From contig CAWIEK010000016.1 in NCBI GenBank assembly GCA_963835065.1, positions 120,329-184,328 on the forward strand: a stretch of 64,000 nucleotides of DNA. The letters run 5' to 3'. Every line of letters starts with the position of its first letter. The stretch's first letter is position 1. The position numbers were made by a program, and so were the translations under genes. The notes under the pieces were generated by a model, which saw only the letters and a list, made by a program, of their open reading frames with translations, made no database searches and had not been told where the DNA came from. This document shows, piece after piece, positions 1 through 64,000 of this stretch. Source of the stretch: an uncultured Chthonomonadaceae bacterium. Lineage in GTDB: Bacteria; Armatimonadota; Chthonomonadetes; Chthonomonadales; Chthonomonadaceae.

Positions 1-4
1 CGAA

Positions 5-1276
5 GTGATCGCGCAGGTATGGCAAAAGGGCGACTTAAACCGCGCGCTGGCCGCCGTGTTTCCCAACAACAGCCGCCCCGACCTGAACACGCCCCTGCCG
101 CAGCAAATCGCTGGCGTTCCTATTCTGGAGTCCGCGACGGTATGGGTGGGCGACAACCGATTGGAACCTGACGCCACCGGCGTGTATCACACCGACGCCA
201 AGCAGGTCAGTCTGAAATGCGCCTTCCGCCCGTCGAGTTCGCCAATCACCGCGCAGGCAGCGCTTAACCATGCCAATGGCAAGCCGTTTGCGCTTGTTAT
301 CAGAAAAAGTTTAGAGCAGGGACTCATCCCCCGGCAATCTACGGAACAGACGCTGGATGTTCCCAGTCTGGATGCCGGCCTGAACACCATTCGCATCTAT
401 GCGCAGAACGACAGCGGCATCAGCGATAATTCAGTGCGCGTGGAGCGCATCGCTTCTGCGCAACCGCAAACCCTGCGCGTACTGGCGGTAGGCATCAGCG
501 AGTACAACGACCCCGGTCTGCGCCTGCAGTACGCCCATAAGGACGCGGAGGCAATACGGGACTTTTTCCAAAGCAATGCGCAAGCCGGCGGCAAAAAGCT
601 GTTCGATGACGTGAAAACCGTTCTGGTAACAAATCAGGACGCCACGCGGAAAAACATCGAAAGCAAAATGGAAGATTTGCTGAAAGATGAGAAGCCGGAG
701 GATACCGTTCTGCTGTACTTTTCCTGTCATGGCTTTGACGCGGAGGGCAGGGAGGGCAAGACCTACTACCTGGCTCCCGCCGATGTCGCGGTCAAGCATA
801 CGCAGGGCGGCAGGAACACGATTCAAAACGGCTACGCCTGGAAGGACATTCTGGCGCGGCTGGCGAATGTGAAGGCGAAGCACATCATTGTGATGGTGGA
901 CCATTGCTTTGCCGGCGGCGTCAGCGAAACCCTGAATGACCCGCGCTTCCTCCTGGACAATGAGGACTTCAAGGATCAGAACGAAACCTTGCGCGAACTG
1001 CGGCAAAACAACATCCTGGTTTTCACCGCGTCTGCGGCCACAGAGTACAGTTACGAAGACAAAAATCGCGAACACGGCGCGTTCACGGCTTCCGTTCTGG
1101 ACGCCCTGCAAGGCAAGATGGATGCGGTTCTGTACCCAGACAATCTAGCACAGTTGAACGCGCTGGACTTCTGGGTTCCGCAGCAGGTGTCCGCCAACTT
1201 CAGTTCGCAGCATCCCGGCCTGTTCGCCCTGCCGAATGCCGACAAAGCGGTTCCACTGGCAGTGATTAGGCATTAG
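5..1276 (+). CDS. Caspase-like peptidase C14 domain protein (C-terminal part; probably starts before the window)
   Basis: LAVGISEY strand, FSCHG (His) and VDHCFAG (Cys) dyad, EHGAFT motif; stop codon lies in a (GGCATTA)n repeat. Confidence 0.85.
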   Translation: MIAQVWQKGDLNRALAAVFPNNSRPDLNTPLPQQIAGVPILESATVWVGDNRLEPDATGVYHTDAKQVSLKCAFRPSSSPITAQAALNHANGKPFALVIRKSLEQGLIPRQSTEQTLDVPSLDAGLNTIRIYAQNDSGISDNSVRVERIASAQPQTLRVLAVGISEYNDPGLRLQYAHKDAEAIRDFFQSNAQAGGKKLFDDVKTVLVTNQDATRKNIESKMEDLLKDEKPEDTVLLYFSCHGFDAEGREGKTYYLAPADVAVKHTQGGRNTIQNGYAWKDILARLANVKAKHIIVMVDHCFAGGVSETLNDPRFLLDNEDFKDQNETLRELRQNNILVFTASAATEYSYEDKNREHGAFTASVLDALQGKMDAVLYPDNLAQLNALDFWVPQQVSANFSSQHPGLFALPNADKAVPLAVIRH

Positions 1277-1362
1277 GCATTAGGCATTAGGCATTAGAGA
1301 AGAGAGAAGAGATATTCAGCTAGGTATAAGGGTACATCACCTAATGCCTAATGCCTAATGCC
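1265..1362. repeat. Inverted heptamer array (GGCATTA)n-(AGAAGAG)n ... (TAATGCC)n
   Basis: Read directly; outer arms are reverse complements. Confidence 0.95.
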
Positions 1363-1379
1363 TTCCCGAAGGAGTACCA

Positions 1380-3998
1380 ATGGCATTTCCGGGCAAAGCG
1401 ACCAAAGATTTTTTTATCAGTTACAACCAGAAAGATCAGCACTGGGCTGAATGGGTTGCCTGGGAACTGGAAGAAGCGGGCTATACGGCGATTGTGCAGG
1501 CGTGGGACTTTGGGGCGGGCAGCAACTTCGTCGTGGAAATGGATGAGGCCGCCAAAAACGCCGAACGGACGCTGGCGCTGTTGTCGCCGACGTATATCGC
1601 CTCCATTTTCACGCGCCCCGAATGGGCGGCGGCATTTGCGGACGACCCGACCAGCGTGAATCGCAAACTGATCCCCATTCGCGTGGAAGAGTGCGAACTG
1701 ACCGGGCTGCTGCGGCAGATCGTGTACATTGATCTTGTCGGCAAGGAGGAGCAGGACGCCCGCGAAATCCTACTGGCGCAGATCAAGGTCACGGAACGCG
1801 CCAAGCCGGCCACGCGCCCCTCATTCATGGGCAGCCGCAAGCCGGAAGTACAGGCGGTTGTTGCCGTAACCCCGTCCGCGCCCGGCGCGGAAAGTTCCCG
1901 CCCCGGTTTCCCGACCGCCAATGCGCCGTTTCAAGTGCCGTATCCGCGCCTCGCCTTTTTCACGGGGCGAGACGATCAACTGAATGCGCTGCATCAGGCG
2001 CTTATCGGGGGCGGGCGTACCACCGCGATACAGGCGCTTACCGGATTGGGTGGCATCGGCAAAACGCAAATGGCCGTTGAGTATGCGTACCAGTACCGGG
2101 AAGAATACAGCGCGATCTTATGGGCGCGGGCCGAAAACGAGCAGCAATTAAAGACGGACTTTGTTGGTATCGCCAAATTGCTGGACCTGCCGGAGCAGGA
2201 CGCGCCGGATCAGGACGAAACCCGCGATGCGGTGAAGCAGTGGCTTGCCTGCAACGAAAAGTGGCTGCTGATACTGGATAACGTGGACGCGCCGGCTGCC
2301 GTGAAACCGTTTCTGCCCGTGATTCACAGTGGCTGCGTACTGCTGACAACGCGCTCACAGGACGTACGCGCGCTGGGGATCGCCATGCCGCTGACCTTGC
2401 CGGAACTGTCGCCGAACGAAGCGCAAGCCTTTCTGCTGAAAAGCACCGGGCGCGAAAACGCCGAGCCGCAAGAGTGCGCGGCGGCAAAACAATTAGGCGT
2501 GGAATTGGGCGGGCTGCCACTCGCGCTGGAACAGGCGGCGGCATACGTCGGGCAAAACGACACGCCGTTTCAAAGCTACCTCAAATCTTTTAAGAAGCGC
2601 CGCCTGGCCCTCCTTAATGCGCAGGACCCCGTACAGGGCGATTATGCCCATTCGGTCGCTACGACATGGGACATCAATTTTCAGGTCATACAGCGCAAAT
2701 CCCCGGCATCGGTAGAACTGCTCAACCTGAGCGCGTTTCTTGCCCCGGAACGGATTCCGCTGGAACTGCTCATCAAATCTGCTGCGCTGCTTGGGCCTAA
2801 ACTGGAAGACGCGCTGGATGGAGCCGAAGAAGACGAACTGGTTCTGGACGATCTGCTGCTGCCCCTGACGCGCTACTCGTTGGCGCATCGTCAGCGTCAG
2901 TCCAACAGCTACGACGTTCACCGGCTGGTGCAGGCCGTGACGCGCCAGAATATGGACGACGCGCAGCGCGAATTGTGGACGGAGCGGGCCGTGTGTGCGG
3001 TCAGCCAATCGTTCCCCGAAGCGACGGTTGAAAATTGGCCGGCTTGCGAGCGGCTGTTGTCCCACGCCCTGATTTGCGCCGACCACATTGCGGCGGAAGG
3101 GTATGAATTTGAACCCGCTGTAGCGCTGCTGATTCAACTGGGCAATTATCTGTATGACCGCGCGCACTACGCCCTTGCCGAACCACTGATGGCGCGGGCG
3201 TTGGCCCTGCGGGAAAAAACGCTGCCCGCCAACGATCCCCAAATCGCCGAGCGCTGCATCAATCTGGCGGTGGTGTATTACCGTCAGCAGCGGTATGCGG
3301 AAGCGGAAGACTTGTACACTCGCGCGCTTCATATTTCGGAGGAGCATTACGGCCCAGAACATCCCGATGTTGCGTACTGCTTGAACAATCTGGCCGTGCT
3401 TTACATGGATCAGAATCGGTACGAGGAAGCGGAACCTTTATATCTTCGCGCCCTACACATACACGAAACCGCGCTCGGCCCCAATCATCAGCATACTGCC
3501 ACAAGTCTGAATAATCTGGCGCTGCTGCTGCAGCATCAGGGACGCTTGCGGGAAATGGAGCCGCTGTACCGCCGCGCCTATCGCATCGTGGACAAGACGC
3601 TCGGCCCCGAACACCCGGATACCGCCATGATCCTGAATAATCTGGCCGAACTTTACGAGCAGTTGAACCGCTATGTGGAAGCGGGGATGCTGTACCGCAG
3701 AGCGCTTGGCATTTTAGAAAAAGTATGTGGCGCGGAGCATCCCTTTGTCGCCTACGTGGTGGCGCATCTGGCCGGGCTGTATGATGAGCAGGGGAAGTAC
3801 GATGAATCGGAAGCGCACTACTGCCGCGCCCTGTCCATTTTCACCAACATTCTGGGCTGTGACCACAAGGAAACCTCGCAGTGCCGCGACAAGTACACGG
3901 CCCTGCTGCGCTCCCTGGGGCGCGACGACGAGGCCGACACGCTCACGCAAAACGCGCAAATCGTGGTGCAGACGCGAGAAAGCGCAGTGCGGCGATAG
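1380..3998 (+). CDS. TIR - NB-ARC (STAND NTPase) - TPR protein (NLR-like)
   Basis: DFFISY TIR start with TRPEW glutamate; Walker A GLGGIGKT, Walker B LLILDNVD, GLPLAL; kinesin-light-chain-type TPRs (HPDVAYCLNNLA); GAAGGAG RBS. Confidence 0.92.
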   Translation: MAFPGKATKDFFISYNQKDQHWAEWVAWELEEAGYTAIVQAWDFGAGSNFVVEMDEAAKNAERTLALLSPTYIASIFTRPEWAAAFADDPTSVNRKLIPIRVEECELTGLLRQIVYIDLVGKEEQDAREILLAQIKVTERAKPATRPSFMGSRKPEVQAVVAVTPSAPGAESSRPGFPTANAPFQVPYPRLAFFTGRDDQLNALHQALIGGGRTTAIQALTGLGGIGKTQMAVEYAYQYREEYSAILWARAENEQQLKTDFVGIAKLLDLPEQDAPDQDETRDAVKQWLACNEKWLLILDNVDAPAAVKPFLPVIHSGCVLLTTRSQDVRALGIAMPLTLPELSPNEAQAFLLKSTGRENAEPQECAAAKQLGVELGGLPLALEQAAAYVGQNDTPFQSYLKSFKKRRLALLNAQDPVQGDYAHSVATTWDINFQVIQRKSPASVELLNLSAFLAPERIPLELLIKSAALLGPKLEDALDGAEEDELVLDDLLLPLTRYSLAHRQRQSNSYDVHRLVQAVTRQNMDDAQRELWTERAVCAVSQSFPEATVENWPACERLLSHALICADHIAAEGYEFEPAVALLIQLGNYLYDRAHYALAEPLMARALALREKTLPANDPQIAERCINLAVVYYRQQRYAEAEDLYTRALHISEEHYGPEHPDVAYCLNNLAVLYMDQNRYEEAEPLYLRALHIHETALGPNHQHTATSLNNLALLLQHQGRLREMEPLYRRAYRIVDKTLGPEHPDTAMILNNLAELYEQLNRYVEAGMLYRRALGILEKVCGAEHPFVAYVVAHLAGLYDEQGKYDESEAHYCRALSIFTNILGCDHKETSQCRDKYTALLRSLGRDDEADTLTQNAQIVVQTRESAVRR

Positions 3999-4158
3999 GC
4001 AGGGAATTAGCCGCGAATGAACGCGAATGAACGCGAATGGTTCATCATGAGGAAACCCCCGTAATGTGAGTATCTCGTCACCGGTGAGTTGTCCTACGAC
4101 GCTCACCGGAAAACCAGTCAAAGAATATAATTGGTTCAAGCGGGGTTTTAGAAAGATA

Positions 4159-4962
4159 ATGCGAATGGCGTTGATGGCGGCGCAGGCAATTGATTTTGGC
4201 GGGGAATGGCACACGCGTATGGTGGTTGCTTCCGATGCTGCCGATGCCGGGGCTATTCTGGATGCGCTTGGTTTGGAGTTGCCGGACGCCGTACTGATGA
4301 TTTTTGGCGGCGCGGCCCACATGGAAACGGGATTGGAAACGGAGATTGCGGCGGCGTTTCGCAATTCTATTTTGCCCATTGTCGCCGCCTGCAACGCCCT
4401 GATTATAGATGGCGGGACGCAGGCGGGCATTATGGAGATCGTAGGCGCATTGGGCGCGGAAGGTACGCCGCGCCCGATTATGCTTGGCGTGGCTCCCCTG
4501 GGCGCGGTGACGTTTCCCGGCAAGGCGCAAATGGCGGACGTTCATGGTTTTGCCGCTGTGCCGGAAGCGGAAATCGGTGGTCTTGCCCCACTCGATCCCA
4601 ATCATTCCCACTTCGCGCTGACGCCCACAACCGAATGGGGCAGCGAAACGGCAACCATGTTCCAACTGGCCGTCGCGCTTTCAAAGCGGGAAGCCAAACC
4701 GCGCCCCCTCGCCGCGCTGCTGTTTAACGGCGGCATGATCGCCAAACAGGAAGCCCTGCAATGTATACGGCAGGGCTGGCCCCTCATCGCGCTGCAGGGA
4801 ACCGGGCGGCTGGCCGACCAGATCGCGCAGGCCAAATCACAGCAACCCCTCACGCCCGAAGATACCGAACTGGCCGAAATCGTCACAAGCGATAGGCTGA
4901 AGGTGGTTTCCCTTGCCGATGTTGCCGACGCGCTGGGGGAGGCATTAGATATTAGATATTAG
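4159..4962 (+). CDS. SLOG-superfamily protein, TRPM-like prokaryotic LSDAT type (start uncertain, 4066-4174)
   Basis: IFGGA, IDGGTQAGIM, LDPNHSHF, WGSET, NGG, GTGRLAD motifs. Confidence 0.85.
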   Translation: MRMALMAAQAIDFGGEWHTRMVVASDAADAGAILDALGLELPDAVLMIFGGAAHMETGLETEIAAAFRNSILPIVAACNALIIDGGTQAGIMEIVGALGAEGTPRPIMLGVAPLGAVTFPGKAQMADVHGFAAVPEAEIGGLAPLDPNHSHFALTPTTEWGSETATMFQLAVALSKREAKPRPLAALLFNGGMIAKQEALQCIRQGWPLIALQGTGRLADQIAQAKSQQPLTPEDTELAEIVTSDRLKVVSLADVADALGEALDIRY

Positions 4963-5058
4963 GCAGAAGAGGGAACAGGGAACAGGAGAGGATGCCCTAT
5001 CAACTATCATCTATCAACTATCAACTCCTGATTCATCCTTCATCCCTCATCCTCATCC
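4943..5058. repeat. Composite heptamer array ATATTAG/GGGAACA ... CTATCAA/TTCATCC
   Basis: Read directly; closely similar to the array at 31864-32012. Confidence 0.95.
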
Positions 5059-5073
5059 CGGAAGGTCACTGCG

Positions 5074-5559
5074 ATGCTCACGGACGCCTGGAAGCTGTAT
5101 GCGAGTTATGATTACAACGCGCAGCTTCAACAGAAAAACTTTCGCCGCTATCAGGGTACGCTGCTGCTGCTTGGATTGGCGGCAACGCTGCTGGCAACGC
5201 TGCTGGCCGGACGGCAGATGGGCCAGATGAGCGGCTTTTGGAAGCTGTCGTTCGTGCCAAATGATAATATCTTTACGACGGCGATTGTGCTGATAACCGC
5301 CGCCACGTCCGGCCTGTTAAGCGCTCTGAGCCGCTACAAGCCGGGAGAAAAATGGCTGGCCCTGCGCGCGTCGGCGCAATCGGTGCAGCGGGAGATTTAT
5401 GGCTATCTGATGCAGGCGGGCGAATACCGCGATCATCCTGAACCCGCGCTGTTGTACCACCGATTAAACGCGATTTCTACGGGATTGGCCGACATCATTC
5501 TGCACGAGCCGATGGCGGCAAGCGCGCAGCCTGCCGATATGGAGCAAGCCGGTAGTTGA
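5074..5559 (+). CDS. SLATT-like (DUF4231) two-TM domain protein
   Basis: Two hydrophobic helices followed by KWLALRASAQSVQREIYGY. Confidence 0.75.
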   Translation: MLTDAWKLYASYDYNAQLQQKNFRRYQGTLLLLGLAATLLATLLAGRQMGQMSGFWKLSFVPNDNIFTTAIVLITAATSGLLSALSRYKPGEKWLALRASAQSVQREIYGYLMQAGEYRDHPEPALLYHRLNAISTGLADIILHEPMAASAQPADMEQAGS

Positions 5560-5569
5560 AACCTTTCCC

Positions 5570-6103
5570 ATGACGCCGGAGCATTATGTCGCGCTGCGCC
5601 TGACCGATCAGGCCGCGTACTATCACCGCAAGGTTGGCAAACTGAACCGGCAGGCGCAATGGCTGCACGGAGCCAGTATTGTGGCCGGCACGGCGGGAAC
5701 CATCCTTGCCCTGCTCAACCACCCCCTGTGGGTTCCCTTTACGGCGGCGGTAACGACAGCCTGCATCAGCTACCTGCAGCAGCGGCAAATCGAAGTGACG
5801 CTGGCGCAGTACAATCAAAGCGGCAACAGCCTGGAGCGTATTGATCGCTGGTGGCGCAACGAACTGACCGAGACCGAGCGCGCGCTGCCGGAAAACCGGG
5901 ATAAGCTCGTCAGCTTCACCGAAGACATTCTCGCGGCGGAACTGACCAGTTGGACGCAAAAACTCAGCGAAGCGATGGCGAAGATGGCGACTCCCCCGAC
6001 GGGAGAGGCAAAAGGAACTTTGACCGCTCCCAATCCTGTCGCGCCTGCTCATGCTGCGCCCGGCCCCGCGCTCCCTCCCATTGTAAATCAAAAAATAATA
6101 TGA
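5570..6103 (+). CDS. Second SLATT-like two-TM domain (may be the same gene as 5074-5559, frameshifted)
   Basis: YVALRLTDQAAYY, two TM helices, LVSFTEDILAAELTSW. Confidence 0.75.
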   Translation: MTPEHYVALRLTDQAAYYHRKVGKLNRQAQWLHGASIVAGTAGTILALLNHPLWVPFTAAVTTACISYLQQRQIEVTLAQYNQSGNSLERIDRWWRNELTETERALPENRDKLVSFTEDILAAELTSWTQKLSEAMAKMATPPTGEAKGTLTAPNPVAPAHAAPGPALPPIVNQKII

Positions 6104-6105
6104 CT

Positions 6106-6140
6106 CTCACTTCCGATACCGTTATAGTATCGGAAGTGAG
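6106..6140 (+). terminator. 14-bp hairpin after SLATT stop
   Basis: CTCACTTCCGATAC-N7-GTATCGGAAGTGAG; no U-tract. Confidence 0.5.
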
Positions 6141-6171
6141 GTCCGTTATACCCTGTATGGAGGCAAGTTGG

Positions 6172-7203
6172 ATGCGCAAAGTTCGTTGTGCCTTTGTTTT
6201 GTTGCTGGCGGCGCTTCTCGCGCCTGTCGGTCTGCAGGCGCAGTCTGTTGCGCCGCCCAAACCCATTCGTTACCACCTGGCGGACTGCCATCTGCATCTG
6301 GTGGACTTTTTGCAGCATACCGATGGCATCAAGGCGCTGCTGAAGGCAATGGATCGCAGCGGCGTAGACGAAGCCATGCTCTGCGGGATGCCTCTTGTTA
6401 AGGAGTGGTCGCTTTCGGAACCAACCCCGCCCCAGTATTATCTGGACGACGACAGCCGCTGCTACTGGTACTCCGCGACGGACATTCTGGTCGCTCGCCA
6501 GATCGAATCGCTGTCGCCCAACGAGCGGAAGCGCTTCCATCCCTTCATCTGTGGGTTCAACAGTCAGGATCGCAACGCCATCGAGCATGTAAAGCGTATG
6601 CTGGAATGGTATCCGAACGTGTGGCAGGGTATCGGCGAAGTGATGACCCGCCACGACGATCTGAGCGCCCTCACGTATGGGGATGCGGCGCATGCGGACA
6701 GCGTTTCGCTGGACCCGCTCTACGAACTGGCGGCGCAGTACGACATGCCCGTATCGGTGCATAGCGATGTGAGTTCCGTGTGGAAGCGTGAGCCGCTTTA
6801 TCTTCACGAAATCGAAAATGCGGTCAAGAAGCACCCGCATACGCGCATCATCTGGTGTCACGCGGGCGTGAGTCGGCGCATTGACGTGCCCACACTGGCC
6901 GGGGAAGTCCGCCGGCTTCTCGCCACCTATCCCAATGTGTATGTGGATCTGTCCTGGGTCGTCTTTGAAACGTACCTCACCAAAGATAATCAGCCCGTCA
7001 ACGATTGGGTCAGCCTCATCGAAGCATTCCCGACACGCTTTATGATCGGTTCGGACAAGGTAGGCAAGTTCGACGACTACCATAAGGAGATGCAGAAATA
7101 CTACGTTTTACTCGACGCCCTCAAGCCTGACACAGCCCGCAAAGTGGCCCGCGACAACTTCCTGGCCCTCCTTCCGCGCGCGCAGCAAGCGGCGGGGCAT
7201 TAA
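6172..7203 (+). CDS. Secreted amidohydrolase-2 family metallohydrolase
   Basis: Signal peptide, DCHLH, IGEV, WCHAG, GSD motifs; GGAGG RBS. Confidence 0.85.
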   Translation: MRKVRCAFVLLLAALLAPVGLQAQSVAPPKPIRYHLADCHLHLVDFLQHTDGIKALLKAMDRSGVDEAMLCGMPLVKEWSLSEPTPPQYYLDDDSRCYWYSATDILVARQIESLSPNERKRFHPFICGFNSQDRNAIEHVKRMLEWYPNVWQGIGEVMTRHDDLSALTYGDAAHADSVSLDPLYELAAQYDMPVSVHSDVSSVWKREPLYLHEIENAVKKHPHTRIIWCHAGVSRRIDVPTLAGEVRRLLATYPNVYVDLSWVVFETYLTKDNQPVNDWVSLIEAFPTRFMIGSDKVGKFDDYHKEMQKYYVLLDALKPDTARKVARDNFLALLPRAQQAAGH

Positions 7204-7228
7204 CGGCCCTTAAAGTCGCGCAGTTCCC

Positions 7229-7735
7229 TCACGGCGTCGCCTTTGCGAAGACGATAAACGGGACCAAACTGGAAATGTTGTTGATCGTCGGGACGATCTC
7301 GAAGAGGTCCGGTTTGATGAGCAGCACATTGCCCGACAGCAATACCTGCCCTTTGGAGGTTAAGGTCAGAAAGCCCTGCGGGTTGCTGAAGGGCTGGGGT
7401 TTCGTCGCTGGTCCCAGCGTCCAGCTGCCCTGCGTCGTTGTGGTCGTCGTTATCCCGGCGTTAGCGCTGCTGTCGGTTAACGTAAAGGAGCCGTTGGCAC
7501 TCAATGTCATTTTGACAAACGTATTTGTCGTCGGACCCGCTTGCCAGATATCGGTTAGCAGGCCGGCAAGGGAAATGCCAGGGTTGCCTCCCCCGCCTCC
7601 ATTACCGCCGCCCCCGCCGCCTCCATTACCTCCCCCGCCTCCCGGCCCTCCCTGAGCCAGTGCCGAGCCTGCAAGACAGGAAAGCAGCAAGCAGAAGGCG
7701 GCAAACCTCGCCAAGTAAAATCGCTTTGTACCCAT
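7229..7735 (-). CDS. Secreted hypothetical protein with Gly-rich linker
   Basis: Signal peptide ending ALA, Gly-rich tract, beta-rich C-terminus. Confidence 0.7.
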   Translation of the reverse strand: MGTKRFYLARFAAFCLLLSCLAGSALAQGGPGGGGGNGGGGGGGNGGGGGNPGISLAGLLTDIWQAGPTTNTFVKMTLSANGSFTLTDSSANAGITTTTTTQGSWTLGPATKPQPFSNPQGFLTLTSKGQVLLSGNVLLIKPDLFEIVPTINNISSLVPFIVFAKATP

Positions 7736-7989
7736 CGGAACGCTGCCTTTCTCCCACAAACCTGTGGGATACGATGTCACGAAGTCCTCATTATCATGGT
7801 GATGTGATTTGGACTGCAGGACCTAATGATCCATGCGCAATAAGGAGAGGCCCGCCGACGCCTGAAAATACAATGGGGATGGAAAAAAGCCTCTCGTCGG
7901 CAAACATTTAGATGCGCCGACCCTATTGAGTGACAAATCACGCGAAAAATGGCATACTGTGCAAACAAAATGGATGCTGAAAACTACAA

Positions 7990-8937
7990 ATGAGGAGGCG
8001 CGTGGTGATCTTTGCGCTAAGTTGTTTATGGCTGGCTGTTGCCGGCAGATTGTGTGGGCAGGAGGAGCAAGCGGGCGCGGGTAAGACTGCGCCTTCGGTT
8101 GAAGTTACTCGCGCAATGGCGGGAGAAACGTATCGCGTTCCTTATCGCCTGAGCGACACCAAGCATATCTTGATACGCGCCCGAATCAATGGCAAAGGGC
8201 CGTTTACGTTTATACTGGATACGGGCGCTCCCGCCATCTATGTGGCAAGCGACGCGGCCAAACAGATTGGCTTGAAGGCCGCGAAAAACGGGTGGGCAAA
8301 TATAACGCGCATGGAAGTGGAAGGCGGCGCAGTTGTCGAAAACGTGGCCGCGCGGCTGGAAGACCCGACGCCCCTCAAAGGCATGAACGCGCTCGGAATG
8401 GAAGGTACGCATATTGACGGCATTTTGGGTTACAACCTGCTGGCCCGCTTTGCGATAGACATTGACTTGTCCCGCCCGCGCCTGCTCTGGACGCGGCAGG
8501 AAGCGTTTGCGGATGACGTGCCGGACATGCAGGCGCTCACGGGTGGCAAGCCGATCACACTGCCCAAAAGCATGGCGCAAATGGACAGCATGGCGGCCAA
8601 TCTGCCCAAGATGATGGCGAAATTAAAGACCGATACCCTTATACGCGGGTTTGTGGGCATTGAACTGCTGCCTGACAACGGGGCGGGCAATGTGGCGGGA
8701 CAGGTACGCATTGCCCGCGTCCTTGCCGATAGCCCTGCTGCCCGCGCCGGGCTGCGGGAGGGAGATATTATTCGCGCTCTGGCTTTGGGTACGTCGCCGT
8801 TTCAGCCGGTGACGCATGCTGCCGACGCGCTGCGTTTGGCGCGCGATTGGGAAGCCGGCAAGCCGGGACGGTTGCAAATACTTCGGAATGGCGGCAAGCG
8901 CGAAGTCGTGGTGACAGCCGGGGCGGGAGGGTTTTAA
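7990..8937 (+). CDS. Secreted retropepsin-like aspartyl protease with PDZ domain
   Basis: FILDTGA, DGILG, SPAARAGLREGD. Confidence 0.88.
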   Translation: MRRRVVIFALSCLWLAVAGRLCGQEEQAGAGKTAPSVEVTRAMAGETYRVPYRLSDTKHILIRARINGKGPFTFILDTGAPAIYVASDAAKQIGLKAAKNGWANITRMEVEGGAVVENVAARLEDPTPLKGMNALGMEGTHIDGILGYNLLARFAIDIDLSRPRLLWTRQEAFADDVPDMQALTGGKPITLPKSMAQMDSMAANLPKMMAKLKTDTLIRGFVGIELLPDNGAGNVAGQVRIARVLADSPAARAGLREGDIIRALALGTSPFQPVTHAADALRLARDWEAGKPGRLQILRNGGKREVVVTAGAGGF

Positions 8938-10001
8938 TGGCAGCAGGGAGACGCTATTTAAATAGGAAGGGAATTCGGTGTTTTGCGAGCCGCGTTCCCG
9001 CGCAAAATGCCGGGGCGTTGCGTAATCGGCTCCTCTTCATGAGCATAATGGCGTGGCTTGGAATCGGCTGCGGCAGCGTCAAAGCGCAGGAGCGAACCAA
9101 CACTACAAACGCTGCTAAATCCGTGTTCACACAGGCGCAACCGGGGCAGTCCATACAGGCAGCGACGGCGGAGACGAAAGCAAGTCATCCCGTTGTAAGA
9201 GTAACCGGACATGAAACACTGGAAATTTTACCGTCTCGGCATCTTGCGCTGCGGGTAATCCTCAATGGAAAAGGGCCGTTCCGCATGATCTTGGATACCG
9301 GATCGCCCATTACCTTCATTACCAACGCCGCCGCTCTGAAAAGCGGGCTGCTGAAAGCGCAGCAGGCCAATCAGCCCGCGCTGTTCGGGATGCGCGGGCA
9401 GGTGATAGCGAAAACAATCGGTGTCGGCAAAACCTTGCTGAACGACTTTCCTTTACTGGTGCTGGATCATCCCGTAATCGAAACCTTGCAGCAGGTGGAA
9501 GGCCCGCTTGACGGCATTTTAGGGTTTTCCTTTTTCGCGCGCTACCGCACGGTGATTGATTATGTCCATAAAAGCGCGCAGTTTACGCCCAACGGTTATC
9601 AGCCGGAAGATTTGTTAGGCAGTTTGATGACGCGGCTGATGAGCAATCAGGCCAGCCATCGGAATCTGGCTTCTCTGGGATTGTGGGGAATGGAAGTGGC
9701 GCAAGCCGCCGCGCCAAAAGCCTCACCGACACCAAAATTCTCACAGCCCGGGCAAAAGGCGGAGCAAAACGATCCACAGCCGGGCATTATAATTACCCGC
9801 GTGTATGCCGATAGCGCCGCCGCGCAGAGTGGATTGCAAGCGGGAGATCGCCTGCTGTCTGTTGAGGAACATTGGACGGACACGCTGGAAGATTGCCTGG
9901 ACGCGGCAGGTCAGATCAAGCCGGGAGAAAAAACCACGTTGCATATTCTACGCGATGGTAAGCCTCTGGATATTGTGATTACCCCGCGCATCGGGCTGTA
10001 A
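8937..10001 (+). CDS. Second retropepsin-like aspartyl protease with PDZ domain
   Basis: MILDTGS, DGILG, SAAAQSGLQAGD; TAATG stop/start overlap. Confidence 0.88.
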   Translation: MAAGRRYLNRKGIRCFASRVPAQNAGALRNRLLFMSIMAWLGIGCGSVKAQERTNTTNAAKSVFTQAQPGQSIQAATAETKASHPVVRVTGHETLEILPSRHLALRVILNGKGPFRMILDTGSPITFITNAAALKSGLLKAQQANQPALFGMRGQVIAKTIGVGKTLLNDFPLLVLDHPVIETLQQVEGPLDGILGFSFFARYRTVIDYVHKSAQFTPNGYQPEDLLGSLMTRLMSNQASHRNLASLGLWGMEVAQAAAPKASPTPKFSQPGQKAEQNDPQPGIIITRVYADSAAAQSGLQAGDRLLSVEEHWTDTLEDCLDAAGQIKPGEKTTLHILRDGKPLDIVITPRIGL

Positions 10002-10054
10002 TCAGTGGGTGTTGGGTATCGTGTGTCGTGTGTTGGGGCAGAAGGCCACGCCGC

Positions 10055-10098
10055 GGCCAAATTTTTAGGAGGGGCATGCCCCTCCTAAAAATTTGGCC
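10055..10098. repeat. 44-bp perfect palindrome
   Basis: GGCCAAATTTTTAGGAGGGGCA|TGCCCCTCCTAAAAATTTGGCC. Confidence 0.95.
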
Positions 10099-10216
10099 TT
10101 TGTTTTCTCAAATTGCCTGTCAGGTTCAAAATGTCGTGACATTATCGGACGTTTTTTGTATATCTTTTGTCTTCGTTCTCCTTTACGTGTTGCCTGTTGC
10201 CTTTTCTCAGTTTCGC

Positions 10217-11567
10217 TCAGGTAATAAAAGCGGCGTAGATAGCGCGTAAGGCTGTTTCATAATCCTCGTTGGACACACCCACGATAATGTTGATTTCCGA
10301 TGCGCCTTGATTGATCATGCGGACATTGACATTCGCCTGCGCCAACGCCTGAAATACCCGGCTTGCCACTCCGATGCGATGGCTCATGCCCTGCCCGACG
10401 GTAGCAATCAGCGCCAGGCCGTGCATTACTTCCATGCGCTCCGGCTTTAAGACGCGCTCCAAGGCGGCCAGAACGCTTTGATGCTGATGCGCCAGTTCCT
10501 CGTCGCGCACGATTACGGACATGGAATCAATCCCGGTCGGCGCGTGTTCCCACGAGATGTTATGCTCTTCCAGCACCTGCAGCATCCGCCGCCCGAACCC
10601 TAATTCCTGATTCATCAGTGATTTTTCCACCAGGATGCCTGTAAACCCCTTGCGCCCCGCAACGCCGACAATAGCCTCCTCCCCGTCAGGACGTGAAGGC
10701 CGTATCCATGTGCCCGGCAGTTCGGGGTGGTTGGTGTCGCGGATGTGTATAGGGATTCCGGCTTCCCGAACCGGGAAAATGGCTTCGTCATGCAGCACGG
10801 AAGCGCCCATATACGCCAGTTCGCGCAATTCCTGATACGTGACTTCCCGTATGGGCTGGGCATACGCGATCAGGCGCGGGTCGGCCATACGCAGGCCGTC
10901 CACATCCGTCCAGTTCTCATAGACTGCCGCAGATATAGCGCGGGCGACAATCGCCCCGGTCACATCCGAGCCGCCCCGCGAAAATGTTTTCACCTCGCCC
11001 TGCGCGTCCCGCCCATAAAAACCGGGTATCACTGCCAGCGCGTTGCCGTCCAGCAGTTCGCGCAGACCTTGATACGTGTGCATGGCATCGAAGCGGCCCT
11101 CCGGCCCGAAAACAATTCCGTCCGCCGCGTCCACGAACCGCGCTTTTAAGTAGGACGCAATTAAGCGCGCGTTGAGATACTCTCCTCTTGACGCGGTCCA
11201 ATCTTCGCTTTGCCCCGCCTGTAATCCCGCTTCCGTTTCATCCAGCCATTCCGCAGCGTTGGTTACGCCCAAATCCTGCGCAATCTCTGCATAGCGCATT
11301 CGAATGGCGGCAAAGGCGACAGCGGCATTTGCGCCATCACAAATCGCGCGGTGGCATTGATACAGCTGATCCGTAATCTTCTTATCCGCCCCGAACCGCT
11401 TGCCGGGCGCAGACACGACGACAAAGCGCCGCCGCGCGTCCGCCAAAACCAGAGTCACACGCCTGCCGGATGTGCGCGGCATCAGCCAAGGACGTGCCTC
11501 CAAACTTGCAAACCAGTAGTTCCGCCGCCGATGGCGTCGCATTCAGCCTTGAAGATTCGATTGCCAT
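10217..11567 (-). CDS. lysC: Aspartate kinase (frameshift near 11460)
   Basis: VCKFGGTSLA in ORF 11382-11567; VVVSAPG, SRGGSD, WTDVDG and ACT domains in ORF 10217-11542. Confidence 0.92.
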
Positions 11568-11738
11568 ACCGATTATTCAGCGTCTCCTTCACAGATGTAG
11601 GCAGGATTTATAACCCTGCCTACAAACTGTACCCCTAATCCCGGCAATTCCGAACACGCTAACCTTTCTATTTCATAAACAGGCGCGCAAGGCGCAAAGG
11701 CGGCAGTTACGCGGCAACAGGAGCTTTTTTGCTTGTCT

Positions 11739-11933
11739 TCAACGCTCGCGCTTTCCGCGCGCCGACACTTGATTTCTGTCAGGGTAATGTTTCGCTTCAT
11801 ACGCCTGTACCAGCGTTGCGAGGACATCCAGCCGATCTTCTTCGGCAGAACCAGGTGTGGCGTCCATCAGCATTTCGATTTCGCGCAGCATGGCGCGATA
11901 GTCCTCTTCGGTTTTAATGGGGCGGATTTCCAT
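11739..11933 (-). pseudogene. higA: Truncated HigA-type antitoxin (N-terminal half, no HTH, no cognate toxin seen)
   Basis: IRPIKTEEDY...DRLDVLATLVQAYEAKHYP. Confidence 0.7.
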
Positions 11934-11959
11934 AGTCCTGAACTTTCTAAGCGGATGGT

Positions 11960-12322
11960 TCAGTGCTTGTCGTCGGCCTGCTTGCTGGACTTTGCCCAAT
12001 CGGAGGCATCGAAGGAAATGATTTCAATCCATTGTCCGCCGGGCGCTTCCAGGTAGAAGCTGCGAGTTTTATCGCGATGGGTGGCAATGGGTTGCTGAAA
12101 CTTGCTCGCCAACTCTTCCAACTCGGCATCGTTGACGCGCCAGGCGATATGATTGGGATGCTGATCCTGTTTCACGAACGCGAGTTTGACGCCGTTCACC
12201 TCAATAAACGCCCAACTGTCATCTTGGTATAGCACTTTGGTGCCGGAAATCAGCGTCTGATACCAGGTGACGGCGGCGGCAATGTCGGGAACCTGTTGCG
12301 CGATATGATCAAAGGTAAACAT
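11960..12322 (-). CDS. VOC/glyoxalase family protein
   Basis: FDHIA...HIAW...FYLEAPGGQWIEI. Confidence 0.85.
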   Translation of the reverse strand: MFTFDHIAQQVPDIAAAVTWYQTLISGTKVLYQDDSWAFIEVNGVKLAFVKQDQHPNHIAWRVNDAELEELASKFQQPIATHRDKTRSFYLEAPGGQWIEIISFDASDWAKSSKQADDKH

Positions 12323-12644
12323 GCAAAATTTTCTCCAGAAAGCGTTTGAAATGAGCGGGCGCGAAGCTACCAACGCGCAAAAGGGCAGATGATTTCCTAA
12401 AACTACGAACCGGAGTTGTAAAGGGTTTGCAGGGTTCAGAGGGAGATAAGTACAATCGGAAAAAAGGTAAGAAAAGTTCAAAATTAGAAAATGAAAACGT
12501 CCGATAATATCAGGGCAATTTTTCTAAACAGACCTACGGAAATGAAGAGGAAACTTTGTTCTGCTCAACCATTCCCTCATTGCTTCGTTCAACTGATCTA
12601 TGTTTTGCTCGCTTGTCGTGTAAGCAAAATTCATTGCACACAGA

Positions 12645-12690
12645 CAAAATTTCAGGCAGGAGGGGCATGCCCCTCCTGCCTGAAATTTTG
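12645..12690. repeat. 46-bp perfect palindrome sharing a 20-bp core with 10055-10098
   Basis: CAAAATTTCAGGCAGGAGGGGCA|TGCCCCTCCTGCCTGAAATTTTG. Confidence 0.95.
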
Positions 12691-12758
12691 CTCAAGCCAC
12701 CTGTCTCCTCACATGCGCCAGGCGTGTGCGGTCAATTTCCAACGTATAACGTATGCCG

Positions 12759-12986
12759 CTACTTCTTACCGCGCCCGCCGCCCATGCCTGTAGCTCCCGC
12801 CGTGGGATTGATGCCTGCGGGAAGATCGCCCTTCGGGTTCGTCTTGTTGATTTCATCCACAAGAGTTTTGGGATCGCCGGAGTCACTGCCCGTCGCCTTG
12901 CCGGCGCTGCGGAAAAGCATAAACACCGTCACGAGAATAACACCTACGAGGCAGGCGACGGCTACCGGTGTCGGTATTTTTTTCAT
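12759..12986 (-). CDS. Small single-TM protein downstream of the prepilin-like gene
   Basis: GGGAG RBS, N-terminal hydrophobic helix. Confidence 0.75.
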   Translation of the reverse strand: MKKIPTPVAVACLVGVILVTVFMLFRSAGKATGSDSGDPKTLVDEINKTNPKGDLPAGINPTAGATGMGGGRGKK

Positions 12987-13002
12987 CCTGTTCTCCCCTC
13001 TA

Positions 13003-13039
13003 ATTCAGGATTTAACGCACAAGCGCGTTAAATCCTGAA
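13003..13039 (-). terminator. Hairpin between prepilin-like gene and small partner
   Basis: TTCAGGATTTAACGC ... GCGTTAAATCCTGAA. Confidence 0.5.
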
Positions 13040-13140
13040 CAGTAAACGCGAAACTTCAAGCCGCATCCTGACAGCGCCAAGCAATTAATAGTTGATAGAG
13101 GCGCAGAGACTATCAACTATCAACCATCAACTGCTTGAAA

Positions 13141-13986
13141 TTACTGCAGGTCCCATAGGTACGCGCTTTTGTCAACGATGGCGCCACCCCAGGCATCCTT
13201 AACGTTGCAGCCCGCCGAAAGCGCGTTGATCTTCATTGCTTTCACATGTCCATCGCAGAAAGCCGTGTTGACAAACTCGGTGTGCCAGGCCCACACGCCG
13301 CCGAACACGTTCCAGGCGAGTGGTTGACTCGGATTCCACGCCCCGTACCAGTAGTAGCTGCTATAGCTACTCTGCACCGGGAAGCTGTCCTTGCCGTCCG
13401 AGTAATAACGGCAGGGCGGGTCCACTGCCGAGTTGCCGCCGCCCACCGGGTTTCCGCTGGCATCGCGATCCCAAAGACAGTCTACGGCGAGAACCGTCTG
13501 CGCGGGAGCGTTTATCTGGGCGAGAGCCGTAGGAATGGGTTTGTAGGGAATGACAATCGGGCACAGATACTGCCAGTTGATGCCGAAGTCGTTCTTTGTC
13601 GCCAGGTTGAAAAGGCGCTGCTGATCCGTCGTTGGCGGGTAAGAAACTTCAACGGAGGCGCGCGCCGTATCGTTTGCGGGATCGCTCGGGCAATCGTAAA
13701 TCTGGTAATTTTTCAGATACGGCTGAATGATCTGCCCCATCACCATATCCGGTGGAGACTTGTAACTCCCCTCCGTCTGCATCAGCGGCATCAGCTCGTC
13801 ATAGTCCTGCTGGTACATGTTCACGCCCAGAGCCTGCTGCCGGAAGTTGGAAAGACAGCTTGCCTGCCGCGCTTTGGCGCGCGCCTGCGCAAAGACGGGG
13901 AACAGAATGGCGGCCAGAATCGCGATGATGGCGATCACCACGAGCAGTTCGATGAGGGTAAAACCTCGTTTTTGATGAGAATGCAT
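13141..13986 (-). CDS. Prepilin-type N-terminal cleavage/methylation protein, DUF1559 / H-X9-DG family
   Basis: [38 protein letters not shown]. Confidence 0.93.
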
Positions 13987-14279
13987 TCCTTTTCTCCTTG
14001 CTTAGATATTAAGAAAGAGGACAGGCCCGGCCAATGGCCGCGCCACGACACGATGTTGTGTCGTAAACTAACGCCTTCTAAAAGGCCCAAGTTTCTTTGA
14101 TAGGTTTTCGCGCAAAGCAACCAAAAACAAAAATCCGCCGCGCCGTGTTTTTCTGAGCAATCCTCTAATTATAGGGACTTACAGAAAGCGGGCGGGCAGA
14201 CATCATTGTTGCCCCGGAACAATCACCAGGAAGCAGTCACGTCGGTGTGGCGTCCAAATGCCATTATGAGGATTGGATA

Positions 14280-14297
14280 TTGTAACCGATTATCATA
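14280..14297. promoter_or_regulatory. Possible LacI-family operator upstream of the prepilin-like gene
   Basis: TTGTAACCGATTATCA, imperfect palindrome with central CG. Confidence 0.4.
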
Positions 14298-14430
14298 AGT
14301 TAAGCAACCTTTTTCCAGAAATTTTTGCGAAAATAACGAACTTTCGTTCGCTTTTTCAACGTCTCAGACAAAATAACTATGTTTATGTCTGCTAAAATCC
14401 AATCTGCAAGACTGTTTCAAACCGACTCGG

Positions 14431-14465
14431 CATCCTGCCCCGCATGGTGAATGCGGGGCAGGATG
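14431..14465 (-). terminator. 15-bp hairpin after the A2M gene
   Basis: CATCCTGCCCCGCAT-N5-ATGCGGGGCAGGATG. Confidence 0.6.
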
Positions 14466-14485
14466 TAAAACGCTCGGCGTCCGTA

Positions 14486-17400
14486 TCAGCGCGCTTCTTC
14501 CTTTGTTTCCTCATCCCGGATACTGATGCGCTCCTCGTTGGACAGCGCGCGAACGTCCGGCGCGTACATGGCGTAGCTGTTGGCGGGCAGGGCATGGAAC
14601 GCGCCCGGAGTTTCCGCCCGCAGCCGGTACGTCAGCACGCGCCTTCCCTGCGGCAGTTGCGAGATGAAAAACGCCACTTTCTGATCCCGCAATTCCATAT
14701 TCGCGTACAGCCCCTGCCCCGCGTGTTCCCCGCTGCGCACTTCTACGGGTTCGCATCCCGCCGGCTTGATGTCTTCCAGCAGCACGTAATCATAATCGTT
14801 CTTAGCCTCCAGCCCCAACTCCACTTCCAGCAGGTCGCCACTGTTCAGCAGTTCTCCCGGCGCAAGCGCAACCCGCGTATACACCGGCCCCTGCTCCGTC
14901 CCTTCCTCCCGCACAACCACAATCCCCGCGTCCAGCAACGCATAATCTCCGGTGAGGAAAGCGTTAAGTGTTGAGCGTTGAGCGTTGAGGGAATTGCCGA
15001 TTGCCGATTGGGGTTTTACTGTTCCCTGTTCCCTGTTCCCTGTTCCCTGTTCTGTCTCCTCTTCTCCTTTTCTTCTCTTCTTCTCTTCTTCCCCTCCCCC
15101 CGCCGTGCCCGCAATCAGGCGGAAGTAGCGGCGCGATACGGCGATTTCGTTGCCGGCTGCCGGAATGGGTTCTTCCTGTGAGAAGGTGCGCGTGGTCGCC
15201 GTGTAGTAACAGGTTCCGGCTCCCTGCCGCGTAATGGTCACGGTTTGGTCACCGGTTTGCAGCAGCGCGTCGGGTACAACGAAAGTATTGTCGAAGAACA
15301 GCGCGTTGGCATGGTTGACGCGGTACGTCCGCTTGATTTTGTCGCCCATGCTGACCGTCAGCGTGTAATCGGGAGCCAGTTCCTTTTTAACACGCATCCA
15401 ATCGGCCAGCGCGTTCACGGCAAGGGCGGTATCCCGCGTGTCGCGCCAGATGCTCCCCTGCCGGTTGTTGACCAGCCACTTGACCAGCATCGGCGGCAGT
15501 CGCGCCATTGGGCGCAATCGCCATGTACGCCTGCAAAATCGTCGCGTTGGTTTCGATCTTGTTGTTGTACCAGCGCCACCACTGCCCCTCGCTGTCGTCC
15601 CAATTGGCCGTGCCGTTCGCCGCGTCCGTATGCACGGTGTTTTCCAGATTGCGCAGCACGATCCGCGCCTGCTCGTCCTTGCCCGTGTCGTGCAGGGCAA
15701 GCGCTAGCAGCGCCTTGCCATACGCGCTGCAGTTTTTCGCGCTGCGGGAACAGTTTGCCTTGAACGCGGTTCTTCAACGCAGGCCGCATTTCAGGAATCA
15801 ACGCAAGCACCCGCGCCTGATACGCCATCTGGTGCAGATCGGTTTCCTCCAAAAACCGCGCCTTCAAGTACGTTTCGCCACGTTCGAGTTCATTCCCCGG
15901 CGTCACATAGCCCGCCTTCTGCCCCATCAGCAGCCCGTACACGACATACGCGGTCATGTAGGCGTCACTGGTATCGTCCTTCCACCAGCCCCAGCCGCCG
16001 TCCCGGTGCTGCATATCGCGCAGCCGCGCCAGCCCGTCCTTCACCATGCGGTTCAGTTCCGCGCCGTTGAAAACCGGATTGTTCAGGCGGGGCGCGGCGT
16101 AGTACGCATACTGTGTCGTGTTCAGGTTCGGCTTGCCGGTCGGATTGGCTGTGGGATAGGTGTACGGGCTGTTTTCCGTTACCTGCTTCGGGCCGTTCGC
16201 CGCGTTTGCCAATGCCGCTTTCCGCCGCGCCGTCGCTCCCTTTTCCAGATCGCTCAGATTATAACCCGTGTCTTTCAGCGTTTGCGCCACGATCACCGAT
16301 GGTATGAACCGCGACAGGGTTTGCTCCACGCAGCCATACGGATAATCCGCCAGATACGGCAGGGCGTCCAGCATCACGCCCGCAAGCGAGGGATTGAGCG
16401 TCACGACAACCTGCGAACTGCCCGCCTTCCGCGCTTCCGGCAGGTTAATCGTCACCTGCGCGGGCAGCGTATTCCCCGCTTTCATCACGCCGCTTTGCTG
16501 CGTCTGCCGCTCCACGCCATGCACAAGGACGGGTATAACCGTTTCCGTCGCATCCCCCTGCGTGGTAGACTGCGCCGTCATCTGCGCATGAATGACGCCC
16601 TCCATCTTGGGCCGAACCAGCCAATCCACGCGCTGCTGTCCGTTCTTCGGGATCGTCACCCAGGTCTCATTGGTACGCGGGTGTCGGGTGTTGGGTGTTG
16701 GGTGTTGGGTGTTAGGCAAATCCGCCAACGTTTGTGTCTGCTGCGAACCCGCCTGCTGAACGTCAGTCTTCCCCAACACCCCATCCCCAACACCCGACAC
16801 CCCTTCCTTATCCTCCCCCACCACATCCGCGTTATCCAGATCGAGTTTCACGCGGATACGGGCGTCCTGCTCCGTGTCGTTGTGAACAACCGCGCTCAGG
16901 GTGGCGATGTCGCGCTCCACGAGGAAACGGGGCGCTTCCAACTGTACCAGCACGTCCTTCTTCGTCGTCACCCGCGTTTCGCCCGTGCCAACCTGCGCGG
17001 CCTGCGTACTGCCGATTGCCACCGCCCGCCACTGCGTCAGGTTGTCCGGCCATTTTACGCTCACAGTTGCCTGTCCCTGCGCATCCGTCACCACCGCCGG
17101 CGTCCAAAACGCCGTATCCCGGAAGTTGGAGCGCATCGTCGCCTGAGCCAGTTCCCCACTCGCCAGCCGTATTGGTTGAACGCTGTCAAACACATGGGGA
17201 TCTGGAACCTTCCTCCAAGTTACTTTGGATGGATCGAGCGCGCGTTTGCCCGTAGCCGTGACCATCCCTGCCGCATCCACATACATCGCGCCTTTTTCAT
17301 CGACCGCCCCGTTATGGGAAATGTTAATGTTGCCGTTCACGAACATGCGCCCTCCCGAACCCGGCATACCGGACGGCGCGGAGAAAGCAGGCGTTAAGCG

Positions 17401-20400
17401 ACTTTCATACACGCCTGCGGACATGCCGCCGGCGTCCACTTCATAATACAGGTTGTTGCCACCGAGTCCGCCCTTACCTCCGCCTCCCACACTTCTTCTT
17501 GCGAGGAACCGTTCATGTCCGTGATGTACCCCGTAGCCGAACAGTCCGTACATCGCTTCGGGTGAAACCGGGATTTGCCCCATGTCTTGTGGGAGCGGGA
17601 GCGGATGACGCGCATATTCCTTGAACGGCTGCGCCCATCCCTCAATGGTTTCAAAGCCATTGTCAAACGAGCCGTTCATCTGGATGCTGTTGCTGCGCTG
17701 GCTGCCGTAGAACGTTGTCCGTATGTCGGGCGCGTAATCTTTCTGGATGTAGCTCAAGGCGGCGTCGGCAATGGCAAGGCTGAATTGCGCGCGCAGAGGT
17801 TTGCCCCGGTAGTCCAGCGCCTGCACGTTCAGTTTGGCTGTTTCGCCGGGCTGATAACGCGCCTTGTCCGCCGTCACCTTGACCAGCGCCGTCTGCTGCA
17901 CGGGCGGCACGAACAACTCCTGCGACGCCTGAAACATCGCTCCATCCCGCACCATCACGGCGGACACGAACACATTGGGCGCGTCCCGGCGCGTCAGGGG
18001 AATGGGCAGTTCCAGACTGCGACCCGCCACCCGGACAACGCGCTTGTCGAGTATCTGCCCTTCCACTTCCCGCGTCAGCAGCACGGCGCAATTGGGCTGC
18101 GGGCGTGACCAGCAGGACGCGGGCGGTTTGCCCTGCCGCATAGTACGGATTCTTTATCGCCAGAAACACGCCCTGAAACAAAAACCGCTTTTCGCGCAGT
18201 TCCGGCCCGTCCACCCACACATCTTCGCCCTTCGACACCAATTTGCCATCCCCATCCGTCGTTTCATACGCGATGCGGAAAAACCCGGACGTGTTCGCCT
18301 TCCATTCGATCATCGCCCGTCCCTGCGCGTCCGTGTTCAGGGGAAAGGACGTGACGAGTGTTTCCTTGCCGTTCGGATCGTTGGGCTTGCGGAAGACCCG
18401 CGCCGTGCCATGCGCGGCAACCGGCTGATCGGACGGGTTGAGCGTTTTCACTTCCACGTCTACCCGGTCGCCCTGCGTGGCATAGCCATGCGCGAAGTTG
18501 AGGAACACGGCCACGTCATGCTCGGTTGCTTTCAGCGCCCCCGATCCCGAAATAGTCCGGCGGCTCTGATCCTGCACATCCGCTTCCACCGTAAAACTCA
18601 GGTCGCTGCTTCCCCCGTTCGCCGCGTTCGTTTTCGTCTCAAACGTGACCGTCGCATCCCCCTTTGCGTCCAAAACAGCCTTGCCCTGCGTAATCACCTC
18701 GCCATTGCGGTAGTTCGTGTCATAACTGCCCGCATTATCCCCCGCATGGTACAGGTAATCGTAAGGCTCCGGGAACCGATAGGAGGGGCTGTACGCCGTC
18801 CGATACACCCGGTACGTCACCTTCGCGCCCGGAACCGGCCCGCCGAAGTAGTACGCCGCATGGATTTTCGCGCTCGTCGGCTGCCCCAACTTCACCCGCT
18901 CCGCAGACGGCGTGACCGTCACCTCGAACTCCGGCTTCTTATACTCCTCCACCCGAAACCAACTCCCCGCCGTCTCAACCCCAACCTCTTCTCTCTTCCT
19001 GTTCCCTGTCCCCTGTCCCCTGTCCCCTGTCCCCTGTCCCCTGTTCCCTGTCCCCTGTTCCCTGTCCCCTGTTCCCTCCCCTGATGAGCGTTACCGCCAT
19101 CGAATACTCGCCCAAAGCCGCATGAACGGGCAGAATGAACGAGCCGGACACGCTGCCAAATTCCGAGCAGGGCGTCCGCTGCTTGTAAATCAGATTGCCC
19201 TGCGGGTCCGTCACCACAACGCGGGCAATGGCATCCGTGACGGGTTTCAAGTCGCCGATGTTGCCCTTAGCGGCGTTTTCGCGCCGCATCAGCAATTGCC
19301 GGAAATGCACGGCCTGCGCCGGTCGGTAAACCGTTCTGTCCGTGACTCCATACCCCTGATAGCCCGCCTGCCCGAAGTAGCCGCTTGCATTGGTATAGGT
19401 GAGCGGCGTCACGGCGTACTGATTGCCCCGGCTGCCGAGCGCGGCGATTTGAACCTGCCCTTCATTGGGCGCGCGATGCAGGGGAATGGAAACCACGCCG
19501 TTCGCGTCGGTCACGCCCCTTACCAGCGCGGAGAACTCTTTCTCGCCCTCCGACCACCATTGCTTTGTCAGCACCCCGATGCCCGCAAGCGGCTTGCCCG
19601 AAATGGCATCGGCGGCGTAATACAGTGTGCGGCCCCGATCCATCTTCTGCACCAGCGCGAGATCGGAAACCGTGACCACCGCGCCCGTCGTCATTCCCGG
19701 CACAGACGCCACTACGACATACGCGCCCGCGTCATGCAGGGGCGTGACGATGTTTTGGGCATGGCCGCGCAGGGGCGTCACATCTTTGGGCGTAGTCGTC
19801 CATGCCGCAACGCGAACCGCGCCAAGTGCCCTTAGCGCCTGCTGTTGCGTTTTGGTGTTTTGAAGCAGCGAGGAAACCCGCAGCCATTGGCTGTTATCGG
19901 CGTTGCTGACCGGTTTTCCTGCCGGGGCGTCGCTGCGCCATATTGCAGCAGATCAAAGCGGTATGCCTCGAACCGAATTTTCGTCACGTTGCCGTAATTA
20001 ACCGCCAGCTTGAGGGCATTGCCCGGACGCGGCGTTCCCACAGCCGACAGCGACACGGACGGACGGCGCAGATCGGCAAGCTGCCCCCGCGCATCCGAAA
20101 CCCACTTGCTGTGCGGGCGAGCCGCAATCAACTGCTGTAATGCCGCGATCCCCTGTTCTAATTTGCCTTCCTGCATCAGCCAGGTCGCGCGTAAATACTG
20201 CGCTTCATCGCGCAGGCTGTCGTTGGGATAGGCGCGAACCAGCGCGTCCAGCATACTCCCCGGTTTCAATTCCTGATACGGAAACGGGATACGAACGGGC
20301 TTGTCATGCTCGAACTTCACGGCAATGTTCGTCATTTGGGCCTGATACTGCCGCAGCCACAGCGCCTGCGCAAACAGCGCGACGGCATGAGGATGCGCCG

Positions 20401-21187
20401 ATTGCGCGGCCAGTTTCCCGATATGCGCGTAAAGATACAGCGTCTTTTTCGGCCCCGCCCACTGCAAATCGTAAGGCTGCGCGGCGTCAATGCGCCAACT
20501 TGCATCCCCCGGCGGCAGCCAATTCTTATTCGCCATCCACGCCGCGTTACGCGGGTTTTGCTGAAGCAGATGAATCAGGTCGAAATCCAGTTGGATGCGC
20601 TCATTGGCGGTCAGGCGATTGGCGTTTTGCGGGTCGGCTTCCGCGTACCGGACATGCGCGGCTTCCAGAGCATCCAGCGCGTTACGCGAATCCGCCGCCT
20701 GTAATTGCACGGCAACGGGCTTGTCGTTGCCCGTCGTGGCGGGAACATCACTGCCGCGATGAATGGTTGTGCCGACGCGGTAGCCGGAATGGGGCGCGTT
20801 CAGGTACATGCGGCCCAGCCAGTACAGCCCCCGCGCTTCCCAAACCGTATGCTGCCGCGTTTTCACAAAATCCAGCCCACCCGCGAACATCTTATCCCAC
20901 TGCTCGGTTTTGCCAAGCGAAACCACCACGCGGTACGCGATCTCATCCCGGCGCTCCGGCGGTATCTGCCCCGCGTTTTGCAGAACCGTGTAGGCTTGCA
21001 GCGCCCGCTTGTAACTCTTCTGCGCGTACTGCTTATCCGCGTTCCGCAGCGCAACGGAACCGGCCTGCGTACCGGCATCCATCTGCCACGCCCACGCCGA
21101 TCTGCCGCAAGCCAGCATCAGCGCCGCTCCAAAAACCATTCGCCGCGCCGCTCTGCCGACTGAATTCTCTCTGTTCCCCGTTGCCAT
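14486..21187 (-). CDS. Bacterial alpha-2-macroglobulin family protein, split over several ORFs by frameshifts
   Basis: TDRTVYRP, VEEYKKPEFEV, RSNFRDTAFW, WPDNLTQW, thioester PYGCVEQ, DGGWGW, AMYAP; three repeat-derived insertions. Confidence 0.9.
18998..19074. repeat. 11 x CCTGTYC heptamer inside A2M gene
   Basis: Counted directly. Confidence 0.95.
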
Positions 21188-21455
21188 GTCGTCTCCTGAA
21201 GGTTTTGCATGCTTCCGTATGTCACTTTGAAAGTTGGACGTGTTTTCCTGCCGCCTCGTTACTTTTACGCTATTGCAATGTTGGTTCCAAAAGCCGCGCA
21301 AAAGGTTCAGAGCTAATGATAAAAATCCAACAAGCAGTAACACAAATAGCCCCTCCCCTGGCGAAGGAAGCGCGTTTACTGCGCTTACAACGCGCTCATT
21401 TGAAAGCGCGGCCAGGAGAGGGGTATGTCCACAGTTGGACGCCCGTGAGGTAACT

Positions 21456-21981
21456 CTACTTCGAGAGATGGCGCGATTTAGGCTTTGAATGCATGGGAAC
21501 GGCGGGCGCAGGCTTCTTGCCCGCCGGATACCAGAACACATTCTTTGCGTCTTCGGGCGTCAGCAGTTTGGCGTGGCCGTCCGTAAAAGTTACCGCCGCG
21601 CGTCCGCTATGCCTGAAAGCGAACTGCATGTTTTTGCCCTCATAAAAGAGGACGGTTTGCGCGGGGAACTTCAAGGCCGCGAGCGTCGCCCCCTGCATAT
21701 TGGGATTCATCACGTAGCTGATGGTTCCCTTCGCGTCCAGCGGGCATTGAAATACCGCGTTGTTCTTGACATAGGGAAAAATCACTCTGTTGTACGGCGC
21801 TTTCTTGCGCGGAAACACCTCATCGTAATCCTGCACGTACATCAGGACGCCGAGCGCAAGTTGCTTTTCATTTGATAAGGCAGGCAGCGTCGGACGGCGT
21901 GAGTTGCGGAGTCTGGTGTCGGAAGCCGAACCAGCTTACACTGGCGCACAGAAGCGCGAACAGCGGTAGTAATTTTTTCAT
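21456..21981 (-). CDS. Short H-X9-DG (DUF1559 C-terminal-like) secreted protein, frameshift near 21872
   Basis: MKKLLPLFALL leader; LMYVQDYDE, FRHSGRAAVTFTDGH; paralogue of the next gene. Confidence 0.75.
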
Positions 21982-22101
21982 CGGTAAACTCCTATGCGAA
22001 CCAGAAGAGAAGGGATCAGGAACCTTCACGGAAATACGAATTGCTTTCGCAGATCGATTTACTGTCAGTCGGACAGACGGATCGTTCACGACACGGCGCT
22101 C

Positions 22102-23107
22102 TCATCGCGACGGTTTGCGCTTGCCGGCAGCGTTCGGTTTCGTCTGCGGATGCGCCGGTTTGGGCGGCGGCGGATTTTTGCCGGACGGATACCAGAACAC
22201 GTTCTTCGCTTCTTCGGGCGTCAGCAGCTTGGCGTGGCCGTCCGCAAACGCCACTGCGGTACGTCCGTCGTGCTTGAAATCAAACTGCATGTTCTTGCCT
22301 TCATACAGCAGGACCGTTTGCGCGGGCGCTTCCATAGCCGCGAGCGCTCGCCCCCTGCATGTTGGGATTCATCGTATAGCTGATGGTTCCTTTGGCGTCG
22401 GAAGGACAGGTAAAAATCGCGTCGTTCTTAACGTAAGGGAAAATCAACTCTTTGTACGCCGCCTTTTTGCGTGGAAACTGCTCATCATAATCCTGCACGT
22501 ACATCAACATGCCCAGCGCAAGCTGCTTTTCATTCGAAAGGCACGACACCGATTTCGCCTTTTCCCGCGCCGCGTTGATGTTCCGAATAGCGACGGCGGG
22601 ACTTGCCACCAAAGCGGCCATGCTCGCCATCGGGCGCAGGTCGTAGCGAACCGTAAACTGCGTGAGATCAGCCAACTGCTTCATCAAAACTTCGTCCGGC
22701 ACGATTACCCACCGGTCATTCTGCCGCCGTACCTGAAACAGTTCCACCAGCGATAGCGTGACTTTGGGGGCATCCCGATCCTGTGACGAAGGCGCTTGCA
22801 GCGTAACCTCCACCGCTACTTTGGCCTGATCTCCGGTGGCCTCGGCAATAATGTCTTTCACTTCAATGCCGTTCACTTGCGCCGTCAATCCCGTATCATT
22901 GCGCAACAGGTCTTTGACTTGGTCGCTCGCCGTCGCGCCCTGTACACAGGCGGCCAGCGCATCGGTATCCTTGGCAATCAGCGCGGCCACAAACGCCCGC
23001 ACCGTAGATTTGGGCGTACTCAAATCCGGCGGAGCCGCATGTCGCCGAAACCCAAACCAGCCCACACTCGCGCACAGCAGCGCGAGCAAAGGAAGCAATT
23101 TCTTCAT
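22102..23107 (-). CDS. Secreted protein with NTF2-like domain plus H-X9-DG domain, frameshift near 22345
   Basis: MKKLLPLLALL leader, STPKSTVRAF, AREKAKSVSCLSNEKQ, KHDGRTAVAFADGH. Confidence 0.75.
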
Positions 23108-23129
23108 GGTGTTCTCCTGTGAGGGGGAG

Positions 23130-23237
23130 GCATTAGGCATTAGGCATTAGTAAGAAAATTAATTGCGCAAGCTGTTCCACATCAGAGTAGGGTTTTGTCT
23201 TCTTCCCTAATGCCTAATGCCTAATGCCTAATGCCTG
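23130..23237. repeat. Inverted heptamer array (GGCATTA)n ... (TAATGCC)n
   Basis: Read directly; supplies the stop codon of the GH78 gene. Confidence 0.95.
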
Positions 23238-25680
23238 CCTCCACTTCCTGCCTGCCGGAACGCAACGGTATCAGCGTTCCCGCGCAGGCGAATGAGCCTT
23301 TCAAGCCTTGTGGCAGCGTGATAATGCCGCGCAGTTTGTCGTTTTCTTGATGCAGTTCTACTTCGATGTCGCCGAGGGGATGGGCGAGACTGCCGCTTGC
23401 CCATTCCAACGCGCCGAGATCGGGCGAGATGCGAACGGTTCGGAAACCCCAACTTGCGGGGCGTATGCCTAAAATGCTCGTAAAATAGTGGTACAGCGGG
23501 TGCGCGCCCCACGCATGGCAGTCGGAACGGGTCGGTTCGGGCATTTCGACGGTTGTTTTCAAGCCCCGCGCCTTCAAGTCGAACCACAAATCCATGCGCT
23601 CCAGCATCTTATCGGTACGTTTCAAAATATGAAGCGTTTCAAATAAATAATGCGAAAAGTAGATGGTGGCGCGGGCCAGGTCCGGGGCGTTCAGCAATCC
23701 GGCTGCCATGCGCTCTTTGTGCTGTGGGTCGAGCAGCCCGCCTAAGAGCGCGAGACATTGCGAATGTTCGGAAAAGTGTTGGTGTTCCCGGTCATCCGCG
23801 AACAGGCCGCGCTCCTCGTCCCAAAAGTCCTCGGCTGCCCGCGCGGCCAGCAGTCCCGCCGCGCGCTGCATCCTTGCCGACATTTCCCGCTCCCCTGCCC
23901 ACGTTTCCAGTTCGCCCATCAGCCGCAGAACATAAATCATTGTCCACGTCAGCGGCCCGGACACGCCCGCGTGACCGTCCGGCGGCGTACCGTCCTTCCA
24001 ACTTGGAACCCAATCGAAGCAGTTCCAGCCGTCCGCCGCCCATAGCCTGCCGTCGCTATCCACGCGCCCCAAAAAGTGTTCCACAACGCCCCGCGCCCCC
24101 GGTAATAAACTCCGAACAAACGCGGCATCATCCCGCCAGCGCGCGAAATCGTGCAGCATCGCCACCCACCACAGCGAAAACGGCGGTATGGATTGGAACA
24201 CCCGCGTCGGATACCGCGACTGCGTCAGGCCGTTCAATTGCCGCGAAATGTCGAACATGCGCAGCGCTTTGCGCGGCAGGCGCGTGTCCCGCGTGAGCGT
24301 GTATGTCGTCAGAACTTCCAATCGCGTGTCGCCAACATACATCAATTGCTCATAATAAGGGCAGTCCATATACGTCTCATGCGAACACATCTGCAAACCG
24401 CGCAGCATCAGCCCGGACACGTCCGTAAGCCGCGCATCGCTGCTATTGAAAACACTCTCCATTTCAAGCGGATAGCGGGTTTCGCGCAGCGTAAAGGAAT
24501 GAATAGTAAGCGGTTCCTCCCACGTTTGCGCCACGATTTCCACGTACCGCCCGCACTGCCACCACAGGGTTTCAAAACGCCGATTTGTGCCGCCATCCGG
24601 CAAAAACGCATCGCCGATACCGTCCGTCCTGTGCCAGATAGTGACAAAGTATTTGCCCTCGATTGCGTTGCGATTGCCTTTGTTCTTGGTTTCGGGTTCT
24701 TCAAACAGCGCTTCCTGCCAGTGTACCCGAACCACGCCCCCCATGCCCCCGCTCGTCACCAGTTCCGGGTACGCGCAGACATAATCGTCCAGATCAATCA
24801 GGACGCGGCGGCACGTATGCGGCGGCAGGGTTACGCTGCCTTCCCCGCGCCATAACTGCGTCCACTGCGCGGCTTCGGCGGGCAGATTGTCCGCGTCTCG
24901 TATCGGCAGGCCACACGTAAACCGCTTTTCCTTGCCGTCCAGACTGACAATTTCATTAATGGGCGCAGTCGGCAATTCGCCCACATACCGAACGGTTCCC
25001 TTGTTCCAGACTTCCTCTCGCATGGCGGGAAGCGTGGCCGGTTCCAGAACATGCGTCACCGGGCGGTCATTGCGGCGAAACGTGGAACCTTCTCCCAGCG
25101 CGACAACCGGCTGCCAATCCTCCCCTGCCCCATTTTCAAAATCCCACGCAAAATCGCAGCCATCCACAATCACATTCGCGCCCGTGCCCCACGCCGCGCT
25201 CGGACGAATAAACCGATACCCCCACAACCGCATCGCTTCCCACGCCGCAACCCCGGTTCCCAATTGCGCAATATCCGCTTCCTCCTGCGGCGACAGGAGA
25301 AAGCCGGGATGCACGGTCATTTGCGCGAACGGAGCCATGTCGCCAAGCGACCACACCCGCGCCACAAGGGTATGCGCCCCCGCCGTCAATTCCAGATCGT
25401 AGGTCTCGAAAAACCAGTGGTTTCCATCCCCGCGCTCACTGCCCCTGCCGATCCGCGCCCCATCCAAAAACAACTCATACCGCTCATCCGCGGTGACATG
25501 AACCCGAACCGTTCCGGCCTGTTCCCGGTCAAAGCGCAGCCGGTACGCGGCCACAAACGGCGCTTCCCCCACCCCTGCCCCCTCGCAGCCCACCCACCGG
25601 CACGGCCAAATCCCCTGCTTGTTCCAAGCCGCGCCCGCATCCCGTTGCCGATAGGGGTCTTCAGTAATCAACGTTCGCAT
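23221..25680 (-). CDS. Alpha-L-rhamnosidase, GH78-like
   Basis: TADERYEL, ETYMDCPYYEQLMYVGD, RSDCHAW. Confidence 0.9.
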   Translation of the reverse strand: MRTLITEDPYRQRDAGAAWNKQGIWPCRWVGCEGAGVGEAPFVAAYRLRFDREQAGTVRVHVTADERYELFLDGARIGRGSERGDGNHWFFETYDLELTAGAHTLVARVWSLGDMAPFAQMTVHPGFLLSPQEEADIAQLGTGVAAWEAMRLWGYRFIRPSAAWGTGANVIVDGCDFAWDFENGAGEDWQPVVALGEGSTFRRNDRPVTHVLEPATLPAMREEVWNKGTVRYVGELPTAPINEIVSLDGKEKRFTCGLPIRDADNLPAEAAQWTQLWRGEGSVTLPPHTCRRVLIDLDDYVCAYPELVTSGGMGGVVRVHWQEALFEEPETKNKGNRNAIEGKYFVTIWHRTDGIGDAFLPDGGTNRRFETLWWQCGRYVEIVAQTWEEPLTIHSFTLRETRYPLEMESVFNSSDARLTDVSGLMLRGLQMCSHETYMDCPYYEQLMYVGDTRLEVLTTYTLTRDTRLPRKALRMFDISRQLNGLTQSRYPTRVFQSIPPFSLWWVAMLHDFARWRDDAAFVRSLLPGARGVVEHFLGRVDSDGRLWAADGWNCFDWVPSWKDGTPPDGHAGVSGPLTWTMIYVLRLMGELETWAGEREMSARMQRAAGLLAARAAEDFWDEERGLFADDREHQHFSEHSQCLALLGGLLDPQHKERMAAGLLNAPDLARATIYFSHYLFETLHILKRTDKMLERMDLWFDLKARGLKTTVEMPEPTRSDCHAWGAHPLYHYFTSILGIRPASWGFRTVRISPDLGALEWASGSLAHPLGDIEVELHQENDKLRGIITLPQGLKGSFACAGTLIPLRSGRQEVEAGIRH

Positions 25681-25960
25681 ACGAAAATATCCTCACCCTC
25701 AAATCTGCGGACTAACGCTGTCCGCAGCAGAACCAACCAGAATGTCCTTCGTACTATATTCCCATTTGTCTGCTGTTTTAGCCGGAACACTGATACTTTC
25801 ATGCAGTCTCTCCTTTTGTTTCCGTCCTTTGATGAGTCAAACCTAAAATTGTGTTTTTTTCTACTCCTGCCGGGAACGTCGCGCTTTCATGGAATGGTGT
25901 GCCTCCTGCCGGAGTGTATCCGGCTTCGTACCGGTTTGCCCCGTTTGCCGCAAGCCTTCG

Positions 25961-26153
25961 ACCCTCATCCGGCCTTCGGCCACCTTCTCCCTGCAAGGGA
26001 GAAGGCCAATGTGTTCAATGGGCAAGTTGAACAAGAGATAAGGGAGCCGATAAACAAGCGCTACGCATAAAACAAACCCTTAACAAACGCACCCGATGAA
26101 CAGTTTAGCCTTCTCCCTTGCAGGGAGAAGGTGGCCGAAGGCCGGATGAGGGT
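25961..26153. mobile_element. REP/MITE-like element: perfect 46-bp inverted repeats with 101-bp spacer
   Basis: ACCCTCATCCGGCCTTCGGCCACCTTCTCCCTGCAAGGGAGAAGGC at 25961-26006 and its reverse complement at 26108-26153. Confidence 0.85.
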
Positions 26154-26451
26154 AGAACCTTCCGTTTCCCCCGCAGCAACCCCACCTTCAAGTACAATGC
26201 CAGAACTCCCACCACAAACTTTTTGTCGCGGCAACCTGCTTCATCGCTTCCCACTCTTGGCGTTTTTGCGTTCTCCTCGCTTTTCGTTCCGCTATGAGCC
26301 TCGTCTTGCCGCTTATGCCTATTGCTCTTCCCTATCCGAGTTTCCGGCGCTCAGGGCAATCCCCTCCTCATGTTCGCCATTCCTGACCGTCACTCCTGCC
26401 AACACCGCGCGAGGCATTTTAAATTCAAGGCAGTTATGCGATTGAGTGCCG

Positions 26452-26570
26452 CCAAAAATTGAAAATCCCCATTTGAACATAACAAGCGTCCTCCAAACGC
26501 GCTATTCTAATCAAAATTTTCGCGTCCGCAGGACGCTTGCACTTTCCTGCCGGGGATTTTCAATCCCCGG
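26452..26570. repeat. REPIN-like element copy A
   Basis: 49 bp (26522-26570) identical to 34834-34882; degenerate inverted copy upstream. Confidence 0.85.
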
Positions 26571-26607
26571 AACCATCTAAAAAAGAGCCAGACAACGCGA
26601 AAAAAGC

Positions 26608-26635
26608 GAAACCTTTGCCCTCTTCACTCTGTCTA
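26608..26635 (+). promoter_or_regulatory. ECF-sigma-type promoter
   Basis: GAAACC-N16-TGTCTA; same architecture at 55524-55551. Confidence 0.6.
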
Positions 26636-26639
26636 TACA

Positions 26640-26880
26640 GTACAAATGTCTACTATACAGAGACGAAGGTTGAACGTTGGTAGTTCCTATCAACTATCAA
26701 CTATCAACTATCAACTTAAGAAGGGAGGTGCCAGTCCTATGTTTCACCCCTCCCGTCCGCCCTGACGCTGCCGAGGTCACGACGCCTCTCTCCTACAATT
26801 TGACACAACGAGACATCGGGCTGGAAGCGCTGTATTGCCAAGATTTCGACGATGCCTCTACATACCCTTTTTCTTTTCCC
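26640..26880 (+). ncRNA. Candidate sRNA/leader RNA copy 1 (unidentified family)
   Basis: About 125-nt core nearly identical to 55693-55823; hairpins, U-rich end, upstream ECF-type promoter. Confidence 0.55.
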
Positions 26881-27024
26881 ATTTCGAGGTCCCGGCTCTG
26901 AACATAGTACGGAAAACTTACTTGTATGGGGTATGTTAAATATGTTCAATAATGTTTATTTACTCGCGCAAAGATACGCTGTCCAGGGATGCAGGTACAA
27001 GCCTGTCAAGGGAGGAGTGAGATC

Positions 27025-27240
27025 ATGCCTATTATCGTCAGTGTCATTGCCGCTCTGACTGCGGGAAGTTTGGTGTTGTTATGCCTGGTTGGGGATTATC
27101 CATGGGAATGGCTGATCATGAATCCCTTTACCGGCGCTGTGGGCGGATACATTGCCAGCGTACTGTTGACATGGACGCGCGAAAGCCGCAACGCGGCAAG
27201 TCACTCCCGGCCGAAAACAGGATCGCAACCAGCAGACTGA
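27025..27240 (+). CDS. Small two-TM protein
   Basis: GGGAGGAG RBS; two hydrophobic segments. Confidence 0.65.
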   Translation: MPIIVSVIAALTAGSLVLLCLVGDYPWEWLIMNPFTGAVGGYIASVLLTWTRESRNAASHSRPKTGSQPAD

Positions 27241-27285
27241 GGAGAACGCAACGATGCGGAGCCTCCAGATCAGGAGAACACTACA

Positions 27286-27531
27286 ATGTACGTAGTTTCA
27301 CGGTTTACCGGCGTACTGTTTCTATTTTTTGCCGGGTATATGGCCCTACATTCTTTGCGTCTGCTCAAATTACAGCAGGCGTTTCTCAGCACAAACCTGC
27401 ATCAGCCGGTAGATAATCACACTCGTATAATCTGGGGCTGTGAGTGCCTGCTCATAACCTTCGGCTTGCTGGCCTTCGGACTTCGCCTGATCCTCAAGCC
27501 TGTGCGATTAGACCAGCAAATATCCTGGTAG
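27286..27531 (+). CDS. Small two-TM protein
   Basis: AGGAG RBS; two hydrophobic segments. Confidence 0.65.
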   Translation: MYVVSRFTGVLFLFFAGYMALHSLRLLKLQQAFLSTNLHQPVDNHTRIIWGCECLLITFGLLAFGLRLILKPVRLDQQISW

Positions 27532-27543
27532 AGAAAGAACCCT

Positions 27544-27596
27544 GCCGCTGCGCCGGAACCTGCCCAAACAGCCCGACGTATCCTAACCACAGGAGG
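27544..27596 (+). promoter_or_regulatory. ECF-type promoter plus RBS, direct repeat copy A
   Basis: GGAACC-N16-CGTATC ... AGGAGG; 49/53 identical to 28583-28635. Confidence 0.75.
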
Positions 27597-27605
27597 AAAG
27601 CAGAT

Positions 27606-28139
27606 ATGTTCCGTGAAGACAAAACCACACAGATGGCCGCGCGCTTCCTGCAATTAGCCGGAAAACGACTTCCGTACATCCAATTGCTGAAACTGCTTTA
27701 CCTTGCGGATAAGCAAATGCTCACTCAGCACGGAAAACCAATCACATACGACCGTTGGTATGCGATGAAATACGGCCCGGTGCTGAGTTCGACCTATGAT
27801 CTCATTAAGGGAAATAATCAATCCGAATACTGGTCAGATTACATCCAAACTGCGAACTATGACGTGGTACTTTGCAGCGACCCCGGCTCTGATGCTCTCT
27901 CGGTAACAGAAGACCGCATTATCGAAGCAGTGTTTGAAGAATACAAAGATCGCAACTGGCAGCAGATGGTTGATGTTACGCATCAATTGCCTGAGTGGGA
28001 GAATTCAGGCAGCGCCTCGAAGGAAATAACCTACGAGGAAGTGCTTCAGATAGAAGGTTTCGACAAAGAAGACATTGACAACATTCTGGACAATATACGT
28101 GTTCAAAATGATGTACATCTTGTTCTGGAGACGTTGTAA
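27606..28139 (+). CDS. Panacea/SocA (DUF4065) family antitoxin
   Basis: LLKLLYLAD, PITYD, AMKYGPV, THQLPEW. Confidence 0.88.
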   Translation: MFREDKTTQMAARFLQLAGKRLPYIQLLKLLYLADKQMLTQHGKPITYDRWYAMKYGPVLSSTYDLIKGNNQSEYWSDYIQTANYDVVLCSDPGSDALSVTEDRIIEAVFEEYKDRNWQQMVDVTHQLPEWENSGSASKEITYEEVLQIEGFDKEDIDNILDNIRVQNDVHLVLETL

Positions 28140-28549
28140 TGGCGTCTTTTCAGGCAGGCGACACTTTCCTTCTTGGTGGGTTGGGCGGATTGGATGCAAA
28201 ACTGCACTTGTTCGTCGTGGTTTGTGACCCCGCCGGAAACCCGTTGACGATCCTTGCCGTTCCATTCAACACTGTTACCTCCACTACGGACACAACACTA
28301 ATTCTTGAACCTGGGGAACATCCCTTCATCAACCGCAAAACGGCAGTAAGCTTCGACCTCCTGATGGAAATTGAGGTTGATAAGCTGGCTAAACTAGAAC
28401 AACTGTCTGCGTCTGGTCAGGCTAACAAGTTTCAGCGCCATTCCCCCGCCTCGGATGATCTTCTCAAACGCATTATTGAGGGTGCCTTGACTTCTGATCT
28501 CACGCCTAAAGCGATGGTGAAAGCTCTGAAAGCAAGACTCGAATTGTAG
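28139..28549 (+). CDS. Putative toxin partner, PemK/MazF-like fold
   Basis: TAATG coupling; GDTF, HLFVV, LEPGEHPFI motifs. Confidence 0.6.
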   Translation: MASFQAGDTFLLGGLGGLDAKLHLFVVVCDPAGNPLTILAVPFNTVTSTTDTTLILEPGEHPFINRKTAVSFDLLMEIEVDKLAKLEQLSASGQANKFQRHSPASDDLLKRIIEGALTSDLTPKAMVKALKARLEL

Positions 28550-28582
28550 CGCATACTTCAGTACCTTGTTCTTTGACTCGCA

Positions 28583-28635
28583 GCCGCTTCGCCGGAACCT
28601 GCCCAAACCGCGCGGCGTATCCTAACCACAGGAGG
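28583..28635 (+). promoter_or_regulatory. ECF-type promoter plus RBS, direct repeat copy B
   Basis: See copy A. Confidence 0.75.
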
Positions 28636-28646
28636 CATTACGACTT

Positions 28647-29609
28647 ATGAAAGCGATTCGCGTAGAGCAGTTTGGCGGGCCGGAAGCGTTGAAGTGGCAG
28701 GATGTGCCGGATTTGCAGCCCGAAGCGGGGCAAGTGGTGGTGCGGATCGGGGCGGCGGGCGTCAATCCGGTGGAAACGTATGTGCGGGCGGGCAAGTACG
28801 CGCGTCTGCCGCAGTTGCCCTATACCCCCGGTTCCGATGGCGCGGGAGCCGTGGAAACCGTTGGCGCAGATGTCAACGATGTGAAACCCGGCGACCGGGT
28901 ATACCTTTTTGGCTCCGTTTCCGGCGCGTATGCCGAATACGCGCTGTGCGAACGGACGCAGGTATATCCTCTTGCCGACAGCCTTTCCTTTGCGCAGGGC
29001 GCGGCGATTGGCGTTCCCTATGGCACGGCGTGGCGGGCATTATTTACGCGGGGGCAGGCGCAGGCGGGGGAAACCGTCCTGGTGCATGGCGCAACGGGCG
29101 GCGTGGGCATTGCCGCTATTCAAATTGCCAGAGCCGCCGGCCTGACCGTTATCGGCACGGCAGGGAGCGAGGCTGGCAGGCAATTGGCGCTGGCACAGGG
29201 CGCAGCCCATGTCCTGCCCCATGAACAGGGCAGCGATCCCGAACACATCAAAGCCTTGACAGACGGTAAGGGCGTCAACTTAATCTTGGAAATGCTCGCC
29301 AACGTCAACCTCAACAATGATTTCAAAGTATGCGCCCCGCATGGCCGCGTCGTCATCATCGGCAGCCGGGGAACCGTAGAAATAGACCCCCGCCTGACCA
29401 TGACAACCGAACTCGACATACGCGGCATGACCCTGATGGCCGCCACGCCCCACGAACTCGCCGATATGCACCGCGAATTGGGCAAAGGCTTTGCAGACGG
29501 TACGTTGCGTCCGATTATACAGCAGGAATTCCCCTTCACTGAAGCCGCCCATGCCCACGAACTCGTGATGCAGAACAACTCCGGCGGCAAAATCGTCCTC
29601 ACGCCCTAA
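28647..29609 (+). CDS. qor: NADPH:quinone reductase (MDR family)
   Basis: MKAIRV..FGGPE, GVNP, PGSDGAG, HGATGGVG, GKIVL. Confidence 0.92.
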   Translation: MKAIRVEQFGGPEALKWQDVPDLQPEAGQVVVRIGAAGVNPVETYVRAGKYARLPQLPYTPGSDGAGAVETVGADVNDVKPGDRVYLFGSVSGAYAEYALCERTQVYPLADSLSFAQGAAIGVPYGTAWRALFTRGQAQAGETVLVHGATGGVGIAAIQIARAAGLTVIGTAGSEAGRQLALAQGAAHVLPHEQGSDPEHIKALTDGKGVNLILEMLANVNLNNDFKVCAPHGRVVIIGSRGTVEIDPRLTMTTELDIRGMTLMAATPHELADMHRELGKGFADGTLRPIIQQEFPFTEAAHAHELVMQNNSGGKIVLTP

Positions 29610-29693
29610 ATAACACCCTTTTGCCTGCCCACCATCATGCAAACAAAAGAGTGATACGCGCCGCCCCACTAAATCATGGATGGAGCCACCCCT

Positions 29694-30065
29694 TCAGACG
29701 TGCTGATCCACCAGAATCGAGTTCCCGTCCGGGTCTACGGCAATAAAGCTGCCCGGCCCGGTCGTATTCTCATCGGCCTCCTGCATCAGCGTTACGCCTT
29801 CCCCTTTCAACCGGCGCTGCAATTCGCGAACGTCGGTGAAGGCAGTCAGCGCTTGCGCGTTGCTGTCCCATCCGGGGTTGAACGTGAGGATATTCTTCTC
29901 GAACATGCCTTGAAACAGGCCAATGACGTGAGTGCCGTTCTTCAAGATTAGCCAGTTCTGCGCCTCCTCCCCGGCAAAGACCGTGAAGCCAAATTTCTCG
30001 TAAAACGTCCGTGAAGCCTCAATATCCTTGACGGCCAAACTGATAGAAAACGCGCCGAGTTCCAT
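29694..30065 (-). CDS. VOC/glyoxalase family protein
   Basis: GAFSISLAVKDI, DPDGNSILVDQH. Confidence 0.9.
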   Translation of the reverse strand: MELGAFSISLAVKDIEASRTFYEKFGFTVFAGEEAQNWLILKNGTHVIGLFQGMFEKNILTFNPGWDSNAQALTAFTDVRELQRRLKGEGVTLMQEADENTTGPGSFIAVDPDGNSILVDQHV

Positions 30066-30229
30066 AACCACGCTCCTTTCGTGTGTCAAGCAGTGCGATG
30101 CCGACCCTCGTTGTCGGATTATGGACTCACTCCACACACGGGAAAGAAAGCGGAATGTCAGTCAATTCGAGTTTCTATGTAGGTCTGAACGTCGCCGAAG
30201 GGTTGGCTGAAAAGCGTGAAGCCGTTCAG

Positions 30230-31173
30230 TCAAACCTTCGGAAATGTGTTGCAGAAAATGATGCGAAAGAAGTTCCGCAGGTCTACTGCTCGTAAACGCC
30301 CCGGTCCACATAGCCTCCCGGCGGGCTGAAACTTGCCTGCCCCAACCGGTTTCAGCGTGGAAAGGTCCAGGGCGTAGCGCTGAAAGAAATCCGGGGCGGC
30401 AGGGTAAATCAGGCCGGACAGTTCGCCGGTACGGCGTTTCGCGGCGTTGAAAAACTCGACGCGAACGGCAACAGGTTTCGCCAGGGAAGCGGACAGGCTG
30501 AAACTCAGAGTGAGTTTGCCGAGGTTTGTTTCGGCATTGTTCACGGGCAAAAGCCCGCTGACCAGCGTCACGCGCCATTTGCCTGGCGTGGCGGGGATGT
30601 TACGCGCAATCAGCAGCAACCCGCCTGAAGCCTGCGTGGTATTCGCCACATCCACAGTTCCGGCCAGCTGGCGCCGCCCGCCCACGAACGCGATCCGGCG
30701 ATGCCCCACTCCAATGGCGGAACATTGTCAATCAGCGCCACCGGAATTTTATTTTCATAAAAGGCAACGTTCAAGCGGCTGTGCGCTTCTTCGCTCAGGC
30801 CCACGATCAGCGCGCCCGCCAGTCGCCAGGCCAGGCAGCGCGCAATCGTGGCGTCGTCTACTCCATCGTAAGAAAGATGCAGGACTTTGTGCAGATAATC
30901 GTTTTGGCTGGTGGCTTCCATGGCCCCGGTCAGGATGTTGATGATGTTCTCGCCGGAATGGGGCGCGGTCAGAACGCCGATGATACGGCTTTTCCCCGTC
31001 ACCATCGCGCGGGCAAACTGATTGCGCTGGTACCCAAGTTCCCGCGCCACCTCCAAAACCCGCTCCCGTGTCTGCGGGGAGATTTTGAGTTTGTCGGAAG
31101 TGCCGCCCAAAACAAACGAGACGGTAGCCTGCGAAACCCCCGCTCGCGCCGCGACATCACCCATCGTCACCAT
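30230..31173 (-). pseudogene. LacI-family regulator with internal deletion, joined to a fragment of an unrelated gene
   Basis: TMGDVAARAGVSQATVS HTH; GHRRIAFVGG follows directly in another frame, then non-LacI sequence. Confidence 0.7.
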
Positions 31174-31402
31174 GAACTTTACCGCTTTCTCTAAGTTAAA
31201 CCTATTAGTTATACGTTTTAGTCGTTATGGCGTACAGTACAACCTACTTTATCCGGGAGCGCAAGGCCCTGCGGGAAAAATACCGGAAAATTGTTTCCAA
31301 ACGTCTTCGATACTGTTCCGCAAGAATAAAGGAGGTTCCAAAATGGCAGACTCGCAGCCGCCTTGTAGAGGTACACTAATCAAAAAGGGAAGAAAAGAAA
31401 GC

Positions 31403-31478
31403 AGAAGATTGAAGATAGAAGATAGAAGATAGAAGATAGAAGATAGAAGCCCAATACCCTGAACCTAAAACCCTACCA
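31403..31478. repeat. (AGAAGAT)n arm plus degenerate C-rich arm
   Basis: Read directly. Confidence 0.9.
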
Positions 31479-31480
31479 TC

Positions 31481-32773
31481 ATGCACATCGCCTTTATCAG
31501 CTACGAATATCCACCCGAAACGCCCAACGGCGGCATTGCCACGTATGTCCAGCAGGCCGCGCGCATGTTGGCGGCGCGTGGGCATGACGTGGAAGTGTTT
31601 GCCGGCAGCCCCACCCGTGACGCCACGCTCCCCACCGACGGCCTGCTGATTCACCGCATCCATGTGGCGCAGCGCCCCGACTTCGCGGCCCGCGTCGCGC
31701 CCGCCTTTGCCCGCCGTCACCAGGCCGCGCCCTTTGACGTGATGGAAGGCCCCGACTACGACGCCGACGCCCGCTTCGCAGCCCAACAAGTCCCCGACCT
31801 GCCCTATGTCGTCCGCCTGCACACGCCGCGCTATCTTGCTGAGATTCTGAACACGCCGTTGCAAGAGGGGGAGAAGAGGAGAGAGGGTGAAGAGGAGACG
31901 CAGGAGGGAACAGGAAACAGGGAACAGGGAACAGAAGGAGCGGATGTCCTATCAACGATCAACGATCAACGATCAACTACTGATTCATCCTTCATCCTTC
32001 ATCCTTCATCCTTGTTTGACTATGCATACCGGCATGTCATAAAGGCAGACGGCATTACGGCTCCGTCGCAGGCTATGCGCGAGATTGTTGCGCGAGACTG
32101 GCAGATACCATTAGAACGCATTACGGTGTTCCCGAACGTGTACCGGCCTTCTCCGGCCCTGCTGCAATTACCGCCCGCGCCGGACTCGCGCATTGTTACC
32201 TACTTCGGACGCCTGGAACAGCGTAAGGGCGTGATTACCCTGGCCCGCGCCATTCCCGCCATTCTGCGGGCCTGCCCCGACGCTCGGTTTCGCTTCGTAG
32301 GCCGAACGCTCGAATCGCCGGAACCGGGTATAACCATGCGCGATTACCTTGCGCGGCTGCTCGCCCCCTGCGCCCATGCCGTCACCCTGTCCGGCCATAT
32401 CTCGCTGGAAGAGATTCCCGCATTGCTTTCGGACACGGCTATCTGTGTTTTTCCAAGCCGATGGGAGAACTTTCCCGGTGTGTGCTTGGAAGCGATGGCG
32501 GCAGGCCGCGCGATTGTCGGCAGCGAAGCGGGCGGCATGGCCGATATGCTACAGGAAGACACGGGCGTTCTGATCCCTCCCGACAACCCGCAACGCATTG
32601 CCGATGCCGTAATTAGTTTACTGTCTGATCCCGAACGTAGAGAACAAATAGGACAAAGGGCGCGGGGTCGCGTTCAGACCGTTTACAGCCCAACTCAATT
32701 GGCTCCTCTACAGGAAGCAGGTTATGAGGCAGCTATCCGACAGAAGCGGGAGAGGGATAAATGGCTACTGTGA
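31481..32773 (+). CDS. GT4 glycosyltransferase with repeat-derived in-frame insertion
   Basis: EYPP, GGIATY, GRLEQRKG, ENFPGVCLEAMA. Confidence 0.92.
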   Translation: MHIAFISYEYPPETPNGGIATYVQQAARMLAARGHDVEVFAGSPTRDATLPTDGLLIHRIHVAQRPDFAARVAPAFARRHQAAPFDVMEGPDYDADARFAAQQVPDLPYVVRLHTPRYLAEILNTPLQEGEKRREGEEETQEGTGNREQGTEGADVLSTINDQRSTTDSSFILHPSSLFDYAYRHVIKADGITAPSQAMREIVARDWQIPLERITVFPNVYRPSPALLQLPPAPDSRIVTYFGRLEQRKGVITLARAIPAILRACPDARFRFVGRTLESPEPGITMRDYLARLLAPCAHAVTLSGHISLEEIPALLSDTAICVFPSRWENFPGVCLEAMAAGRAIVGSEAGGMADMLQEDTGVLIPPDNPQRIADAVISLLSDPERREQIGQRARGRVQTVYSPTQLAPLQEAGYEAAIRQKRERDKWLL

Positions 32774-32792
32774 AGACACAGGATGTTGTGCC

Positions 32793-33326
32793 CTACGAAT
32801 TTTGTTCTGTATGGTATTGACCCTTACCCTCTGATTGATTAGTATGCCCAACCTCGGCAGGGGCGTAGTGGAAAACCATATCCAGCAAGGCAGGAATGTT
32901 TTGCCAGCTATAGTCCTGAACGCGCAACAACTTTGTCTTGCTTCGGATCACGGCCTGCTTATGGCCGCGTGCTTGCGGCTGGATGGACACTTCTGTAATC
33001 TCATCCCACCCAAGCATTTGCCACTTTCCCAGATCCCGCCAGCGCAGGCTTGTTGCATCAGCAAGAATGCAGGCCCGCAACTCATGGGCGGCTCCCCAAA
33101 CCGCAAGGCTCCACAAGCCGGCCACTATCACGCCCAACAAGCGCCAGGTGGAAACATCTGTTGGCGGTATCGGATGAGCGGGCGTCTGCGCGGAACGGAC
33201 GATAACAGGCAGCAGCAGAAATCCACACCCACATACAAAGAAGATACCCGCGTACGCCCATCCTAATCCACCTGCGGGGCGGCACGTCACTAAAGGCGGC
33301 TGTTCCATCTTAATTTCTTTTCGCAT
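32793..33326 (-). CDS. Two-TM protein with bacterial PH-like domain
   Basis: Two hydrophobic helices then WDEITEV motif. Confidence 0.65.
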   Translation of the reverse strand: MRKEIKMEQPPLVTCRPAGGLGWAYAGIFFVCGCGFLLLPVIVRSAQTPAHPIPPTDVSTWRLLGVIVAGLWSLAVWGAAHELRACILADATSLRWRDLGKWQMLGWDEITEVSIQPQARGHKQAVIRSKTKLLRVQDYSWQNIPALLDMVFHYAPAEVGHTNQSEGKGQYHTEQNS

Positions 33327-33358
33327 TGTTTGGAAAATTGCGCGTCTGACAGCGCATT

Positions 33359-34657
33359 TTACAAATTTTTGCCCAGCATGGAATCAAACAAGGGCTGCAT
33401 CGCATCTGCCCATACCTGATAGCCTGCCCCAACCAGATGCAGTTGATCGGCGTTGTACAGTTTCGGCATCACCACGCCGGGCGCGGACATAAACTGCGGC
33501 CCCAAATCCAGAAACCGTACCTGTCGGTTCCGGCCCGCCAGTTTGGAAATTGTGAGATTGATGTTGGCGATGCGCTGGCAAAAGTATTCGTTCTGGCGCG
33601 GCAGCAATCCCATCAGCAGCACTCTCACGTTGGGCAGTTTTTGGCGCAACTCGTCCACGATCAGCCCGATGCCATCCGCGATTTCCCCATCCGTGCCCGC
33701 GTTGAAGTCGCTGTACAGGTTGTTCGTGCCAATCATCAGCACCACCAGTTTCGGATGCAGGCCGTCCAGTTCGCCATGCGTGATACGCCACAAGACCTGC
33801 CGCGTACTGTCGCCGCCCATGCCGAAATTGACAGCTTTGTAGGGCGCGTAACGCTTGTCCCAGATCGCTTTGCCATCAATCCCCCACCCCTGCGTGATGC
33901 TGTCTCCATAAAAAATCACGTCTATGTCGCCCCGTTTCGCCCGCTCCACAAAACCTTGGTGCGTGGCAAGCCAGGCGTTGGGAAACTGCGGGTAAAAGCC
34001 CCATCCCGGCACAGCAGGCTTGTCTTTTTCAGGCGGGCCGCTTGTCATTGCATCGCCGGACGTTCCCTTATCTATGGCAGTGGAGGCTTCATGTACTTCG
34101 TCCAGCCACGCGCTGCCATTGCCTTCCACCAGCAGCCCGATGTTGAAAGAAGCTGTCCAGGGCGGCAAGGTGATTTCTTTCGCAAACGCGATCCAGTCCG
34201 TTTCGCCCTGCGCGTACTTGACCTGTATGAATTGGTTCTGCTTGTTTCCCTCGGCAAACGCCTGCACCATCACCTGCGCCTTCACCGCCCCGGACGTCTT
34301 GAACCATCCGGCCAGGGTAAACTTCGCCCCCGCGCCGCCCGTGATTGTCTGGAAACCCGACCCGCTTTTGCCGCCCGACACGGAAACGCGAAACGAAGCC
34401 GGCCCGGTTTTGAAAACCCGCGTATCCCGCGCCAACTGCGCATCCCCGAATTTGCCGTTCCACGCGGCGGGCACATCCCCGCCCTGCGTCATTCCGCCGT
34501 TCTTAATGACAAGTTTGAACGCGGCAGCCGAACTGCCCGCATTGCCCGGTTTCGCCTGAGCCAATGCCTGCATCCCTGCCTGATTCAGCAGGAGAAACAG
34601 GAACAGGCCCGCCGCGCCTATTTGGTAGAACCTTTGAAAAGTTGTGTTTGTTTGCAT
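33359..34657 (-). CDS. Secreted SGNH/GDSL esterase with N-terminal CBM-like domain
   Basis: GDSIT, GMGGD, IGTNN, DQLH. Confidence 0.9.
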   Translation of the reverse strand: MQTNTTFQRFYQIGAAGLFLFLLLNQAGMQALAQAKPGNAGSSAAAFKLVIKNGGMTQGGDVPAAWNGKFGDAQLARDTRVFKTGPASFRVSVSGGKSGSGFQTITGGAGAKFTLAGWFKTSGAVKAQVMVQAFAEGNKQNQFIQVKYAQGETDWIAFAKEITLPPWTASFNIGLLVEGNGSAWLDEVHEASTAIDKGTSGDAMTSGPPEKDKPAVPGWGFYPQFPNAWLATHQGFVERAKRGDIDVIFYGDSITQGWGIDGKAIWDKRYAPYKAVNFGMGGDSTRQVLWRITHGELDGLHPKLVVLMIGTNNLYSDFNAGTDGEIADGIGLIVDELRQKLPNVRVLLMGLLPRQNEYFCQRIANINLTISKLAGRNRQVRFLDLGPQFMSAPGVVMPKLYNADQLHLVGAGYQVWADAMQPLFDSMLGKNL

Positions 34658-34763
34658 TGCAGGTCATCCTCGCTTCTGCTGGAGTTTTTGGAAACATACA
34701 TGCAGAGCGTTCTCTGTATGTTGGCTTAATTCCTGCATGAAATATAGTTTAGGGGAATGGATA

Positions 34764-34882
34764 CCGGAGATTGAAAATTCCCGTCTGAACAAAACAAACG
34801 TCATGAGGACGCGATTGTGTTATTTTGAATTGTGCGTCCGCAGGACGCTTGCACTTTCCTGCCGGGGATTTTCAATCCCCGG
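34764..34882. repeat. REPIN-like element copy B
   Basis: See copy A. Confidence 0.85.
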
Positions 34883-35015
34883 CCAGTATTTCACAGCAAG
34901 CGTTTTCAACACCTGGCGCGAGGCTACAATTTTGTTGAGCAGGAAATCGGCGGCGACACGGCGAAAAGAATACAAGATACGCGAAATTTCTCTGCCCGAA
35001 GGAGGGTCTTGAATC

Positions 35016-36572
35016 ATGTTGTTCGTACTTGCGCTGGCCGCGCTGCTCCATACCGCGCCGCGCCTGCAAGCGCCCGCCATTCACTTTACCATTGATGAGT
35101 CAAGCCGTCGCGCACCCATTTCCCCTTACATTTATGGAACCAATCAGCCCGAATGGGAAGGAGCCGCGCATGGCCTGACGCTCACGCGCATCGGCGGCAA
35201 CCGCTGGACAGCCTACAATTGGGAAACCAACGCTTCCAACGCGGGCAACGACTACATGCACCAGAACGATGGCTATTTGGGTGGCGGGGATACGCCGGGC
35301 GAGGCTGTTCGTCCCGCCATCGCCGCCGCCTTGAAAGCGGGCGCGGCGGTTATCGTCACCGTACCGATAGCCGGTTACGTGTCCGCCGACAAACGGGGCG
35401 ACGGCGACGTGAACAAAACGCCGGATTACCTGCATACCCGCTTTCTCAAATCCCTGCCGCGCAAGCCGACGCCGTTCGTTTACCCGCCCGATACCCACGA
35501 CAACGTGGTGTATCAGGACGAGTTTGTATCCTGGCTGGAAAAAACCTTCCCGACGCAGAACGGACAACATCAGTTGTTCTACTCGCTGGACAACGAACCG
35601 GATTTATGGGACAACACCCATGCGCGGCTGCGAACCCAAAAACTGACGTATGCGGAAATGCTGCAAAGGTCGGTAGAGTATGGACGCGCCATCAAGGCGG
35701 CAGCGCCCGGCAGCCTTATTTTCGGACCGGCCAGTTATGGCTGGAACGGATTTCAAACGCTGTCAAACGCGACGGACGCGAACGGACGCAATTTCCTCGA
35801 CTTCTATCTGGCGGGCATGAGGGACGCCGACAAAACAGGCGGAACGCGCCTCCTGGACGCCCTGGACGTGCATTGGTACCCGGAAGCGCAGGGTGGCGGC
35901 AAGCGCATCACGGAAGGCGGCAACGGCGAAGAGGTTGTCCGCGCCCGCTTGCAGGCTCCCCGTTCGCTGTGGGATGCCGCGTATACGGAAGACTCGTGGA
36001 TCACGCGCGACGCTATTCACGCGCCCATCCGCCTGCTGCCGCGCTTGAAGGAGCAGATCGCCAAGAACTATCCCGGCACGAAACTTGCCATCACGGAATA
36101 CAACTACGGCGGCGGCAACCACATCTCCGGCGCAATTGCTGAAGCGGACGCGCTGGGCATTTTCGGGCGCGAAGGCGTGTTTGCCGCCGCCTTGTGGCAG
36201 TTGGCAAAGGACGAGAGTTTCCTTTATGGCGCGTTTGCCATGTACCGCAATTTCGACGGCAAGGATGGGCGCTTCGGGAACATCATGGTCGCCGCCGACA
36301 CCAACGACATAGAGAAAACTTCCGTGTACGCCAGCGTGGACACCGCGCATCCGGGCCGCATGGTCATTGTCGCGCTGAACAAAACGCAAAGCCCGCTGTC
36401 CACAGAGTGGACGATTAACTCCAAAACAGCGTATCGCGCGATGAAACGGTATCACTTAACCGACGTATCCCCACGCCCCCGGCCTTTCGGCGAGTCCAAG
36501 CTGCTCGAAGGCAAAAAACTGTTCTTTGCCCTGGAGCCGATGAGCGTCACGACCCTGCTTCTGGAGCAATAG
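35016..36572 (+). CDS. GH44 endoglucanase-like protein
   Basis: ISPYIYG, RIGGNRWTAYNWETN, LDNEP, DVHWYPE, ITEYN. Confidence 0.9.
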   Translation: MLFVLALAALLHTAPRLQAPAIHFTIDESSRRAPISPYIYGTNQPEWEGAAHGLTLTRIGGNRWTAYNWETNASNAGNDYMHQNDGYLGGGDTPGEAVRPAIAAALKAGAAVIVTVPIAGYVSADKRGDGDVNKTPDYLHTRFLKSLPRKPTPFVYPPDTHDNVVYQDEFVSWLEKTFPTQNGQHQLFYSLDNEPDLWDNTHARLRTQKLTYAEMLQRSVEYGRAIKAAAPGSLIFGPASYGWNGFQTLSNATDANGRNFLDFYLAGMRDADKTGGTRLLDALDVHWYPEAQGGGKRITEGGNGEEVVRARLQAPRSLWDAAYTEDSWITRDAIHAPIRLLPRLKEQIAKNYPGTKLAITEYNYGGGNHISGAIAEADALGIFGREGVFAAALWQLAKDESFLYGAFAMYRNFDGKDGRFGNIMVAADTNDIEKTSVYASVDTAHPGRMVIVALNKTQSPLSTEWTINSKTAYRAMKRYHLTDVSPRPRPFGESKLLEGKKLFFALEPMSVTTLLLEQ

Positions 36573-36689
36573 GAGCGCGATATACAAAGCGGCCAGGAGC
36601 ATAAAACTACTTTTGGGATTGGGCGCAAATATCTGTCTTGTGCCCTACAGGGCGTCAGGCGGCGTTCCTGGCAGCTTTTTCTAATTCTC

Positions 36690-36719
36690 TTGACAATGAA
36701 CCGTTGATTGCGTTATACT
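36690..36719 (+). promoter_or_regulatory. Sigma70-type promoter
   Basis: TTGACA-N18-TATACT. Confidence 0.6.
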
Positions 36720-37350
36720 TGTTTTTGTAGTTTCTTCAACATTCAGACACGCTTCTGTTGCGGCAGCAGTCCCACTTATGCCGCAGAAAGGACATGCGCA
36801 ACCGACGTTTTCAGCAAAATGCGCGGCTACAGCGAATTTCGCGCCCGACCCAAAGGCGCGTTCCGTCTGCGTATCCTCTTTACCGCTTTAAATGTTCGCT
36901 CGCCGTGTCCTCTGCTGTCCATTCGGGCTGCGTTCACTTCTGCCGCAGCCACTTCCCAAACGACTTTTCGCTCCATTTCCGCGCCGGCCTTCTGACTGTT
37001 CCCGTTTGCGCCAACCCAATCGCTTTCTGTAACTGCCGAGCTATGCGCTTAACACGCTGTCTCGGCGCGTTTGCGTTTGGCCGTCAAACAGGTGACGGTT
37101 CAGTAACTGTTCCCTGCGCAGAAACGCTACGCGCAAAGTTGCGGGCCTGCAATGGCTCCAAATCCATGACAACATTCGTCAACACATCCAACAGCAGCAA
37201 GCCTGCCAACACCCACCCGTCCAAGCGACCAACACCCAACACCGAAGCCCCAATACCGAATACCTGAACACCCGAACCCCCAACCCTCTCCTCAACAAGC
37301 CGCGCATCATCTACAGCCGCAACAACATCCTCATCCGCCGCATCCGCGCG

Positions 37351-38142
37351 TTGCAGCAACGGGAGGAACGGGAACGCACCGGCAAGTTTTTCGTGACCGG
37401 CCTGCGCTTCATAATACAGGCGCATCAGCAGGGGGCACACATCGAGTCGCTTTTTGTGTCGCCTCCACTGCTCGTCAGTGTGCCGGGACAGCGCCTTGTC
37501 CGCAAATTGCGAATGGCAGGAACGCCCGTTTACGAAGTGCCTCCCGAAGTGCTGCACAGTATCTCGCTCGTGGACGATCCGCAGGGATTGGGAGCCGTCA
37601 TCCGGCAGCAATGGCAAACATTGGACACCCTGCGCCCCGGCAAAGAACTATGTTGGCTCGCCCTCGACACCGTGCAGTCTCCCGGCAATCTCGGAACAAT
37701 TCTCCGCTCCTGTGACGCGGTCGGTTGCGCGGGCGTGATTTTGTTGGGCGAGGCCACTGACCCTTATGAGCCGTGCGCGGTGCGGGCAAGCATGGGCGCT
37801 TGCTTCGCGCAGAAATTCATCCGCGCCACTCCCGCCGACTTTCTGGCGTGGAAACAAAAACACAAATGTACTCTCGTTGGAACGTCGCCGCATACCGGTG
37901 AGGATTACCAGCAGGCCGCGTACCCTGCGCCCGTCGTGCTGTTCATGGGCAGTGAGCGCAAGGGCCTGTCTTCGGAACTCCAAGATCTGTGTGACGGCAT
38001 GGTGAAAATCCCTATGGTCGGAACCAGCGACTCGCTCAACCTCGCCATCGCCACCAGCGTCCTGCTGTACGAAGTGTTCAACCAGAGGCGCGGGGAGAAA
38101 CCAGACAGGGAGAAGAGGAGACAGGGAGACAAGGAGATGTAG
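37351..38142 (+). CDS. TrmH/SpoU family RNA methyltransferase (true start probably upstream; frame is open further 5')
   Basis: PGNLGTILR, GSERKGL, IPM, SLNLA. Confidence 0.9.
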   Translation: MQQREERERTGKFFVTGLRFIIQAHQQGAHIESLFVSPPLLVSVPGQRLVRKLRMAGTPVYEVPPEVLHSISLVDDPQGLGAVIRQQWQTLDTLRPGKELCWLALDTVQSPGNLGTILRSCDAVGCAGVILLGEATDPYEPCAVRASMGACFAQKFIRATPADFLAWKQKHKCTLVGTSPHTGEDYQQAAYPAPVVLFMGSERKGLSSELQDLCDGMVKIPMVGTSDSLNLAIATSVLLYEVFNQRRGEKPDREKRRQGDKEM

Positions 38143-38185
38143 AAACCGCCAAAGACGCTAAATAAACGAAAAACAAAAAAGAGTA

Positions 38186-38215
38186 GGGAAGAAATTGAAT
38201 AGAGGGGGCGTCTAA
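38186..38215 (+). promoter_or_regulatory. Possible ECF-type promoter of the sigma gene
   Basis: GGGAAG ... CGTCTAA upstream of the ECF gene. Confidence 0.4.
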
Positions 38216-38252
38216 GGGGTGAAGGACTGCTGGAAATGCTGATGCCTGGCTG

Positions 38253-38852
38253 GTGTTGAGGATGGGGATGGATGCTTGCGCGGTGACTGTCAATGTCGAA
38301 CGAACGCCTTTTCTGGATGACCGGACATTTGCCGCGTGTCGGCAAGGCGACCGGGCGGCTTTTCGCTGTCTCTTCGAGGCGTACAAAGATCGCATTTTCA
38401 GTGTTGCGGTCTACTTCCTTGATGGCGATGTGGCAATGGCCGAAGACATTTCACAGGATGTGTTTGTGCGGGTATACACGCGCCTGGCGCAGTTTCGCTG
38501 CGAGGCGGAGTTCACCACCTGGCTGTACCGCCTGACGGCAAACGCCTGCATGGACGAGTTCCGCAGACGCAAGCGGCGTCCGGTCACGACCGCTTTGGAG
38601 GAAGGCGCTTGCGTGACGGGAGAAAGCCCCTGTTCCGCGTTTGCGCAGCTGGAAATCAGCGCCACCATCCGCGACGCGCTGAATGAACTGCCGCCGGACA
38701 TGCGCCTGACCGTGCTGCTGCGCTACTTTGAAGATATGTCGTATGAGGACATCGCCGACGCGCTGCACTGTTCCCAGGGAACCGTCGCGTCGCGTCTGAA
38801 CCGCAGCCTGAAAGCATTAGCCCGCAAGCTGGCACATTTACGGGAGGAGTAA
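38253..38852 (+). CDS. ECF sigma-70 family factor
   Basis: AEDISQDVF, FTTWLYR, SYEDIA, GTVASRLNR. Confidence 0.92.
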   Translation: MLRMGMDACAVTVNVERTPFLDDRTFAACRQGDRAAFRCLFEAYKDRIFSVAVYFLDGDVAMAEDISQDVFVRVYTRLAQFRCEAEFTTWLYRLTANACMDEFRRRKRRPVTTALEEGACVTGESPCSAFAQLEISATIRDALNELPPDMRLTVLLRYFEDMSYEDIADALHCSQGTVASRLNRSLKALARKLAHLREE

Positions 38853-38977
38853 GGGTTCAGAGGTGTTCAGGTATTCAGGTATTCGGATATTCAGGTGTTC
38901 TGTATTGATATGACTTGGTAATAGTCTACAGTGTGTAGAAAATAACTATTCCTGAACACCCGAACACCTGAATACCA
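38853..38977. repeat. Inverted octamer array (GGTRTTCA)n ... (YGAAYACC)n
   Basis: Read directly, between sigma and anti-sigma genes. Confidence 0.9.
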
Positions 38978-38993
38978 ACACAAAAGAGGAGTT

Positions 38994-40187
38994 GTGGTGG
39001 GAAGTCGGTTGAGGGAAAAGCATGTGACGCGACGGCTGCCGGTCTATCTGGAAGGGACGCTTGCGCCCGATCAACAGGCGCGCGTGGAACGCCATCTGGC
39101 GCGGTGCGCGTCGTGTCGGCAAAGACTAAAGGCGCTGCAATCCGCGCGTATCGCCCTGGCAGACGCAGCCGTTGTTCCTGCCCCGGAAACGCTCTGGAGC
39201 GGCATCGAATCGCGCCTGCCTGCCGCTTCCGTTCCTGAATCCAGTAAAATTCCCCGGCCCAATCCTTCCTTTTTCATTTGGAAGCGACATTCCAGAAGTC
39301 GGTTTAACCGGGTGACGCTTTCACTGGCAGGCGCATTGCTGATAACATGTATGGCAGGAGACTTAATGCCGGGCAAACGATTTCAGCGCGAAAGCGCCGA
39401 CGCGCGGCCTCCTCTAACCGTCTCATGGAAAGCCAATTCGTGGCAAGTCAGTCGCCTGCGGGGAGCGCCGATTGTGGGCCGCGCGATTGTTGCCGGTGTC
39501 GCGCGCCTCCAGGAAGGCGAAAGCTTGGTGACAGGAGCAGGGGACAGCGCCCGCGTTCAGGTGGCCGACATTGGGCAGGTGGACGTTGCGCCCAACTCGC
39601 GCCTGCGCCTGGTACGCGCGCAGAACAATCTGCACCGTCTCGCTCTGGATCGGGGCCAACTCAGCGCGCATGTGGTTGCGCCGCCGCGCCTGTTCCTGGT
39701 GGATACGCCCTCTGCGGTGGCGGTGGATTTGGGCTGCGCGTATACCCTGCGCGTAGACGATGCGGGCAACACGCGCCTACAAGTGACGACGGGCAGCGTA
39801 TCGCTGGAAGGCAGCGAGCAGGCGATTACCGTCACTGCCGGAAGTGTCTGCCTGACGCGCAAGGGCAAAGGAACCGGGACGCCGTTTGCCGCCAACGCGC
39901 CCGCCGCCTTCCAGTCTGCCCTTCAGCGTTTTGACTTTGAAAACGGTGGCGACAGCGCCCTGAAGGACATTCTCCAATCAGCGCGTTCGCAAGATGCCCT
40001 GACGCTGTTCTATTTGCTGCCGCGCGTGTCTCTCTTCCAGCGCGAACGTTTCATCCACCGCCTGATAACTTACTATCCCTTGCCGAAAGGCGTCACGCGG
40101 GTGGGTATCCGCAAACTCGACCCGGACATGCTGGCAAAATGGAAAGCGCAGATTGATTTTCACGGGTACTCAATTATGCAATGGTGA
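38994..40187 (+). CDS. Anti-sigma factor, zf-HC2 plus TM plus FecR-like domain
   Basis: HLARCASC; VDTPSAVAVDLGCAY, VTTGSV. Confidence 0.88.
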   Translation: MVGSRLREKHVTRRLPVYLEGTLAPDQQARVERHLARCASCRQRLKALQSARIALADAAVVPAPETLWSGIESRLPAASVPESSKIPRPNPSFFIWKRHSRSRFNRVTLSLAGALLITCMAGDLMPGKRFQRESADARPPLTVSWKANSWQVSRLRGAPIVGRAIVAGVARLQEGESLVTGAGDSARVQVADIGQVDVAPNSRLRLVRAQNNLHRLALDRGQLSAHVVAPPRLFLVDTPSAVAVDLGCAYTLRVDDAGNTRLQVTTGSVSLEGSEQAITVTAGSVCLTRKGKGTGTPFAANAPAAFQSALQRFDFENGGDSALKDILQSARSQDALTLFYLLPRVSLFQRERFIHRLITYYPLPKGVTRVGIRKLDPDMLAKWKAQIDFHGYSIMQW

Positions 40188-40223
40188 GGATAGTTTTCAG
40201 TTGATAGTTAATATCGCAAGATA

Positions 40224-41654
40224 ATGAAAGGAAAGGCAGACGACATGAAACGAACGAGAATTGGCTGGATGGGACTGGCGATGCTGCTTTCGGGTGGGGC
40301 GATGGCTTCGCCGCCGGATGCGAACCGCGCCGGGGAGCCATTTATTGTACATGAGTGGGGAACCCTGCTCACCATGAACGGCTCGGATGGCGTTGTGCTG
40401 GACAGCATGTACCATGAGGAACATTCGCTGCCCGATTTTGTTCACGCGCTCACGCAGGATCAACTGTACCCGCCCGAAGCGCTGTTCAAGTTCGAGACGC
40501 CGGTGATCTATTTTTATACTGACCGTCCGCGCAGCGTGGATGTCACCGTGAAATTCCTGACAGGCATCTGGACGCACTGGTTCCCGCAGGCCGAAATCGC
40601 GCGCAACTTCATGGCAAAACCGGACGCGAACCCGCCCGCAAAACCCTTTACCTTTTCAACAGGAAAGGAGCCAATTCGCCGGGGAACCCTGCGCTGGAAA
40701 GCGGAACTTCTGCCGCCGACTTCCGCGCTGGAAAGCCTGCTCCCGTACACGTCCGGCGACTCGCTGTGGAACTTTGCGCGGCAAGTGGATGCGGCCTTCG
40801 TCCGCACCGCGCCCAACAGAACTGATGCGCAAGCGAGAAACAGGTCAAAATCACGTACCATCACAGAAGCCGATTTGAACCCGCAATCACCACTCGAAAA
40901 TCGGCAATCGAAAATCGGCAATCAGCAATCGGCAATCAATCCCAACGGGCTGGAAACCGAGCGCTATCTGTTTTATCGGGGCCTGGGAACCGCCCATCTG
41001 CCCCTGCAAGTGAACGCAAGCAACGGCGGAACACTGTCGCTGCCCTCGAATGGCGGCGTCACGCTGACACACCTGTTCGTGCTGCGCGTGGAAAACGGCA
41101 AAGGCGCGTTCCGCTACATTCCCGCCCTCAAACCCGGCGAAAAGCTGGATCACGCGCTGCCGGATACGAGTGCCGCCGAATCTCTGCCCGCTTTTACTTC
41201 CCATGTGAGTGACGCCCTTGCGGCAAAATTGGAAGCAAGCGGCCTGTATGCGAAAGAAGCGCGGGCAATGGTAAACACCTGGCGCAGCAGCTACTTCCAA
41301 TCCAATGGCGTTCGGGTGCTGTACGTGCTGCCGCAAACCTGGACGGAAGCGTTCATCCCGATGCAAATCACGCCCACTCCCGACCGGCTGGTGCGCGTCA
41401 TGGTGGGCCGCACGGAACTGCTCACGCCCGACCGGGAACAGCAAATCACGCAGGCCGTCCGCGCCTGGGCCGGTCCGAACCCCGCACTGCATAACGACGC
41501 GCTCCAAACGCTCCACGCGCAGGGCCGCTATCTCCAGCCTATCCTCCGCCGCCTGCTGCGCACGACGCCGGATGCAGCGGTCAAAGCCAACTGCCGCGCC
41601 CTCCTGCAAACCGCCTGGGTCAACGTCCTCGCCCCCACCGCGCTGACGAAATAA
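40224..41654 (+). CDS. Secreted conserved hypothetical protein with repeat-derived insertion
   Basis: Signal peptide; VHEWGT, ETPVIYFY, LFYRG, GLYAKEARAM motifs. Confidence 0.8.
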   Translation: MKGKADDMKRTRIGWMGLAMLLSGGAMASPPDANRAGEPFIVHEWGTLLTMNGSDGVVLDSMYHEEHSLPDFVHALTQDQLYPPEALFKFETPVIYFYTDRPRSVDVTVKFLTGIWTHWFPQAEIARNFMAKPDANPPAKPFTFSTGKEPIRRGTLRWKAELLPPTSALESLLPYTSGDSLWNFARQVDAAFVRTAPNRTDAQARNRSKSRTITEADLNPQSPLENRQSKIGNQQSAINPNGLETERYLFYRGLGTAHLPLQVNASNGGTLSLPSNGGVTLTHLFVLRVENGKGAFRYIPALKPGEKLDHALPDTSAAESLPAFTSHVSDALAAKLEASGLYAKEARAMVNTWRSSYFQSNGVRVLYVLPQTWTEAFIPMQITPTPDRLVRVMVGRTELLTPDREQQITQAVRAWAGPNPALHNDALQTLHAQGRYLQPILRRLLRTTPDAAVKANCRALLQTAWVNVLAPTALTK

Positions 41655-41655
41655 A

Positions 41656-41907
41656 CCACGGGGAACACGGAGGACACGGGGAGGGAAAAGGGGAGAAGAA
41701 ATACGTATCACGGATGAAACGGATGAAACGGATGAAACAGATTGACGCGGATAACAGGAAAGCCTCTGATTTGATCCGTGTACATCCGTTTCATCCGAGG
41801 TACGTACTTCTCTCCTGTTCTCTTTTCTAATTCTTCTCCGTGTTCTCCGTGCCCTCCGTGGTTCCCTCTCCCCTTTCCCTCCCCGTGTTCCCCGTGTTCC
41901 CCGTGGT
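41656..41907. repeat. Nested inverted nonamer arrays
   Basis: CACGGRGRA outer and CGGATGAAA inner left arms with matching reverse-complement right arms. Confidence 0.9.
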
Positions 41908-42002
41908 TTCTCCTGTTTTTGGCGGTGTACTCCTTCCGGCGGGTATAATAGAGTGGTTGGAAATTGACTGTGCTGGAGAGGAGCGAGAACTTGAGCGATA
42001 CC

Positions 42003-44994
42003 ATGACACCGGATGCGCGGCCCGCGGCGGCAACCCCCGACGCGCTGCACCTGCCTGGCCTGGCCGAACCCGTCAGCCCGTTTGTCGGCAGGCATATTGG
42101 CCCGCGCCAGCGCGATATTCAGGCGATGCTTGCGACTTTGGGCGTGGATAGCCTGCAGGAACTGATTGAGCAGACCATTCCCCATCAGATATTACCGAAC
42201 GGCAATCCCGTTTTTGGAAAATTAACACAGGTCGGTGAGGGCTGCACGGAAGCCGAAATGCTGGCGCACCTGCGCGAACTGGCGGATCAAAACCAGATAT
42301 GTAAATCCTATATCGGCATGGGCTATTCGGACTGCATCACGCCGCCCGTGATTTTGCGCAACCTGCTGGAAGACCCGCGCTGGTACACGCCCTACACGCC
42401 CTATCAGGCGGAAATATCGCAGGGGCGACTGGAATCCCTGCTCAACTTCCAGACCATGATTCTGGATTTAACGGGCATGGAAATCGCCAACGCCAGCCTG
42501 CTTGATGAGGGAACGGCGGCAGCGGAAGCCATGCACATGGCGTGGGGCATCAAGGGCGCGGAAGGCAAGGCGTTTTTCATGGCGCGGGACTGCCATCCGC
42601 AAACCCTGGCCGTCGTGCAGTCCCGCGCCGAGCCGCTGGGCATCGAAATTGTGGTCGGCGATCCGCTTACGTTCGGGTTTGACCGCCCCCTTTTCGGCGC
42701 GTTGCTGCAATACCCGGCAACCGACGGCATCATTCACGATTACCGCGCCTTTGTGGAAAAAGCGCACAGTGCCAACGCGCTTGTCGTTGTCGCCGCCGAT
42801 TTGTTGAGCCTGACGCTGATTACGCCGCCCGGTGAGTGGGACGCGGATATTGTTGTCGGCAGCGCGCAGCGTTTCGGCGTCCCGATGGGTTACGGCGGGC
42901 CTCACGCGGCCTTTTTCGCCACGCGGGATACCTACAAGCGCAACATTCCGGGGCGGCTTGTCGGCGTCTCCCGTGACGCGGAAGGCCGACAGGCTGTGCG
43001 CCTGACCCTGCAAACCCGCGAACAGCACATCCGCCGCGACAAGGCCACGAGCAACATTTGCACCGCGCAAGCCCTGCTCGCCAACGTCGCGGCCATGTAC
43101 GCCGTGTATCACGGGCCGGAGGGCTTACGCAGTATCGCTCGGCATGTTCATTTTCTCGCTGCCCAGTTCGCCAACCGCTTGAAGGGATTGGGCTACGTAA
43201 TCAGTGACGAGCCATTTTTTGATACCGTCCGCGTACCGCTCGGCAAACACTCACTGAAAGGAATACTCGAACGCGCCGAAATGATGAGCGTTAATCTGCG
43301 CGTTCTCAACGAGACCACGCTGGTCGTTTCTCTCGACGAAACCACTGCGCCGGATGATGTGAAAATACTTATCAACATCTTTGATCAAGACAACGACGAG
43401 TGGATACTTGACAATAACCAGCCTGCCAGCGTTGAAGATATTCGAGCGGGTGAAAATCGAAAATCGAAAATCGAAAATCGAAAATCAGCTTTCCTGACGC
43501 ATCCGGTTTTCCACAAGTACCGCTCGGAACTGGAAATGCAGCGGTACTTGAACAAGCTGGCGAACCGGGACTTCACGCTGTCCAACGGCATGATTCCGCT
43601 CGGCTCGTGTACCATGAAATTAAACGCGGCGGTAGAAATGATCCCCATAACATGGCCCGAATTTGGGAAGATTCATCCGTATGCGCCGGACGAGCAGGCG
43701 CAGGGGTATCTCGCCCTGATTCATACGCTGGAAACCATGCTGTGCGACATTACCGGGTTTGCCGCCGTGTCCTTGCAGCCTAACGCCGGTTCGCAGGGCG
43801 AGTATGCGGGACTGTTGGCGATCCGCAAGTACCATCAGGCGCGGGGCGAAGCGAAGCGCAACGTGTGCCTGATTCCCCATTCCGCGCACGGCACAAACCC
43901 CGCTTCGGCGGTCATGACCGGCATGAAAGTGGTCGTCGTGAACACGGATGAAGCGGGCAACATTGACGTGGCGGATTTACGCGCCAAAGCCGAACAGCAC
44001 AGCGCCGATCTGTCCGCCCTGATGATAACTTACCCGTCCACGCACGGCGTTTTCGAGGAATCCATCGTCGAAATCTGCGACATCATTCACCGGAATGGCG
44101 GGCAGGTGTACATGGACGGCGCGAACATGAACGCGATGGTCGGGCTGTGCCGCCCCGGCGACTTCGGCCCGGACGTGTGCCACCTCAACCTGCACAAAAC
44201 GTTCTGCATCCCGCACGGCGGCGGCGGTCCCGGCGTCGGTCCCATCGGCGTCGCCGCGCACCTCGCGCCGTATCTCCCGGCAAAAGTTGATAGATAAGAA
44301 GTTGATAGTTGATAGTCAAGACCCGAATTCCTATCAACTATCAACTATCAACTATCAACTCCTCGTCAGCGCCTCCCCCTACGGCAGCGCCAGCATCCTG
44401 CCGATTTCGTATGCCTATATTCGATTGATGGGCGCGGAAGGGATGAAGCGGGCTACCGAAATCGCCATTTGCAACGCCAATTACATTGCTCGGCGCTTGG
44501 ACGAGCATTTCCCCGTCTTGTATCGGGGTAAAAACGGACTGGTGGCGCACGAGTGTATTCTGGATTTGCGGCCCGTGCAGGCAAGCGCGGGGATCACGGT
44601 TGAGGATGTCGCCAAACGCCTGATGGACTTCGGGTTTCATCCGCCGACGGTTTCGTGGCCGGTCAATGGAACCATGATGATCGAGCCGACAGAAAGCGAG
44701 TCGAAGGAAGAACTGGACCATTTCTGCGACGCGCTGATCGCCATACGGCAGGAGATACGCGAAATAGAGGAAGGGCGCGCGGACAAAGCCAACAATCCGT
44801 TGAAACACGCGCCGCACACGGCAGAACAGGTTTCGCGCACGGAATGGAACCATCCGTACAGCCGGGAACAGGCCGCGTACCCCCTGCCCTACCTGCGCGA
44901 CAACAAATACTGGCCGCCCGTCGCCCGCATAGACAACGTGTTTGGCGACCGCAACGTCGTCTGCGCCTGCCCGTCCATTGACGAGTACAAGTAG
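42003..44994 (+). CDS. gcvP: Glycine dehydrogenase (decarboxylating), frameshift near 44285
   Basis: [55 protein letters not shown]. Confidence 0.97.
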
Positions 44995-44995
44995 C

Positions 44996-45064
44996 AAGGG
45001 AAGAGGGAAGAGGGAAAAGTACGTAACAATCTCGCTTTTCCCTTTTCCCTCTTCCCTCTTCCTT
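44996..45064. repeat. Inverted heptamer array (AGGGAAG)n ... (CTTCCCT)n between convergent genes
   Basis: Read directly. Confidence 0.9.
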
Positions 45065-45069
45065 GGTCG

Positions 45070-45483
45070 TCAGTAGCCGCCGAACTGCTGGCCGGAATTG
45101 CTGTTGTTGTAGCCCCGGTAGCCGCTGTAGGCTTGCGCTTCGTCCGCGGGAACCTGAATCCCCCCGGTCGGCGGCGTAACCCAGTGCGCCTGATGCGTTT
45201 TCGGGTCGCGGTAGTAGATGCGCCCGTTTTTGGACTGGTAATACTGCACGGTGGCGGGCTGGTTTTGCGCGTTCTTGTGCTTTTTCCACATATAATACAG
45301 CGCGGCGGCTCCGGCCAGCAGCACCACTTTCTTCTTGGTGGACATATTGGAAAGCGGGTTCTGGCGCGCATACGCAATCGGCGTCAAACATACAGGCGCA
45401 ATCAGCGTCGCCGCAACCGTCAGCGCTTGCAGCCGCAGCCGCGCATTGTATGTGATAGGATAGTGTTGTTGAACCGTCAGCAT
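45070..45483 (-). CDS. Small secreted/membrane hypothetical protein
   Basis: AAGGAAG RBS; KKKVVLLAGAAALYY, YYQSKNGRIYYRD. Confidence 0.75.
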   Translation of the reverse strand: MLTVQQHYPITYNARLRLQALTVAATLIAPVCLTPIAYARQNPLSNMSTKKKVVLLAGAAALYYMWKKHKNAQNQPATVQYYQSKNGRIYYRDPKTHQAHWVTPPTGGIQVPADEAQAYSGYRGYNNSNSGQQFGGY

Positions 45484-45730
45484 AGCGTTCTTCCTTATAT
45501 ATCGAAATTTGTTAAGCGTTGCTTGCAATATCGCGCTTCGGCGGAAAGCAATCGGCGTATTCGTGTGCAAAGACGCGCCGAACCTGAAATTGTTCCCGGC
45601 TTCCAGTTCCGGCATCTCTACCTTAGCGTTCTGCGGACGAGGAAATTTGTGAAAAGCATCGCGTCTGAACGCTTGTTTTGCTCCGGGGATTTTCAGGCTC
45701 GCAATCGTCCACTTACCAGAGGGTTTTCTA

Positions 45731-48700
45731 ATGACTTCTTCGACATCTATTCGGATACATGCTTACTCCCATCTACGCTGGTGTCTGCGCTTGGCGGGCG
45801 TCGTGCTTCCTATCGCGCTGCTGTCGGGTTCCGCGTTGGCGCGGCGGCAAGCGCCCGCGCAGGATGCTGTCTGGCTGGAAGGCGAAGGGTTTACGGCTTC
45901 CAACATTGCTAAACCCAACATTAGCGGATGGGGGCATCCTGAGTGGCTGTCGGGGGAGAAGTGGCTGCAAGTGTCGGTTGACGCCGACAAGGTGGAGAAA
46001 GAACTGCCTGCCGGGGGCGGGCTGCTGACGTATGCCTTTAATGTCGGCCACGCGCATGAGTACGAAGTGTGGAACCGCATCGGCTACGAGTTCGTGCGTT
46101 CGCCGTTTCAATGGCGCATAGACAACGCCGACCTGGCAAACCATATCGCCCGAACAGCGCACTACCGACCTGATGGAATTGCAGGACTGGAACGAAGTGG
46201 CCTGGCTGAAAATGGGAACGCAACCCCTGACACCCGGTCCGCACATACTAGAAATCCGCCTGCCGCAACTCAAAGACGACAAGGGCCAACCCGCCCGCGT
46301 CCTTTACGCTTCCGACGCCCTCTGCCTCTACCCCGGTCACTTCGCCCCCAATGGCCGCAACAAGCCCGGAACCAACCCGCGCACAAAGGCGGATGAGGAA
46401 GCGGCGCAGAAGGTGTTCAGATTGGCAGAGGGAACAGGGAACAGGGAACAGGGAACAGTAGGAACCAATTCATCACTCATCACTCATTATTCATCACTTC
46501 CCCTATCCGGTCTTTGGGAAATCTGCCGCAACGATGAGGATTTGCCCACTGAAGTGGCCGCGCCGATCAAGGATTTTCCTGCCGAGCCGCACTGGTCCGC
46601 CATTCAGGTTCCCGGCGATAGGAATACGCTGCGGCCTGATTTGCTGATGGCGCACCGGGTCTGGTATCGGACGCGGGTTGAGGTTCCCGCCGACGTTATC
46701 AGGCAAAACGGCGGACGCTCGTTTCAGATCGTGTTTCCGCAGAACAACTTGAACACGACGGTTTATGTCAACGGCGTGTACTGCGGCTTTAATAAGAACC
46801 CGTATGCGCGATTTGCCATTGACGTGACGCCGGGTATCAAGGCGGGCGTGAATGAAATATGGGTGGGAATCAAGGACGCCTGGTACGGCTATTCCGCCAA
46901 TCCCAAAAACCCGATGAAATTGCGCAAGGTGTTCAATCTGCCGCTCAGTTTCACGCACAACGGCTTTCAGGATTTGGCGTATCCCATCTGGAACGGCTTT
47001 TATTCGGGTATTTTGGGAACGCCGGAATTCAAAGTCAGCGGTTCGAGCTACGCTTCCGATGTGTTTGTGCGCCCGTCCGTGAGCAAGAAGCAGTTGGCGG
47101 TAGATGTGACGCTGAAAAACGCCACGAATGCAGACGCGGCGGGCGAAATCGTGTGCGAGGCCGTGAACGCGAAAACCGGCAAAGTGGAAAAAACGTTGGG
47201 AGCGAAGCCGTATACCATTGGCGGCAATTCGGAGCAGACTGTCACGCTTTCCGAAGCGTGGGAAAACCCGGCGTTGTGGTGGCCCGGTACAAATCCCGAC
47301 TATGTACGCGCTGCGAACTACCATCAAGCAGGGCGGCAAGGCCATAGACGTATCGGAAACGCCGTTTGGGTTTCGGGAATGGGGCGCGAAGGGCCGGGAT
47401 TTCACGCTCAACGGCATCATCTGGCATGGATGGGCGGACTTGCAGCCGGGAGCCACACCGCAGGAGTTCCTCGCCAACTACCGCGCTACCAACCAGAAAG
47501 ATATGCGCTACATGGGCGTGTCGCAGAACGGCGTCAATTGGATGGGTCTTGAACCAACCGCTGCGCTGAACTTTTTCGACCAGAACGGCGTGGTTGTGCG
47601 ACGGTGCGGACCACTCGACGGCGAAGCCATCGGCTACAACGCCAGTGGAAAACGATCCCGATTTGAAGGCGCTGTATAAATCCGACATCAAAATGGACTT
47701 GATGCAGAACTGGCGCGACCAGATGGTGCAGCAGGTGAAGGGCGAGCGCAATCACCCGTCCGTGATGCTGTGGTCACTGGAAAACGAGTGGCTGTACATC
47801 AACTGCATCAACCTGTACGGCGGCCTGATGGATCAATTTGAGGCCGAAGTCAAGAAGTGTTCGGACGCGGTACAGCAAGCCGACCCGACGCGCCTGACCA
47901 TGACGGATGGCGGCGGCGCGAACAAGGATCAGTCCATGCCCGTGCATGGCAACCACTACGTTTTCGACCTCAACGGCAAATACCCCGATCTCGCGTATGA
48001 CCTAAACCCCACAGGCGGCGGCAGAGGACGCTGGATATGGGACGAAAAACGCCCCCGCTTCATCGGTGAAGATTATTTCGCAACGGGAATCAACCCCTTC
48101 GATTACGCTTATTTCGGCGGCGAGGAAACCTTCGGCGGCAAAGCGCAATCTCATGGCGCAATGGCGCTCGTTTTCCGCATGTTGACCGAAGGCTACCGAT
48201 GGGCCGGACAAAGCGCCTGGCATCACTGGGTCGGCCCGGACGATATGGACGCTTTCAAGGGAACAGGGAACAGGGAACAGGGAACAGGGGAAGAAGAGAA
48301 GAGGAGAAAAGAAGAAGAGAAGACTGGAAACCCGACACCCGACACCCGACACCCAACACCCTACCTTTCGCAGTCGCCCCGCGCCGTATTCTGCCGACAG
48401 TGGGATTGGACGTTTGGGAGCGGGCAGAAGGTGAAACGGACATTGGGGATTTTCAATGACACGCATGACCCGGACCCGATTACCCTGACGTGGACGCTGA
48501 CCCTTGCCGGAAAGAAGGTGCAGACGCAGACGAGTACGCACACCGTTGCGCCGGGTGGCAATGAAAAGTTCGATGTGACGCTGGACATGCCCGTTGTCAA
48601 TGCGCGAACCGAAGGAACCTGGACGCTGACGCTCACGGAAGACGGCAAGCAGGCGTTTCAGGACAGCAAAGCGGTTTCAGTGTTGAACGCGCGCCCCCGT

Positions 48701-51005
48701 CCGCAGTCCGCGCAGGCGGAGGGGTTGGGGAAGCTTAGTGCGAAGAACCTGTTCGTGTATGACCCGAATGGAAGTGTGGGCGCGTTCCTGAAATCCAATG
48801 GGCTGGCGTTCACATCCCTGGCGAGTTTGAAAACCCTGCCGGACAGCGGCGCGGGTGCTGGTGGTTGGACGGGACGCGCTGGATGTGACGGAGAGTACGT
48901 CGAGCCGATTGGCGGCGTATGCGAGCGAGGGCAGAACCGTCCTTGTCCTTGAGCAGAAGAACCCGCTCAAATACACCGCGCTTCCGGCGGAAATGGAACC
49001 CGCCACGAATGAAGGCCGCACCGCCTTTGCCGAAGACCTTGACCATCCCGTGTTTGCCGGTTTGCGGCAGAAGGACTTTTTCACGTGGGGCAGTGACGAA
49101 GTGGTGTACCGCAACGCCTACCAGAAGCCCTCGCGTGGCGGCAAATCCCTCGTTCAGTGCGATATGCGCCTTGCCGATACCGCCCTTGCGGAAATCCCGA
49201 CGGGAACCGGCCTGCTGCTTGTCAGCCAATTGTGCATCGGCGAAAAATTAGCTAACAATGCCACCGCGCAGCAATTGCTCCTCAACCTGCTGGCGTATGG
49301 GGCGCAGTACAAACTCACGTATCGCCCCGTAACCGCCGTCATCAGCGACGCCCCCCTGCTCGGCAGCGCCTTAGACGCCATCAGCCTGAGCTACGCCAAA
49401 TCCGACAATCCCCTTGCCGCGCTTTCGCCCAACAACCAGTCACCGGCCACCAGTCACCAGCCACGTATCGCGCTTATTGAAGCCACGCCCGCCAATTTGA
49501 AGGTTCTGGCGGAAAATACGGGCAAGGTGAGCGCGTTTACGGGCGCGGGCGGCTGGCTGTTTTTGCATGGCCTGACGCCGGAAGGACTGGCTGATTACAA
49601 CAAAATCGTCGGCGTGGAGCATTTGATACGCCCCTTCTGGCGGGAGCGGGTTGCGTTTCCCGCGCAGAAATCCCCGCTTGCGGCGGGACTGACGACGGGC
49701 GACATCGTGATGCGTTCGGGCAAGAAGATGTTCAACTACAACTCCGATGAGTGGGTCGCGGACGACGTGTTTACGTACTGCGTGGATTACGACGACGTGG
49801 CTCCGTTCGGCAAGTTCGCCAACGACTTCCACCGCAACATGGTCAACGGCATGGTGTCCGCGGACGGCTGGCCCTACATCATAGACCTGCCGCAGAAGGA
49901 CGCGACGTTCCCGATTCAGTTTCCCAAAACGCAAACCATTACGCATTTGCGCTGGATCGGCAACCGTATGTACAATCCGCCGACCCGAATCGCGCTTGCG
50001 GCGGACAATGGGCAGGCGATGCCGATAGACGTGAAGCCTACCGACCAGCCACAGGAATTCGACTTATCCACGCCCCTGACCGGCAAGGATATAACGCTGA
50101 AGATTACCGATGTGGAGCGCGTCAAGGATACGGAAATTACCGGCCTGGACAATATCTCGCTGATCGCAAAGCGGCCTGTGGATTTTTACCAAAAGGTGAA
50201 GCCGCTCGTGAACGTGGGCGCAATCATGGCGTATCCGCGTGGGACAGGCGGCATTTTGCTGTGCAACCTGAAATTGCAGGCCAGCGAAGCGGTTCCCGAA
50301 AATGGGGTGAAGAAGCGGACGATCCTTGCCACCCTGCTGCGCAACCTGAAAGCGCCGTTTGCGGGCAAAACCGTGATTGCGGGCGCGAAACTGGCGTACC
50401 AATCCATTGACATCGGCAAATTCGCCAATCAGTACCGGGATGAGCGGGGCTGGTTCGGGGATAAGCAGCGCACGTTTGCCGGGCTGCCGACCGGAAAACA
50501 AACCTTCGGCAACGTGCCGTACCAAATCTATGACTTTCCCACGTCGCCCGTTCCCACCGCCATTATGCTCGGCGGTTCGGGCGTTCCCAACAACATTGCG
50601 GAAGCCGTGAAGAGCATCCCCGTTGGACGCAAAGCCGACGCGCTGTTTTTCCTCCAAACCGCGCGCATAGACAACCCATTAAACGATCAGGAACGGCGCG
50701 AAAAGAAACAGGTGGAATTGTTCAAGTACATCATCCACTACGCGGACGGGCAGACAATCGAAGCGCCGCAGTTTGAGGATATAGACGTCGCCAATTACGC
50801 GCAGGCCGTGCCCCTGCCCCTCCCCGGCGCGCAGATCGCCTGGACGCGCAAGTACGACAACGGAGCCGAAACCGCCGTCGCCTACTCCAAACAATGGAAC
50901 AACCCGCGCCCCAACATAGCGATTGAAAGCATAGATGTCGTCTACGGCAAAGACCGGCGCGGCGTCCCTGCCGTCCTCGCCATTACCGCTGCCACCGCGC
51001 AATGA
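45731..51005 (+). CDS. Large secreted GH2-like glycoside hydrolase, split over four ORFs by frameshifts
   Basis: Signal peptide, WYRT, VYVNG, LWWP, FGFREW, ERNHPSVMLWSLENE; three repeat-derived insertions. Confidence 0.85.
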
Positions 51006-51178
51006 CGATTGAATGAAGGCAGAATGAAGAAGATGGTGAGCAGTTCACTACCGGACACATTCCGACCTGATAAAATCGAACGAAACGGGCTGTCTATTTC
51101 TGTTAGAAAACGGAACATTCTTAAAGAGAACAGCCCTTTCCGTGATGAATTTATGGAAATCCGGTGTATCATAAAAGT

Positions 51179-51448
51179 ATGAACAACGAATCTTTGGAAT
51201 TCAATACTAAACCCGTAGTTACGGAACAGCCCTCAACCACACAAGCTCCTGGCGACGCCATCTCTGAAGTGATAGAAAGCAAGCGACGTTTGCGGCAAAT
51301 ATCTCTATTAGCTATGAGAGATAAGCCAACGTCTCGTTCCCATAATAGCTGGCTAAATACAGTAGGCAAATACCCTGAAGGTTCTCCTCTCGACACAATT
51401 TTTGAAGAAGGAAGCAAGTTGAGAGAAGAAGAGTGCAATGAGGGATGA
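51179..51448 (+). CDS. Putative antitoxin (VapB-like)
   Basis: Small ORF with ATGA overlap to the PIN gene; lower GC. Confidence 0.65.
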   Translation: MNNESLEFNTKPVVTEQPSTTQAPGDAISEVIESKRRLRQISLLAMRDKPTSRSHNSWLNTVGKYPEGSPLDTIFEEGSKLREEECNEG

Positions 51449-51921
51449 TCATCGTAGAATCTAATCACATGAGGGTCCTGAGAAGACCGGGTATCGCATG
51501 TGAAAAGTTGATTGTCAAGTTGCAGGCAAGCGGCGAAGATGTTTGCACAAACATCATTACAGTTCATGAGGCTGTTAATGGCTGTTTGTCAGAGATTAAC
51601 AAGGCAAAGACCGTCCACGAGAAAGTACCGCCTTATCAGCATCTGCACCAACTTTTTGAATTCTTTGCGGACTGGATAGTATTACCTTTCAATGACAAAG
51701 CGGCTGCCGAGTTTATACGTCTCAGGCAATTCAAGGAGCTGCGAACATGTGGCACGATGGATTTGCAAATAGCTTCTATAGCCATCGTACACAACGCAAA
51801 GTTATTATCTGCTGACAAAGTATTCCAAGATATTGCTCGTCACTCAATTTTGATGGTTGAAGATTGGCTTTTAGAAGAACCATCAAGAGAGCCACAAGAC
51901 TATACTACGCCCGAAACATGA
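51445..51921 (+). CDS. vapC: PIN-domain VapC-like toxin
   Basis: ITVHE, GTMDLQIASIA; first acidic motif is ESN rather than DTN. Confidence 0.8.
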   Translation: MIIVESNHMRVLRRPGIACEKLIVKLQASGEDVCTNIITVHEAVNGCLSEINKAKTVHEKVPPYQHLHQLFEFFADWIVLPFNDKAAAEFIRLRQFKELRTCGTMDLQIASIAIVHNAKLLSADKVFQDIARHSILMVEDWLLEEPSREPQDYTTPET

Positions 51922-51973
51922 CCGTTTCGGGCGTTCTCACTTCCTGCTGAAGAATTCTGATGAGGTATTCATC

Positions 51974-52165
51974 ATGCCGTCCGTATCCGTAACAGAACAA
52001 TTGTAGGTGTTCGAGGAAGAAGATAAGGAGCGCGTAACTGCTTCCGCCCCGCAATCTGAAGTGATTTCCGTAGACCCGCTACTCATGTGCGGCAGGAGCG
52101 GCGATTACAATTCTTGACGGAAGCCAACCGTCAGTTCGCGCTTGTACGGGCGGATGCGACTGCAT
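51974..52165 (+). pseudogene. 5' part of a degenerate small antitoxin-like gene interrupted by the element at 52166
   Basis: FLTEANRQFALVRADATA joins in frame to WQEELAERSMWDTTLMDGLED after 53238. Confidence 0.6.
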
Positions 52166-53233
52166 GGCTATTTTTGCACAACCCCCGCCAGTGTAAAACC
52201 ATGCTAACGGTTTATAATTTACTCGTTGTAAGAGGCGTTCCTGGCGCGCATGTGTCGGAATAGGGTCTTAGACCCTTTGCAGTTGGTGTCGGAAAATACG
52301 AAATGGGACCCTATTCCGACACTTTTGGGGCCGTGTTCCGACGTCGGTTTAGCGTATACTCTATTCCGACACTCTGGGAGGAATTTTAGGAGCATGGAGC
52401 ATTCTGCCTTGAGTAAGATTAGTATTTCAGCCAACAGACAGACACAATGAACAATCAGGCAGCAAAGGGAACAATGATGGCGTTGCTGATGGAACCTTAC
52501 AGCGAGCAAGTGAAGACATGGCCGCAGGCAGGACGCCATATCCTCGCTCACTATGACGATGATACCGTCATAGTGTACCAGGCGTACAATTCCACGATTA
52601 GCCGTTACACCGTCGAACACGGCACATTCGGGGGCGGATTTAGCTATTCGCGCATGAGTTGGGTGAAGCCAAACTTCCTGTGGATGATGTATCGTTCCGG
52701 TTGGGGAGCCAAGGAAAACCAGGAGGTAACTCTTGCGTTGCGCCTTCGGCGTTCCTTCTTCGAGGTTCTTCTTGCTGAGGCAGTGCCATCCTCGTGGGAT
52801 CGCGGTCGCTTCGCCACGAAACAGGATTGGTCAAGCCGTGGAAACCTCCTCTGTGCGGTTGCAGTGGGATCCTGATCACTCCCATCTGGGGCCGCTCTGG
52901 AGCGACGTGCGATCCAATTGGGGTTGCGAGGCCAGGTACTGGAGGCTTTTGGTAAGCGAGAGTTAGTCGAGGTAATGGACCTATCGGAATTTGTGAGGGA
53001 ACAGCATGCCCGGCTGTCGTCCGATGGAGTGCCAGCTATCGTAATGCCTCGCGAGCGGATTTATCGCCCTGCTGATCCGGACGTCGCTGTGCGGTTAGGG
53101 CTTGCGATTTGATTTCCTGCGCAGATAAAATATTTTCGTTCTACGAGCAGTCTCCGATTGCAACCAGTTACAAGAAATTTTCTATTCATTGTTAGACTGA
53201 TTTTTCACTGGCGGGGGTTGTGCAAAAACAGCC
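52166..53233. mobile_element. Non-autonomous transposable cassette, 28-bp TIRs, 5-bp TSD TGCAT
   Basis: GGCTATTTTTGCACAACCCCCGCCAGTG (52166-52193) versus reverse complement of 53206-53233, one mismatch; TGCAT at 52161-52165 and 53234-53238. Confidence 0.9.
52447..53112 (+). CDS. DUF4291 family protein (frameshifted)
   Basis: IVYQAY, RMSWVKPNFLWMMYRSGW, VRLQWDPDH, QLGLRG. Confidence 0.85.
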
Positions 53234-53302
53234 TGCATGGCAGGAAGAGTTAGCGGAGCGCTCTATGTGGGATACAACGCTCATGGATGGTTTGGAAGAT
53301 AG

Positions 53303-53831
53303 GTTCCCTATCCGTTTACTGGAGGCGTCCGATGTTGGGGAGTTCCTCCGGCTGCGGCTGGAAGCCCTGCAAAACGATCCTGCCGCTTTTGGGAGTTCCT
53401 GGGAGGAGGAGAGAACGCAGACGCCGGAAAGCATCGCGCCGCGCCTGCGCCCCGTGCCGAACGGAAACTTCCTCGTCGGCGCTTTCAACGGCCCGCGCTT
53501 GATTGGGATGGCTGGATTCCTTCGGCGCGAAAGTTTGAAAACGCGCCACAAAGGATCTATTTGGGGAGTGTACGTAACCTCCGGTGAGCGGGGCGCAGGC
53601 GTTGGACGGGCGCTGCTCCTGTCATTGTTGGAGCGAGCGCGCGGTTATGACGGTTTGGAGCAAATCACCCTGAGCGTTGCGGTTCCACAGAAAAGCGCGC
53701 GCCATCTCTATGCTTCCCTCGGGTTTGAAGTTTACGGCTACGAGCGGCACGCTTTAAAAATCGGCGAGAGTTATGTGGACGAAGAACACAGGATGCTGCA
53801 AATCAAACCGTTCCCTGCCGAAAGTGGCTGA
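53303..53831 (+). CDS. GNAT acetyltransferase; own start not visible, in frame with antitoxin remnant
   Basis: LRLEAL, WGVYV, RGAGVGRAL, LYASLGF. Confidence 0.8.
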
Positions 53832-53878
53832 CACGCGAACAAGCCTTTTGTGAAATGATGTGCAGGCCACCCTGCCGC

Positions 53879-55189
53879 CTATTCCTCTTTTCCTCCTGCC
53901 TGTTCCAGCAGGGTTGCTATCGCCGTCCGCCCGCGCTTGCGCGCAAAATATAAAGGGCTGTGCTGCTGCGGTTGGTGCAGATTGGGGTTCGCGCCGTGTG
54001 CGAGCAATTGCTGCACAACCGCTGTGTTGCCCGCCACAACCGCTTTCTTAAGGGGAGTGTCGCCCAAAGGAGTCATGCCGTTCGGATCGGCGTGTTTTGC
54101 CAGCAGCAGAGTCACCATATCCGGGCAATGGTCTATAGCTTCCAGCAGCGGCGTTCGCCCTGTATTTTCCCGGACGCCGACATCGGTATCCCCGGCATTG
54201 ACATTCGCGCCCTGCGCAATCCAATACTGCGCGGCCTGAACCTGGCTTTTGGCAAGCGCGGCAAGCAACGGCGTTTGCCCCTCCTCGTTCCGCGCCTCCT
54301 TTTCAGCGGCGTCGGGGGTTGCCGTAATCCCCAACGGACGCAGTGAAGCCAACAACGCCGCGTCGCCCCGGCAGTGAACCTGGCCGAGCGCCGTCAGCCA
54401 GGCGAGCAGACTGCATTGCGGGATGCGCGCCATACTGAAGCAGCAGACGTATCGCGTCAAAACGTTTCTGCTCCACTGCGTAAATAAGCGCGTTGTTCTT
54501 CGCCTCCTGCTCCGCTCCATGTTCCAAAAGAAAGCGCAAAACCTCAGGGGAATTGTGGCTTACCGCAGCCGCCAGAGGGCCGTATCTTACCGGCTCGGCG
54601 GTGATGCGAGCGCCATGCGCCAGCAGCAGCGTCAGCATGGGAATGTCGCCATTGGAAGCAGCCATCCAAAGGGGGACAACATCCACACGGGAGCCAACCC
54701 CGGACGTGAATGTTCATTTGAAATGGGATATTGGTATCCGCGCCGTGTTCCAGCAGCAGGCGGGCGAGGGCAAGGTGGCGGCTCTGTACGCAACTGGACA
54801 GGGCTGTGTCGCCGTTGCCCGATTGCGCGTTCACGTCCACGCCTTTTTCCAGCAGCAGAGGAACTATTTCGGGGCATTGCGCAACTGCAGTTCAGAAGAA
54901 CCGGCTGACCGTCAGAGTGCGGAGGAAGGATGCCGCGCTGCAGCAGGGTACGCGCTACTATCGTCTCGTTGTGTTGTAGAGCCTGGTCCCACAACTCCGT
55001 CAGACGCGCAGGATTGTCCGCGAACACGCCCCGCGCCAGCAGAGACACCGCCGCCTCTTGATCTTTTCCATAGATGGCGTTGAGCAGAGATGCCTCCTGG
55101 GAGCGGCGATACACATTGCGCCCGATTACAAACAGCGTCACAAGCACAAACAGCGCGAAACCAAGCCGACTGGAACAATTCTTGGGCAT
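53879..55189 (-). CDS. Ankyrin-repeat protein with N-terminal TM, multiply frameshifted
   Basis: GDTAL, LLEHGAD, GQTPL, GRTPL, GDTPL in successive frames. Confidence 0.8.
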
Positions 55190-55523
55190 CGGAACATCCT
55201 CAAGGGGGGAGGGTTGCATTTGCAGCGGGAGCGCCAAAGGTGGGGAACCTTCACACTATATTATGCCTCATTTCTTTCCGAATTCCCGCCGCCGTTCCAT
55301 TCTTTCCAGAGCCGGCGCCTCTAAAATGCTCAACACGTATCCCGTCGTAGTTCATTCGCCCCTAAGTAGCCCGTTGGTGTAAGTTCGTAGGTTTTCGAGA
55401 TTGAACTTATACGAAGTTTGGCCTTCGGTTTACTTAGTCTGCGCCTGCTCCCTCCTCCAGGTTGCCTAATCCAAAAAGAACACAAAAAAAGTAGAAAAAT
55501 ATCGGGTTAAACAGCAGAAATAA

Positions 55524-55551
55524 CGAACCTTCTCTGCATCCATCTCGTCTA
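55524..55551 (+). promoter_or_regulatory. ECF-sigma-type promoter
   Basis: CGAACC-N16-CGTCTA. Confidence 0.6.
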
Positions 55552-55553
55552 AA

Positions 55554-55823
55554 GTACATACCAGTCTACTAATGATCTGCGAACTAGCCAGGTGGCGGGA
55601 CGTTGAACGATCATAGTTCCTATCAACTATCAACTAAATCAAAAACCTATCAACTAACCCAGAAGGGAGGCGCTGGAAGATGCCTGTATTTTCCTCCCGT
55701 TCGCCCTGACGCTGCTGAGGTCACGACGCCTCTAACTCTACAACTTGACACAACGAGACATCGGGCTGGAAGCGCTGCATTGCCAAGATTTCGACGATCT
55801 CTCTACATACTCTTTTTCTTTTT
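55554..55823 (+). ncRNA. Candidate sRNA/leader RNA copy 2
   Basis: See copy 1. Confidence 0.55.
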
Positions 55824-56065
55824 CCGTCTACAAGCCCCCGCCCTGCCATTTTTTCTGAGTTCCGAAACCATCCCACCGCATCAGGCGGACTTGAAACACG
55901 CCTTCCTGCAGCTCAAAGCAATCCTTCCATCCTGTAATACAGCACATTGAAGGTCAAATGCCCTTTTCATAGCAGGGTGTATCGCATTGCACAGTCGCGC
56001 TGTTTCCTAATTCACAGGTGCGCCTCCTTCTTTCGGAGTAGACTTATACCCGAAGGAGGCACTCT

Positions 56066-56302
56066 ATGGACCCGGTTTTTCGACGCTCGAACCATGAACA
56101 CTGGCGCTTTCGCGTACTCTCATGGCAGTGGCATTTCCACGAGATGTGGCAGTCGCTCCGATGGACGCTTTTGCTGCTGCTGCTCGCTTTTGTGGCCGCG
56201 CTCGTCAGCGCCCGCTATTGGCAGCCGCAGCCCAGCAACGAGTTTCGCAGTGGGTGGCGCGCGGCGGTTGTTTTTTCCGTCTATAGCGCCCCTTCTCTTT
56301 GA
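56066..56302 (+). CDS. Small single-TM protein
   Basis: AAGGAGG RBS; hydrophobic helix. Confidence 0.55.
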   Translation: MDPVFRRSNHEHWRFRVLSWQWHFHEMWQSLRWTLLLLLLAFVAALVSARYWQPQPSNEFRSGWRAAVVFSVYSAPSL

Positions 56303-56363
56303 CAGTTTGATGTATTTGATGTTTCAGAAGGTTCGCGGATGCGGACTTGAACACCCGCGCGAG

Positions 56364-57572
56364 TTATTTTTGCACAGCGACAAAGAAGGGTTCGCGGACA
56401 CCTTTCAAGCGCGCGTAATGGGCCAGTTTTTCGAGAATGGCTTCCGTAATGGGACTGCCGGCGTTGAGCAGGCGCGCGCCGTCCGTGGTTTCCAAATCGG
56501 AAATAAGTACGTCGCCTACCACCAATTGCACAAAATGGATGGCTTCTTTGGTTGCGCCCGGAGCGGCGCTGCCGCGCCCCGTTTTGCCCGCCTGTGCCTG
56601 TGTGGGCTGTTTCGGCTTCGGCGCGGGCAAGGCCGGCTGATACGTCGCATTCAGCGTTTCCAAAATGGCCGGGTCGTAACAGCCGTGCCGACTGCACATC
56701 AGGCGAAAAGCGACGGAGCGGGGCGTATCTTCCGCTTCCAAGTCCAGCATGTCGGCCAGCACTTTCAGGATGCGCGCGCCGAAGGGAATGGCTTCTCCTC
56801 TGACAGTATCGGGGGGCAAGCCGGTTCCATTGTAGTTTTTGTGCTGGTAACGGATGATCTGCGCGACGGTTTCCAGGCGCGGAATTTTGATCAGCAGATT
56901 GCAGCCGCTTTCCGGGGCGCGCTCCACAATCTCCCGCTCCTCCGGCGTCAGCGGTATATGGGCGCGTTCCTTGAGCAGAATTTCCGCAGGCAGGGTCAGA
57001 CTGCCGATTTGCGACAATAGGGCGGCCACTTCCAGTTCCCACCGGTTCCGATAGTCCAATGCCGCCGCCGTTTCCCGAACGCAGTCGCGCAGCCTTTTAC
57101 CCCGCGCAAACATCTGCGGATCGGAAATGGAAAGCACGTCCACCAGAATCCCGATACTGCCAATCAAGGTTTTTTCCAGCAATTCCTTTTCGGCCATGAC
57201 CAGCTTGTACTGCGCCAGCCCCGCCTCCAGCGCCGAGGCCAGCGCTTCGGGCGTACAGGGTTTGTTCAAAAACCGGAAGATGCGGCCTTCGTTGAGCGCG
57301 GTGCTTGCGGTTTGCTGATCGGCGTTGCCCGTGAGCATCATGCGGACGGTATGGGGCGCGAATTCCGCCGCGCGGCTTAAAAATTCGATGCCGTTCATGC
57401 CGGGCATCTGCATATCCGACACGATTACGGCATAGGAACCGTTCGCGTGAATTTTTGCCAGCGCTTCCACTCCGCTTTCCGCCGTATCCACCGTAAACTG
57501 CCTGCGCAGTTGACGCTGGTAGCCTGCCAGAATGTTCGGCTCATCGTCCACGAAAAGGACGCTTGTACTCAT
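56364..57572 (-). CDS. Response regulator with HD-GYP-like output domain (degenerate motifs)
   Basis: LFVDDE, SDMQMP, KP; LLSQIG replaces HDIG, YQH...GTGLP. Confidence 0.85.
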   Translation of the reverse strand: MSTSVLFVDDEPNILAGYQRQLRRQFTVDTAESGVEALAKIHANGSYAVIVSDMQMPGMNGIEFLSRAAEFAPHTVRMMLTGNADQQTASTALNEGRIFRFLNKPCTPEALASALEAGLAQYKLVMAEKELLEKTLIGSIGILVDVLSISDPQMFARGKRLRDCVRETAAALDYRNRWELEVAALLSQIGSLTLPAEILLKERAHIPLTPEEREIVERAPESGCNLLIKIPRLETVAQIIRYQHKNYNGTGLPPDTVRGEAIPFGARILKVLADMLDLEAEDTPRSVAFRLMCSRHGCYDPAILETLNATYQPALPAPKPKQPTQAQAGKTGRGSAAPGATKEAIHFVQLVVGDVLISDLETTDGARLLNAGSPITEAILEKLAHYARLKGVREPFFVAVQK

Positions 57573-58798
57573 GCCTTTTCCTCCTCGATTCGCATTTGCT
57601 GATGTATTTCCTGCCACTTCGTTACGCGCTCGGCCAGCCCCAATCCGGCCAGGTAATCGTCCTCAATGGGTATCGCCACGCCGATCACATCACCGGGATG
57701 GGCGGCGTTTTCCAGGCAGTTCGCCACATACACCGCTGTCAGCGGACTAAATTCCCCTGTCCGGCAATCCGCGGGGCGATGATGAAAGGCCAGCGCTTCG
57801 ACAATCGCGGGCGGCAGTCCCCACAATCCCATCAGGTAAGCGCCGACCTGCGCGTGGGTGGCGTTGAGAGTCACCATTTCGGCCTCGATCAACGGCAGGT
57901 TTTCCCGTTGCGCCAATTCCAGCGTAGTGGCGTATAGGGAGGGCAGATTGGTCGCCAGCGCCAGCCTGCCACAGTCATGCAGTAGGCCGGCGGTATAGGC
58001 GTCTTCGCATAAACGCCGGTCACTATTTTCGGATTGGGCGATTCGTTTCGCCAGTTCCCCCACGCGCAGACTATGCTTCCAGAGCGATTCCGCCGACAGC
58101 ATGGGCAGCAGCGCCACATCAAACTGCGCGAAGGCGTGACACGAGAGAACCAGCGCGCGCGCCGTTTCCAGGCCGAGCAGCGTGACGGCTTCAATAGCGC
58201 TGGTCACGCTGCGTGGCAGGCCGAAAAAGGCCGAATTGACTAATTGCAGCATTTTGGCGGTCATGCCCATATCTCTGGCAATCACGCTGCCGATAGATTG
58301 AACCGTCGCGTCCGGCATTTGCGCGGCCTCCATCATCTCGGCGTAAAGCGCCGGCAGGCAGGGCAGCATCTCCATTTCCGTCACCATGCGCTGCAAGGTC
58401 GGACTGGTCAGCAACTCGTGCAGGGCGCAGGCTTTGGCGACCGTCGCTTTCAGATGATGGATGTCACAGGGTTTGGCAAGAAAATGGTGCGTCGGGCCAA
58501 CCGCCTGCAAAATGGCCTCCTGATCGGAGTGGCCGGACAGCATGATCCGTATCATGAGCGGATACCGTTTCAGCGCCTGGGTCAGCAGTTGCGCGCCGCT
58601 CATACAGGGCATTCGCATATCCGTCACGATCACGTCGAAAGGCGCGCTTTCCAGGGCTTGCAGGGCTTCCGCGCCGCTGTTCACGAACTGCATCTGCCAT
58701 TCGTGACGCATGGAGCGCAGGGTACGCTCCAACCCCGCCGTCACCTGCGGTTCATCATCCACAAACAGGATTCGCTGTTTCAAGCCGCTTTCCGGCAT
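57569..58798 (-). CDS. Response regulator with HDOD domain
   Basis: LFVDDE, TDMRMP; LQLVNSAFFG, GLLHDCG. Confidence 0.9.
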   Translation of the reverse strand: MPESGLKQRILFVDDEPQVTAGLERTLRSMRHEWQMQFVNSGAEALQALESAPFDVIVTDMRMPCMSGAQLLTQALKRYPLMIRIMLSGHSDQEAILQAVGPTHHFLAKPCDIHHLKATVAKACALHELLTSPTLQRMVTEMEMLPCLPALYAEMMEAAQMPDATVQSIGSVIARDMGMTAKMLQLVNSAFFGLPRSVTSAIEAVTLLGLETARALVLSCHAFAQFDVALLPMLSAESLWKHSLRVGELAKRIAQSENSDRRLCEDAYTAGLLHDCGRLALATNLPSLYATTLELAQRENLPLIEAEMVTLNATHAQVGAYLMGLWGLPPAIVEALAFHHRPADCRTGEFSPLTAVYVANCLENAAHPGDVIGVAIPIEDDYLAGLGLAERVTKWQEIHQQMRIEEEKA

Positions 58799-60141
58799 AC
58801 GGTCTCCTTGCTTTGCAGTGGCAGGCGCAGGAGAAATGTCGTGCCTTTGCCCACCTGGGTATCGAATGAAATCTGCCCGCCGTGTTTTTCCACAATGATC
58901 GAGTGCGCCAGGGAAAGCCCCTGCCCGGTTCCCCTGCCCACTTCTTTGGTCGTATAGAACGGATCGAAGATGCGTGAGCGGGCGGCTTCCGGGATACCGG
59001 TTCCCGTGTCCGTGATACGAATTTCCGCCCAATCGCCTATCCGGCAGGTGCTGAGGGTAATCAGACCCTTTTCGCCGCTGTCTTTCACCACATCGGCAAT
59101 CGCGTGGGCGGCATTGATCACCAGGTTGAGGATCACCTGACTCAAATCTCCGGGCAGGCAGGGAACCGGGGGTAAATCGGCGTCGAATTCGGTGACAACA
59201 TCGGCGGTATACTTCCACTCGTTGCGGGCGACGGTGAGCGTACTGTCAATCGCGCGATTAATGTCCAGGGGCGTTTTCTCAATTGTTCCCGGATGCGAAA
59301 ACTGCTTCATCGCCTGCACGATATGGGACACGCGGGACACGCCATCCAGCGACTGCGCAAGGGCTTTGGGCATTTCTTCGAGCAGATAATCCAGATCGGC
59401 TTCCTCCACGGCGGCTTCCACTTTCGCCGCCACTTCGCTAGGCGTCGCGCCCAAACCATTTCCAAGAAGCATCTGCCGCAAAGCCGCCTGCAGGTCGCGC
59501 AATGCGGCAAACCCCTCTTCCAGAAAGCGCACGTTGTCGCCGATGTACTGAATGGGCGTATTGATTTCGTGGGCGATTCCTGCCGCAAGCTGCCCGATGC
59601 TTTCCATCTTCTGCGCGTGAACCAGTTGCCTTTCCAGCAGTTTGCGCTCCGTAACATCCGCTCCCAACAGCAAAAAGCCCAGAAACTCTTCCTCTGCTCC
59701 TGTGAGCGGCGTCAGCGTCAGGCCGAGAAATCCTTCCGAACCATCCGGGCGCGTGAACGGCACATCGTCTAACCGCACCGGCAGCAGGCTGGACCGGCAC
59801 TCCTGTAAACCCGCCACGATGCGTTCCCAACGCCAGGAAGTTGGCAACTGTTCCAATCGCTGCCCGACAACCTGTGCAGTGGACAGGCCGGAAATGGTTT
59901 CGGCAGCCGGGTTCCACTGCGTAATGATGTGCGTGTCGCTGACGCAAATGAGAATGGAAGGCAGGGCGGCCAGCAGCGCGCTTTTGGCCTGGCTTTCCAA
60001 TTTCGCCGCCGCCATCAGTTCATTGGCGCGTTCAATCGCTTCCTGAAGGTCACGGTGATAAGCGTTCGGAATCCCGGCGGCAGCCGATTCCGAAGCGGCC
60101 TCAGCCCAGGACCCGGCTTCTTGTGTAACTACGTTTTCCAC
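58780..60141 (-). CDS. PAS-domain sensor histidine kinase
   Basis: AHEINTP, NLVINA, DTGTGI, FYTTK, GTGQGL; GGAGG RBS before GTG. Confidence 0.92.
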   Translation of the reverse strand: MENVVTQEAGSWAEAASESAAAGIPNAYHRDLQEAIERANELMAAAKLESQAKSALLAALPSILICVSDTHIITQWNPAAETISGLSTAQVVGQRLEQLPTSWRWERIVAGLQECRSSLLPVRLDDVPFTRPDGSEGFLGLTLTPLTGAEEEFLGFLLLGADVTERKLLERQLVHAQKMESIGQLAAGIAHEINTPIQYIGDNVRFLEEGFAALRDLQAALRQMLLGNGLGATPSEVAAKVEAAVEEADLDYLLEEMPKALAQSLDGVSRVSHIVQAMKQFSHPGTIEKTPLDINRAIDSTLTVARNEWKYTADVVTEFDADLPPVPCLPGDLSQVILNLVINAAHAIADVVKDSGEKGLITLSTCRIGDWAEIRITDTGTGIPEAARSRIFDPFYTTKEVGRGTGQGLSLAHSIIVEKHGGQISFDTQVGKGTTFLLRLPLQSKETVCRKAA

Positions 60142-60245
60142 GAATCGCCTCCATTGGCAGAAAAGAACAATAACAGCATTTACCGCGCCGTAAGAAAACA
60201 CCCAACCACCCGAACACCGAACACCGAATACCGAATACCGAACAC

Positions 60246-60818
60246 CTATAACGCGCATCCAAAAACCGGCGCATGGGACAGCGGGGCGCGTTCCGAGGTG
60301 AGCAGGGACAGGCAGGCGGCGCGTCCGGCATTGTCGCCCTCATGGCCGCGCCGGCCCGTAATGCCGCCCTGAAACAGCAGTTTTCCCGACGCATTATAAA
60401 GCAGCGTTTCGCCGGACGTATGCGCGTGGAAACGCTCCGCTTCGTGTCCGTCCACATCTCGGAGCGGCGTAACGCCCGGTATACAAGCGGCGCGATTCCA
60501 CAGATCGGTTTGCGTCCATTCCTGCCCCTCAGATTGCGGCGCAACAAACAGGACAAACGCGCGTACCCGAACTGGACACTGCGCCATCAGCCGCGCCAGT
60601 TCCGCAAGGCTGGCGCGGGTACACGGGCAGCGCGGATGCGCCAGCATCACCAGCGTGGCAAAGTGTTCTGTGCGCGGTATTCGGCTATCCACAGGCCAAT
60701 TGGCGGCAGGCGCGGCAGCCACGCCCGGCGTATTTTCATAGCGTTCCAGGCAGGACATTCCCAACACCAGCGCAAGCAGCCAGAGGATCAATAGGATCGG
60801 AAAATAAATACGGGACAT
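60246..60818 (-). CDS. RedB-like thioredoxin-fold membrane-anchored protein
   Basis: HPRCPCTRASL, GGITGRRGHEGDN, PVFGC. Confidence 0.7.
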   Translation of the reverse strand: MSRIYFPILLILWLLALVLGMSCLERYENTPGVAAAPAANWPVDSRIPRTEHFATLVMLAHPRCPCTRASLAELARLMAQCPVRVRAFVLFVAPQSEGQEWTQTDLWNRAACIPGVTPLRDVDGHEAERFHAHTSGETLLYNASGKLLFQGGITGRRGHEGDNAGRAACLSLLTSERAPLSHAPVFGCAL

Positions 60819-60959
60819 AACAGCGTGTACCTGAATCGGCGAGCGGCAACAGACGACGACAGAGCGTATCTTCCTGGCGCTATTTAGAAATTTAACGATT
60901 GGTTTATTATGGATGAAGAAGCGGGTTTCATTAGCAGGCAGGGAAAATATCAAACGCAA

Positions 60960-60994
60960 TCAGGCCGGAGTACGCTGAAGGTACTCCGGCCTGA
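60960..60994 (-). terminator. 14-bp hairpin after TPR-like gene
   Basis: TCAGGCCGGAGTAC-N7-GTACTCCGGCCTGA. Confidence 0.55.
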
Positions 60995-61049
60995 ACAGGA
61001 ACACGCCAAACAACATGCAGAGACTTTCTTCCATGCGGCAACAGGATGT

Positions 61050-61994
61050 TTACTGCTTCGGCGGCGTTTGCGAGTTGGCGGCTTGCGCTTTCTGTCGCCG
61101 CTCCCAGGCGCGTTGGTTGTCGCGCTCCGTTTTCTCCCGCAGGTCCATGCGGGCAACGGTGGCATTGATTTCCGCCTGCGCCTCACGCGGAGAAGTCTGC
61201 GCCAGGCGGCTGAAGACAGCGCGGGCTTCCGCATAGCGTTTCATTTCCATCAGCAGCCGGCCCTGAATAAACTGCGCCTCCTGCGAACGCGGATTGATCT
61301 TGAGCGCCTGCTGCACGTGATCAAGCTGATACGGCAGCAGGGTGTCTTCCAGTTTTTCCAGCGTGAGGAAGCTCGTGGAGCGCGTTCCCAAAATCAGGTG
61401 CGCCTGTGCGCGCAAGCCGGGCACATCCTCGGCTTCGGGGCTGAAGTGCGCAATGGCAAGCGTATGTTCCTGATCGCCCGCGCCGATGCCGTAGCCTTTC
61501 ATGTGCCACTTCAGCAAGCCTTCATTCTGCGTATGCAGGCTGACGCTTTGCTCATACAGCGCGGCGGCTTCCGGCCATTGCTTCGTGTCTAAAAGCGCCA
61601 GCACGTACTTCATCCGCGTCGTAATATCCTGCCCATCGCTGTAGCTTATGTTATTCGGCGGGTAGACGATAGGCCGCAGCACTTCCAGCACGTCTTTAGG
61701 ACGGTTCCATCGAATGTAGATGTCGGCCAGGTATATTCTCGCGCCGGAGTCGTCGTCTGCTTGCAGGGACTGCAGCAGCAGAGGAACCGCTGCTGTAAGA
61801 TTGCCTTTGGAGAGCATCTCTTCCGCTTGTCTTCGGAAGGCATCTCCCTGCTTACTTCGCGCTTTTTCAGCCGCGCGCGCGGCAGTCGGGCGTCTCCTTG
61901 ACAAGCGGGCGCAGGCCCGGAATTCATCTGCGCCTGCGCCTGCGGGCGGCGCAATACAAAGTACCGCAGCAGACAGCCAAAACACTCGTTTCAT
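61050..61994 (-). CDS. Secreted TPR-like protein
   Basis: Signal peptide, helical repeats (ALKINPRS..A...G), AGGAG RBS. Confidence 0.75.
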   Translation of the reverse strand: MKRVFWLSAAVLCIAPPAGAGADEFRACARLSRRRPTAARAAEKARSKQGDAFRRQAEEMLSKGNLTAAVPLLLQSLQADDDSGARIYLADIYIRWNRPKDVLEVLRPIVYPPNNISYSDGQDITTRMKYVLALLDTKQWPEAAALYEQSVSLHTQNEGLLKWHMKGYGIGAGDQEHTLAIAHFSPEAEDVPGLRAQAHLILGTRSTSFLTLEKLEDTLLPYQLDHVQQALKINPRSQEAQFIQGRLLMEMKRYAEARAVFSRLAQTSPREAQAEINATVARMDLREKTERDNQRAWERRQKAQAANSQTPPKQ

Positions 61995-62253
61995 CTATTT
62001 TCTTTCTCCTGCCTAGAAGTTGACCAGCATAAACACCATGCTGTTGTGCGTGACCAAATTTTTCCTAATCCGGTTACGCAGGGCTACGTCCGATTGTCCT
62101 GCGGACGCAAGATTGTGCCGTGTTTAAGTGTTTTGTCAATCAGTTTGCTTAAAAGGTAATGACCCGTACCCAGGAGGGAAGCGATTTTTGATGTCGGCGT
62201 TACGTTGACCTTTCCGCTGGCTATCCACGTTTGGTTGAAGGCGAAGAACTTGG

Positions 62254-63857
62254 CTAAACCGTGCCATCACCGGTCAGGAGGCTCCAATTTCCGGTGTTTA
62301 AGTTTACAATTGCGCTGACTTTGAAGTTCCAGTCTACTTCATGCAATGGAACCCACGTAGTGCTGGTAGCGCCGTCTAGATCAGGCGGGCGATACAGCAT
62401 GAAGGTTTGGAAGGATGCAGACATATCCGCTATCACTTTGCCTTGCAGGTAGATGCCAGGTGAATCTCCGGTTATACCTAGCGAGTTATCGGTGGCAAAC
62501 GTGATACCACCGTAGGCAAATTGATCATCAAGACCCGTCAAGCCATTGATGGGAGATTCATGGTCTTGCCCATTCGTATCGGTGTAGGAAGCCGTTGACG
62601 TGACAATCTGAGCGAACCCCCAACTTCCGCGTTCTTCCCCGGTTGTGAAATCTGGCTTGGCGTCATCCACTGCTCCCGCGTCCTGTCAATTCCATTGCCC
62701 AGAAAAAGCCCCATCTGGTCAATCGGCCAAATGTTATATGATTTTCCTGGTGTAGATGTCAGTTTATGGTCGGGTTCGTAGACTGTAATAGTTTTCGAGG
62801 GGGATACCTGATGTTGCCCGCCTTGAGGATCGGTAATGGTGGCGGAGCAGGAAATGACAGATGCCACAGAGCCATGCGCCCCACCGAGTGAGCGGTAGTA
62901 CCAGGAGAGCATTGCCTGCTGTTTCATGGCAGCCGTGAGTTCAAGGGCGTGGCCCGTCGTAGCCGTCACCTGGAATCCGGCAAACGGGTCTGCGCCGGCA
63001 ATGCTCCACTGCCAGTTGGATTGTGGATACCGGCCCGTGTCCAAGCCGGCAGTAAGATGCTGACCAATCAGGACACCAAGACTGGAGCCGATCTGCGTTG
63101 TGCCGCTTATTGCAATTACGACAGGCGTGGCGTCGGCGCGATAATAAACCGTAGCGCCGCCGGTTCCTCCTGTAGCCGGCGTATAGGAACCTGATCCAGA
63201 ACCGGAATAGCCGCCACTGTTTCCTCCTGAGGAGGAGCCAGATGAGCCACTGGACCCCGTCCAGGAAACATCGGCTGAAGGGCTGCACGTCACATCGAAC
63301 GTATCACCGGGATGGTCTTTGACCCAGTAGTGGAAGCCATAACAGGAGCCATTCTGATAAATGGTGCGGCCATCCGGGGAAGCGCTGCTGCTGTTTGTGG
63401 CGGCGGAGCCGAGGCCGTTGTCGCAGTCACCGCTGATTGTTACGCCGGCATCTGCCGAGCAGTTGTAACCGGCGCCCGATTCTTCCGCGATGATGGCCTG
63501 CGGGGGCGCCGGTTCACCCGCATAGTCCGGCATCCATGTGAAAGTGGCGGTAATCGGGCCGCTGCAGCTAATGTCTCCCCACTGCTGCCAGGGCAGATAA
63601 TTGTAGCCTCCGTAGTACCCGGCATAATTGGTGAAGTAGGGACCGGAGGAGTTCTGCCCATTCGAGGACAGTGTGAGAATGTTGCCGCCGGAATACGTCA
63701 CAGCATAGTGCCCGGCGCGAGCGGATTGGACGGCAAGAAGCGTCAGGACGCCACACAGCAGGGCGCAAACACGCGACAAGCGCGGGGGGGCGAAACAGAT
63801 GAGAATCGAGAACGCAGCCTTTTCATTCGGGAATAACCTACTTTGCTCACAATACAA
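62254..63857 (-). CDS. Secreted Gly/Ser/Thr-rich hypothetical protein, frameshifted near 62670
   Basis: Signal-peptide-like segment; two abutting minus-strand ORFs with beta-rich composition. Confidence 0.65.
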
Positions 63858-64000
63858 ACCGATTTAACAGCAAACAAGTGGTTTGTCGGCAGTTTGGGCG
63901 GCAAGGCCGAAACAGGAAGGAACAGGGTTATTACACGAACAAGGCTCATCAGGAAGCATTGCTGTATTTATGATAGACAAATTTCGTTTCTTTGTCAATT

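Follow-up and report, generated by a model that had tools for sequence, protein, structure and literature searches.

The short tandem repeats scattered through the window (the whole 64,000-nucleotide stretch analysed here, from the genome labelled G000) are the arms of inverted-repeat elements of ~70-150 bp, rather than free tandem repeats. Each element consists of a G/purine arm with about four units of 7-10 bases, a loop, and a C/pyrimidine arm, and the genome holds >1000 such gene-less elements with >25 units. Heptamer repeats have stood unexplained in many bacteria since the STRR and long-SSR surveys, the usual readings being polymerase slippage or G-quadruplexes. Here and in a congener they behave as arms of fixed length that can be swapped at persistent sites, and they are tied to two large families of orphan proteins.

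According to TRF, an array lies at or within ~20 bp of 25 of the 26 coordinates given by an earlier note on this DNA; 51010 has no array, and fewer than 2.5 copies make up the weak array at 10006 and the weak G arm at 13089. In the window, 16 arrays are perfect 7-mer repeats with three or more copies, vs 0 in each of 200 triplet shuffles. The genome-wide scan proposed for the unit-length spectrum shows that 7-mers dominate (1330 perfect arrays, followed by 123 for 8-mers, 32 for 6-mers, and 31 for 5-mers). Since 25 unit families account for 87% of the 7-mer arrays and the ancestral flanks at empty sites match the unit over 2-5 bases only, slippage alone is insufficient, as had been argued. As for arm order, the reported G-first polarity holds at 13 of 13 two-armed loci in the window, and neighbouring arrays <100 bp apart genome-wide are arranged GC 569, CG 8, GG 107, and CC 114 times; with GC 569 vs CG 8, random order, which would have overturned the earlier reading, is not what the genome contains. 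A looser detector (<=120 bp) gives 1046, 31, 15, and 16, respectively, genome-wide, and 1.2 Mb of the congener G002 gives GC 49, CG 0, CC 11, and GG 7. That the polarity appears on either strand, however, adds no evidence, because a G-then-C order is its own reverse complement. Nor does the polarity call for new synthesis, since inverted arms have this fixed layout, with a one-unit case in Xanthomonas (PMC4692102, in excerpt). The GAAAATC/AATCGGC arrays at 40882 and 43452 are purine-rich yet act as 3' (C-type) arms, which corrects the earlier note. Genes were called with a rough caller built for this analysis, on an assembly that is 92% complete and has apparent frameshifts. The window loci are as follows, with the strand where one is assigned.

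1265..1363: symmetric AGGCATT-arm element in the gap between a caspase-domain gene stop and a TIR-NB-ARC-TPR gene start; 24-bp stem, -44 kcal/mol
4012..4039 (+): lone 10-mer G arm, CGCGAATGAA family
4940..5058: stacked hybrid, G arms AGATATT/AGGCATT and GGGAACA, then C arms CTATCAA and TTCATCC
10006..10033 (+): degenerate weak GGGTGTT G arm, then an unrelated short palindrome
13089..13132: short symmetric GTTGATA/CTATCAA element amid convergent genes, G arm decayed
14960..15091 (-): non-pairing hybrid, in frame in the alpha-2-macroglobulin C-terminal ORF 14486-15700 (-) (bMG10)
16678..16802 (-): symmetric GGGTGTT element, in frame in the alpha-2-macroglobulin ORF 15415-18141 (-)
18986..19077 (-): long C arm built from two variants, 11 copies, at the end of the A2M MG2 ORF 18975-19781 (-)
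23128..23237: symmetric AGGCATT element, loop 55 bp
26687..26716 (+): lone CTATCAA C arm, 30 nt, 5' of another dispersed repeat (26717)
31403..31480 (+): AGAAGAT G arm (6.7 copies), then a decayed C-rich arm ahead of a start codon
31864..32013 (+): non-pairing stacked hybrid, in frame in the glycosyltransferase 31481-32773
37229..37284 (+): degenerate CCAACAC/GAACACC C arm 5' of the SpoU methylase gene
38103..38137 (+): G arm of 8-mers, SpoU gene 3' end
38861..38976: symmetric 8-mer GGTRTTCA element separating ECF sigma and anti-sigma genes
40894..40938 (+): in-frame GAAAATC/AATCGGC arm of ORF 40224-41654
41656..41910: nested 9-mer elements, with the arm type of the GxxExxY genes
43452..43486 (+): GcvP loop carrying an in-frame GAAAATC arm
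44284..44360 (+): second GcvP loop carrying a symmetric GTTGATA element, open in the downstream half's frame
44997..45062: symmetric GGGAAGA element amid convergent genes
46429..46498 (+): non-pairing GGGAACA / TCATCAC hybrid, in frame in the GH2 ORF 46173-47552
48258..48361 (+): non-pairing hybrid, in frame in the GH2 ORF 47594-48952
49435..49464 (+): degenerate C arm, in frame in ORF 48855-51005
55620..55636 (+): CTATCAA C arm 5' of the second copy of the dispersed repeat at 26717
60197..60246 (+): GAACACC C arm

Several of these sites differ in related DNA. A strain ~90% similar has a contig in which 8 bases replace the inner part 41687-41831 of the nested element; the congener G001 holds a different two-armed insert in the GcvP loop at 43452..43486; and at 44997..45062 a related contig has 111 bases vs 78 in the window.

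Arm length is narrowly distributed. Among arms with at least 3 units, runs of four make up 188/231 for the GGGAACA type, 79/117 for AAGGATG, and 81/119 for AGTAGTC, and runs of at least five number 12, 0, and 3, respectively. The C arm at 18986..19077, with its 11 copies, departs from this mode. Arms end in fixed phase and their variants are position-specific, AGGTGTC being innermost in 87/127 arms and fourth in 19/97. The loop measures 50-70 bp in 187 of 308 same-unit pairs, and the 77 GTAGTCA elements have one common loop ancestor (mean 68% to consensus, with arms 96% pure). The motif AATGC sits no more than 16 bases inward of the arm, usually 1-2 bases from it, at 5 times background in 11/35 families; beyond this clade it occurs in 3/65 upstream regions vs 4/65 controls and is therefore a local feature. 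The 356 symmetric pairs are short and non-coding with terminal inverted repeats, as in MITEs, and 272 of them separate codirectional genes, ribosomal-protein operons included. In a random sample of 191, mean folding energy is -63 kcal/mol for symmetric elements vs -29 for hybrids, the pairs whose arms differ in unit.

Hybrids also differ in location: 117/212 lie inside called genes, vs 22/356 symmetric elements. Altogether 190 two-armed blocks occupy 171 called genes. The four loci at which the earlier note had seen arms that cannot pair (14960, 31864, 46430, and 48259) are all hybrids in frame inside proteins. Hybrid length differences are multiples of 3 at 13/16 in-gene sites, the reading frame is kept at 16/19 in-gene orthologous sites, and the coding strand is the A-rich strand of the arms (128 vs 12 for GGGAACA, 0 vs 32 for GGGTGTT). 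Non-pairing hybrids are mostly in-frame protein inserts, apparently selected for hydrophilic peptides, and point to a source of new protein loops in about 170 genes here.

Comparison with G002 at 106 orthologous sites (109 minus 3 duplicates) reveals 57 two-armed, 23 one-armed, 17 empty, and 9 unclear cases. The empty sites that had been proposed as a check therefore exist, clean ones among them; the target-site duplications to be sought there were not seen by eye in any of the 17 alignments, which show 2-5-base overlaps and small fillers or deletions instead. Arms are kept amid conserved flanks at 80/106 sites, mostly with another unit and a barely related loop. The unit is within one edit of its ortholog for 15/65 G arms and 10/71 C arms, with a mean edit distance of 2.3 vs 3.1 by chance, i.e. 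closer than chance. The conserved flank ends a median 4.5-6.5 bases short of the arms, and remnants of the unit found in the other species occur at 7/56 and 4/56 sites. At a given orthologous site the unit length can switch between 7 and 8 bases. Site occupancy is common to both species (65/62/26/262, odds ratio 10.6), and the symmetry state is kept, with 35 sites symmetric in both, 16 asymmetric in both, and 5 mixed. In the reverse test, none of the 19 symmetric G002 elements with an orthologous G000 site finds that site empty. Orthologous loops of at least 35 bases score 0.27 vs 0.17 +/- 0.02 when permuted (24 pairs, two clearly homologous), and fourfold sites differ by 36% between the two genomes; because of this slight excess at such divergence, loops may alternatively have been inherited while their arms were converted.

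Genes flanked by matching arms encode PF05635 (four-helix bundle, 23S-IVS, Avd-like) and PF13366 (GxxExxY nuclease-fold) proteins. All 6 TIGR02436/TIGR04256 genes of the genome lie between an upstream purine arm and a downstream pyrimidine arm. The three TIGR02436 cassettes, located outside the window, each hold a PF05635 ORF (confirmed for two) flanked by complementary heptamer arms, and all three lie amid protein-coding sequences, outside 23S rRNA. Among 160 four-helix-bundle loci in other genomes or in metagenomes, both arms are present at 69, 62 of them G-up/C-down, vs 4/296 control windows; a phage collection yields only 5 four-helix-bundle loci. Unit distance correlates with protein distance (Spearman 0.36, shuffles 0 +/- 0.02) over 127 loci, the 33/160 with no arm above threshold being left out, which can be plain co-descent. 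At ~10 sites each genome carries the unit of a cassette of its own, GTAGTCA (L001) in G000 and GTAGATRG (L138) in G002. We know of no catalytic function for the four-helix bundle. The family matches Xcc0516 (PDB 2GSC, a homopentamer, five chains, E 9e-19), and the Avd model scores 33 and 28 bits against a cut-off of 80, i.e. weak homology. Among 23 ORF candidates amid arms, matching arms flank, besides the cassette genes, only one plausible host gene. By eye, the GTAGTCA loop family has no likeness to the L001 interior, and the loop was rejected as a deleted cassette gene. Several observations count against a cassette-driven model: cassettes match some abundant units only, the 92%-complete assembly has none for GTTGATA (250 arrays), GGCATTA (176), or GGATGAA (112), in six sampled relatives a GxxExxY gene is accompanied by no array over 14-79 kb, and in G001 arms occur without a four-helix-bundle match. 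As the earlier note had stated, the window itself encodes no responsible enzyme, i.e. no reverse transcriptase, four-helix-bundle, GxxExxY, or Y1-transposase gene, and no polymerase, transposase, or nuclease Pfam family in its 53 ORFs.

The reading we prefer, held with about even confidence, is that the gene-less elements, whose arms are common to the cassettes, are renewed in place by cutting to the flanks and refilling the gap with copies of other elements. The hairpin or cruciform would be cleaved by the GxxExxY PD-(D/E)XK-fold protein, a putative nuclease, or by a host structure-specific nuclease. A microhomology of 2-5 bases could then let each end prime on a donor arm, and the arm with some loop would be copied. 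One donor would give a symmetric element with the full ~57-bp loop, and two donors a hybrid whose junction is short. For the pentameric four-helix-bundle ring, the prediction is that it binds a four-to-five-unit arm and thereby fixes unit and length. Selection would act afterwards, with symmetric hairpins persisting between co-transcribed genes, and hybrids with two stop-free, A-rich, hydrophilic arms persisting in protein loops. The parts given to both proteins as enzymes of this copying are putative, and we infer them. Two earlier suggestions agree with the data. One, a modular mini-element mobilised in trans, fits the homology among loops, the exchangeability of halves, the nesting of inserts, and the gene-carrying versions that occur elsewhere in the genome; the other, a separate G-rich strand at each break end, fits the hybrids. 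More tentatively, and short of even likelihood, the elements could form an undescribed class of transposase-free mobile DNA, in which an Avd-like pentamer ring reads four to five heptamers, the GxxExxY nuclease cuts the hairpin base, and the ends are refilled from any donor arm.

Whole elements might instead be mobilised as MITEs are, inserting preferentially into the loop of an existing element, with deletions across nested copies yielding hybrids and new occupants. The nested locus at 41656-41910, whose inner part is missing from the related strain's contig, the stacked arms at 4940, 14960, and 31864, and the clean empty sites all agree with this. We nevertheless consider it rather unlikely, given the lack of visible target duplication in the 17 empty-site alignments, new occupants that begin at the old boundary with old arms seldom remaining, and partner genes of PF05635/PF13366 rather than any transposase (Y1 families covered); the four Y1_Tnp matches have no arms within 0.6-0.8 kb. 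Of 77 GTAGTCA elements, 3 have a loop that reaches 85% likeness (85-87%) to one at another site with different flanks, while 6 closer ones have common flanks; fresh copies therefore appear rare, which also counts against the break-and-refill reading.

A similarly low probability is assigned to host-selected RNA or DNA hairpins at ancient sites, with nothing mobile today: slippage and hairpin-templated conversion would homogenise the arms, which drift to units bound by a resident four-helix-bundle regulator (RNase III processing, translation control). Conserved occupancy and symmetry state and the position of 272/356 symmetric elements speak for it, as do comparable regulatory proposals in PMC4679880 and PMC2700814 (both in excerpt). 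Substitutions in GTAGTCA loops, computed after leaving out 14/77 loops <60% to consensus, are transition-biased as in neutral drift (kept A 0.73, C 0.63, G 0.69, T 0.76, with C>T and G>A dominating). Drift, however, yields neither an identical 30-nt single-phase arm at >100 unrelated sites, nor 7-/8-mer jumps at one site, nor lineage-specific filled and empty sites, nor ~190 two-armed inserts inside called genes.

Far less probable is the templated polymerase proposed in the earlier note, telomerase-like or other, which would extend both 3' ends of a break unit by unit before they are joined. The geometry fits, the two halves can differ, arms start in phase with 2-5 flank bases at several empty sites, and DRT10 is such a bacterial enzyme (PMC12632851, in excerpt). 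The four-unit mode with its sharp drop above, the position-specific variants, and the common non-repeat loops nevertheless oppose unit-by-unit addition, >25 templates would be required, and Rfam has no match in the window. The two RVT_1 genes of the genome belong to other classes and lie on different contigs from the cassettes: one is retron-like (best matches are retron models, below cut-off), and the other adjoins a CRISPR array and cas-like ORFs, as read from its neighbourhood. RVT_1 is present in 3/8 relatives of highest array density, and G035, a repeat-bearing relative 97% complete, has no match. The proposed correlation of repeat load with reverse transcriptases thus fails in the family sample, and an RT as driver was rejected. 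DGR-type mutagenic copying was likewise rejected, the loop spectrum showing no adenine-specific mutagenesis; no Avd gene adjoins an RT. Finally, an assembly artefact, to which the apparent frameshifts (A2M, GH2, and gcvP each split into several ORFs) might point and which the earlier note had named as fatal to its reading, is practically ruled out by identical architecture in independent congener assemblies and in contigs from four public runs, each of a different study, and by inserts that preserve reading frames.

If the undescribed class is real, one engine would account for heptamer repeats in bacteria, intervening sequences in rRNA, and hundreds of protein loops coded by repeats, with fixed genomic slots continually rewritten; if the break-and-refill mechanism holds, it would be a site-rewriting activity without a transposase. 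The question is testable with two proteins of 120-130 residues and 120 bp of DNA. In the literature covered, with most subscription journals and supplements outside its scope, no account of same-site heptamer-arm replacement or of a general link to both families was found. Single-unit versions are already in print for Xanthomonas, Geobacter, and the Coxiella IVS; new here is the congener site comparison, with arms at 80/106 sites mostly of a different unit and 17 sites empty with no target duplication seen.

Heptamer LSSR and cyanobacterial STRR are marked by a strong, mainly intergenic excess of 7-base tandem units, and this excess is shared (1330 vs 31 and 32 for 5-/6-mers). REP/REPIN sequences are GTAG-tagged short palindromes grouped around a Y1 transposase (RAYT), and here the four Y1_Tnp matches stand apart from arms. 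DRT10 and telomerase (PMC12632851, in excerpt) have tandem-repeat DNA in common with this system, but no such RT lies by the cassettes and arm length is capped. The Avd of DGRs is weakly homologous to the four-helix-bundle protein, without adenine-specific mutagenesis here. MITEs, ERIC, and Rickettsia palindromic elements (RPE) are short non-coding inverted repeats, RPE occurring in frame in proteins, and RNase III cleavage is reported for Correia elements (PMC10969869, in excerpt). In-frame insertion into unrelated proteins is common to RPE and the present elements, which differ from this whole group in tandem-repeat arms, no target duplication seen, non-transposase partner genes, and interchangeable halves.

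Further parallels come from heptamers. In Beggiatoaceae, C/T-rich TAACTGA heptamers closely precede start codons and also occur in ribosomal-protein operons and at the edges of proteins; this is a single unit with almost no inverted partner and a proposed regulatory role (PMC4679880, in excerpt). Xanthomonas GGGAATC and Nostoc GGGGA(C/T)T prefer four units, with the G strand after stops, the C strand before starts, and 70 and 75 convergent inverted pairs. These are one unit per genome, read as G-quadruplexes (PMC4692102, in excerpt), whereas here >25 units, most without three-G runs, form hybrids and are replaced at the same site. Geobacter metallireducens has four-heptamer/four-octamer families, with four or five tandem 7-8-mers in opposite-strand pairs in and between genes, annotated as putative regulator sites with no link to cassette genes or turnover in the excerpts of PMC2700814. 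Another parallel is the Coxiella 23S rRNA IVS, in which an S23p PF05635 gene lies amid inverted arms, with tandem GACAGAT heptamers 5' of the ORF and a 28-bp terminal stem (PMC4990558, in excerpt). Both systems frame a PF05635 gene with heptamer arms; PMC4990558, in the same excerpts, describes one element and leaves its origin and mobility open, whereas here the cassettes lie amid protein genes and are accompanied by >1000 gene-less, multi-unit versions.

According to Tandem Repeats Finder, arrays are present at 25 of the 26 loci listed in the earlier note, with a weak one at 10006 and none at 51010. Perfect 7-mer arrays of at least 3 copies number 16 in the window (G000:C16:120329-184328 of the source genome G000, an assembly of 8.0 Mb, 57% GC and 92% completeness) versus none in 200 triplet shuffles. 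Genome-wide, the perfect-array criterion yields 1330 7-mer and 123 8-mer arrays versus 31 5-mer and 32 6-mer arrays, and 25 of 107 heptamer families account for 87% of arrays. The repeat arrays are a real, genome-wide feature. The proposed polarity, with the G-rich arm preceding the C-rich arm, also holds: in the set of 2423 7-10-mer arrays, adjacent ones no more than 100 bp apart run G-then-C in 569 cases versus C-then-G in 8 (1046 versus 31 with a looser detector). Its appearance on either strand provides no added evidence, since G-then-C order is its own reverse complement.

The window has other features as well. Short REP-like palindromes (10050-10098 and 11599-11625) bear no relation to the heptamer arms. 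Another dispersed repeat occurs in two diverged copies (26717-26880 and 55660-55810), both with a CTATCAA arm in front and with a Shine-Dalgarno sequence and a short ORF inside. Caspase-domain, TIR-NB-ARC-TPR, SLOG (LSDAT), and two SLATT-type genes lie consecutively at 5-6103, likely a defence or conflict cluster; three of their junctions bear repeat elements.

The four loci named in the earlier note as having arms that cannot pair (hybrids, with different units in the 2 arms) all proved to be in-frame inserts.

Non-pairing hybrid loci named in the earlier note, by window position
14960: in-frame insert in alpha-2-macroglobulin
31864: in-frame insert in a glycosyltransferase
46430 and 48259: in-frame inserts in GH2 genes

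A rough gene caller places 117 of 212 hybrids within genes versus 22 of 356 symmetric elements, whose arms share one unit. At orthologous in-gene sites the length difference is a multiple of three in 16 of 19 cases, and the stop-free, A-rich strand of the unit is nearly always on the coding strand, even where both strands are stop-free. A symmetric element in a gene must place one T-rich, hydrophobic arm in the protein and a long stem in the mRNA; a hybrid need do neither. We infer that each half of an element is supplied separately from the other, and that hybrids in proteins are retained by selection. The alpha-2-macroglobulin (14486-21541) and GH2 (46173-51005) genes each fall into several ORFs, a pattern suggestive of indel errors in the assembly. 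The gcvP gene (41964-44994) is interrupted at element 44284. That element has an open reading frame in phase with the downstream half and is one base off register with the upstream half, which makes a genuine split less likely than a recent frameshift or a mistake in the assembly. In congener G001 gcvP is intact, and the same two loops hold different two-armed inserts.

Sites persist between species and their occupants change. In the ribosomal-protein operon, congeners differ in the unit of both arms at the same junctions, some junctions are empty, and rplF-rplR carries three units across three species. All 1046 two-armed sites were compared with 1.2 Mb of congener G002 (7.5 Mb). Both flanks aligned at 109 sites (mean identity 83%), or 106 after duplicates were dropped, of which G002 has 57 two-armed, 23 one-armed, 17 empty (such sites had been proposed as a check), and 9 unclear. 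Units at most one edit apart are few, 15 of 65 among G arms and 10 of 71 among C arms, yet exceed the permuted 3. Symmetry is mostly shared (35 symmetric-symmetric, 16 hybrid-hybrid, and 5 mixed pairs). The conserved flank extends to a median of 4.5-6.5 bases from the arms, and occupancy of orthologous gene ends is common to both species (odds ratio 10.6). Loop similarity is 0.27 for orthologous versus 0.17 for permuted pairs, barely above. Since 36% of fourfold sites differ, inherited loops are estimated to still score about 0.45-0.9; whole-element replacement is therefore favoured, but not proven. By eye, no target duplication was found in the 17 empty-site alignments, and at several the flank matches the first 2-5 bases of the first unit. 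In related-strain contigs the inner element at 41687-41831 is missing, and the length differs at 44994-45071.

Four-helix-bundle (23S-IVS, Avd-like) and GxxExxY genes are expected to have such repeat-arm flanks. All six in the source genome (three of each) are preceded by a purine-rich repeat arm and followed by a pyrimidine-rich one. The two four-helix-bundle proteins scanned are both PF05635 and weakly similar to DGR Avd, below its cut-off; one matches 2GSC, a five-chain structure. The one GxxExxY protein scanned is PF13366 PD-(D/E)XK. In genomes and metagenomes other than the source, both arms are present at 69 of 160 related four-helix-bundle loci, and 62 of the 69 are G-up, C-down. Unit distance rises with protein distance (correlation 0.36, versus 0.04 at most in shuffles), a sign of co-descent rather than of binding. 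Arms of these cassettes match the abundant families GTAGTCA, GGGAACA, GAAAAGGA, ACACAGAG, and CACGGRGRA; none in the source genome matches GTTGATA, GGCATTA, or GGATGAA. Where the source genome has GTAGTCA, the commonest unit in G002 is GTAGATRG, which also forms the arms of that species' own four-helix-bundle cassette. One locus in another genome (G005:C1:953939-957250, L125) has its four-helix-bundle gene between long mixed 7-mer arrays, with G-type runs downstream too, unlike the usual layout. A host-like gene of 203 aa, possibly captured cargo, lies between complementary GAAAAGAAG-type arms at G000:C44:505303-506083.

The anatomy and turnover of the elements are shown by these comparisons. 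We give an about even chance to their renewal by break and refill: an existing hairpin would be cleaved, the cut element lost back to its flanks, and each half then copied from donor elements, with a ring protein (the four-helix-bundle) choosing the arms; cleavage, priming, and the protein roles are presumed. Nested insertion followed by deletion is an unlikely source of new occupants; traces of the unit used by the other species are seldom left at the orthologous sites. Host-selected hairpins with arm conversion appear equally improbable.

Four units is the commonest arm length, and longer arms drop off steeply. Among arms of at least 3 units, GGGAACA-type arms (n = 231) have four in 188 cases and more in 12, and AAGGATG-type arms (n = 117) four in 79 and more in none; the 11-copy run at 18998 departs from this rule. 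Arm ends have a fixed phase, and unit variants favour particular positions. Loops span 50-70 bp in 187 of 308 same-unit pairs, and junctions are <20 bp in 151 of 290 different-unit pairs. The loops of the 77 GTAGTCA elements descend from a single ancestor and average 68% identity to the consensus, with arms 96% pure; loop substitutions are biased to C>T and G>A, with no adenine-specific changes found. AATGC lies directly inside the arm at 5x background in 11 of 35 families, an enrichment not found in other phyla. Capped length, fixed phase, positional variants, and common loop are signatures of copying in blocks from templates, and not of slippage, which the earlier note had also judged insufficient, or of processive addition. 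The telomerase-like addition of units that the note had entertained is very improbable.

As for enzymes, the source genome has two RVT_1 genes. One, a stand-alone RT (G000:C49:678900-686000), lies between cas6/cas2-like and cas1-like ORFs, adjoining a CRISPR array and, directly, the ribosomal-protein operon. The other (G000:C50:52482-56034) is retron-like, with a long N-terminal extension, and GTAGTCA elements lie at the junctions of its operon. No arms were found near any of the four Y1 transposases. Samples of 5-200 kb were taken from 27 relatives, which as kin are not independent. The eight of highest array density, of which several owe this rank to just one or two arrays, have a GxxExxY gene in 8, a four-helix-bundle gene in 6, and an RT in only 3, which speaks against the suggested link of repeat load with RT. 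In the ten relatives without a full-length GxxExxY or four-helix-bundle gene, 549 kb yielded 4 arrays, and six relatives with a GxxExxY gene have no array in the sampled DNA.

These are small repeat elements of a new variety. A literature search of incomplete coverage turned up no account of overwriting at the same site or of selection for hybrids. Geobacter has paired four-unit repeat families within and between genes (PMC2700814), the Coxiella IVS, which RNase III cuts, has heptamers before its four-helix-bundle ORF (PMC4990558), Beggiatoaceae TAACTGA repeats precede start codons (PMC4679880), and RPEs are inserted in frame (PMC10969869). In Xanthomonas, heptamers favour runs of four units and occur in convergent pairs (PMC4692102); the four-unit preference and paired arms are both found here too.

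Follow-up and report, generated by a model that had tools for sequence, protein, structure and literature searches.

A TIR-NLR gene followed by TRPM-type SLOG and tandem SLATT genes: a candidate Thoeris-like relay in an uncultured Chthonomonadaceae bacterium

Introduction

STAND proteins are established to oligomerise and become active on binding their ligands, and TIR domains carrying the glutamate described below are equally established to convert NAD+ into ADP-ribose (ADPR)-type products. When such TIR domains occur on bacterial NLR or Avs proteins they are usually read as killers that deplete NAD. Fusions of LSDAT_prok SLOG domains to SLATT domains were reportedly predicted by Burroughs and colleagues in 2015, and are said to combine the same SLOG family as the locus presented here with both of its SLATT domains, in the same order.

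Several described systems offer points of comparison. In the available portions of the papers that define them, type VII Thoeris combines a ThsB TIR with a ThsH SLATT protein and has been verified to produce cADPR (10.64898/2025.12.03.692087), type I depends on a SIR2-STALD SLOG effector and type III on an SMF/DprA-type SLOG with several TIRs (PMC13276650), and in type IV a short TIR and a cytoplasmic caspase bearing a C-terminal sensing domain are kept together as a pair (10.1101/2024.10.24.620036). The systematic Thoeris survey, the largest of TIR signalling, excluded the TIRs of Avs proteins, and an LSDAT/SLATT effector may be among its 29 putative types (10.64898/2025.12.03.692087). A TIR-STAND-TPR system protects E. 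coli, with neither SLOG nor SLATT described in the available part of its report (PMC9122126), and SLATT domains are given as predicted pore-forming effectors in the corresponding parts of two further sources (PMC7159879, PMC9503650).

Results and Discussion

Relation of the locus to described systems

The window, as we call the whole stretch of 64,000 nucleotides analysed (assembly G000, contig C16, 120329-184328), begins with the co-oriented genes listed in Table 1, for which all five Pfam assignments (Peptidase_C14; TIR_2 with NB-ARC and TPR; LSDAT_prok; DUF4231/SLATT_3; SLATT_1) lie above the curated cut-off. The locus is likely a three-gene unit of TIR-NB-ARC-TPR, SLOG and SLATT-SLATT, hereafter the trio, to which the caspase gene probably does not belong.

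Table 1. Features at the start of the window (positions within the window).
Feature	Position	Strand	Remarks
WD40-caspase, 3' part	1..1276	+	ORF 2-1276; Peptidase_C14 (Pfam)
GGCATTA tandem repeat	1261..1296	.	belongs to genome-wide short intergenic repeats
TIR-NB-ARC-(DUF7779)-TPR STAND protein, 872 aa	1380..3998	+	Pfam; predicted sensor and signal generator
Stand-alone SLOG, LSDAT_prok (TRPM MHR1/2-like), 267 aa	4159..4962	+	Pfam; predicted ligand receptor
Tandem SLATT gene (DUF4231/SLATT_3 + SLATT_1)	5074..6103	+	split 5074-5559 / 5570-6103; predicted membrane effector
Inverted repeat, perfect 14-bp, 7-nt loop	6106..6140	.	possible transcript end

The trio resembles type VII Thoeris in setting a TIR gene beside a SLATT membrane effector and in the ADPR-type signal that its TIR is predicted to make. 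Type VII, however, is defined by two genes in an operon, one for a TIR that is not of the STAND class and one for a SLATT effector, whereas here the TIR heads a STAND/NLR protein of 872 aa, a TRPM-type SLOG gene is interposed as a third gene, and the effector has two SLATT domains. With types I and III the trio shares a SLOG placed to read the TIR product, but this SLOG is of the LSDAT_prok/TRPM type rather than STALD or SMF/DprA-type, SIR2 is absent, and the predicted output is a membrane effector. As in type IV, a caspase gene adjoins the TIR gene; unlike in type IV, the caspase is WD40-fused and chain-terminal, with an export-like leader, no extra C-terminal domain and a probable place in another module, and caspase and TIR are paired in one orthologous pair among seven copies. 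Membership of types I, III, IV and VII, as they are defined in the available portions of the sources, was accordingly rejected, the architecture differing in each.

Features of Thoeris in the general sense are nonetheless present, namely a TIR with a catalytic glutamate and an adjacent effector with a predicted nucleotide-sensing module, and the LSDAT SLOG beside SLATT domains places the locus in the LSDAT_prok-SLATT family. It departs from the fusions of that family in having separate SLOG and SLATT-SLATT genes and a TIR-NB-ARC-TPR partner. TIR-NLR, Avs and bNACHT STAND defence proteins have the same TIR-STAND-TPR architecture with intact motifs, but in the available part of the report on them the TIR is thought to be an NAD-depleting effector (PMC9122126), whereas the trio TIR is followed by a receptor-effector pair. 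PADLOC has no model matching the SLOG or the SLATT gene and returned no system-specific match. A full-text literature search, seen as titles and abstract openings and covering few subscription journals, found no description or test of a TIR-NLR with LSDAT SLOG and SLATT, and no experimental test of the LSDAT_prok-SLATT family.

Gene structure

The locus had been described as five co-oriented ORFs. Five frames are indeed present in one direction, but the genes number four, since the two SLATT ORFs are halves of one gene that a one-base frameshift near 5555 interrupts. In the sister locus L004, from an uncultured Chthonomonadaceae genome (its match and that of G223 are the same stretch, counted once), both SLATT halves occupy a single 342-aa ORF, relative to which the linker of the window gene is 11 bases shorter. 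Two studies supply contigs (sequencing runs X1 and X2) that match the window around 5555 at about 96-97% identity and have one base fewer at that position, which brings both halves into frame. These joined forms led us to reject five separate genes. Short contigs of a further run, X3, match the window exactly in places, within a coverage that excludes 5555. The break is either an artefact of the assembly or a mutation that the strain acquired recently; split frames elsewhere in the G000 assembly and in L004 favour an indel error, and the gene may be inactive in the window strain.

For the SLATT-SLATT protein, a hydropathy scan found three of the four expected helices. Its structure model (pLDDT 87.9) gave no Foldseek match at E<=0.001, elsewhere generic helical-bundle matches only (best Z 9.9), and structure comparison detected no significant similarity to TRP channels. 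Prediction of its complex with SLOG scored 0.00 in two runs, the controls for which were not folded, and is given no weight in either direction.

The SLOG ORF, first listed as 4066-4962, probably starts at 4159 or 4165, either being likelier than 4066. The spacers of 160 and 111 bp contain repeats found genome-wide, short elements of this kind filling them at about 4005-4040 and 4990-5055. A hairpin had been proposed to close the locus. The perfect hairpin at the end of the SLATT gene is real (-30.4 kcal/mol, z -4.2, equalled by 0 of 200 shuffles), but it lacks a U-tract and the terminator scan passed over it, so that it was rejected as a demonstrated intrinsic terminator; its single copy in the genome led us to reject a repeat element as well. 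The terminator scan gave nine sites against 8.7 expected and the promoter scan one site against 3.4 expected. The catalytic and nucleotide-binding residues said to be intact are all present, these being the caspase dyad (His 728-730, Cys 905-907), TIR Glu81 (1620-1622), Walker A Lys228 (2061-2063) and Walker B Asp300 (2277-2279).

The WD40-caspase neighbour

The first ORF had been taken to start at position 5; its frame instead runs on beyond the left edge of the window for about 2.2 kb, to the start of a WD40-caspase gene, and the window contains the C-terminal 424 aa of a protein of 1,167 aa. That this caspase belongs to the system, controlling the TIR-NLR or being controlled by it as in type IV Thoeris, is suggested by the intact dyad and by the proximity of the two genes, which point the same way across a gap of 103 bp and lie side by side in L004 and a 5.5-kb X2 contig as well. 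A survey of the seven WD40-caspase copies in three genomes (G000, G223 and G224) argues otherwise. All seven begin with a basic-hydrophobic-small-residue stretch of the export-signal type in a hydropathy scan, a homologue of one 227-aa gene directly precedes six of them, lipoprotein-like genes lie upstream in five of the seven stretches, and a TIR gene follows only the window copy and its orthologue. Furthermore, just 3 of 135 SLOG loci outside the phylum have a caspase no more than 5 kb away, and between window and L004 no part of the locus is less conserved than the caspase domain (53.2% identity). Judging by its signal-peptide-like N-terminus the WD40-caspase is likely exported, and a cytoplasmic nucleotide signal would then be out of its reach. 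It likely ends a separate, repeated lipoprotein/small-protein/caspase module and is a bystander to the trio; we consider its participation in the circuit very improbable, and the protease control once suggested for the locus finds no support.

The TIR-NB-ARC-TPR protein

The NLR gene encodes an N-terminal TIR (TIR_2, E 8e-34), a central STAND NTPase with Walker A and B motifs and C-terminal repeats, and scores 389 bits against the NCBIfam model FxSxx_TPR (cut-off 300). Glu81 is retained in 118 of 120 NLR homologues. The TIR-NB-ARC-TPR proteins form a very large family of at least 3,947 matches, whose size counts against a fixed system with SLOG and SLATT. Relative to L004, in which the NLR gene is frameshifted, every gene shows a divergence of 0.22-0.39 at four-fold degenerate sites, and protein identity falls from 98.6% in the TIR domain through 94.5% in NB-ARC and 88.4% in the linker region to 71.7% in the TPR repeats, with 73.6% for SLOG and 75.7 and 84.7% for the SLATT domains. 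TIR and NB-ARC are thus strongly constrained and the TPR repeats faster-changing, as would be expected of a sensor, in a comparison of two genomes that are too few to show positive selection.

The SLOG domain and its putative ligand

The closest solved relatives of SLOG are the MHR1/2 domains of TRPM2, by sequence (E 1e-26) and, for a structure model of pLDDT 90.8, by Foldseek (E 1e-15, TMq 0.74). Six side chains of zebrafish TRPM2 contact ADPR in the available part of the structural report, T186 and Y271 at the adenine, R334 at the alpha-phosphate, T312 at the beta-phosphate, and T150 and R278 at the distal ribose (PMC7201885). The first three align with SLOG T87, W160 and R217, retained in 218, 218 and 203 of 220 SLOG homologues, whereas T312, T150 and R278 align with A195, F49 and M167 and are not retained. 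The pocket also holds an invariant glutamate, E163. The trio SLOG thus has the fold of the TRPM2 ADPR site, three of its six ADPR-contacting side chains and, as in TRPM2, a membrane protein as the partner of the ligand domain; it differs in that the membrane part is SLATT and the distal-ribose contacts are changed. An adenine-nucleotide pocket is likely on this evidence. Because half of the TRPM2 contacts are not retained, the ligand is possibly not ADPR and may differ from the linear molecule at its far end; in the broader reading set out below, loss of the distal-ribose contacts would argue for a ligand other than plain ADPR, possibly a new one.

Fusion of this SLOG to SLATT domains is the usual state among longer homologues. 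Within the best 7,994 candidates scored, 105 homologues were longer, of which 100 carry both SLATT domains in the window order and 104 at least one SLATT-type domain; the start of the window SLATT gene matches the start of the SLATT part in the consensus of the fused proteins. SLOG is separate from SLATT-SLATT in L004 also, and its closest homologues stand alone at 242-279 aa, so that the separation of the two genes in the window is real.

Stand-alone LSDAT genes often lie beside patatin genes, 8xMP genes or what we take to be DRHyd/TPR-S genes (the Pfam names there are MAP3K_TRAF_bd and TPR-S) instead of SLATT, the last kind occurring at 35 of the 80 metagenome loci sampled below. This, together with the invariant E163, would suit a SLOG that acts as an enzyme or buffer, converting or removing the TIR product as a LOG-like N-glycosidase or threshold setter, and a SLATT that binds the signal itself. 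Nucleotide-cleaving enzymes are found among SLOG families in the available part of one survey (PMC9503650), and ThsH has been proposed, in the portion of that paper available, to bind cADPR without any SLOG (10.64898/2025.12.03.692087). However, TRPM2 MHR1/2, to which SLOG is structurally closest, serves in gating, and the usual fusion to membrane domains suits a ligand gate; we regard an enzymatic or buffering SLOG as improbable.

Genomic association of TIR and SLOG genes

Neighbours were mapped with local profiles, a co-oriented TIR being one within 600 bp of the module; the local SLATT profiles missed divergent genes that Pfam caught (L039, L051 and L078), and counts of loci with SLATT are low on this account. 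For the order of G250, all 31 LSDAT loci were fetched, several of which end at contig edges. Ten of these have a co-oriented TIR gene against 0.16 expected from TIR counts, an enrichment of about 60-fold, with 6 among the 25 loci with SLATT and 4 among the 6 without. Five of the six partners scanned were TIR-WD40 proteins and the sixth a short TIR ORF. In G704, which has a fused SLOG-SLATT-SLATT protein with a TIR-WD40 neighbour, that neighbour is the sole TIR match of the genome. TIR was present in all 29 LSDAT genomes of this order and in 18 of 26 others, kin here being not independent and genome size uncontrolled.

A Chloroflexota sample of 20 out of about 42 matches, picked for contig room and architecture, plus three other loci, yielded no co-oriented TIR at any of the 23; three had an adjacent TIR on the opposite strand, the two scanned being TIR/TPR-S. 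At 80 of 489 metagenome loci (43 clusters at 90%) a co-oriented TIR occurred four times and a TIR in either orientation 15 times, and a plasmid search, which returned only two records, found a co-oriented TIR neighbour in neither. One case among the 23 Chloroflexota and other loci (G555, L202/L234) has DUF4062-NB-ARC-TPR, SLOG and SLATT genes in one direction and is an independent parallel to the window trio. In a quickly built tree with 75 SLOGs, where L004 is mislabelled as lacking a TIR on account of its frameshifted NLR, the TIR-adjacent label changes nine times, and at least six of these changes are forced by well-supported branches. Because adjacency is enriched and its changes on the tree are forced in this way, we conclude that LSDAT-type SLOG genes recruit TIR enzymes repeatedly, with varying sensor domains.

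The exact trio of TIR-NB-ARC-TPR, SLOG and SLATT was found in two of 68 genomes of its order, both of the same genus, and is missing from G224, a genome of that genus that is 97% complete; in a sample of 201 genomes of the phylum, 2 had LSDAT. Conservation of the gene neighbourhood, which the original prediction had proposed as a check, was found in part: the order is kept in L004 and TIR adjacency recurs, but the NLR partner was found only in this genus. The flanking genes do not have the appearance of a defence island.

These counts bear on the main alternative reading, in which the locus holds two independent modules, an autonomous NAD-depleting TIR-NLR and a SLOG/SLATT-SLATT pair that answers some other nucleotide signal (from another TIR or DRHyd enzyme, or from NAD stress), brought together through the clustering of conflict genes. 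A co-oriented TIR is missing beside 30 of 38 SLOG-SLATT modules outside the phylum (Chloroflexota having one at none of eight), and SLOG/SLATT was found at none of the six loci of the closest TIR relatives within the phylum (51-58% identity), three of which are on short contigs and four in genomes with no LSDAT match. This 8-Mb genome carries 8 TIR genes, seven besides this one, and a single SLOG, and TIR-STAND-TPR defence is described without such partners in the available part of its report (PMC9122126). Set against this are the recurrence of co-oriented adjacency on at least six branches with varied TIR sensors, its enrichment in the G250 order, and a gene order common to window and L004 although their flanking genes differ. 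Independence of the two modules is thus a possibility that we take seriously and hold to be unlikely.

Proposed mechanism

We put at roughly even chances the reading that the trio forms a Thoeris-like relay in which the TIR of the NLR makes an ADPR-type signal, SLOG binds it and SLATT opens. In this relay the TPR repeats would sense an invader protein, presumably a phage trigger; ligand-bound TPRs would drive NB-ARC oligomerisation and so activate the TIR, which is predicted to make an ADP-ribose-type product from NAD+. Binding of this product to the TRPM2-like SLOG would, in trans, open the predicted SLATT-SLATT membrane effector, leading to arrest or death of the infected cell, the three genes presumably being co-transcribed. 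Opening of SLATT under the control of SLOG is suggested by the SLOG-SLATT fusions and by analogy with TRPM2 and with ThsA, the latter as given in the available part of its report (10.1101/2021.01.06.425286). The chain from TIR through SLOG to SLATT is supported indirectly, by the usual fusion, the kept TRPM2 contacts and the adjacency of TIR genes.

The SLOG-SLATT pair may more generally be a plug-in receptor-effector, able to translate whatever any active TIR produces into damage to the membrane and open to recruitment by different TIR sensors (TIR-WD40, TIR-NACHT and TIR-FGE, with an NLR here). Such a plug-in would account both for the repeated recruitment and for the many modules with no adjacent TIR, and loss of NAD and signalling would then not be mutually exclusive. 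We offer, more tentatively and as a doubtful proposition, a broader reading in which the NLR TIR is a signal generator and not an executioner, its product being read by a bacterial counterpart of the TRPM2 ADPR site that opens a SLATT pore. This would be a prokaryotic parallel of the plant route from TIR-NLR through a small molecule to a channel, and would give the N-terminal domain of TRPM proteins an ancestral immune role.

Significance

Comparative genomics had largely anticipated the parts of the trio and the way they pair; what would be new is the NLR as signal generator with a TRPM2-type receptor. The trio is a compact candidate variant of TIR second-messenger defence, smaller than was first described. 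Should the NLR TIR indeed feed a separate receptor, the wiring of sensor, enzyme, receptor and pore known from plant TIR-NLR immunity would also be bacterial. The putative receptor belongs to the family of the TRPM2 ADPR-gating domain, and the trio, or the fused versions with TIR-WD40 partners, would provide a small system in which to study the original ligand and gating role of the TRPM2-type domain.

Genomic setting of the trio

The right boundary of the TIR-NB-ARC-TPR, SLOG and SLATT-SLATT trio (window 6080-6150) is unstable: the gene 3' of SLATT in the orthologous locus of a sister Chthonomonadaceae genome is not that found in the window, and contigs from the sequencing runs of two studies (X1 and X2) depart from the window sequence between 6080 and 6148. 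The short tandem repeats between the genes, with units including GGCATTA and TCAACTA, are common to the window's genome (G000) and two others of its genus (G223 and G224), and probes of 12-15 bases recovered 58 to 418 exact copies across G000.

Within its 8 Mb, G000 encodes roughly 43 ORFs with a STAND/NB-ARC-like domain, eight with TIR and six with caspase domains. Several paralogues are broken across reading frames, which suggests that the assembly contains indel errors. The genus also carries a repeated module (six copies across three genomes) in which two to three lipoprotein-like genes, one featuring Big_2 Ig domains, are followed by a 227-aa protein and, lastly, a WD40-caspase with a predicted export signal. 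The 227-aa protein has an export-like leader, had no match in Pfam and, judged by eye, is beta-barrel-like.

Features of the window, its genome and comparison loci
Feature	Locus	Coordinates
Short tandem intergenic repeats	window	1261-1296, 4005-4040, 4990-5055
Two tandem aspartyl-protease-PDZ genes, leaders export-like	window	7990-10001
Repeated WD40-caspase module, 5' of window	L001	11950-19602
Repeated WD40-caspase module	G000, C11	74376-83400
Repeated WD40-caspase module	L221, L222, L223	
DUF4062-NB-ARC-TPR, LSDAT and SLATT_1, co-oriented	L234 (genome G555)	13346-18080
Tandem-TIR WD40 locus	L181	10165-16404
Tandem-TIR WD40 locus	L183	9890-14683
RelA_SpoT + TPR + LSDAT_prok + RyR fusion, 823 aa	L003 (genome G005)	55-2526
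LSDAT with 8xMP partner	L060	3148-3639
LSDAT with 8xMP partner	L080	8772-9260
LSDAT with 8xMP partner	protein P0019	

Partners of SLOG elsewhere

The G555 locus follows the same logic as the window trio, independently assembled, with DUF4062 replacing TIR. At L181 and L183, the gene immediately behind a fused SLOG-SLATT-SLATT gene encodes a WD40 protein in which TIR is repeated in tandem, three to five times. The G005 protein joins SLOG to an alarmone-synthetase-type domain.

A gene cluster that is common in soil metagenomes (L023-L097 group, e.g. L028, L032 and L048) comprises TPR-S-trypsin, a Tle1-like phospholipase, SLATT, a MAP3K_TRAF_bd/TPR-S protein, stand-alone LSDAT and patatin, and is often accompanied by TIR genes. 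Certain stand-alone LSDAT genes have, 3' or fused to them, an 8xMP membrane protein in place of SLATT, and genes so partnered sit near the window's SLOG on the tree. For such genes, 8xMP would be an alternative membrane effector to SLATT.

Follow-up and report, generated by a model that had tools for sequence, protein, structure and literature searches.

The tandem arrays that run through reading frames in the window (the whole stretch of 64,000 nucleotides analysed here, from an uncultured Chthonomonadaceae bacterium) appear to belong, as its coding members, to a family of two-armed elements of 7- and 8-base units that is dispersed over the whole genome. This family is characterized by a defined architecture and polarity, by biases in frame and orientation, by slots shared between species, by housekeeping hosts and by copies in rRNA genes. 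The same slots hold different units in sister species, and the arms have likely been rewritten in place, through DNA copying between loci combined with slippage. Purifying selection would then retain only in-frame, stop-free and polar versions, and these are probably translated into loops that the proteins tolerate. We assign a probability of roughly 0.68 to this model as a whole, encompassing two-armed elements, shared slots, in-place rewriting and selection for in-frame polar versions.

Genome-wide architecture of the elements

The genome holding the window (G000) contains 2,124 elements, most of them intergenic and 180 strictly intragenic. At least 177 are in frame, and these are spread over 160 genes that include ileS, glmS, ligA, murD, dxs and ispDF. 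Dispersed tandem arrays are dominated by 7-base units, with 2,365 heptamer arrays detected in G000 at a score threshold of at least 40. These arrays are not the product of chance, because their density reaches 295 per Mb in G000 versus 0 in the 800 kb examined of G005 (0.8 of 3.4 Mb), and a reversed control pattern returned 0 matches.

The elements consist of a purine/G-rich arm, a spacer and a C-rich arm. Among 993 multi-array elements the arms run G-to-C in 778 cases and C-to-G in 1, and over 5,253 ORFs the G arm is found directly after stops (940:53) and the C arm ahead of ATG (506:81). Arm size is narrowly distributed (4-5 copies, median 4.4), the spacers of hairpins have a modal length of 55-60 nt, and two-array elements span about 55-128 nt (10th to 90th percentile). 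The unit vocabulary comprises 51 families of 7-10 bases, combined as modules within a single genome. Matched inverted pairs make up 20 of 145 coding elements versus 428 of 848 other multi-array elements. Spacers are mostly unique, with a 14-mer shared in 39 of 256, and flanking 4-nt repeats indicative of target-site duplication were no more frequent (12 of 336) than in the control (15 of 336). Strings of 37-50 nt spanning the junctions of window elements are found again elsewhere in the genome, and a non-periodic 22-mer is common to 1,304 of the 2,124 elements, a count taken without a control.

Arrays in the window and their host genes

An earlier note, made from the sequence of the window, had listed eight arrays inside unrelated proteins. 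All eight lie in open frames where it placed them, and the names that it gave to the host proteins are backed by Pfam, the hypothetical protein having no family (Table 1). The peptide GTGNREQGT does recur at four sites in three proteins. Such recurrence requires no protein-level cause, because a 7-base unit visits each of the three frames in every 21 bases, and the shared peptide is a single unit read in each of them. The repeat-derived peptides are missing from the aligned family and order orthologues, and the arrays were found in variable loops and linkers, as the note had supposed. Some of what it described as insertions replace a variable loop; genome-wide, 21 of 70 sites add 3 aa or fewer with respect to the reference protein.

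Table 1. Repeat elements of the window and the genes that carry them
Feature	Position	Strand	Remarks
Intergenic hairpin-type element, ATTAGGC / CCTAATG	1265..1363	+	First arm provides an upstream stop codon
Intergenic four-module element	4944..5058	+	
Bacterial alpha-2-macroglobulin gene (A2M)	14486..21541	-	At least 5 ORF pieces
A2M four-module element, C-terminal region	14960..15091	-	Purine 8-mer arm, GGGAACA arm, two C-rich arms; in frame
A2M inverted pair	16679..16802	-	GGGTGTT / CCCAACA arms; in frame
A2M array, 11.4 copies of GGGACAG/GGGAACAG	18998..19077	-	Overlooked in the earlier note; frame changes across the array here
Intergenic hairpin-type element, AGGCATT / CCTAATG	23128..23236	.	
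GT4 glycosyltransferase gene	31481-32773	+	Host of the 31864..32013 element
GT4 glycosyltransferase four-module element	31864..32013	+	Takes the place of a variable loop; in frame
Intergenic 8-mer hairpin-type element	38861..38976	.	
Hypothetical protein gene	40224-41654	+	Host of the 40894..40937 array
Hypothetical-protein array AATCGAA/AATCGGC	40894..40937	+	In frame
Nested 9-mer inverted arrays	41657..41905	.	Upstream of gcvP
gcvP, glycine dehydrogenase	41964..44994	+	Two ORF pieces in the G000 assembly
gcvP array, 5.0 perfect GAAAATC copies	43452..43486	+	Linker between GcvP halves; in frame
Second gcvP element, AGTTGAT / CTATCAA arms	44284..44360	+	Overlooked in the earlier note; one base out of frame
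Intergenic hairpin-type element	44997..45062	.	Directly after the gcvP stop
GH2-like gene	45731..51005	+	About 1,700 aa in relatives; single extra bases break the G000 copy
GH2-like gene element	46429..46498	+	GGGAACA arm and TCATCAC arm; in frame
GH2-like gene three-module element	48258..48361	+	In frame; about 35 aa longer than orthologues
GH2-like gene ACCAGCC array	49435..49464	+	In frame

In the GT4 glycosyltransferase, the slot segment measures 72 aa here versus 46-54 aa in 11 relatives, and the nearest relatives (88% and 72% identity) present other modules at the same slot. The idea that all non-repetitive loops of the sister species G001 are decayed elements was dropped for this protein, the loop being family-wide. 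The GcvP linker falls where the gene is split in two in most relatives, and in G001 it carries a different unit family. The counterpart of the second gcvP element is in frame in G001 and, by its length, in an independent contig. The 78 letters present here at the element following the gcvP stop are replaced in an independent contig by 111 others, and in an independent contig of about 95% identity 75 other letters replace 76 of the window.

The A2M gene forms a single frame of 2,239 aa in G001, with a low-complexity segment at the 14960 site that resembles the one seen here. Both A2M and the GH2-like gene of G000 are broken also at non-repeat positions. At 47298, 47647 and 48844/5 the GH2-like gene is broken by single extra bases that independent contigs lack, and it is for these three breaks that assembly errors were directly demonstrated. 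G000 and G002, the second sister species, are error-rich assemblies, and comparison of RpoB and RpoC revealed non-repeat frameshifts in both, with no arrays within the aligned stretches of these two proteins. The many single-base errors might suggest that the arrays themselves are artefacts of long-read consensus assembly, but this is barely conceivable given that other genomes, and proteins from independent sources, have arrays at these slots too, and that independent contigs extend into the arrays.

Frame, orientation and translation

The coding sites of G000 that could be bracketed by orthologues are open in 70 of 79 cases, in a manually curated set from which 16 of 95 rows, 15 of them non-open, had been dropped; before this step, 71 of 95 were open. 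An automatic filter yielded 60 of 71 open sites against 13.2 expected, and in the cleaner genome of G001 all 13 of 13 coding sites are in frame, which upholds the selection for frame postulated in the earlier note. Its claim of a housekeeping host also extends far beyond GcvP, to IleS, GlmS, LigA, MurD and Dxs. The remaining 9 of 79 sites are out of frame or contain a stop, a fraction that does not differ from the indel background of the assembly (22 of 350, p=0.15); among them is ileS, with a slot that is out of frame in G002 as well as in G000. Stop-containing hairpins that seemed to lie inside genes proved, on individual inspection, to fall in antisense shadow ORFs over intergenic gaps, gene junctions or rRNA.

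For stop-free unit families, the orientation giving polar peptides prevails by 248:20 in genes versus 53:30 between genes (p=2e-9), and the inserts are enriched in E, S, T, N and Q and depleted in V, W, Y, F, A and L. The orientation bias therefore favours translation over splicing, and the inserts are likely, as judged from their sequence, to be translated as tolerated loops that would be close to neutral for the host. Selection at the RNA level might also underlie this bias, the polar orientation being the A-rich one as well. A predicted GlmS model, with insert limits placed from invariant columns, has a core pLDDT of about 90 that falls to 63-67 at the two slots, and a single-sequence AlphaFold prediction of G001 GlmS reached a pLDDT of 33.

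Two further explanations bear on these data. The first is removal or skipping at the RNA level, akin to rRNA intervening sequences or ribosome bypass, which would leave proteins devoid of the peptides. Perfect hairpin copies in 23S and 16S rRNA, the IVS-protein genes enclosed by arms (see below) and the 9 non-open coding sites, with ileS in two genomes, would accord with it. Nevertheless, such a process would free length and orientation, which is at odds with the strong constraint on frame and on the polarity of the peptides. In 125 of 145 coding multi-array elements the arms do not match and cannot form the hairpin, and the disrupted fraction shows no difference from background. We consequently regard it as very improbable. 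The second is phase variation, in which gain or loss of 7-base units would switch genes on and off. A single unit does shift the frame, and the 11.4-copy A2M array, the longest in the window, is out of frame in the G000 assembly. The essential nature of hosts such as ileS, ligA, murD, glmS, dxs and ispDF, the narrow arm length of 4-5 copies and the unbroken frames of G001 make this explanation a most unlikely one too.

Different units at the same slots in sister species

Comparison with G001, of which 1.56 of 6.6 Mb were covered, showed that 22 of 26 bracketed G001 elements match a G000 element at the same site, the unit pair being identical in just 1 case. The slot in glmS measures 99, 96 and 102 nt in G000, G001 and G002, with three different arm pairs, and in 11 other genomes it is repeat-free and spans 36-63 nt; the dxs, gltB, recQ and ileS slots behave in the same way. 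In 23S rRNA, three different unit pairs occupy one helix. In this rRNA, a 159-nt block stands against one of 38 nt, and a second 23S site differs likewise (comparison with G005 and G002).

The foremost competing explanation is an independent local origin, with lineages filling a few tolerant loops by slippage, without copying between loci and without an inherited slot. Slippage on 7-mers is a standing proposal (summarised in PMC4679880), and the mostly unique spacers and the lack of target-site duplication are in line with it. Moreover, of 68 distant genomes, 4 (Nostoc, Chroococcales and two Verrucomicrobia) have the GcvP site-2 loop filled by heptamer-type arrays, and some slot sharing can therefore reflect independent filling of hot spots. 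A local origin, however, leaves unaccounted for the fixed polarity of the arms, the limited common vocabulary of 51 units and the long junction strings common to unrelated loci. Nor does it account for the finding that, with an element present in only about 160 of 5,253 genes, 10 of the 11 G001 coding sites in the unselected set are occupied in G000. We deem it improbable, and favour inherited slots whose arms have been rewritten in place.

Gene-bearing cassettes

In G000, 3 of 3 PF05635 genes (four-helix-bundle IVS-protein) and 3 of 3 PF13366 genes (GxxExxY nuclease family) lie between facing arms, with 7/8-mers around the former and arms of the 8/9-mer type around the latter. Among metagenomic PF05635-type loci with full flanks, 39 of 66 present inverted arms, whereas among 55 control stretches 2 have an array of any kind. 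The presence of PF05635 does not track repeat load, and its role as an obligatory driver was rejected: it was not found in G001 or G015, yet it is present in G005, with 0 arrays in 800 kb. Of reverse transcriptases, G000 has 2 and G001 and G002 have one apiece; none was found in G005 or in the repeat-bearing G015, and no link to the repeats was seen. Long-spacer inverted pairs enclosed no clear additional cargo family. That coding and intergenic elements are gene-less derivatives of the PF05635 or GxxExxY cassettes is the weaker part of our proposal, a tentative idea that falls somewhat short of even odds.

Relationship to known repeat systems

The nifJ gene of Anabaena reportedly carries a heptamer insert. 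Long simple sequence repeats of heptanucleotides have been described as cyanobacterial STRR, Xanthomonas GGGAATC and Nostoc GGGGA(C/T)T arrays (PMC4692102), and TAACTGA repeats in the Beggiatoaceae (PMC4679880). In the available portions of these sources, STRR-type heptamers share with the elements a 7-base unit, a preference for about four copies and a mostly intergenic location with a minority inside ORFs. They also share the G-rich arm after stops, the opposite strand before starts, convergent pairs, and an orientation in ORFs decided by stop codons. Unlike what those portions describe, the elements mix 51 unit families of 7-10 bases as modules within one genome, have coding copies within conserved and essential enzymes instead of chiefly at the edges of proteins, and have the same slots refilled by other units between species. 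The published units GGGAATC, GGGGA(C/T)T and TAACTGA are absent among the 45 commonest 7-mer families listed. The elements are a variant of the known STRR-like heptamer repeats, written in other words, and not a Rickettsia palindromic element.

The latter, which the earlier note had taken as a precedent, is a unit of 105-146 bp with conserved sequence and terminal inverted repeats (PMC2229807, as excerpted). Like it and like coding MITEs, the elements make tolerated in-frame additions to conserved proteins and are inserted in RNA genes. A model of one fixed mobile unit is nonetheless abandoned here: these are tandem arrays of variable length and sequence, among coding multi-array elements matched inverted arms occur in only 20 of 145, target-site duplication is absent, and species share slots that hold different units.

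Three other systems offer partial parallels, within the extent of the published text available. In the P6b stem-loop of the Nostoc trnL group I intron, Class I or Class II heptamer motifs alternate at one position, with repeated class shifts among related strains (PMC4476775); that case concerns one RNA stem, whereas the switch seen here extends over the genome and also affects protein-coding slots whose arms do not pair. The Coxiella 23S rRNA intervening sequence contains an S23p / PF05635 ORF with heptameric repeats just upstream (PMC4990558). Our rRNA copies share with such sequences stem-forming ends, heptameric repeats and a long hairpin in place of an rRNA tetraloop, but lack the ORF, and the ORF-bearing copies lie between mRNA genes. 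Tandem repeats in the ORFs of Borgs likewise change fast and yield low-complexity protein segments (PMC9879509), in units with a length divisible by three; here, nearly all coding arrays consist of 7- or 8-mers, their units are common to hundreds of loci, and it is the total length that keeps the frame. In the literature searched, with subscription papers mostly outside it, we found no description of genome-wide in-place unit replacement in coding slots, nor of an arm-plus-PF05635 cassette outside rRNA.

Implications

An excess of heptamers in bacterial genomes has been reported and is, to our knowledge, so far without explanation. This genus provides a dense and testable case, in which arm polarity is fixed, close relatives share inherited slots but differ in what fills them, and a gene-bearing parent can be proposed. 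A broader scenario, which we consider doubtful, is that these are cross-phylum selfish two-armed elements, with the four-helix-bundle/GxxExxY cassette as gene-bearing form, whose arms are overwritten genome-wide by an active trans-acting process. If true, such overwriting would alter loop peptides in hundreds of proteins, among them essential ones, in the course of about 5% sequence divergence, and would account for the long-noted heptamer excess. In practical terms, annotation and similarity searches are led astray by peptides of this kind, and short-read assemblies break at the arrays. If translated, the elements would supply fast-changing loops from a small peptide vocabulary to about 3% or more of proteins (160 of 5,253 modelled genes), map the insertion-tolerant sites of essential enzymes, and constitute a route to new disordered segments.

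Repeat arrays of the window and their genomic family

All eight repeat arrays described in the earlier note were recovered in frame, in the host genes named there, and their repeat peptides were absent from the orthologues aligned. Two further coding arrays, in gcvP (44284-44360, site 2) and in the alpha-2-macroglobulin gene (18998-19077), are out of frame in the source assembly (G000). At this gcvP site the sister species G001 presents an in-frame insert of a different unit family. A related-strain contig from an independent sequencing run (X3) matches both flanks without gaps and has 75 letters between them versus 76 in the window, so that the frame would be kept; judging from one joint, its letters after 44283 may resemble another arm family. 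Single-chain, fused GcvP (41964-44994) is found in the window's genus, G014 and G025 (L002-L004), and two-subunit GcvP in most family and order members, a distribution that suggests gene replacement. The window also contains an ORF (27444-28139) resembling a Panacea/DUF4065-type antitoxin.

Tandem Repeats Finder (score of at least 40) identified 2,365 heptamer, 678 octamer, 282 nonamer and 140 decamer arrays in G000, and merging 51 unit families yielded 2,124 elements totaling 137 kb. Heptamer density was 295 per Mb in G000, 35 over the 1.56 Mb scanned of G001 and 0 over the 0.8 Mb scanned of G005; one unit pattern was present in 5 of the 31 genomes searched. Among 993 multi-array elements, 778 run from a G-rich to a C-rich arm and one runs in reverse. 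The median arm has 4.4 copies, and the spacers of hairpin-type elements are most often 55-60 nt long. G-rich arms follow stop codons (940:53), C-rich arms precede ATG (506:81), and 310 of 5,253 modelled ORFs terminate within an array. This placement, with about four units per arm, resembles that of Xanthomonas and Nostoc heptamers, for which similar placement and a four-unit preference are described (PMC4692102). About 25 longer inverted CACAGAGG/AGAGACAC 8-mer elements (e.g. C2:32022-32337), with spacers of 150-300 nt and non-periodic internal sequence in common, are also scattered across G000.

Coordinates of arm-associated features
Feature	Sequence	Position	Remark
Arm giving last codons or stop codon	window	1265-1297	
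Arm giving last codons or stop codon	window	4944-4962	
Arm giving last codons or stop codon	window	23206-23236	
Arm giving last codons or stop codon	window	38103-38137	
PF05635 (four-helix-bundle) gene	G000:C25	14102-14416	directly after host stop codon
PF05635 gene	G000:C8	32017-32325	directly after host stop codon
PF05635 gene	G000:C33	57207-57524	directly after host stop codon
PF13366 (GxxExxY) gene	G000:C19	8329-8673	directly after host stop codon
PF13366 gene	G000:C39	76631-76981	directly after host stop codon
PF13366 gene	G000:C3	174084-174431	directly after host stop codon
rRNA bearing expansions	G000:C49 and C51	338082-341304 and 114802-118025	L324, L327
rRNA expansion	G000:C51	about 119480-119600	

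Coding elements

A codon-model screen placed 180 elements in an open frame between coding flanks, and 177 of these are spread over 160 genes; this is a lower bound given that the glycosyltransferase (GT4) and hypothetical cases of the window were missed. A set assembled without regard to openness comprised 95 elements, each flanked on both sides by matches to a single reference ORF (taken from the G001 and G005 portions retrieved); before curation, 71 of them were open. Most non-open rows were, on inspection, shadow-ORF artefacts, and removal of 16 rows (15 non-open, one open) left 70 of 79 open, eight shifted and one stopped. An automatic filter returned 60 of 71 open, versus 13.2 expected under random frame, phase and strand, and all 13 coding elements of G001 are open, supporting the earlier proposal that insertions are selected for frame. 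Host proteins, named for 44 of 56 references, include ileS, murD, ligA, glmS, dxs, ispDF, carB, gltB, recQ, trmFO, glnE and a birA-like ligase.

The window is C16:120329-184328 of the G000 assembly (8.0 Mb, 71 contigs), which the names of two homologues would place in Chthonomonadaceae (Armatimonadota). The assembly presents frequent single-base indels; its rpoB is fragmented and its rpoC tail frame-shifted, both being intact in G001, G005 and G015. Disruption at the curated coding sites did not differ (p=0.15) from this background, estimated at 22 of 350 control stretches bracketed by orthologues. Three breaks in the GH2-like gene of the window are single extra bases lacking in independent contigs of related strains. 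Upstream of this gene, 45606-45835 is represented in a related strain by 843 other letters, an indel polymorphism.

Where a unit is free of stops in either direction, the orientation that gives a polar peptide, also the A-rich one, predominates 248:20 in genes versus 53:30 between genes, in both G-rich (93:13) and C-rich (26:1) arms. Matching arms were observed in 20 of 145 coding multi-array elements versus 428 of 848 elsewhere. Frame, orientation and lost arm pairing jointly favour, at the sequence level, translation of the inserts rather than their removal from RNA. The recurring peptide follows from arithmetic, with the GGGAACA unit in sense in 93 coding elements.

The suggestion that insertions lie in loops and linkers was also supported. 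GcvP site 1 (43452-43486) lies in the linker at which most relatives have two separate genes, and in the alignment with PDB 4LGL the stretches around both GcvP sites match poorly. In an alignment-based predicted model of GlmS from sister species G002 (mean pLDDT 84.7), two slots lie between helices, where pLDDT falls to 63 and 66-67; insert-free regions, 261-280 for example, fall further still, and the model is hence supportive only. Per coding element the median net gain is 14.5 aa, or 21 aa when only G005 serves as reference; at 21 of 70 sites the gain is 3 aa or less, indicating that many elements replace an existing loop, as in GT4.

Shared slots with different units

G000 orthologues bracketed 26 of the 49 G001 elements, and G000 has an element of its own at 22 of these places: 12 of 13 coding slots (10 of 11 once the two preselected gcvP sites are set aside) and 10 of 13 intergenic slots. 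The baseline for comparison is the 19% of ORFs that have an array following the stop. The unit pair was identical in one of the 22 and units were partly common in three. At one glmS slot the arm pair differs between all three species (99, 96 and 102 nt), and 11 other genomes have 36-63 nt devoid of repeats there. At ileS the slot measures 122, 75 and 83 nt in three genomes, 12 nt in 15 of 16 others and 24 nt in the remaining one; it is out of frame by an equal remainder (2 mod 3) in G000 (C53:31335-31440) and G002 (L331), both error-rich, and in frame in the third, and either error or recoding may account for the shift. Slots in dxs, gltB and recQ follow the same pattern. Heptamer-type arrays also occupy the GcvP site-2 loop in 4 of 68 distant genes (Nostoc, Chroococcales and two Verrucomicrobia), indicating that tolerant loops also act as hot spots. 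Other repeat-derived peptides occur in this loop in unrelated phyla (L117, Runella; L091, Nostoc; L119, L120 and L143), one of them a non-heptamer insert.

Turnover extends to rRNA. One 23S helix contains three different unit pairs in G000, G001 and G002; another site has a perfect heptamer hairpin in G000, an equal-length non-repetitive hairpin in G001 and a tetraloop in G002 and G005. The G000 23S rRNA, about 240 nt longer than that of G002, is expanded by three long hairpins, of which two are clearly heptamer-armed, and the 16S rRNA has one such hairpin. These are candidate intervening sequences or expansion segments. Unit class is swapped at one position much as in a Nostoc RNA stem, where class switching is known (PMC4476775).

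Origin of the elements

Target-site duplications were not found at the elements, and spacers are mostly unique. Classical MITE transposition therefore fits poorly, and these are not Rickettsia palindromic elements, which had been invoked as a precedent. For 3 of 10 window elements tested, strings of 37-50 nt that cross a junction between modules are found again at other loci, pointing to copying between loci; ectopic conversion of arms, together with slippage, would be the putative mechanism.

All three PF05635 and all three PF13366 genes of G000 are bracketed by arms that face each other, built from a different unit in each case and in a polarity opposite to that seen at ordinary genes. One PF05635 protein had 561 metagenome relatives; of the best 80, 66 loci had full flanks, and 39 of these had inverted arms; in this survey upstream arms were G-rich (63:3) and downstream arms C-rich (63:4), with any array in 2 of 55 control stretches. 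The Coxiella 23S intervening sequence has heptamer repeats ahead of its S23p ORF (PMC4990558). The arm-bracketed cassette is a plausible parent of the elements on this sequence evidence. The distribution of PF05635 speaks against a required role: no such gene was found in G001 or G015, and G005 has one. Two copies of an ORF of at least 84 aa between GGTTTTAG/CCTAAAAC arms (C12:70498-70974 and 75778-76254) are a possible third cargo type. G000 also encodes two reverse transcriptases (C49:681660 and C50:52695); for the latter, G001 and G002 have a match of orthologue size, and a heptamer hairpin lies some 650 nt upstream of it.

The elements are a variant of known, unexplained heptamer repeats. 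Arms appear to be rewritten in place, and the peptides of coding elements are probably translated. The literature searched, from which subscription papers were mostly absent, returned no description of this combination of features. What distinguishes the family is its fixed polarity, its inherited slots with turnover and its reach into essential proteins and rRNA.

Follow-up and report, generated by a model that had tools for sequence, protein, structure and literature searches.

Arrest peptides are known as leaders present in one copy and controlling the gene that follows, whereas MITEs are known as passive shells that decay. Correia elements, bcr1 and the cuckoo/CcsR sRNAs resemble the element described here in being short units, dispersed or multicopy, that are transcribed or bear a promoter; to our knowledge, none of them has a selected micro-ORF or island-border polarity. 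In the sections of PMC10951233 drawn on here, the strong stalling motif R/HxPP is cited, peptidyl-RAP-tRNA occupies the P site at the stall, and the known RAPP stalling requires a proline in the A site. According to the sections of PMC10987492 used here, the stop codon occupies the A site when NSP-stop and NAP-stop peptides stall.

The window, a stretch of 64,000 nucleotides, comes from an 8.0-Mb genome of an uncultured Chthonomonadaceae bacterium (G000), which was analyzed together with those of two sister species of the same genus (G001 and G002). The original prediction had described a two-copy element in the window. Every feature that it listed was found at its position in both copies, far beyond chance, and the GAGACATCG/CGATNNCTC stem, the shared core and the T tract were confirmed in both. 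The copy count was too low: G000 carries 162 core copies.

Copy 1 lies on the plus strand. Phased A-tracts (26579..26606), defined from a profile over 145 copies and which we take to be UP-element-like, precede an ECF-type promoter, AACC-N16-GTCTA (26610..26635). A second GTCTAC with a short 5' hairpin (26648..26664) begins 11-16 nt past the -10 box and is likely near the RNA start. The CTATCAA repeats that follow (26687..26715) are optional, many copies being without them. Next come the Shine-Dalgarno sequence AGAAGGGAGG (26719..26728), the micro-ORF MFHPSRPP-stop (26739..26765) and, 7 nt past the stop codon, the hairpin P1, GAGGUC-ACGAC-GCCUC (26773..26788). The 3' domain, an imperfect hairpin that ends at TCTACATA (26810..26864), contains the near-invariant apex GCGCUGYAUUGCCA (26827-26840). 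A decayed right ISAs1-type inverted repeat, with 5 mismatches in 19 positions by eye, lies on the minus strand at 26882..26900; the left ISAs1-type end was looked for at this copy and not found. REP-like inverted repeats adjoin copy 1 at 25945-26160 and 26523-26572.

Copy 2 lies in a 539-bp MITE (55307-55845) with a 10-bp target duplication, which the original prediction did not include. The left target-site duplication CCATTCTTTC (55297..55306) is followed on the plus strand by the left terminal inverted repeat (TIR; 55307..55325), the ECF-type promoter (55526..55551), the Shine-Dalgarno sequence and micro-ORF (55661..55709; AGAAGGGAGG at 55661, MPVFSSRSP-stop at 55680-55709), and P1, a CAAC linker and the 3' domain (55717..55809; apex at 55772-55785). 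A degenerate right TIR on the minus strand (55827..55845) and the right target-site duplication CCATTTTTTC (55846..55855), identical to the left at 9 of 10 positions, close the element. Elsewhere in the window, a solo ISAs1-type inverted repeat lies on the minus strand at 7907-7925 with no partner, cassette or transposase nearby; the genome has approximately 8 such solo repeats.

The order of parts is common to the family: phased A-tracts, AACY-N16/17-GTCTA, a second GTCTAC 11-16 nt on, the optional CTATCAA linker, a strong Shine-Dalgarno sequence and the micro-ORF, followed by P1, a CAAC-rich linker, the 3' domain with its apex, a sharp end at TCTACATA and a T tract. Copies cease to be homologous within ~25-50 nt downstream, and on the upstream side the homology fades raggedly across 150-350 nt. 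The promoter, which we presume to be of the ECF type from its consensus, was matched strictly in 109 of 162 copies, with 209 matches across the whole genome. A promoter HMM gave 159 matches in G000, 157 attached to a core and 2 as solo modules. The genome has 50 sigma-70 region-4.2 matches over the cut-off. Among 46 ECF loci scanned, that at C22:59712 (L193) has a matching promoter approximately 100 nt before the likely start, a result within chance. This ECF sigma gene (L193:967-1692), preceded by its own AACC-N16-GTCTA match, is a weak lead as candidate driver of the element. One subfamily of G001 copies (L089-L091, L093, L094) is without the ECF motif and has CACAACATATAGT, which we take to resemble an NrdR box, ~150-250 nt upstream of the micro-ORF; its longer ORFs have GTG, TTG or CTG starts and end in RPP-stop.

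The 162 copies in G000 were obtained by blastn of the core (107-137 aligned nt, 80-100% identity), and an HMM search returned the same 162 with no further relic. Of 68 genomes of the class, a covariance model matched 3, which belong to one genus: G000, G002 (at least 47 copies) and G001 (13 copies); it gave no match in 150 further genomes sampled from the phylum. A pattern scan of a species collection found at least 34 loci and, among the matches listed, all were from two Chthonomonadaceae records; scans of viral and metagenome sequences gave 0 matches. The original prediction recognized no riboswitch or ribozyme in the element and, indeed, Rfam 15 gave 0 matches in the window at the gathering score and none at E ≤ 1 for the core of 4 loci. 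Its suggestion of a new sRNA family gains support from this result and from conservation in three species, the transcript itself being predicted. No description of the element was found in the open-access literature that was searched. Overall, the data show a genus-restricted, relic-poor, spaced and polarized family of up to 162 units, each with promoter, micro-ORF and conserved tail, partly in ISAs1-type MITE shells.

The micro-ORF comprises 8-11 codons and ends R/H-x-P-stop. Among 221 copies in the three species, 6 could not be anchored, leaving 215 to be scored. The stop codon lies 10 nt before P1 in 210 of these (157/162 in G000, 42/42 scored in G002 and 11/11 scored in G001), and TGA, TAA and TAG are all used. 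Proline occupies position -1 in 208 of 210 micro-ORFs, encoded by all four of its codons. At position -3, 198 have Arg or His, 11 have Leu and 1 has Gly; 11 copies end L-P-P-stop, not R-x-P-stop. The distance from ATG to stop is divisible by three in 146 of 160 copies. For distinct ATG-stop alleles whose length is not 24 nt, 26 of 37 are in frame (p = 5e-6 versus 1/3). The micro-ORFs of G001 include longer versions, such as MPTRTPRDGLYSRPP-stop. Thus, the micro-ORF is under selection as a peptide, and the copies show selection on the promoter, ATG, Pro-stop and apex. A longer frame, PPVRPDAAEV..., whose conservation would have spoken against the micro-ORF, is not conserved: it is open in only part of the copies (131/162, 11/42 and 5/11), and the length of the linker varies modulo three.

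We propose, with a probability of roughly 0.55, that ECF-driven transcription is combined with a ribosome parked at R-x-P-stop before P1. Each unit would be transcribed from its ECF-type promoter into an RNA of ~200-250 nt; a ribosome would load at the Shine-Dalgarno sequence, translate the 8-11 codons and park at R/H-x-P-stop, where it would present the invariant apex. A minority of copies sit in ISAs1-type MITE shells, and the family is likely homogenized by gene conversion. The termination stall is suggested by analogy with the NSP-stop and NAP-stop stalls, as described in the cited sections of PMC10987492. That R-x-P before the stop is an arrest signal, as first suggested from the two window copies, gains support from its conservation in three species, the stalling itself being predicted. 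Several observations weigh against a parked ribosome: the frame is without the A-site proline that known RAPP stalling needs in the account of PMC10951233 used here, the eleven L-P-P-stop copies depart from the motif, and the 3' domain folds no better than shuffled sequences.

A further point against it is that avoidance of R-[SPA]-P-stop at the ends of host genes, which at first looked absolute (0/4667), was not significant with a proper control (Fisher p = 0.09-0.68). Separately, ORFs of at least 900 nt in G000 contain internal RAPP 3 times and RGPP 0 times, versus 78 for AAPP and 32 for ASPP, in counts that are not normalized; the rarity of RAPP and RGPP in this proteome is in line with host ribosomes sensitive to RxPP. 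Mimicry of a tRNA anticodon matched to the stop codon was rejected because, in G000, the apex is divided between C and T (75/87) whereas almost every stop is TGA.

Support for an RNA structure is only moderate. In an 18-pair structure evaluated on 27 copies, 99% of cells were paired, and both-side changes occurred in 3 pairs; these compensatory changes come mainly from one G001 subfamily. P1 has an A-U to U-A swap in a G001 subfamily, with 100% of cells paired. For the 3' domain, z-scores against shuffles ranged from +1.3 to -1.0 in 6 single copies. Of 168 columns across the 162 copies, 58 are invariant, next to columns in which as many as half of the copies differ. This constraint exceeds the needs of the fold and points to sequence-specific recognition, although a role at the level of DNA also fits. 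Given the weak fold of the 3' domain and the concentration of compensatory changes in one subfamily, the invariant bases could act as DNA. An antisense target of the apex was searched for, and the three matches outside the copies all lie in apparently coding DNA. The ribosome-binding site had been predicted to be sequesterable by a CCTCCC within the micro-ORF. The pairing is possible, as 95 of 158 copies contain CCTCCC and the Shine-Dalgarno sequence is paired in the MFE fold of 151 of 158, but it is not selected: in only 12 of 146 copies does the real ORF form a more stable fold with the Shine-Dalgarno sequence than its shuffled versions do.

A hallmark of an ISAs1-derived MITE, TIRs shared with an autonomous IS, was found for 16 of 162 copies. 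These have both ends of the 19-bp TIR, copy 2 among them; the other 146 do not. Seven of 11 end-to-end TIR pairs have the 10-bp target duplication. The TIRs of copy 2 match ISAs1 elements of G002, where PF13808 (ISAs1) elements of 1243 and 1273 bp end in the identical TIR. For the MITE at C41:183020-183485 of G000, G002 has the empty allele with a single copy of the target. Nevertheless, ISAs1 MITE origin does not account for the whole family: 125 of 162 copies are of type A, with neither TIR nor junction duplication, and none of the 13 G001 copies has a TIR. On the basis of these copies, the cassette appears older than the shell, and MITE transposition leaves the spread of most copies unexplained, a difficulty for the parked-ribosome reading too.

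The unit could instead be a selfish repeat, a cassette that serves its own spread and retention as MITE cargo and through conversion, possibly with self-immunity; we think this possible but lean against it. In this reading, the promoter and micro-ORF would produce, or shield, an RNA on which mobility depends, and the host would gain nothing. The 19-bp TIR, the duplications, the G002 ISAs1 partner and the clean empty site all speak for such a repeat, as do the copy numbers of 162, at least 47 and 13. They are offset by the small share of copies with both TIRs, by the scarcity of relics, which is unlike a MITE family, and by the fact that no ISAs1 transposase was found in G001 or in G000 (92% complete). 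Moreover, ISAs1 transposition, catalyzed by DDE transposases, needs no RNA.

Several other routes to mobility were evaluated. RAYT/Y1 transposases, IS110, Y2 and tyrosine recombinases showed no consistent linkage with the element. An apparent second TIR type belongs to a separate REP-like inverted repeat, with 29 of 45 sites far from any copy. The GACGCTTGCACTTTCCTGCCGGG REP-like family has approximately 141 sites in the genome, which also encodes two RAYT-length Y1 transposases (C42, C51). A reverse transcriptase (RT) was rejected as mobilizer: it occurs in all 3 genomes that carry the element and in neither of 2 others, and it is unlinked to the element and without similarity to it. A retron ncRNA was likewise rejected. 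The RT genes are single-copy and unlinked (the nearest copies lie at ~6 and 10 kb), and no resemblance to the element is seen in the DNA upstream of the retron-like RT. This retron-like RT (476-481 aa; L105:1288-2718, L103, L104) is orthologous and single-copy in all three genus members and lies behind a SWIM/BRCT-like gene; a long hairpin of species-specific simple repeats replaces an evident msr-msd. In G000, a group-II-intron-like RT adjoins a Cas1-like ORF (L102:1270-2454 and 2622-3293), these names being given from sequence appearance.

We next consider how the copies are maintained. In G000, 158 of 162 haplotypes are distinct, and four gametes are present in 143 of 190 pairs of common sites. 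One triplet reads AGA in 153 of 162 G000 copies versus CTA or ATA in 39 of 46 G002 copies. At 10 sites whose 3' flank is common to both genomes, the 162 G000 copies were ranked by their likeness to the G002 copy. The one residing at the site held rank 4-101 and in no case the first; its own paralogues are closer to it. The family is likely homogenized by gene conversion or replaced in place. Relics are almost absent, comprising the 2 solo promoter modules and no extra cores. With respect to the preferred reading of a parked ribosome, such conversion raises the difficulty that constraint might act on a few source copies only and then spread.

The copies are also spaced. Only 4 of 105 gaps between neighbors are shorter than 10 kb versus 27 expected (0 of 2000 simulations as low), and close pairs are depleted in direct and inverted orientations, whereas a control repeat gave 29 versus 21 expected. 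This depletion resembles target immunity, which would suit a unit spreading for its own sake. In G002, 0 of 36 gaps are shorter than 10 kb, too few to test. A tandem duplication of ~1.1 kb (98%) at C30:36232-38486 in G000 includes an element copy and holds the only pair of copies less than 8 kb apart.

The DNA on the two sides of the element differs, with accessory and defense genes upstream and core genes downstream. GC content is 55.6% upstream versus 58.4% downstream (n = 148, p = 1.5e-10); in random intergenic controls, the difference is close to zero. The nearest gene has the lower GC3 upstream in 116 of 153 copies (p = 4e-14) versus 54 of 104 for a control repeat, and the same holds for 12 of 14 TIR copies. 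The sign of the GC difference is the same in 13 of 13 G001 and 44 of 46 G002 copies, using windows that include some intergenic DNA. Of the 46 G002 copies, 15 have a G000 match on their upstream side and 36 on their downstream side, compared with 232 of 400 random windows. Among G001 and G002 copies with a G000 match, 27 match by the downstream flank only and 4 by the upstream flank only. The reverse test against a 1.6-Mb G002 block gave the same direction (10/155 upstream, 19/161 downstream), without significance (p = 0.12). There is no replichore bias (67 versus 67).

Pfam matches upstream (106 of 161 ORFs, E ≤ 1e-12) include Dam and N6/N4 methylases, NACHT (twice), Schlafen (twice), Uma2 (twice), DUF559, type I R, ResIII and SUKH-4. 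Those downstream (93 of 143 ORFs, at the stricter E ≤ 1e-20) are mainly housekeeping, such as SecA, RNase J, DAHP synthase, PGM and RapZ. Copy 1 of the window is an exception to this polarity, with small genes and a Panacea antitoxin downstream. This SocA/Panacea antitoxin (PF13274) and an ensuing 136-aa ORF without Pfam match, a possible toxin partner, lie at 27606-28549. The idea that cargo is carried upstream was dropped: lineage-specific DNA had a median of 1033 versus 95 bp, a difference that was not significant (n = 10).

Polarity in three species and the defense-type versus housekeeping division raise the possibility that the element marks places of gene flux at the level of DNA, its invariant 3' block being a recombination or protein-binding site that anchors the acquisition or replacement of accessory DNA upstream. 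The weak RNA folding and the finding that copies at shared sites are not closest relatives would fit as well. We nonetheless judge this improbable. Cargo-free MITE copies bounded by target-site duplications are polarized too (12/14), no partial copies occur at the far ends of islands, and no junction duplication was found in 128 copies tested. IS110 was found once only, in G002, and an IS91/ISCR Y2 transposase in 0 of 5 genomes, a result made uninformative by a control that also gave no match anywhere. A landmark in DNA also leaves selection on the peptide unexplained. Since the cargo-free MITE copies are polarized, capture is less likely than selection on orientation or a later gain of genes behind the promoter.

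A bolder extension of the parked-ribosome reading, which we put forward tentatively and consider unlikely, is that of a genome-wide shutdown switch made of RNA only: one ECF sigma factor would fire ~160 promoters simultaneously, and the cell would be flooded with RNAs that trap ribosomes at R-x-P-stop. If true, the switch would serve dormancy or abortive infection. Conversion would keep its units intact, mutual exclusion would set their spacing, and they would stand where defense islands border other DNA.

The original prediction also raised two cis-acting readings, an arrest-peptide leader and a type I toxin-antitoxin-like unit. In their favor, a small hydrophobic ORF follows each window copy on the same strand. 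These ORFs are present (27025 and 56067) but coincidental: a small membrane ORF lies downstream of 2 of 161 copies versus 11 of 1500 control sites (p = 0.36), so no hydrophobic toxin ORF is tied to the RNA. For a leader, the next gene would have to be on the same strand, which it is in only 55 of 137 scored copies, and the genes downstream of different copies are unrelated to each other. Both readings are largely refuted, and we consider either one highly improbable.

The MITE shell alone is ordinary. As in ISAs1 MITEs, there is a shell of ~460 bp, a 19-bp TIR starting CAGGG, a 10-bp duplication, an autonomous partner in G002 and an empty site. The interior, in contrast, is unrelated to the IS, strongly constrained and almost without relics; the element occurs in a species without such shells (G001), and only a tenth of the G000 copies (16/162) have both ends. 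It differs from Correia elements, bcr1 and the cuckoo/CcsR sRNAs in having no Rfam match.

RAPP-like and RQH peptides and the NSP-stop and NAP-stop peptides, as presented in the cited sections of PMC10951233 and PMC10987492, share with the element a C-terminal R/H-[A/S/P]-P with proline in the P site. Relative to the RAPP-like peptides of those sections, the element has a stop codon in place of the A-site proline (198/210), and its peptide is 8-16 residues long, without localization signal and encoded in up to 162 copies. The arrangement of a RAPP-like uORF ahead of co-transcribed sec or yidC is not that of the element, whose same-strand genes (55/137) are unrelated. CreT RNA toxins, according to the portion of PMC8501985 used here, likewise have a strong Shine-Dalgarno sequence, a mini-ORF and a downstream stem-loop, and the element would similarly act through translation and not through a protein product. 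It differs from that portion's CreT in having no tandem rare codons, its four proline and four arginine codons varying freely, and in being multicopy with an ECF-type promoter; no CRISPR or antitoxin link was seen.

If translated as predicted, the element would represent a new class of ribosome-holding small RNA, with copy number setting its dose. The family also provides over 200 natural variants of a termination-arrest motif of 8-11 residues, directly testable in vitro. What is new relative to the known systems is an arrest-like micro-ORF without a gene to control, intact in up to 162 copies that are spaced and oriented against foreign DNA.
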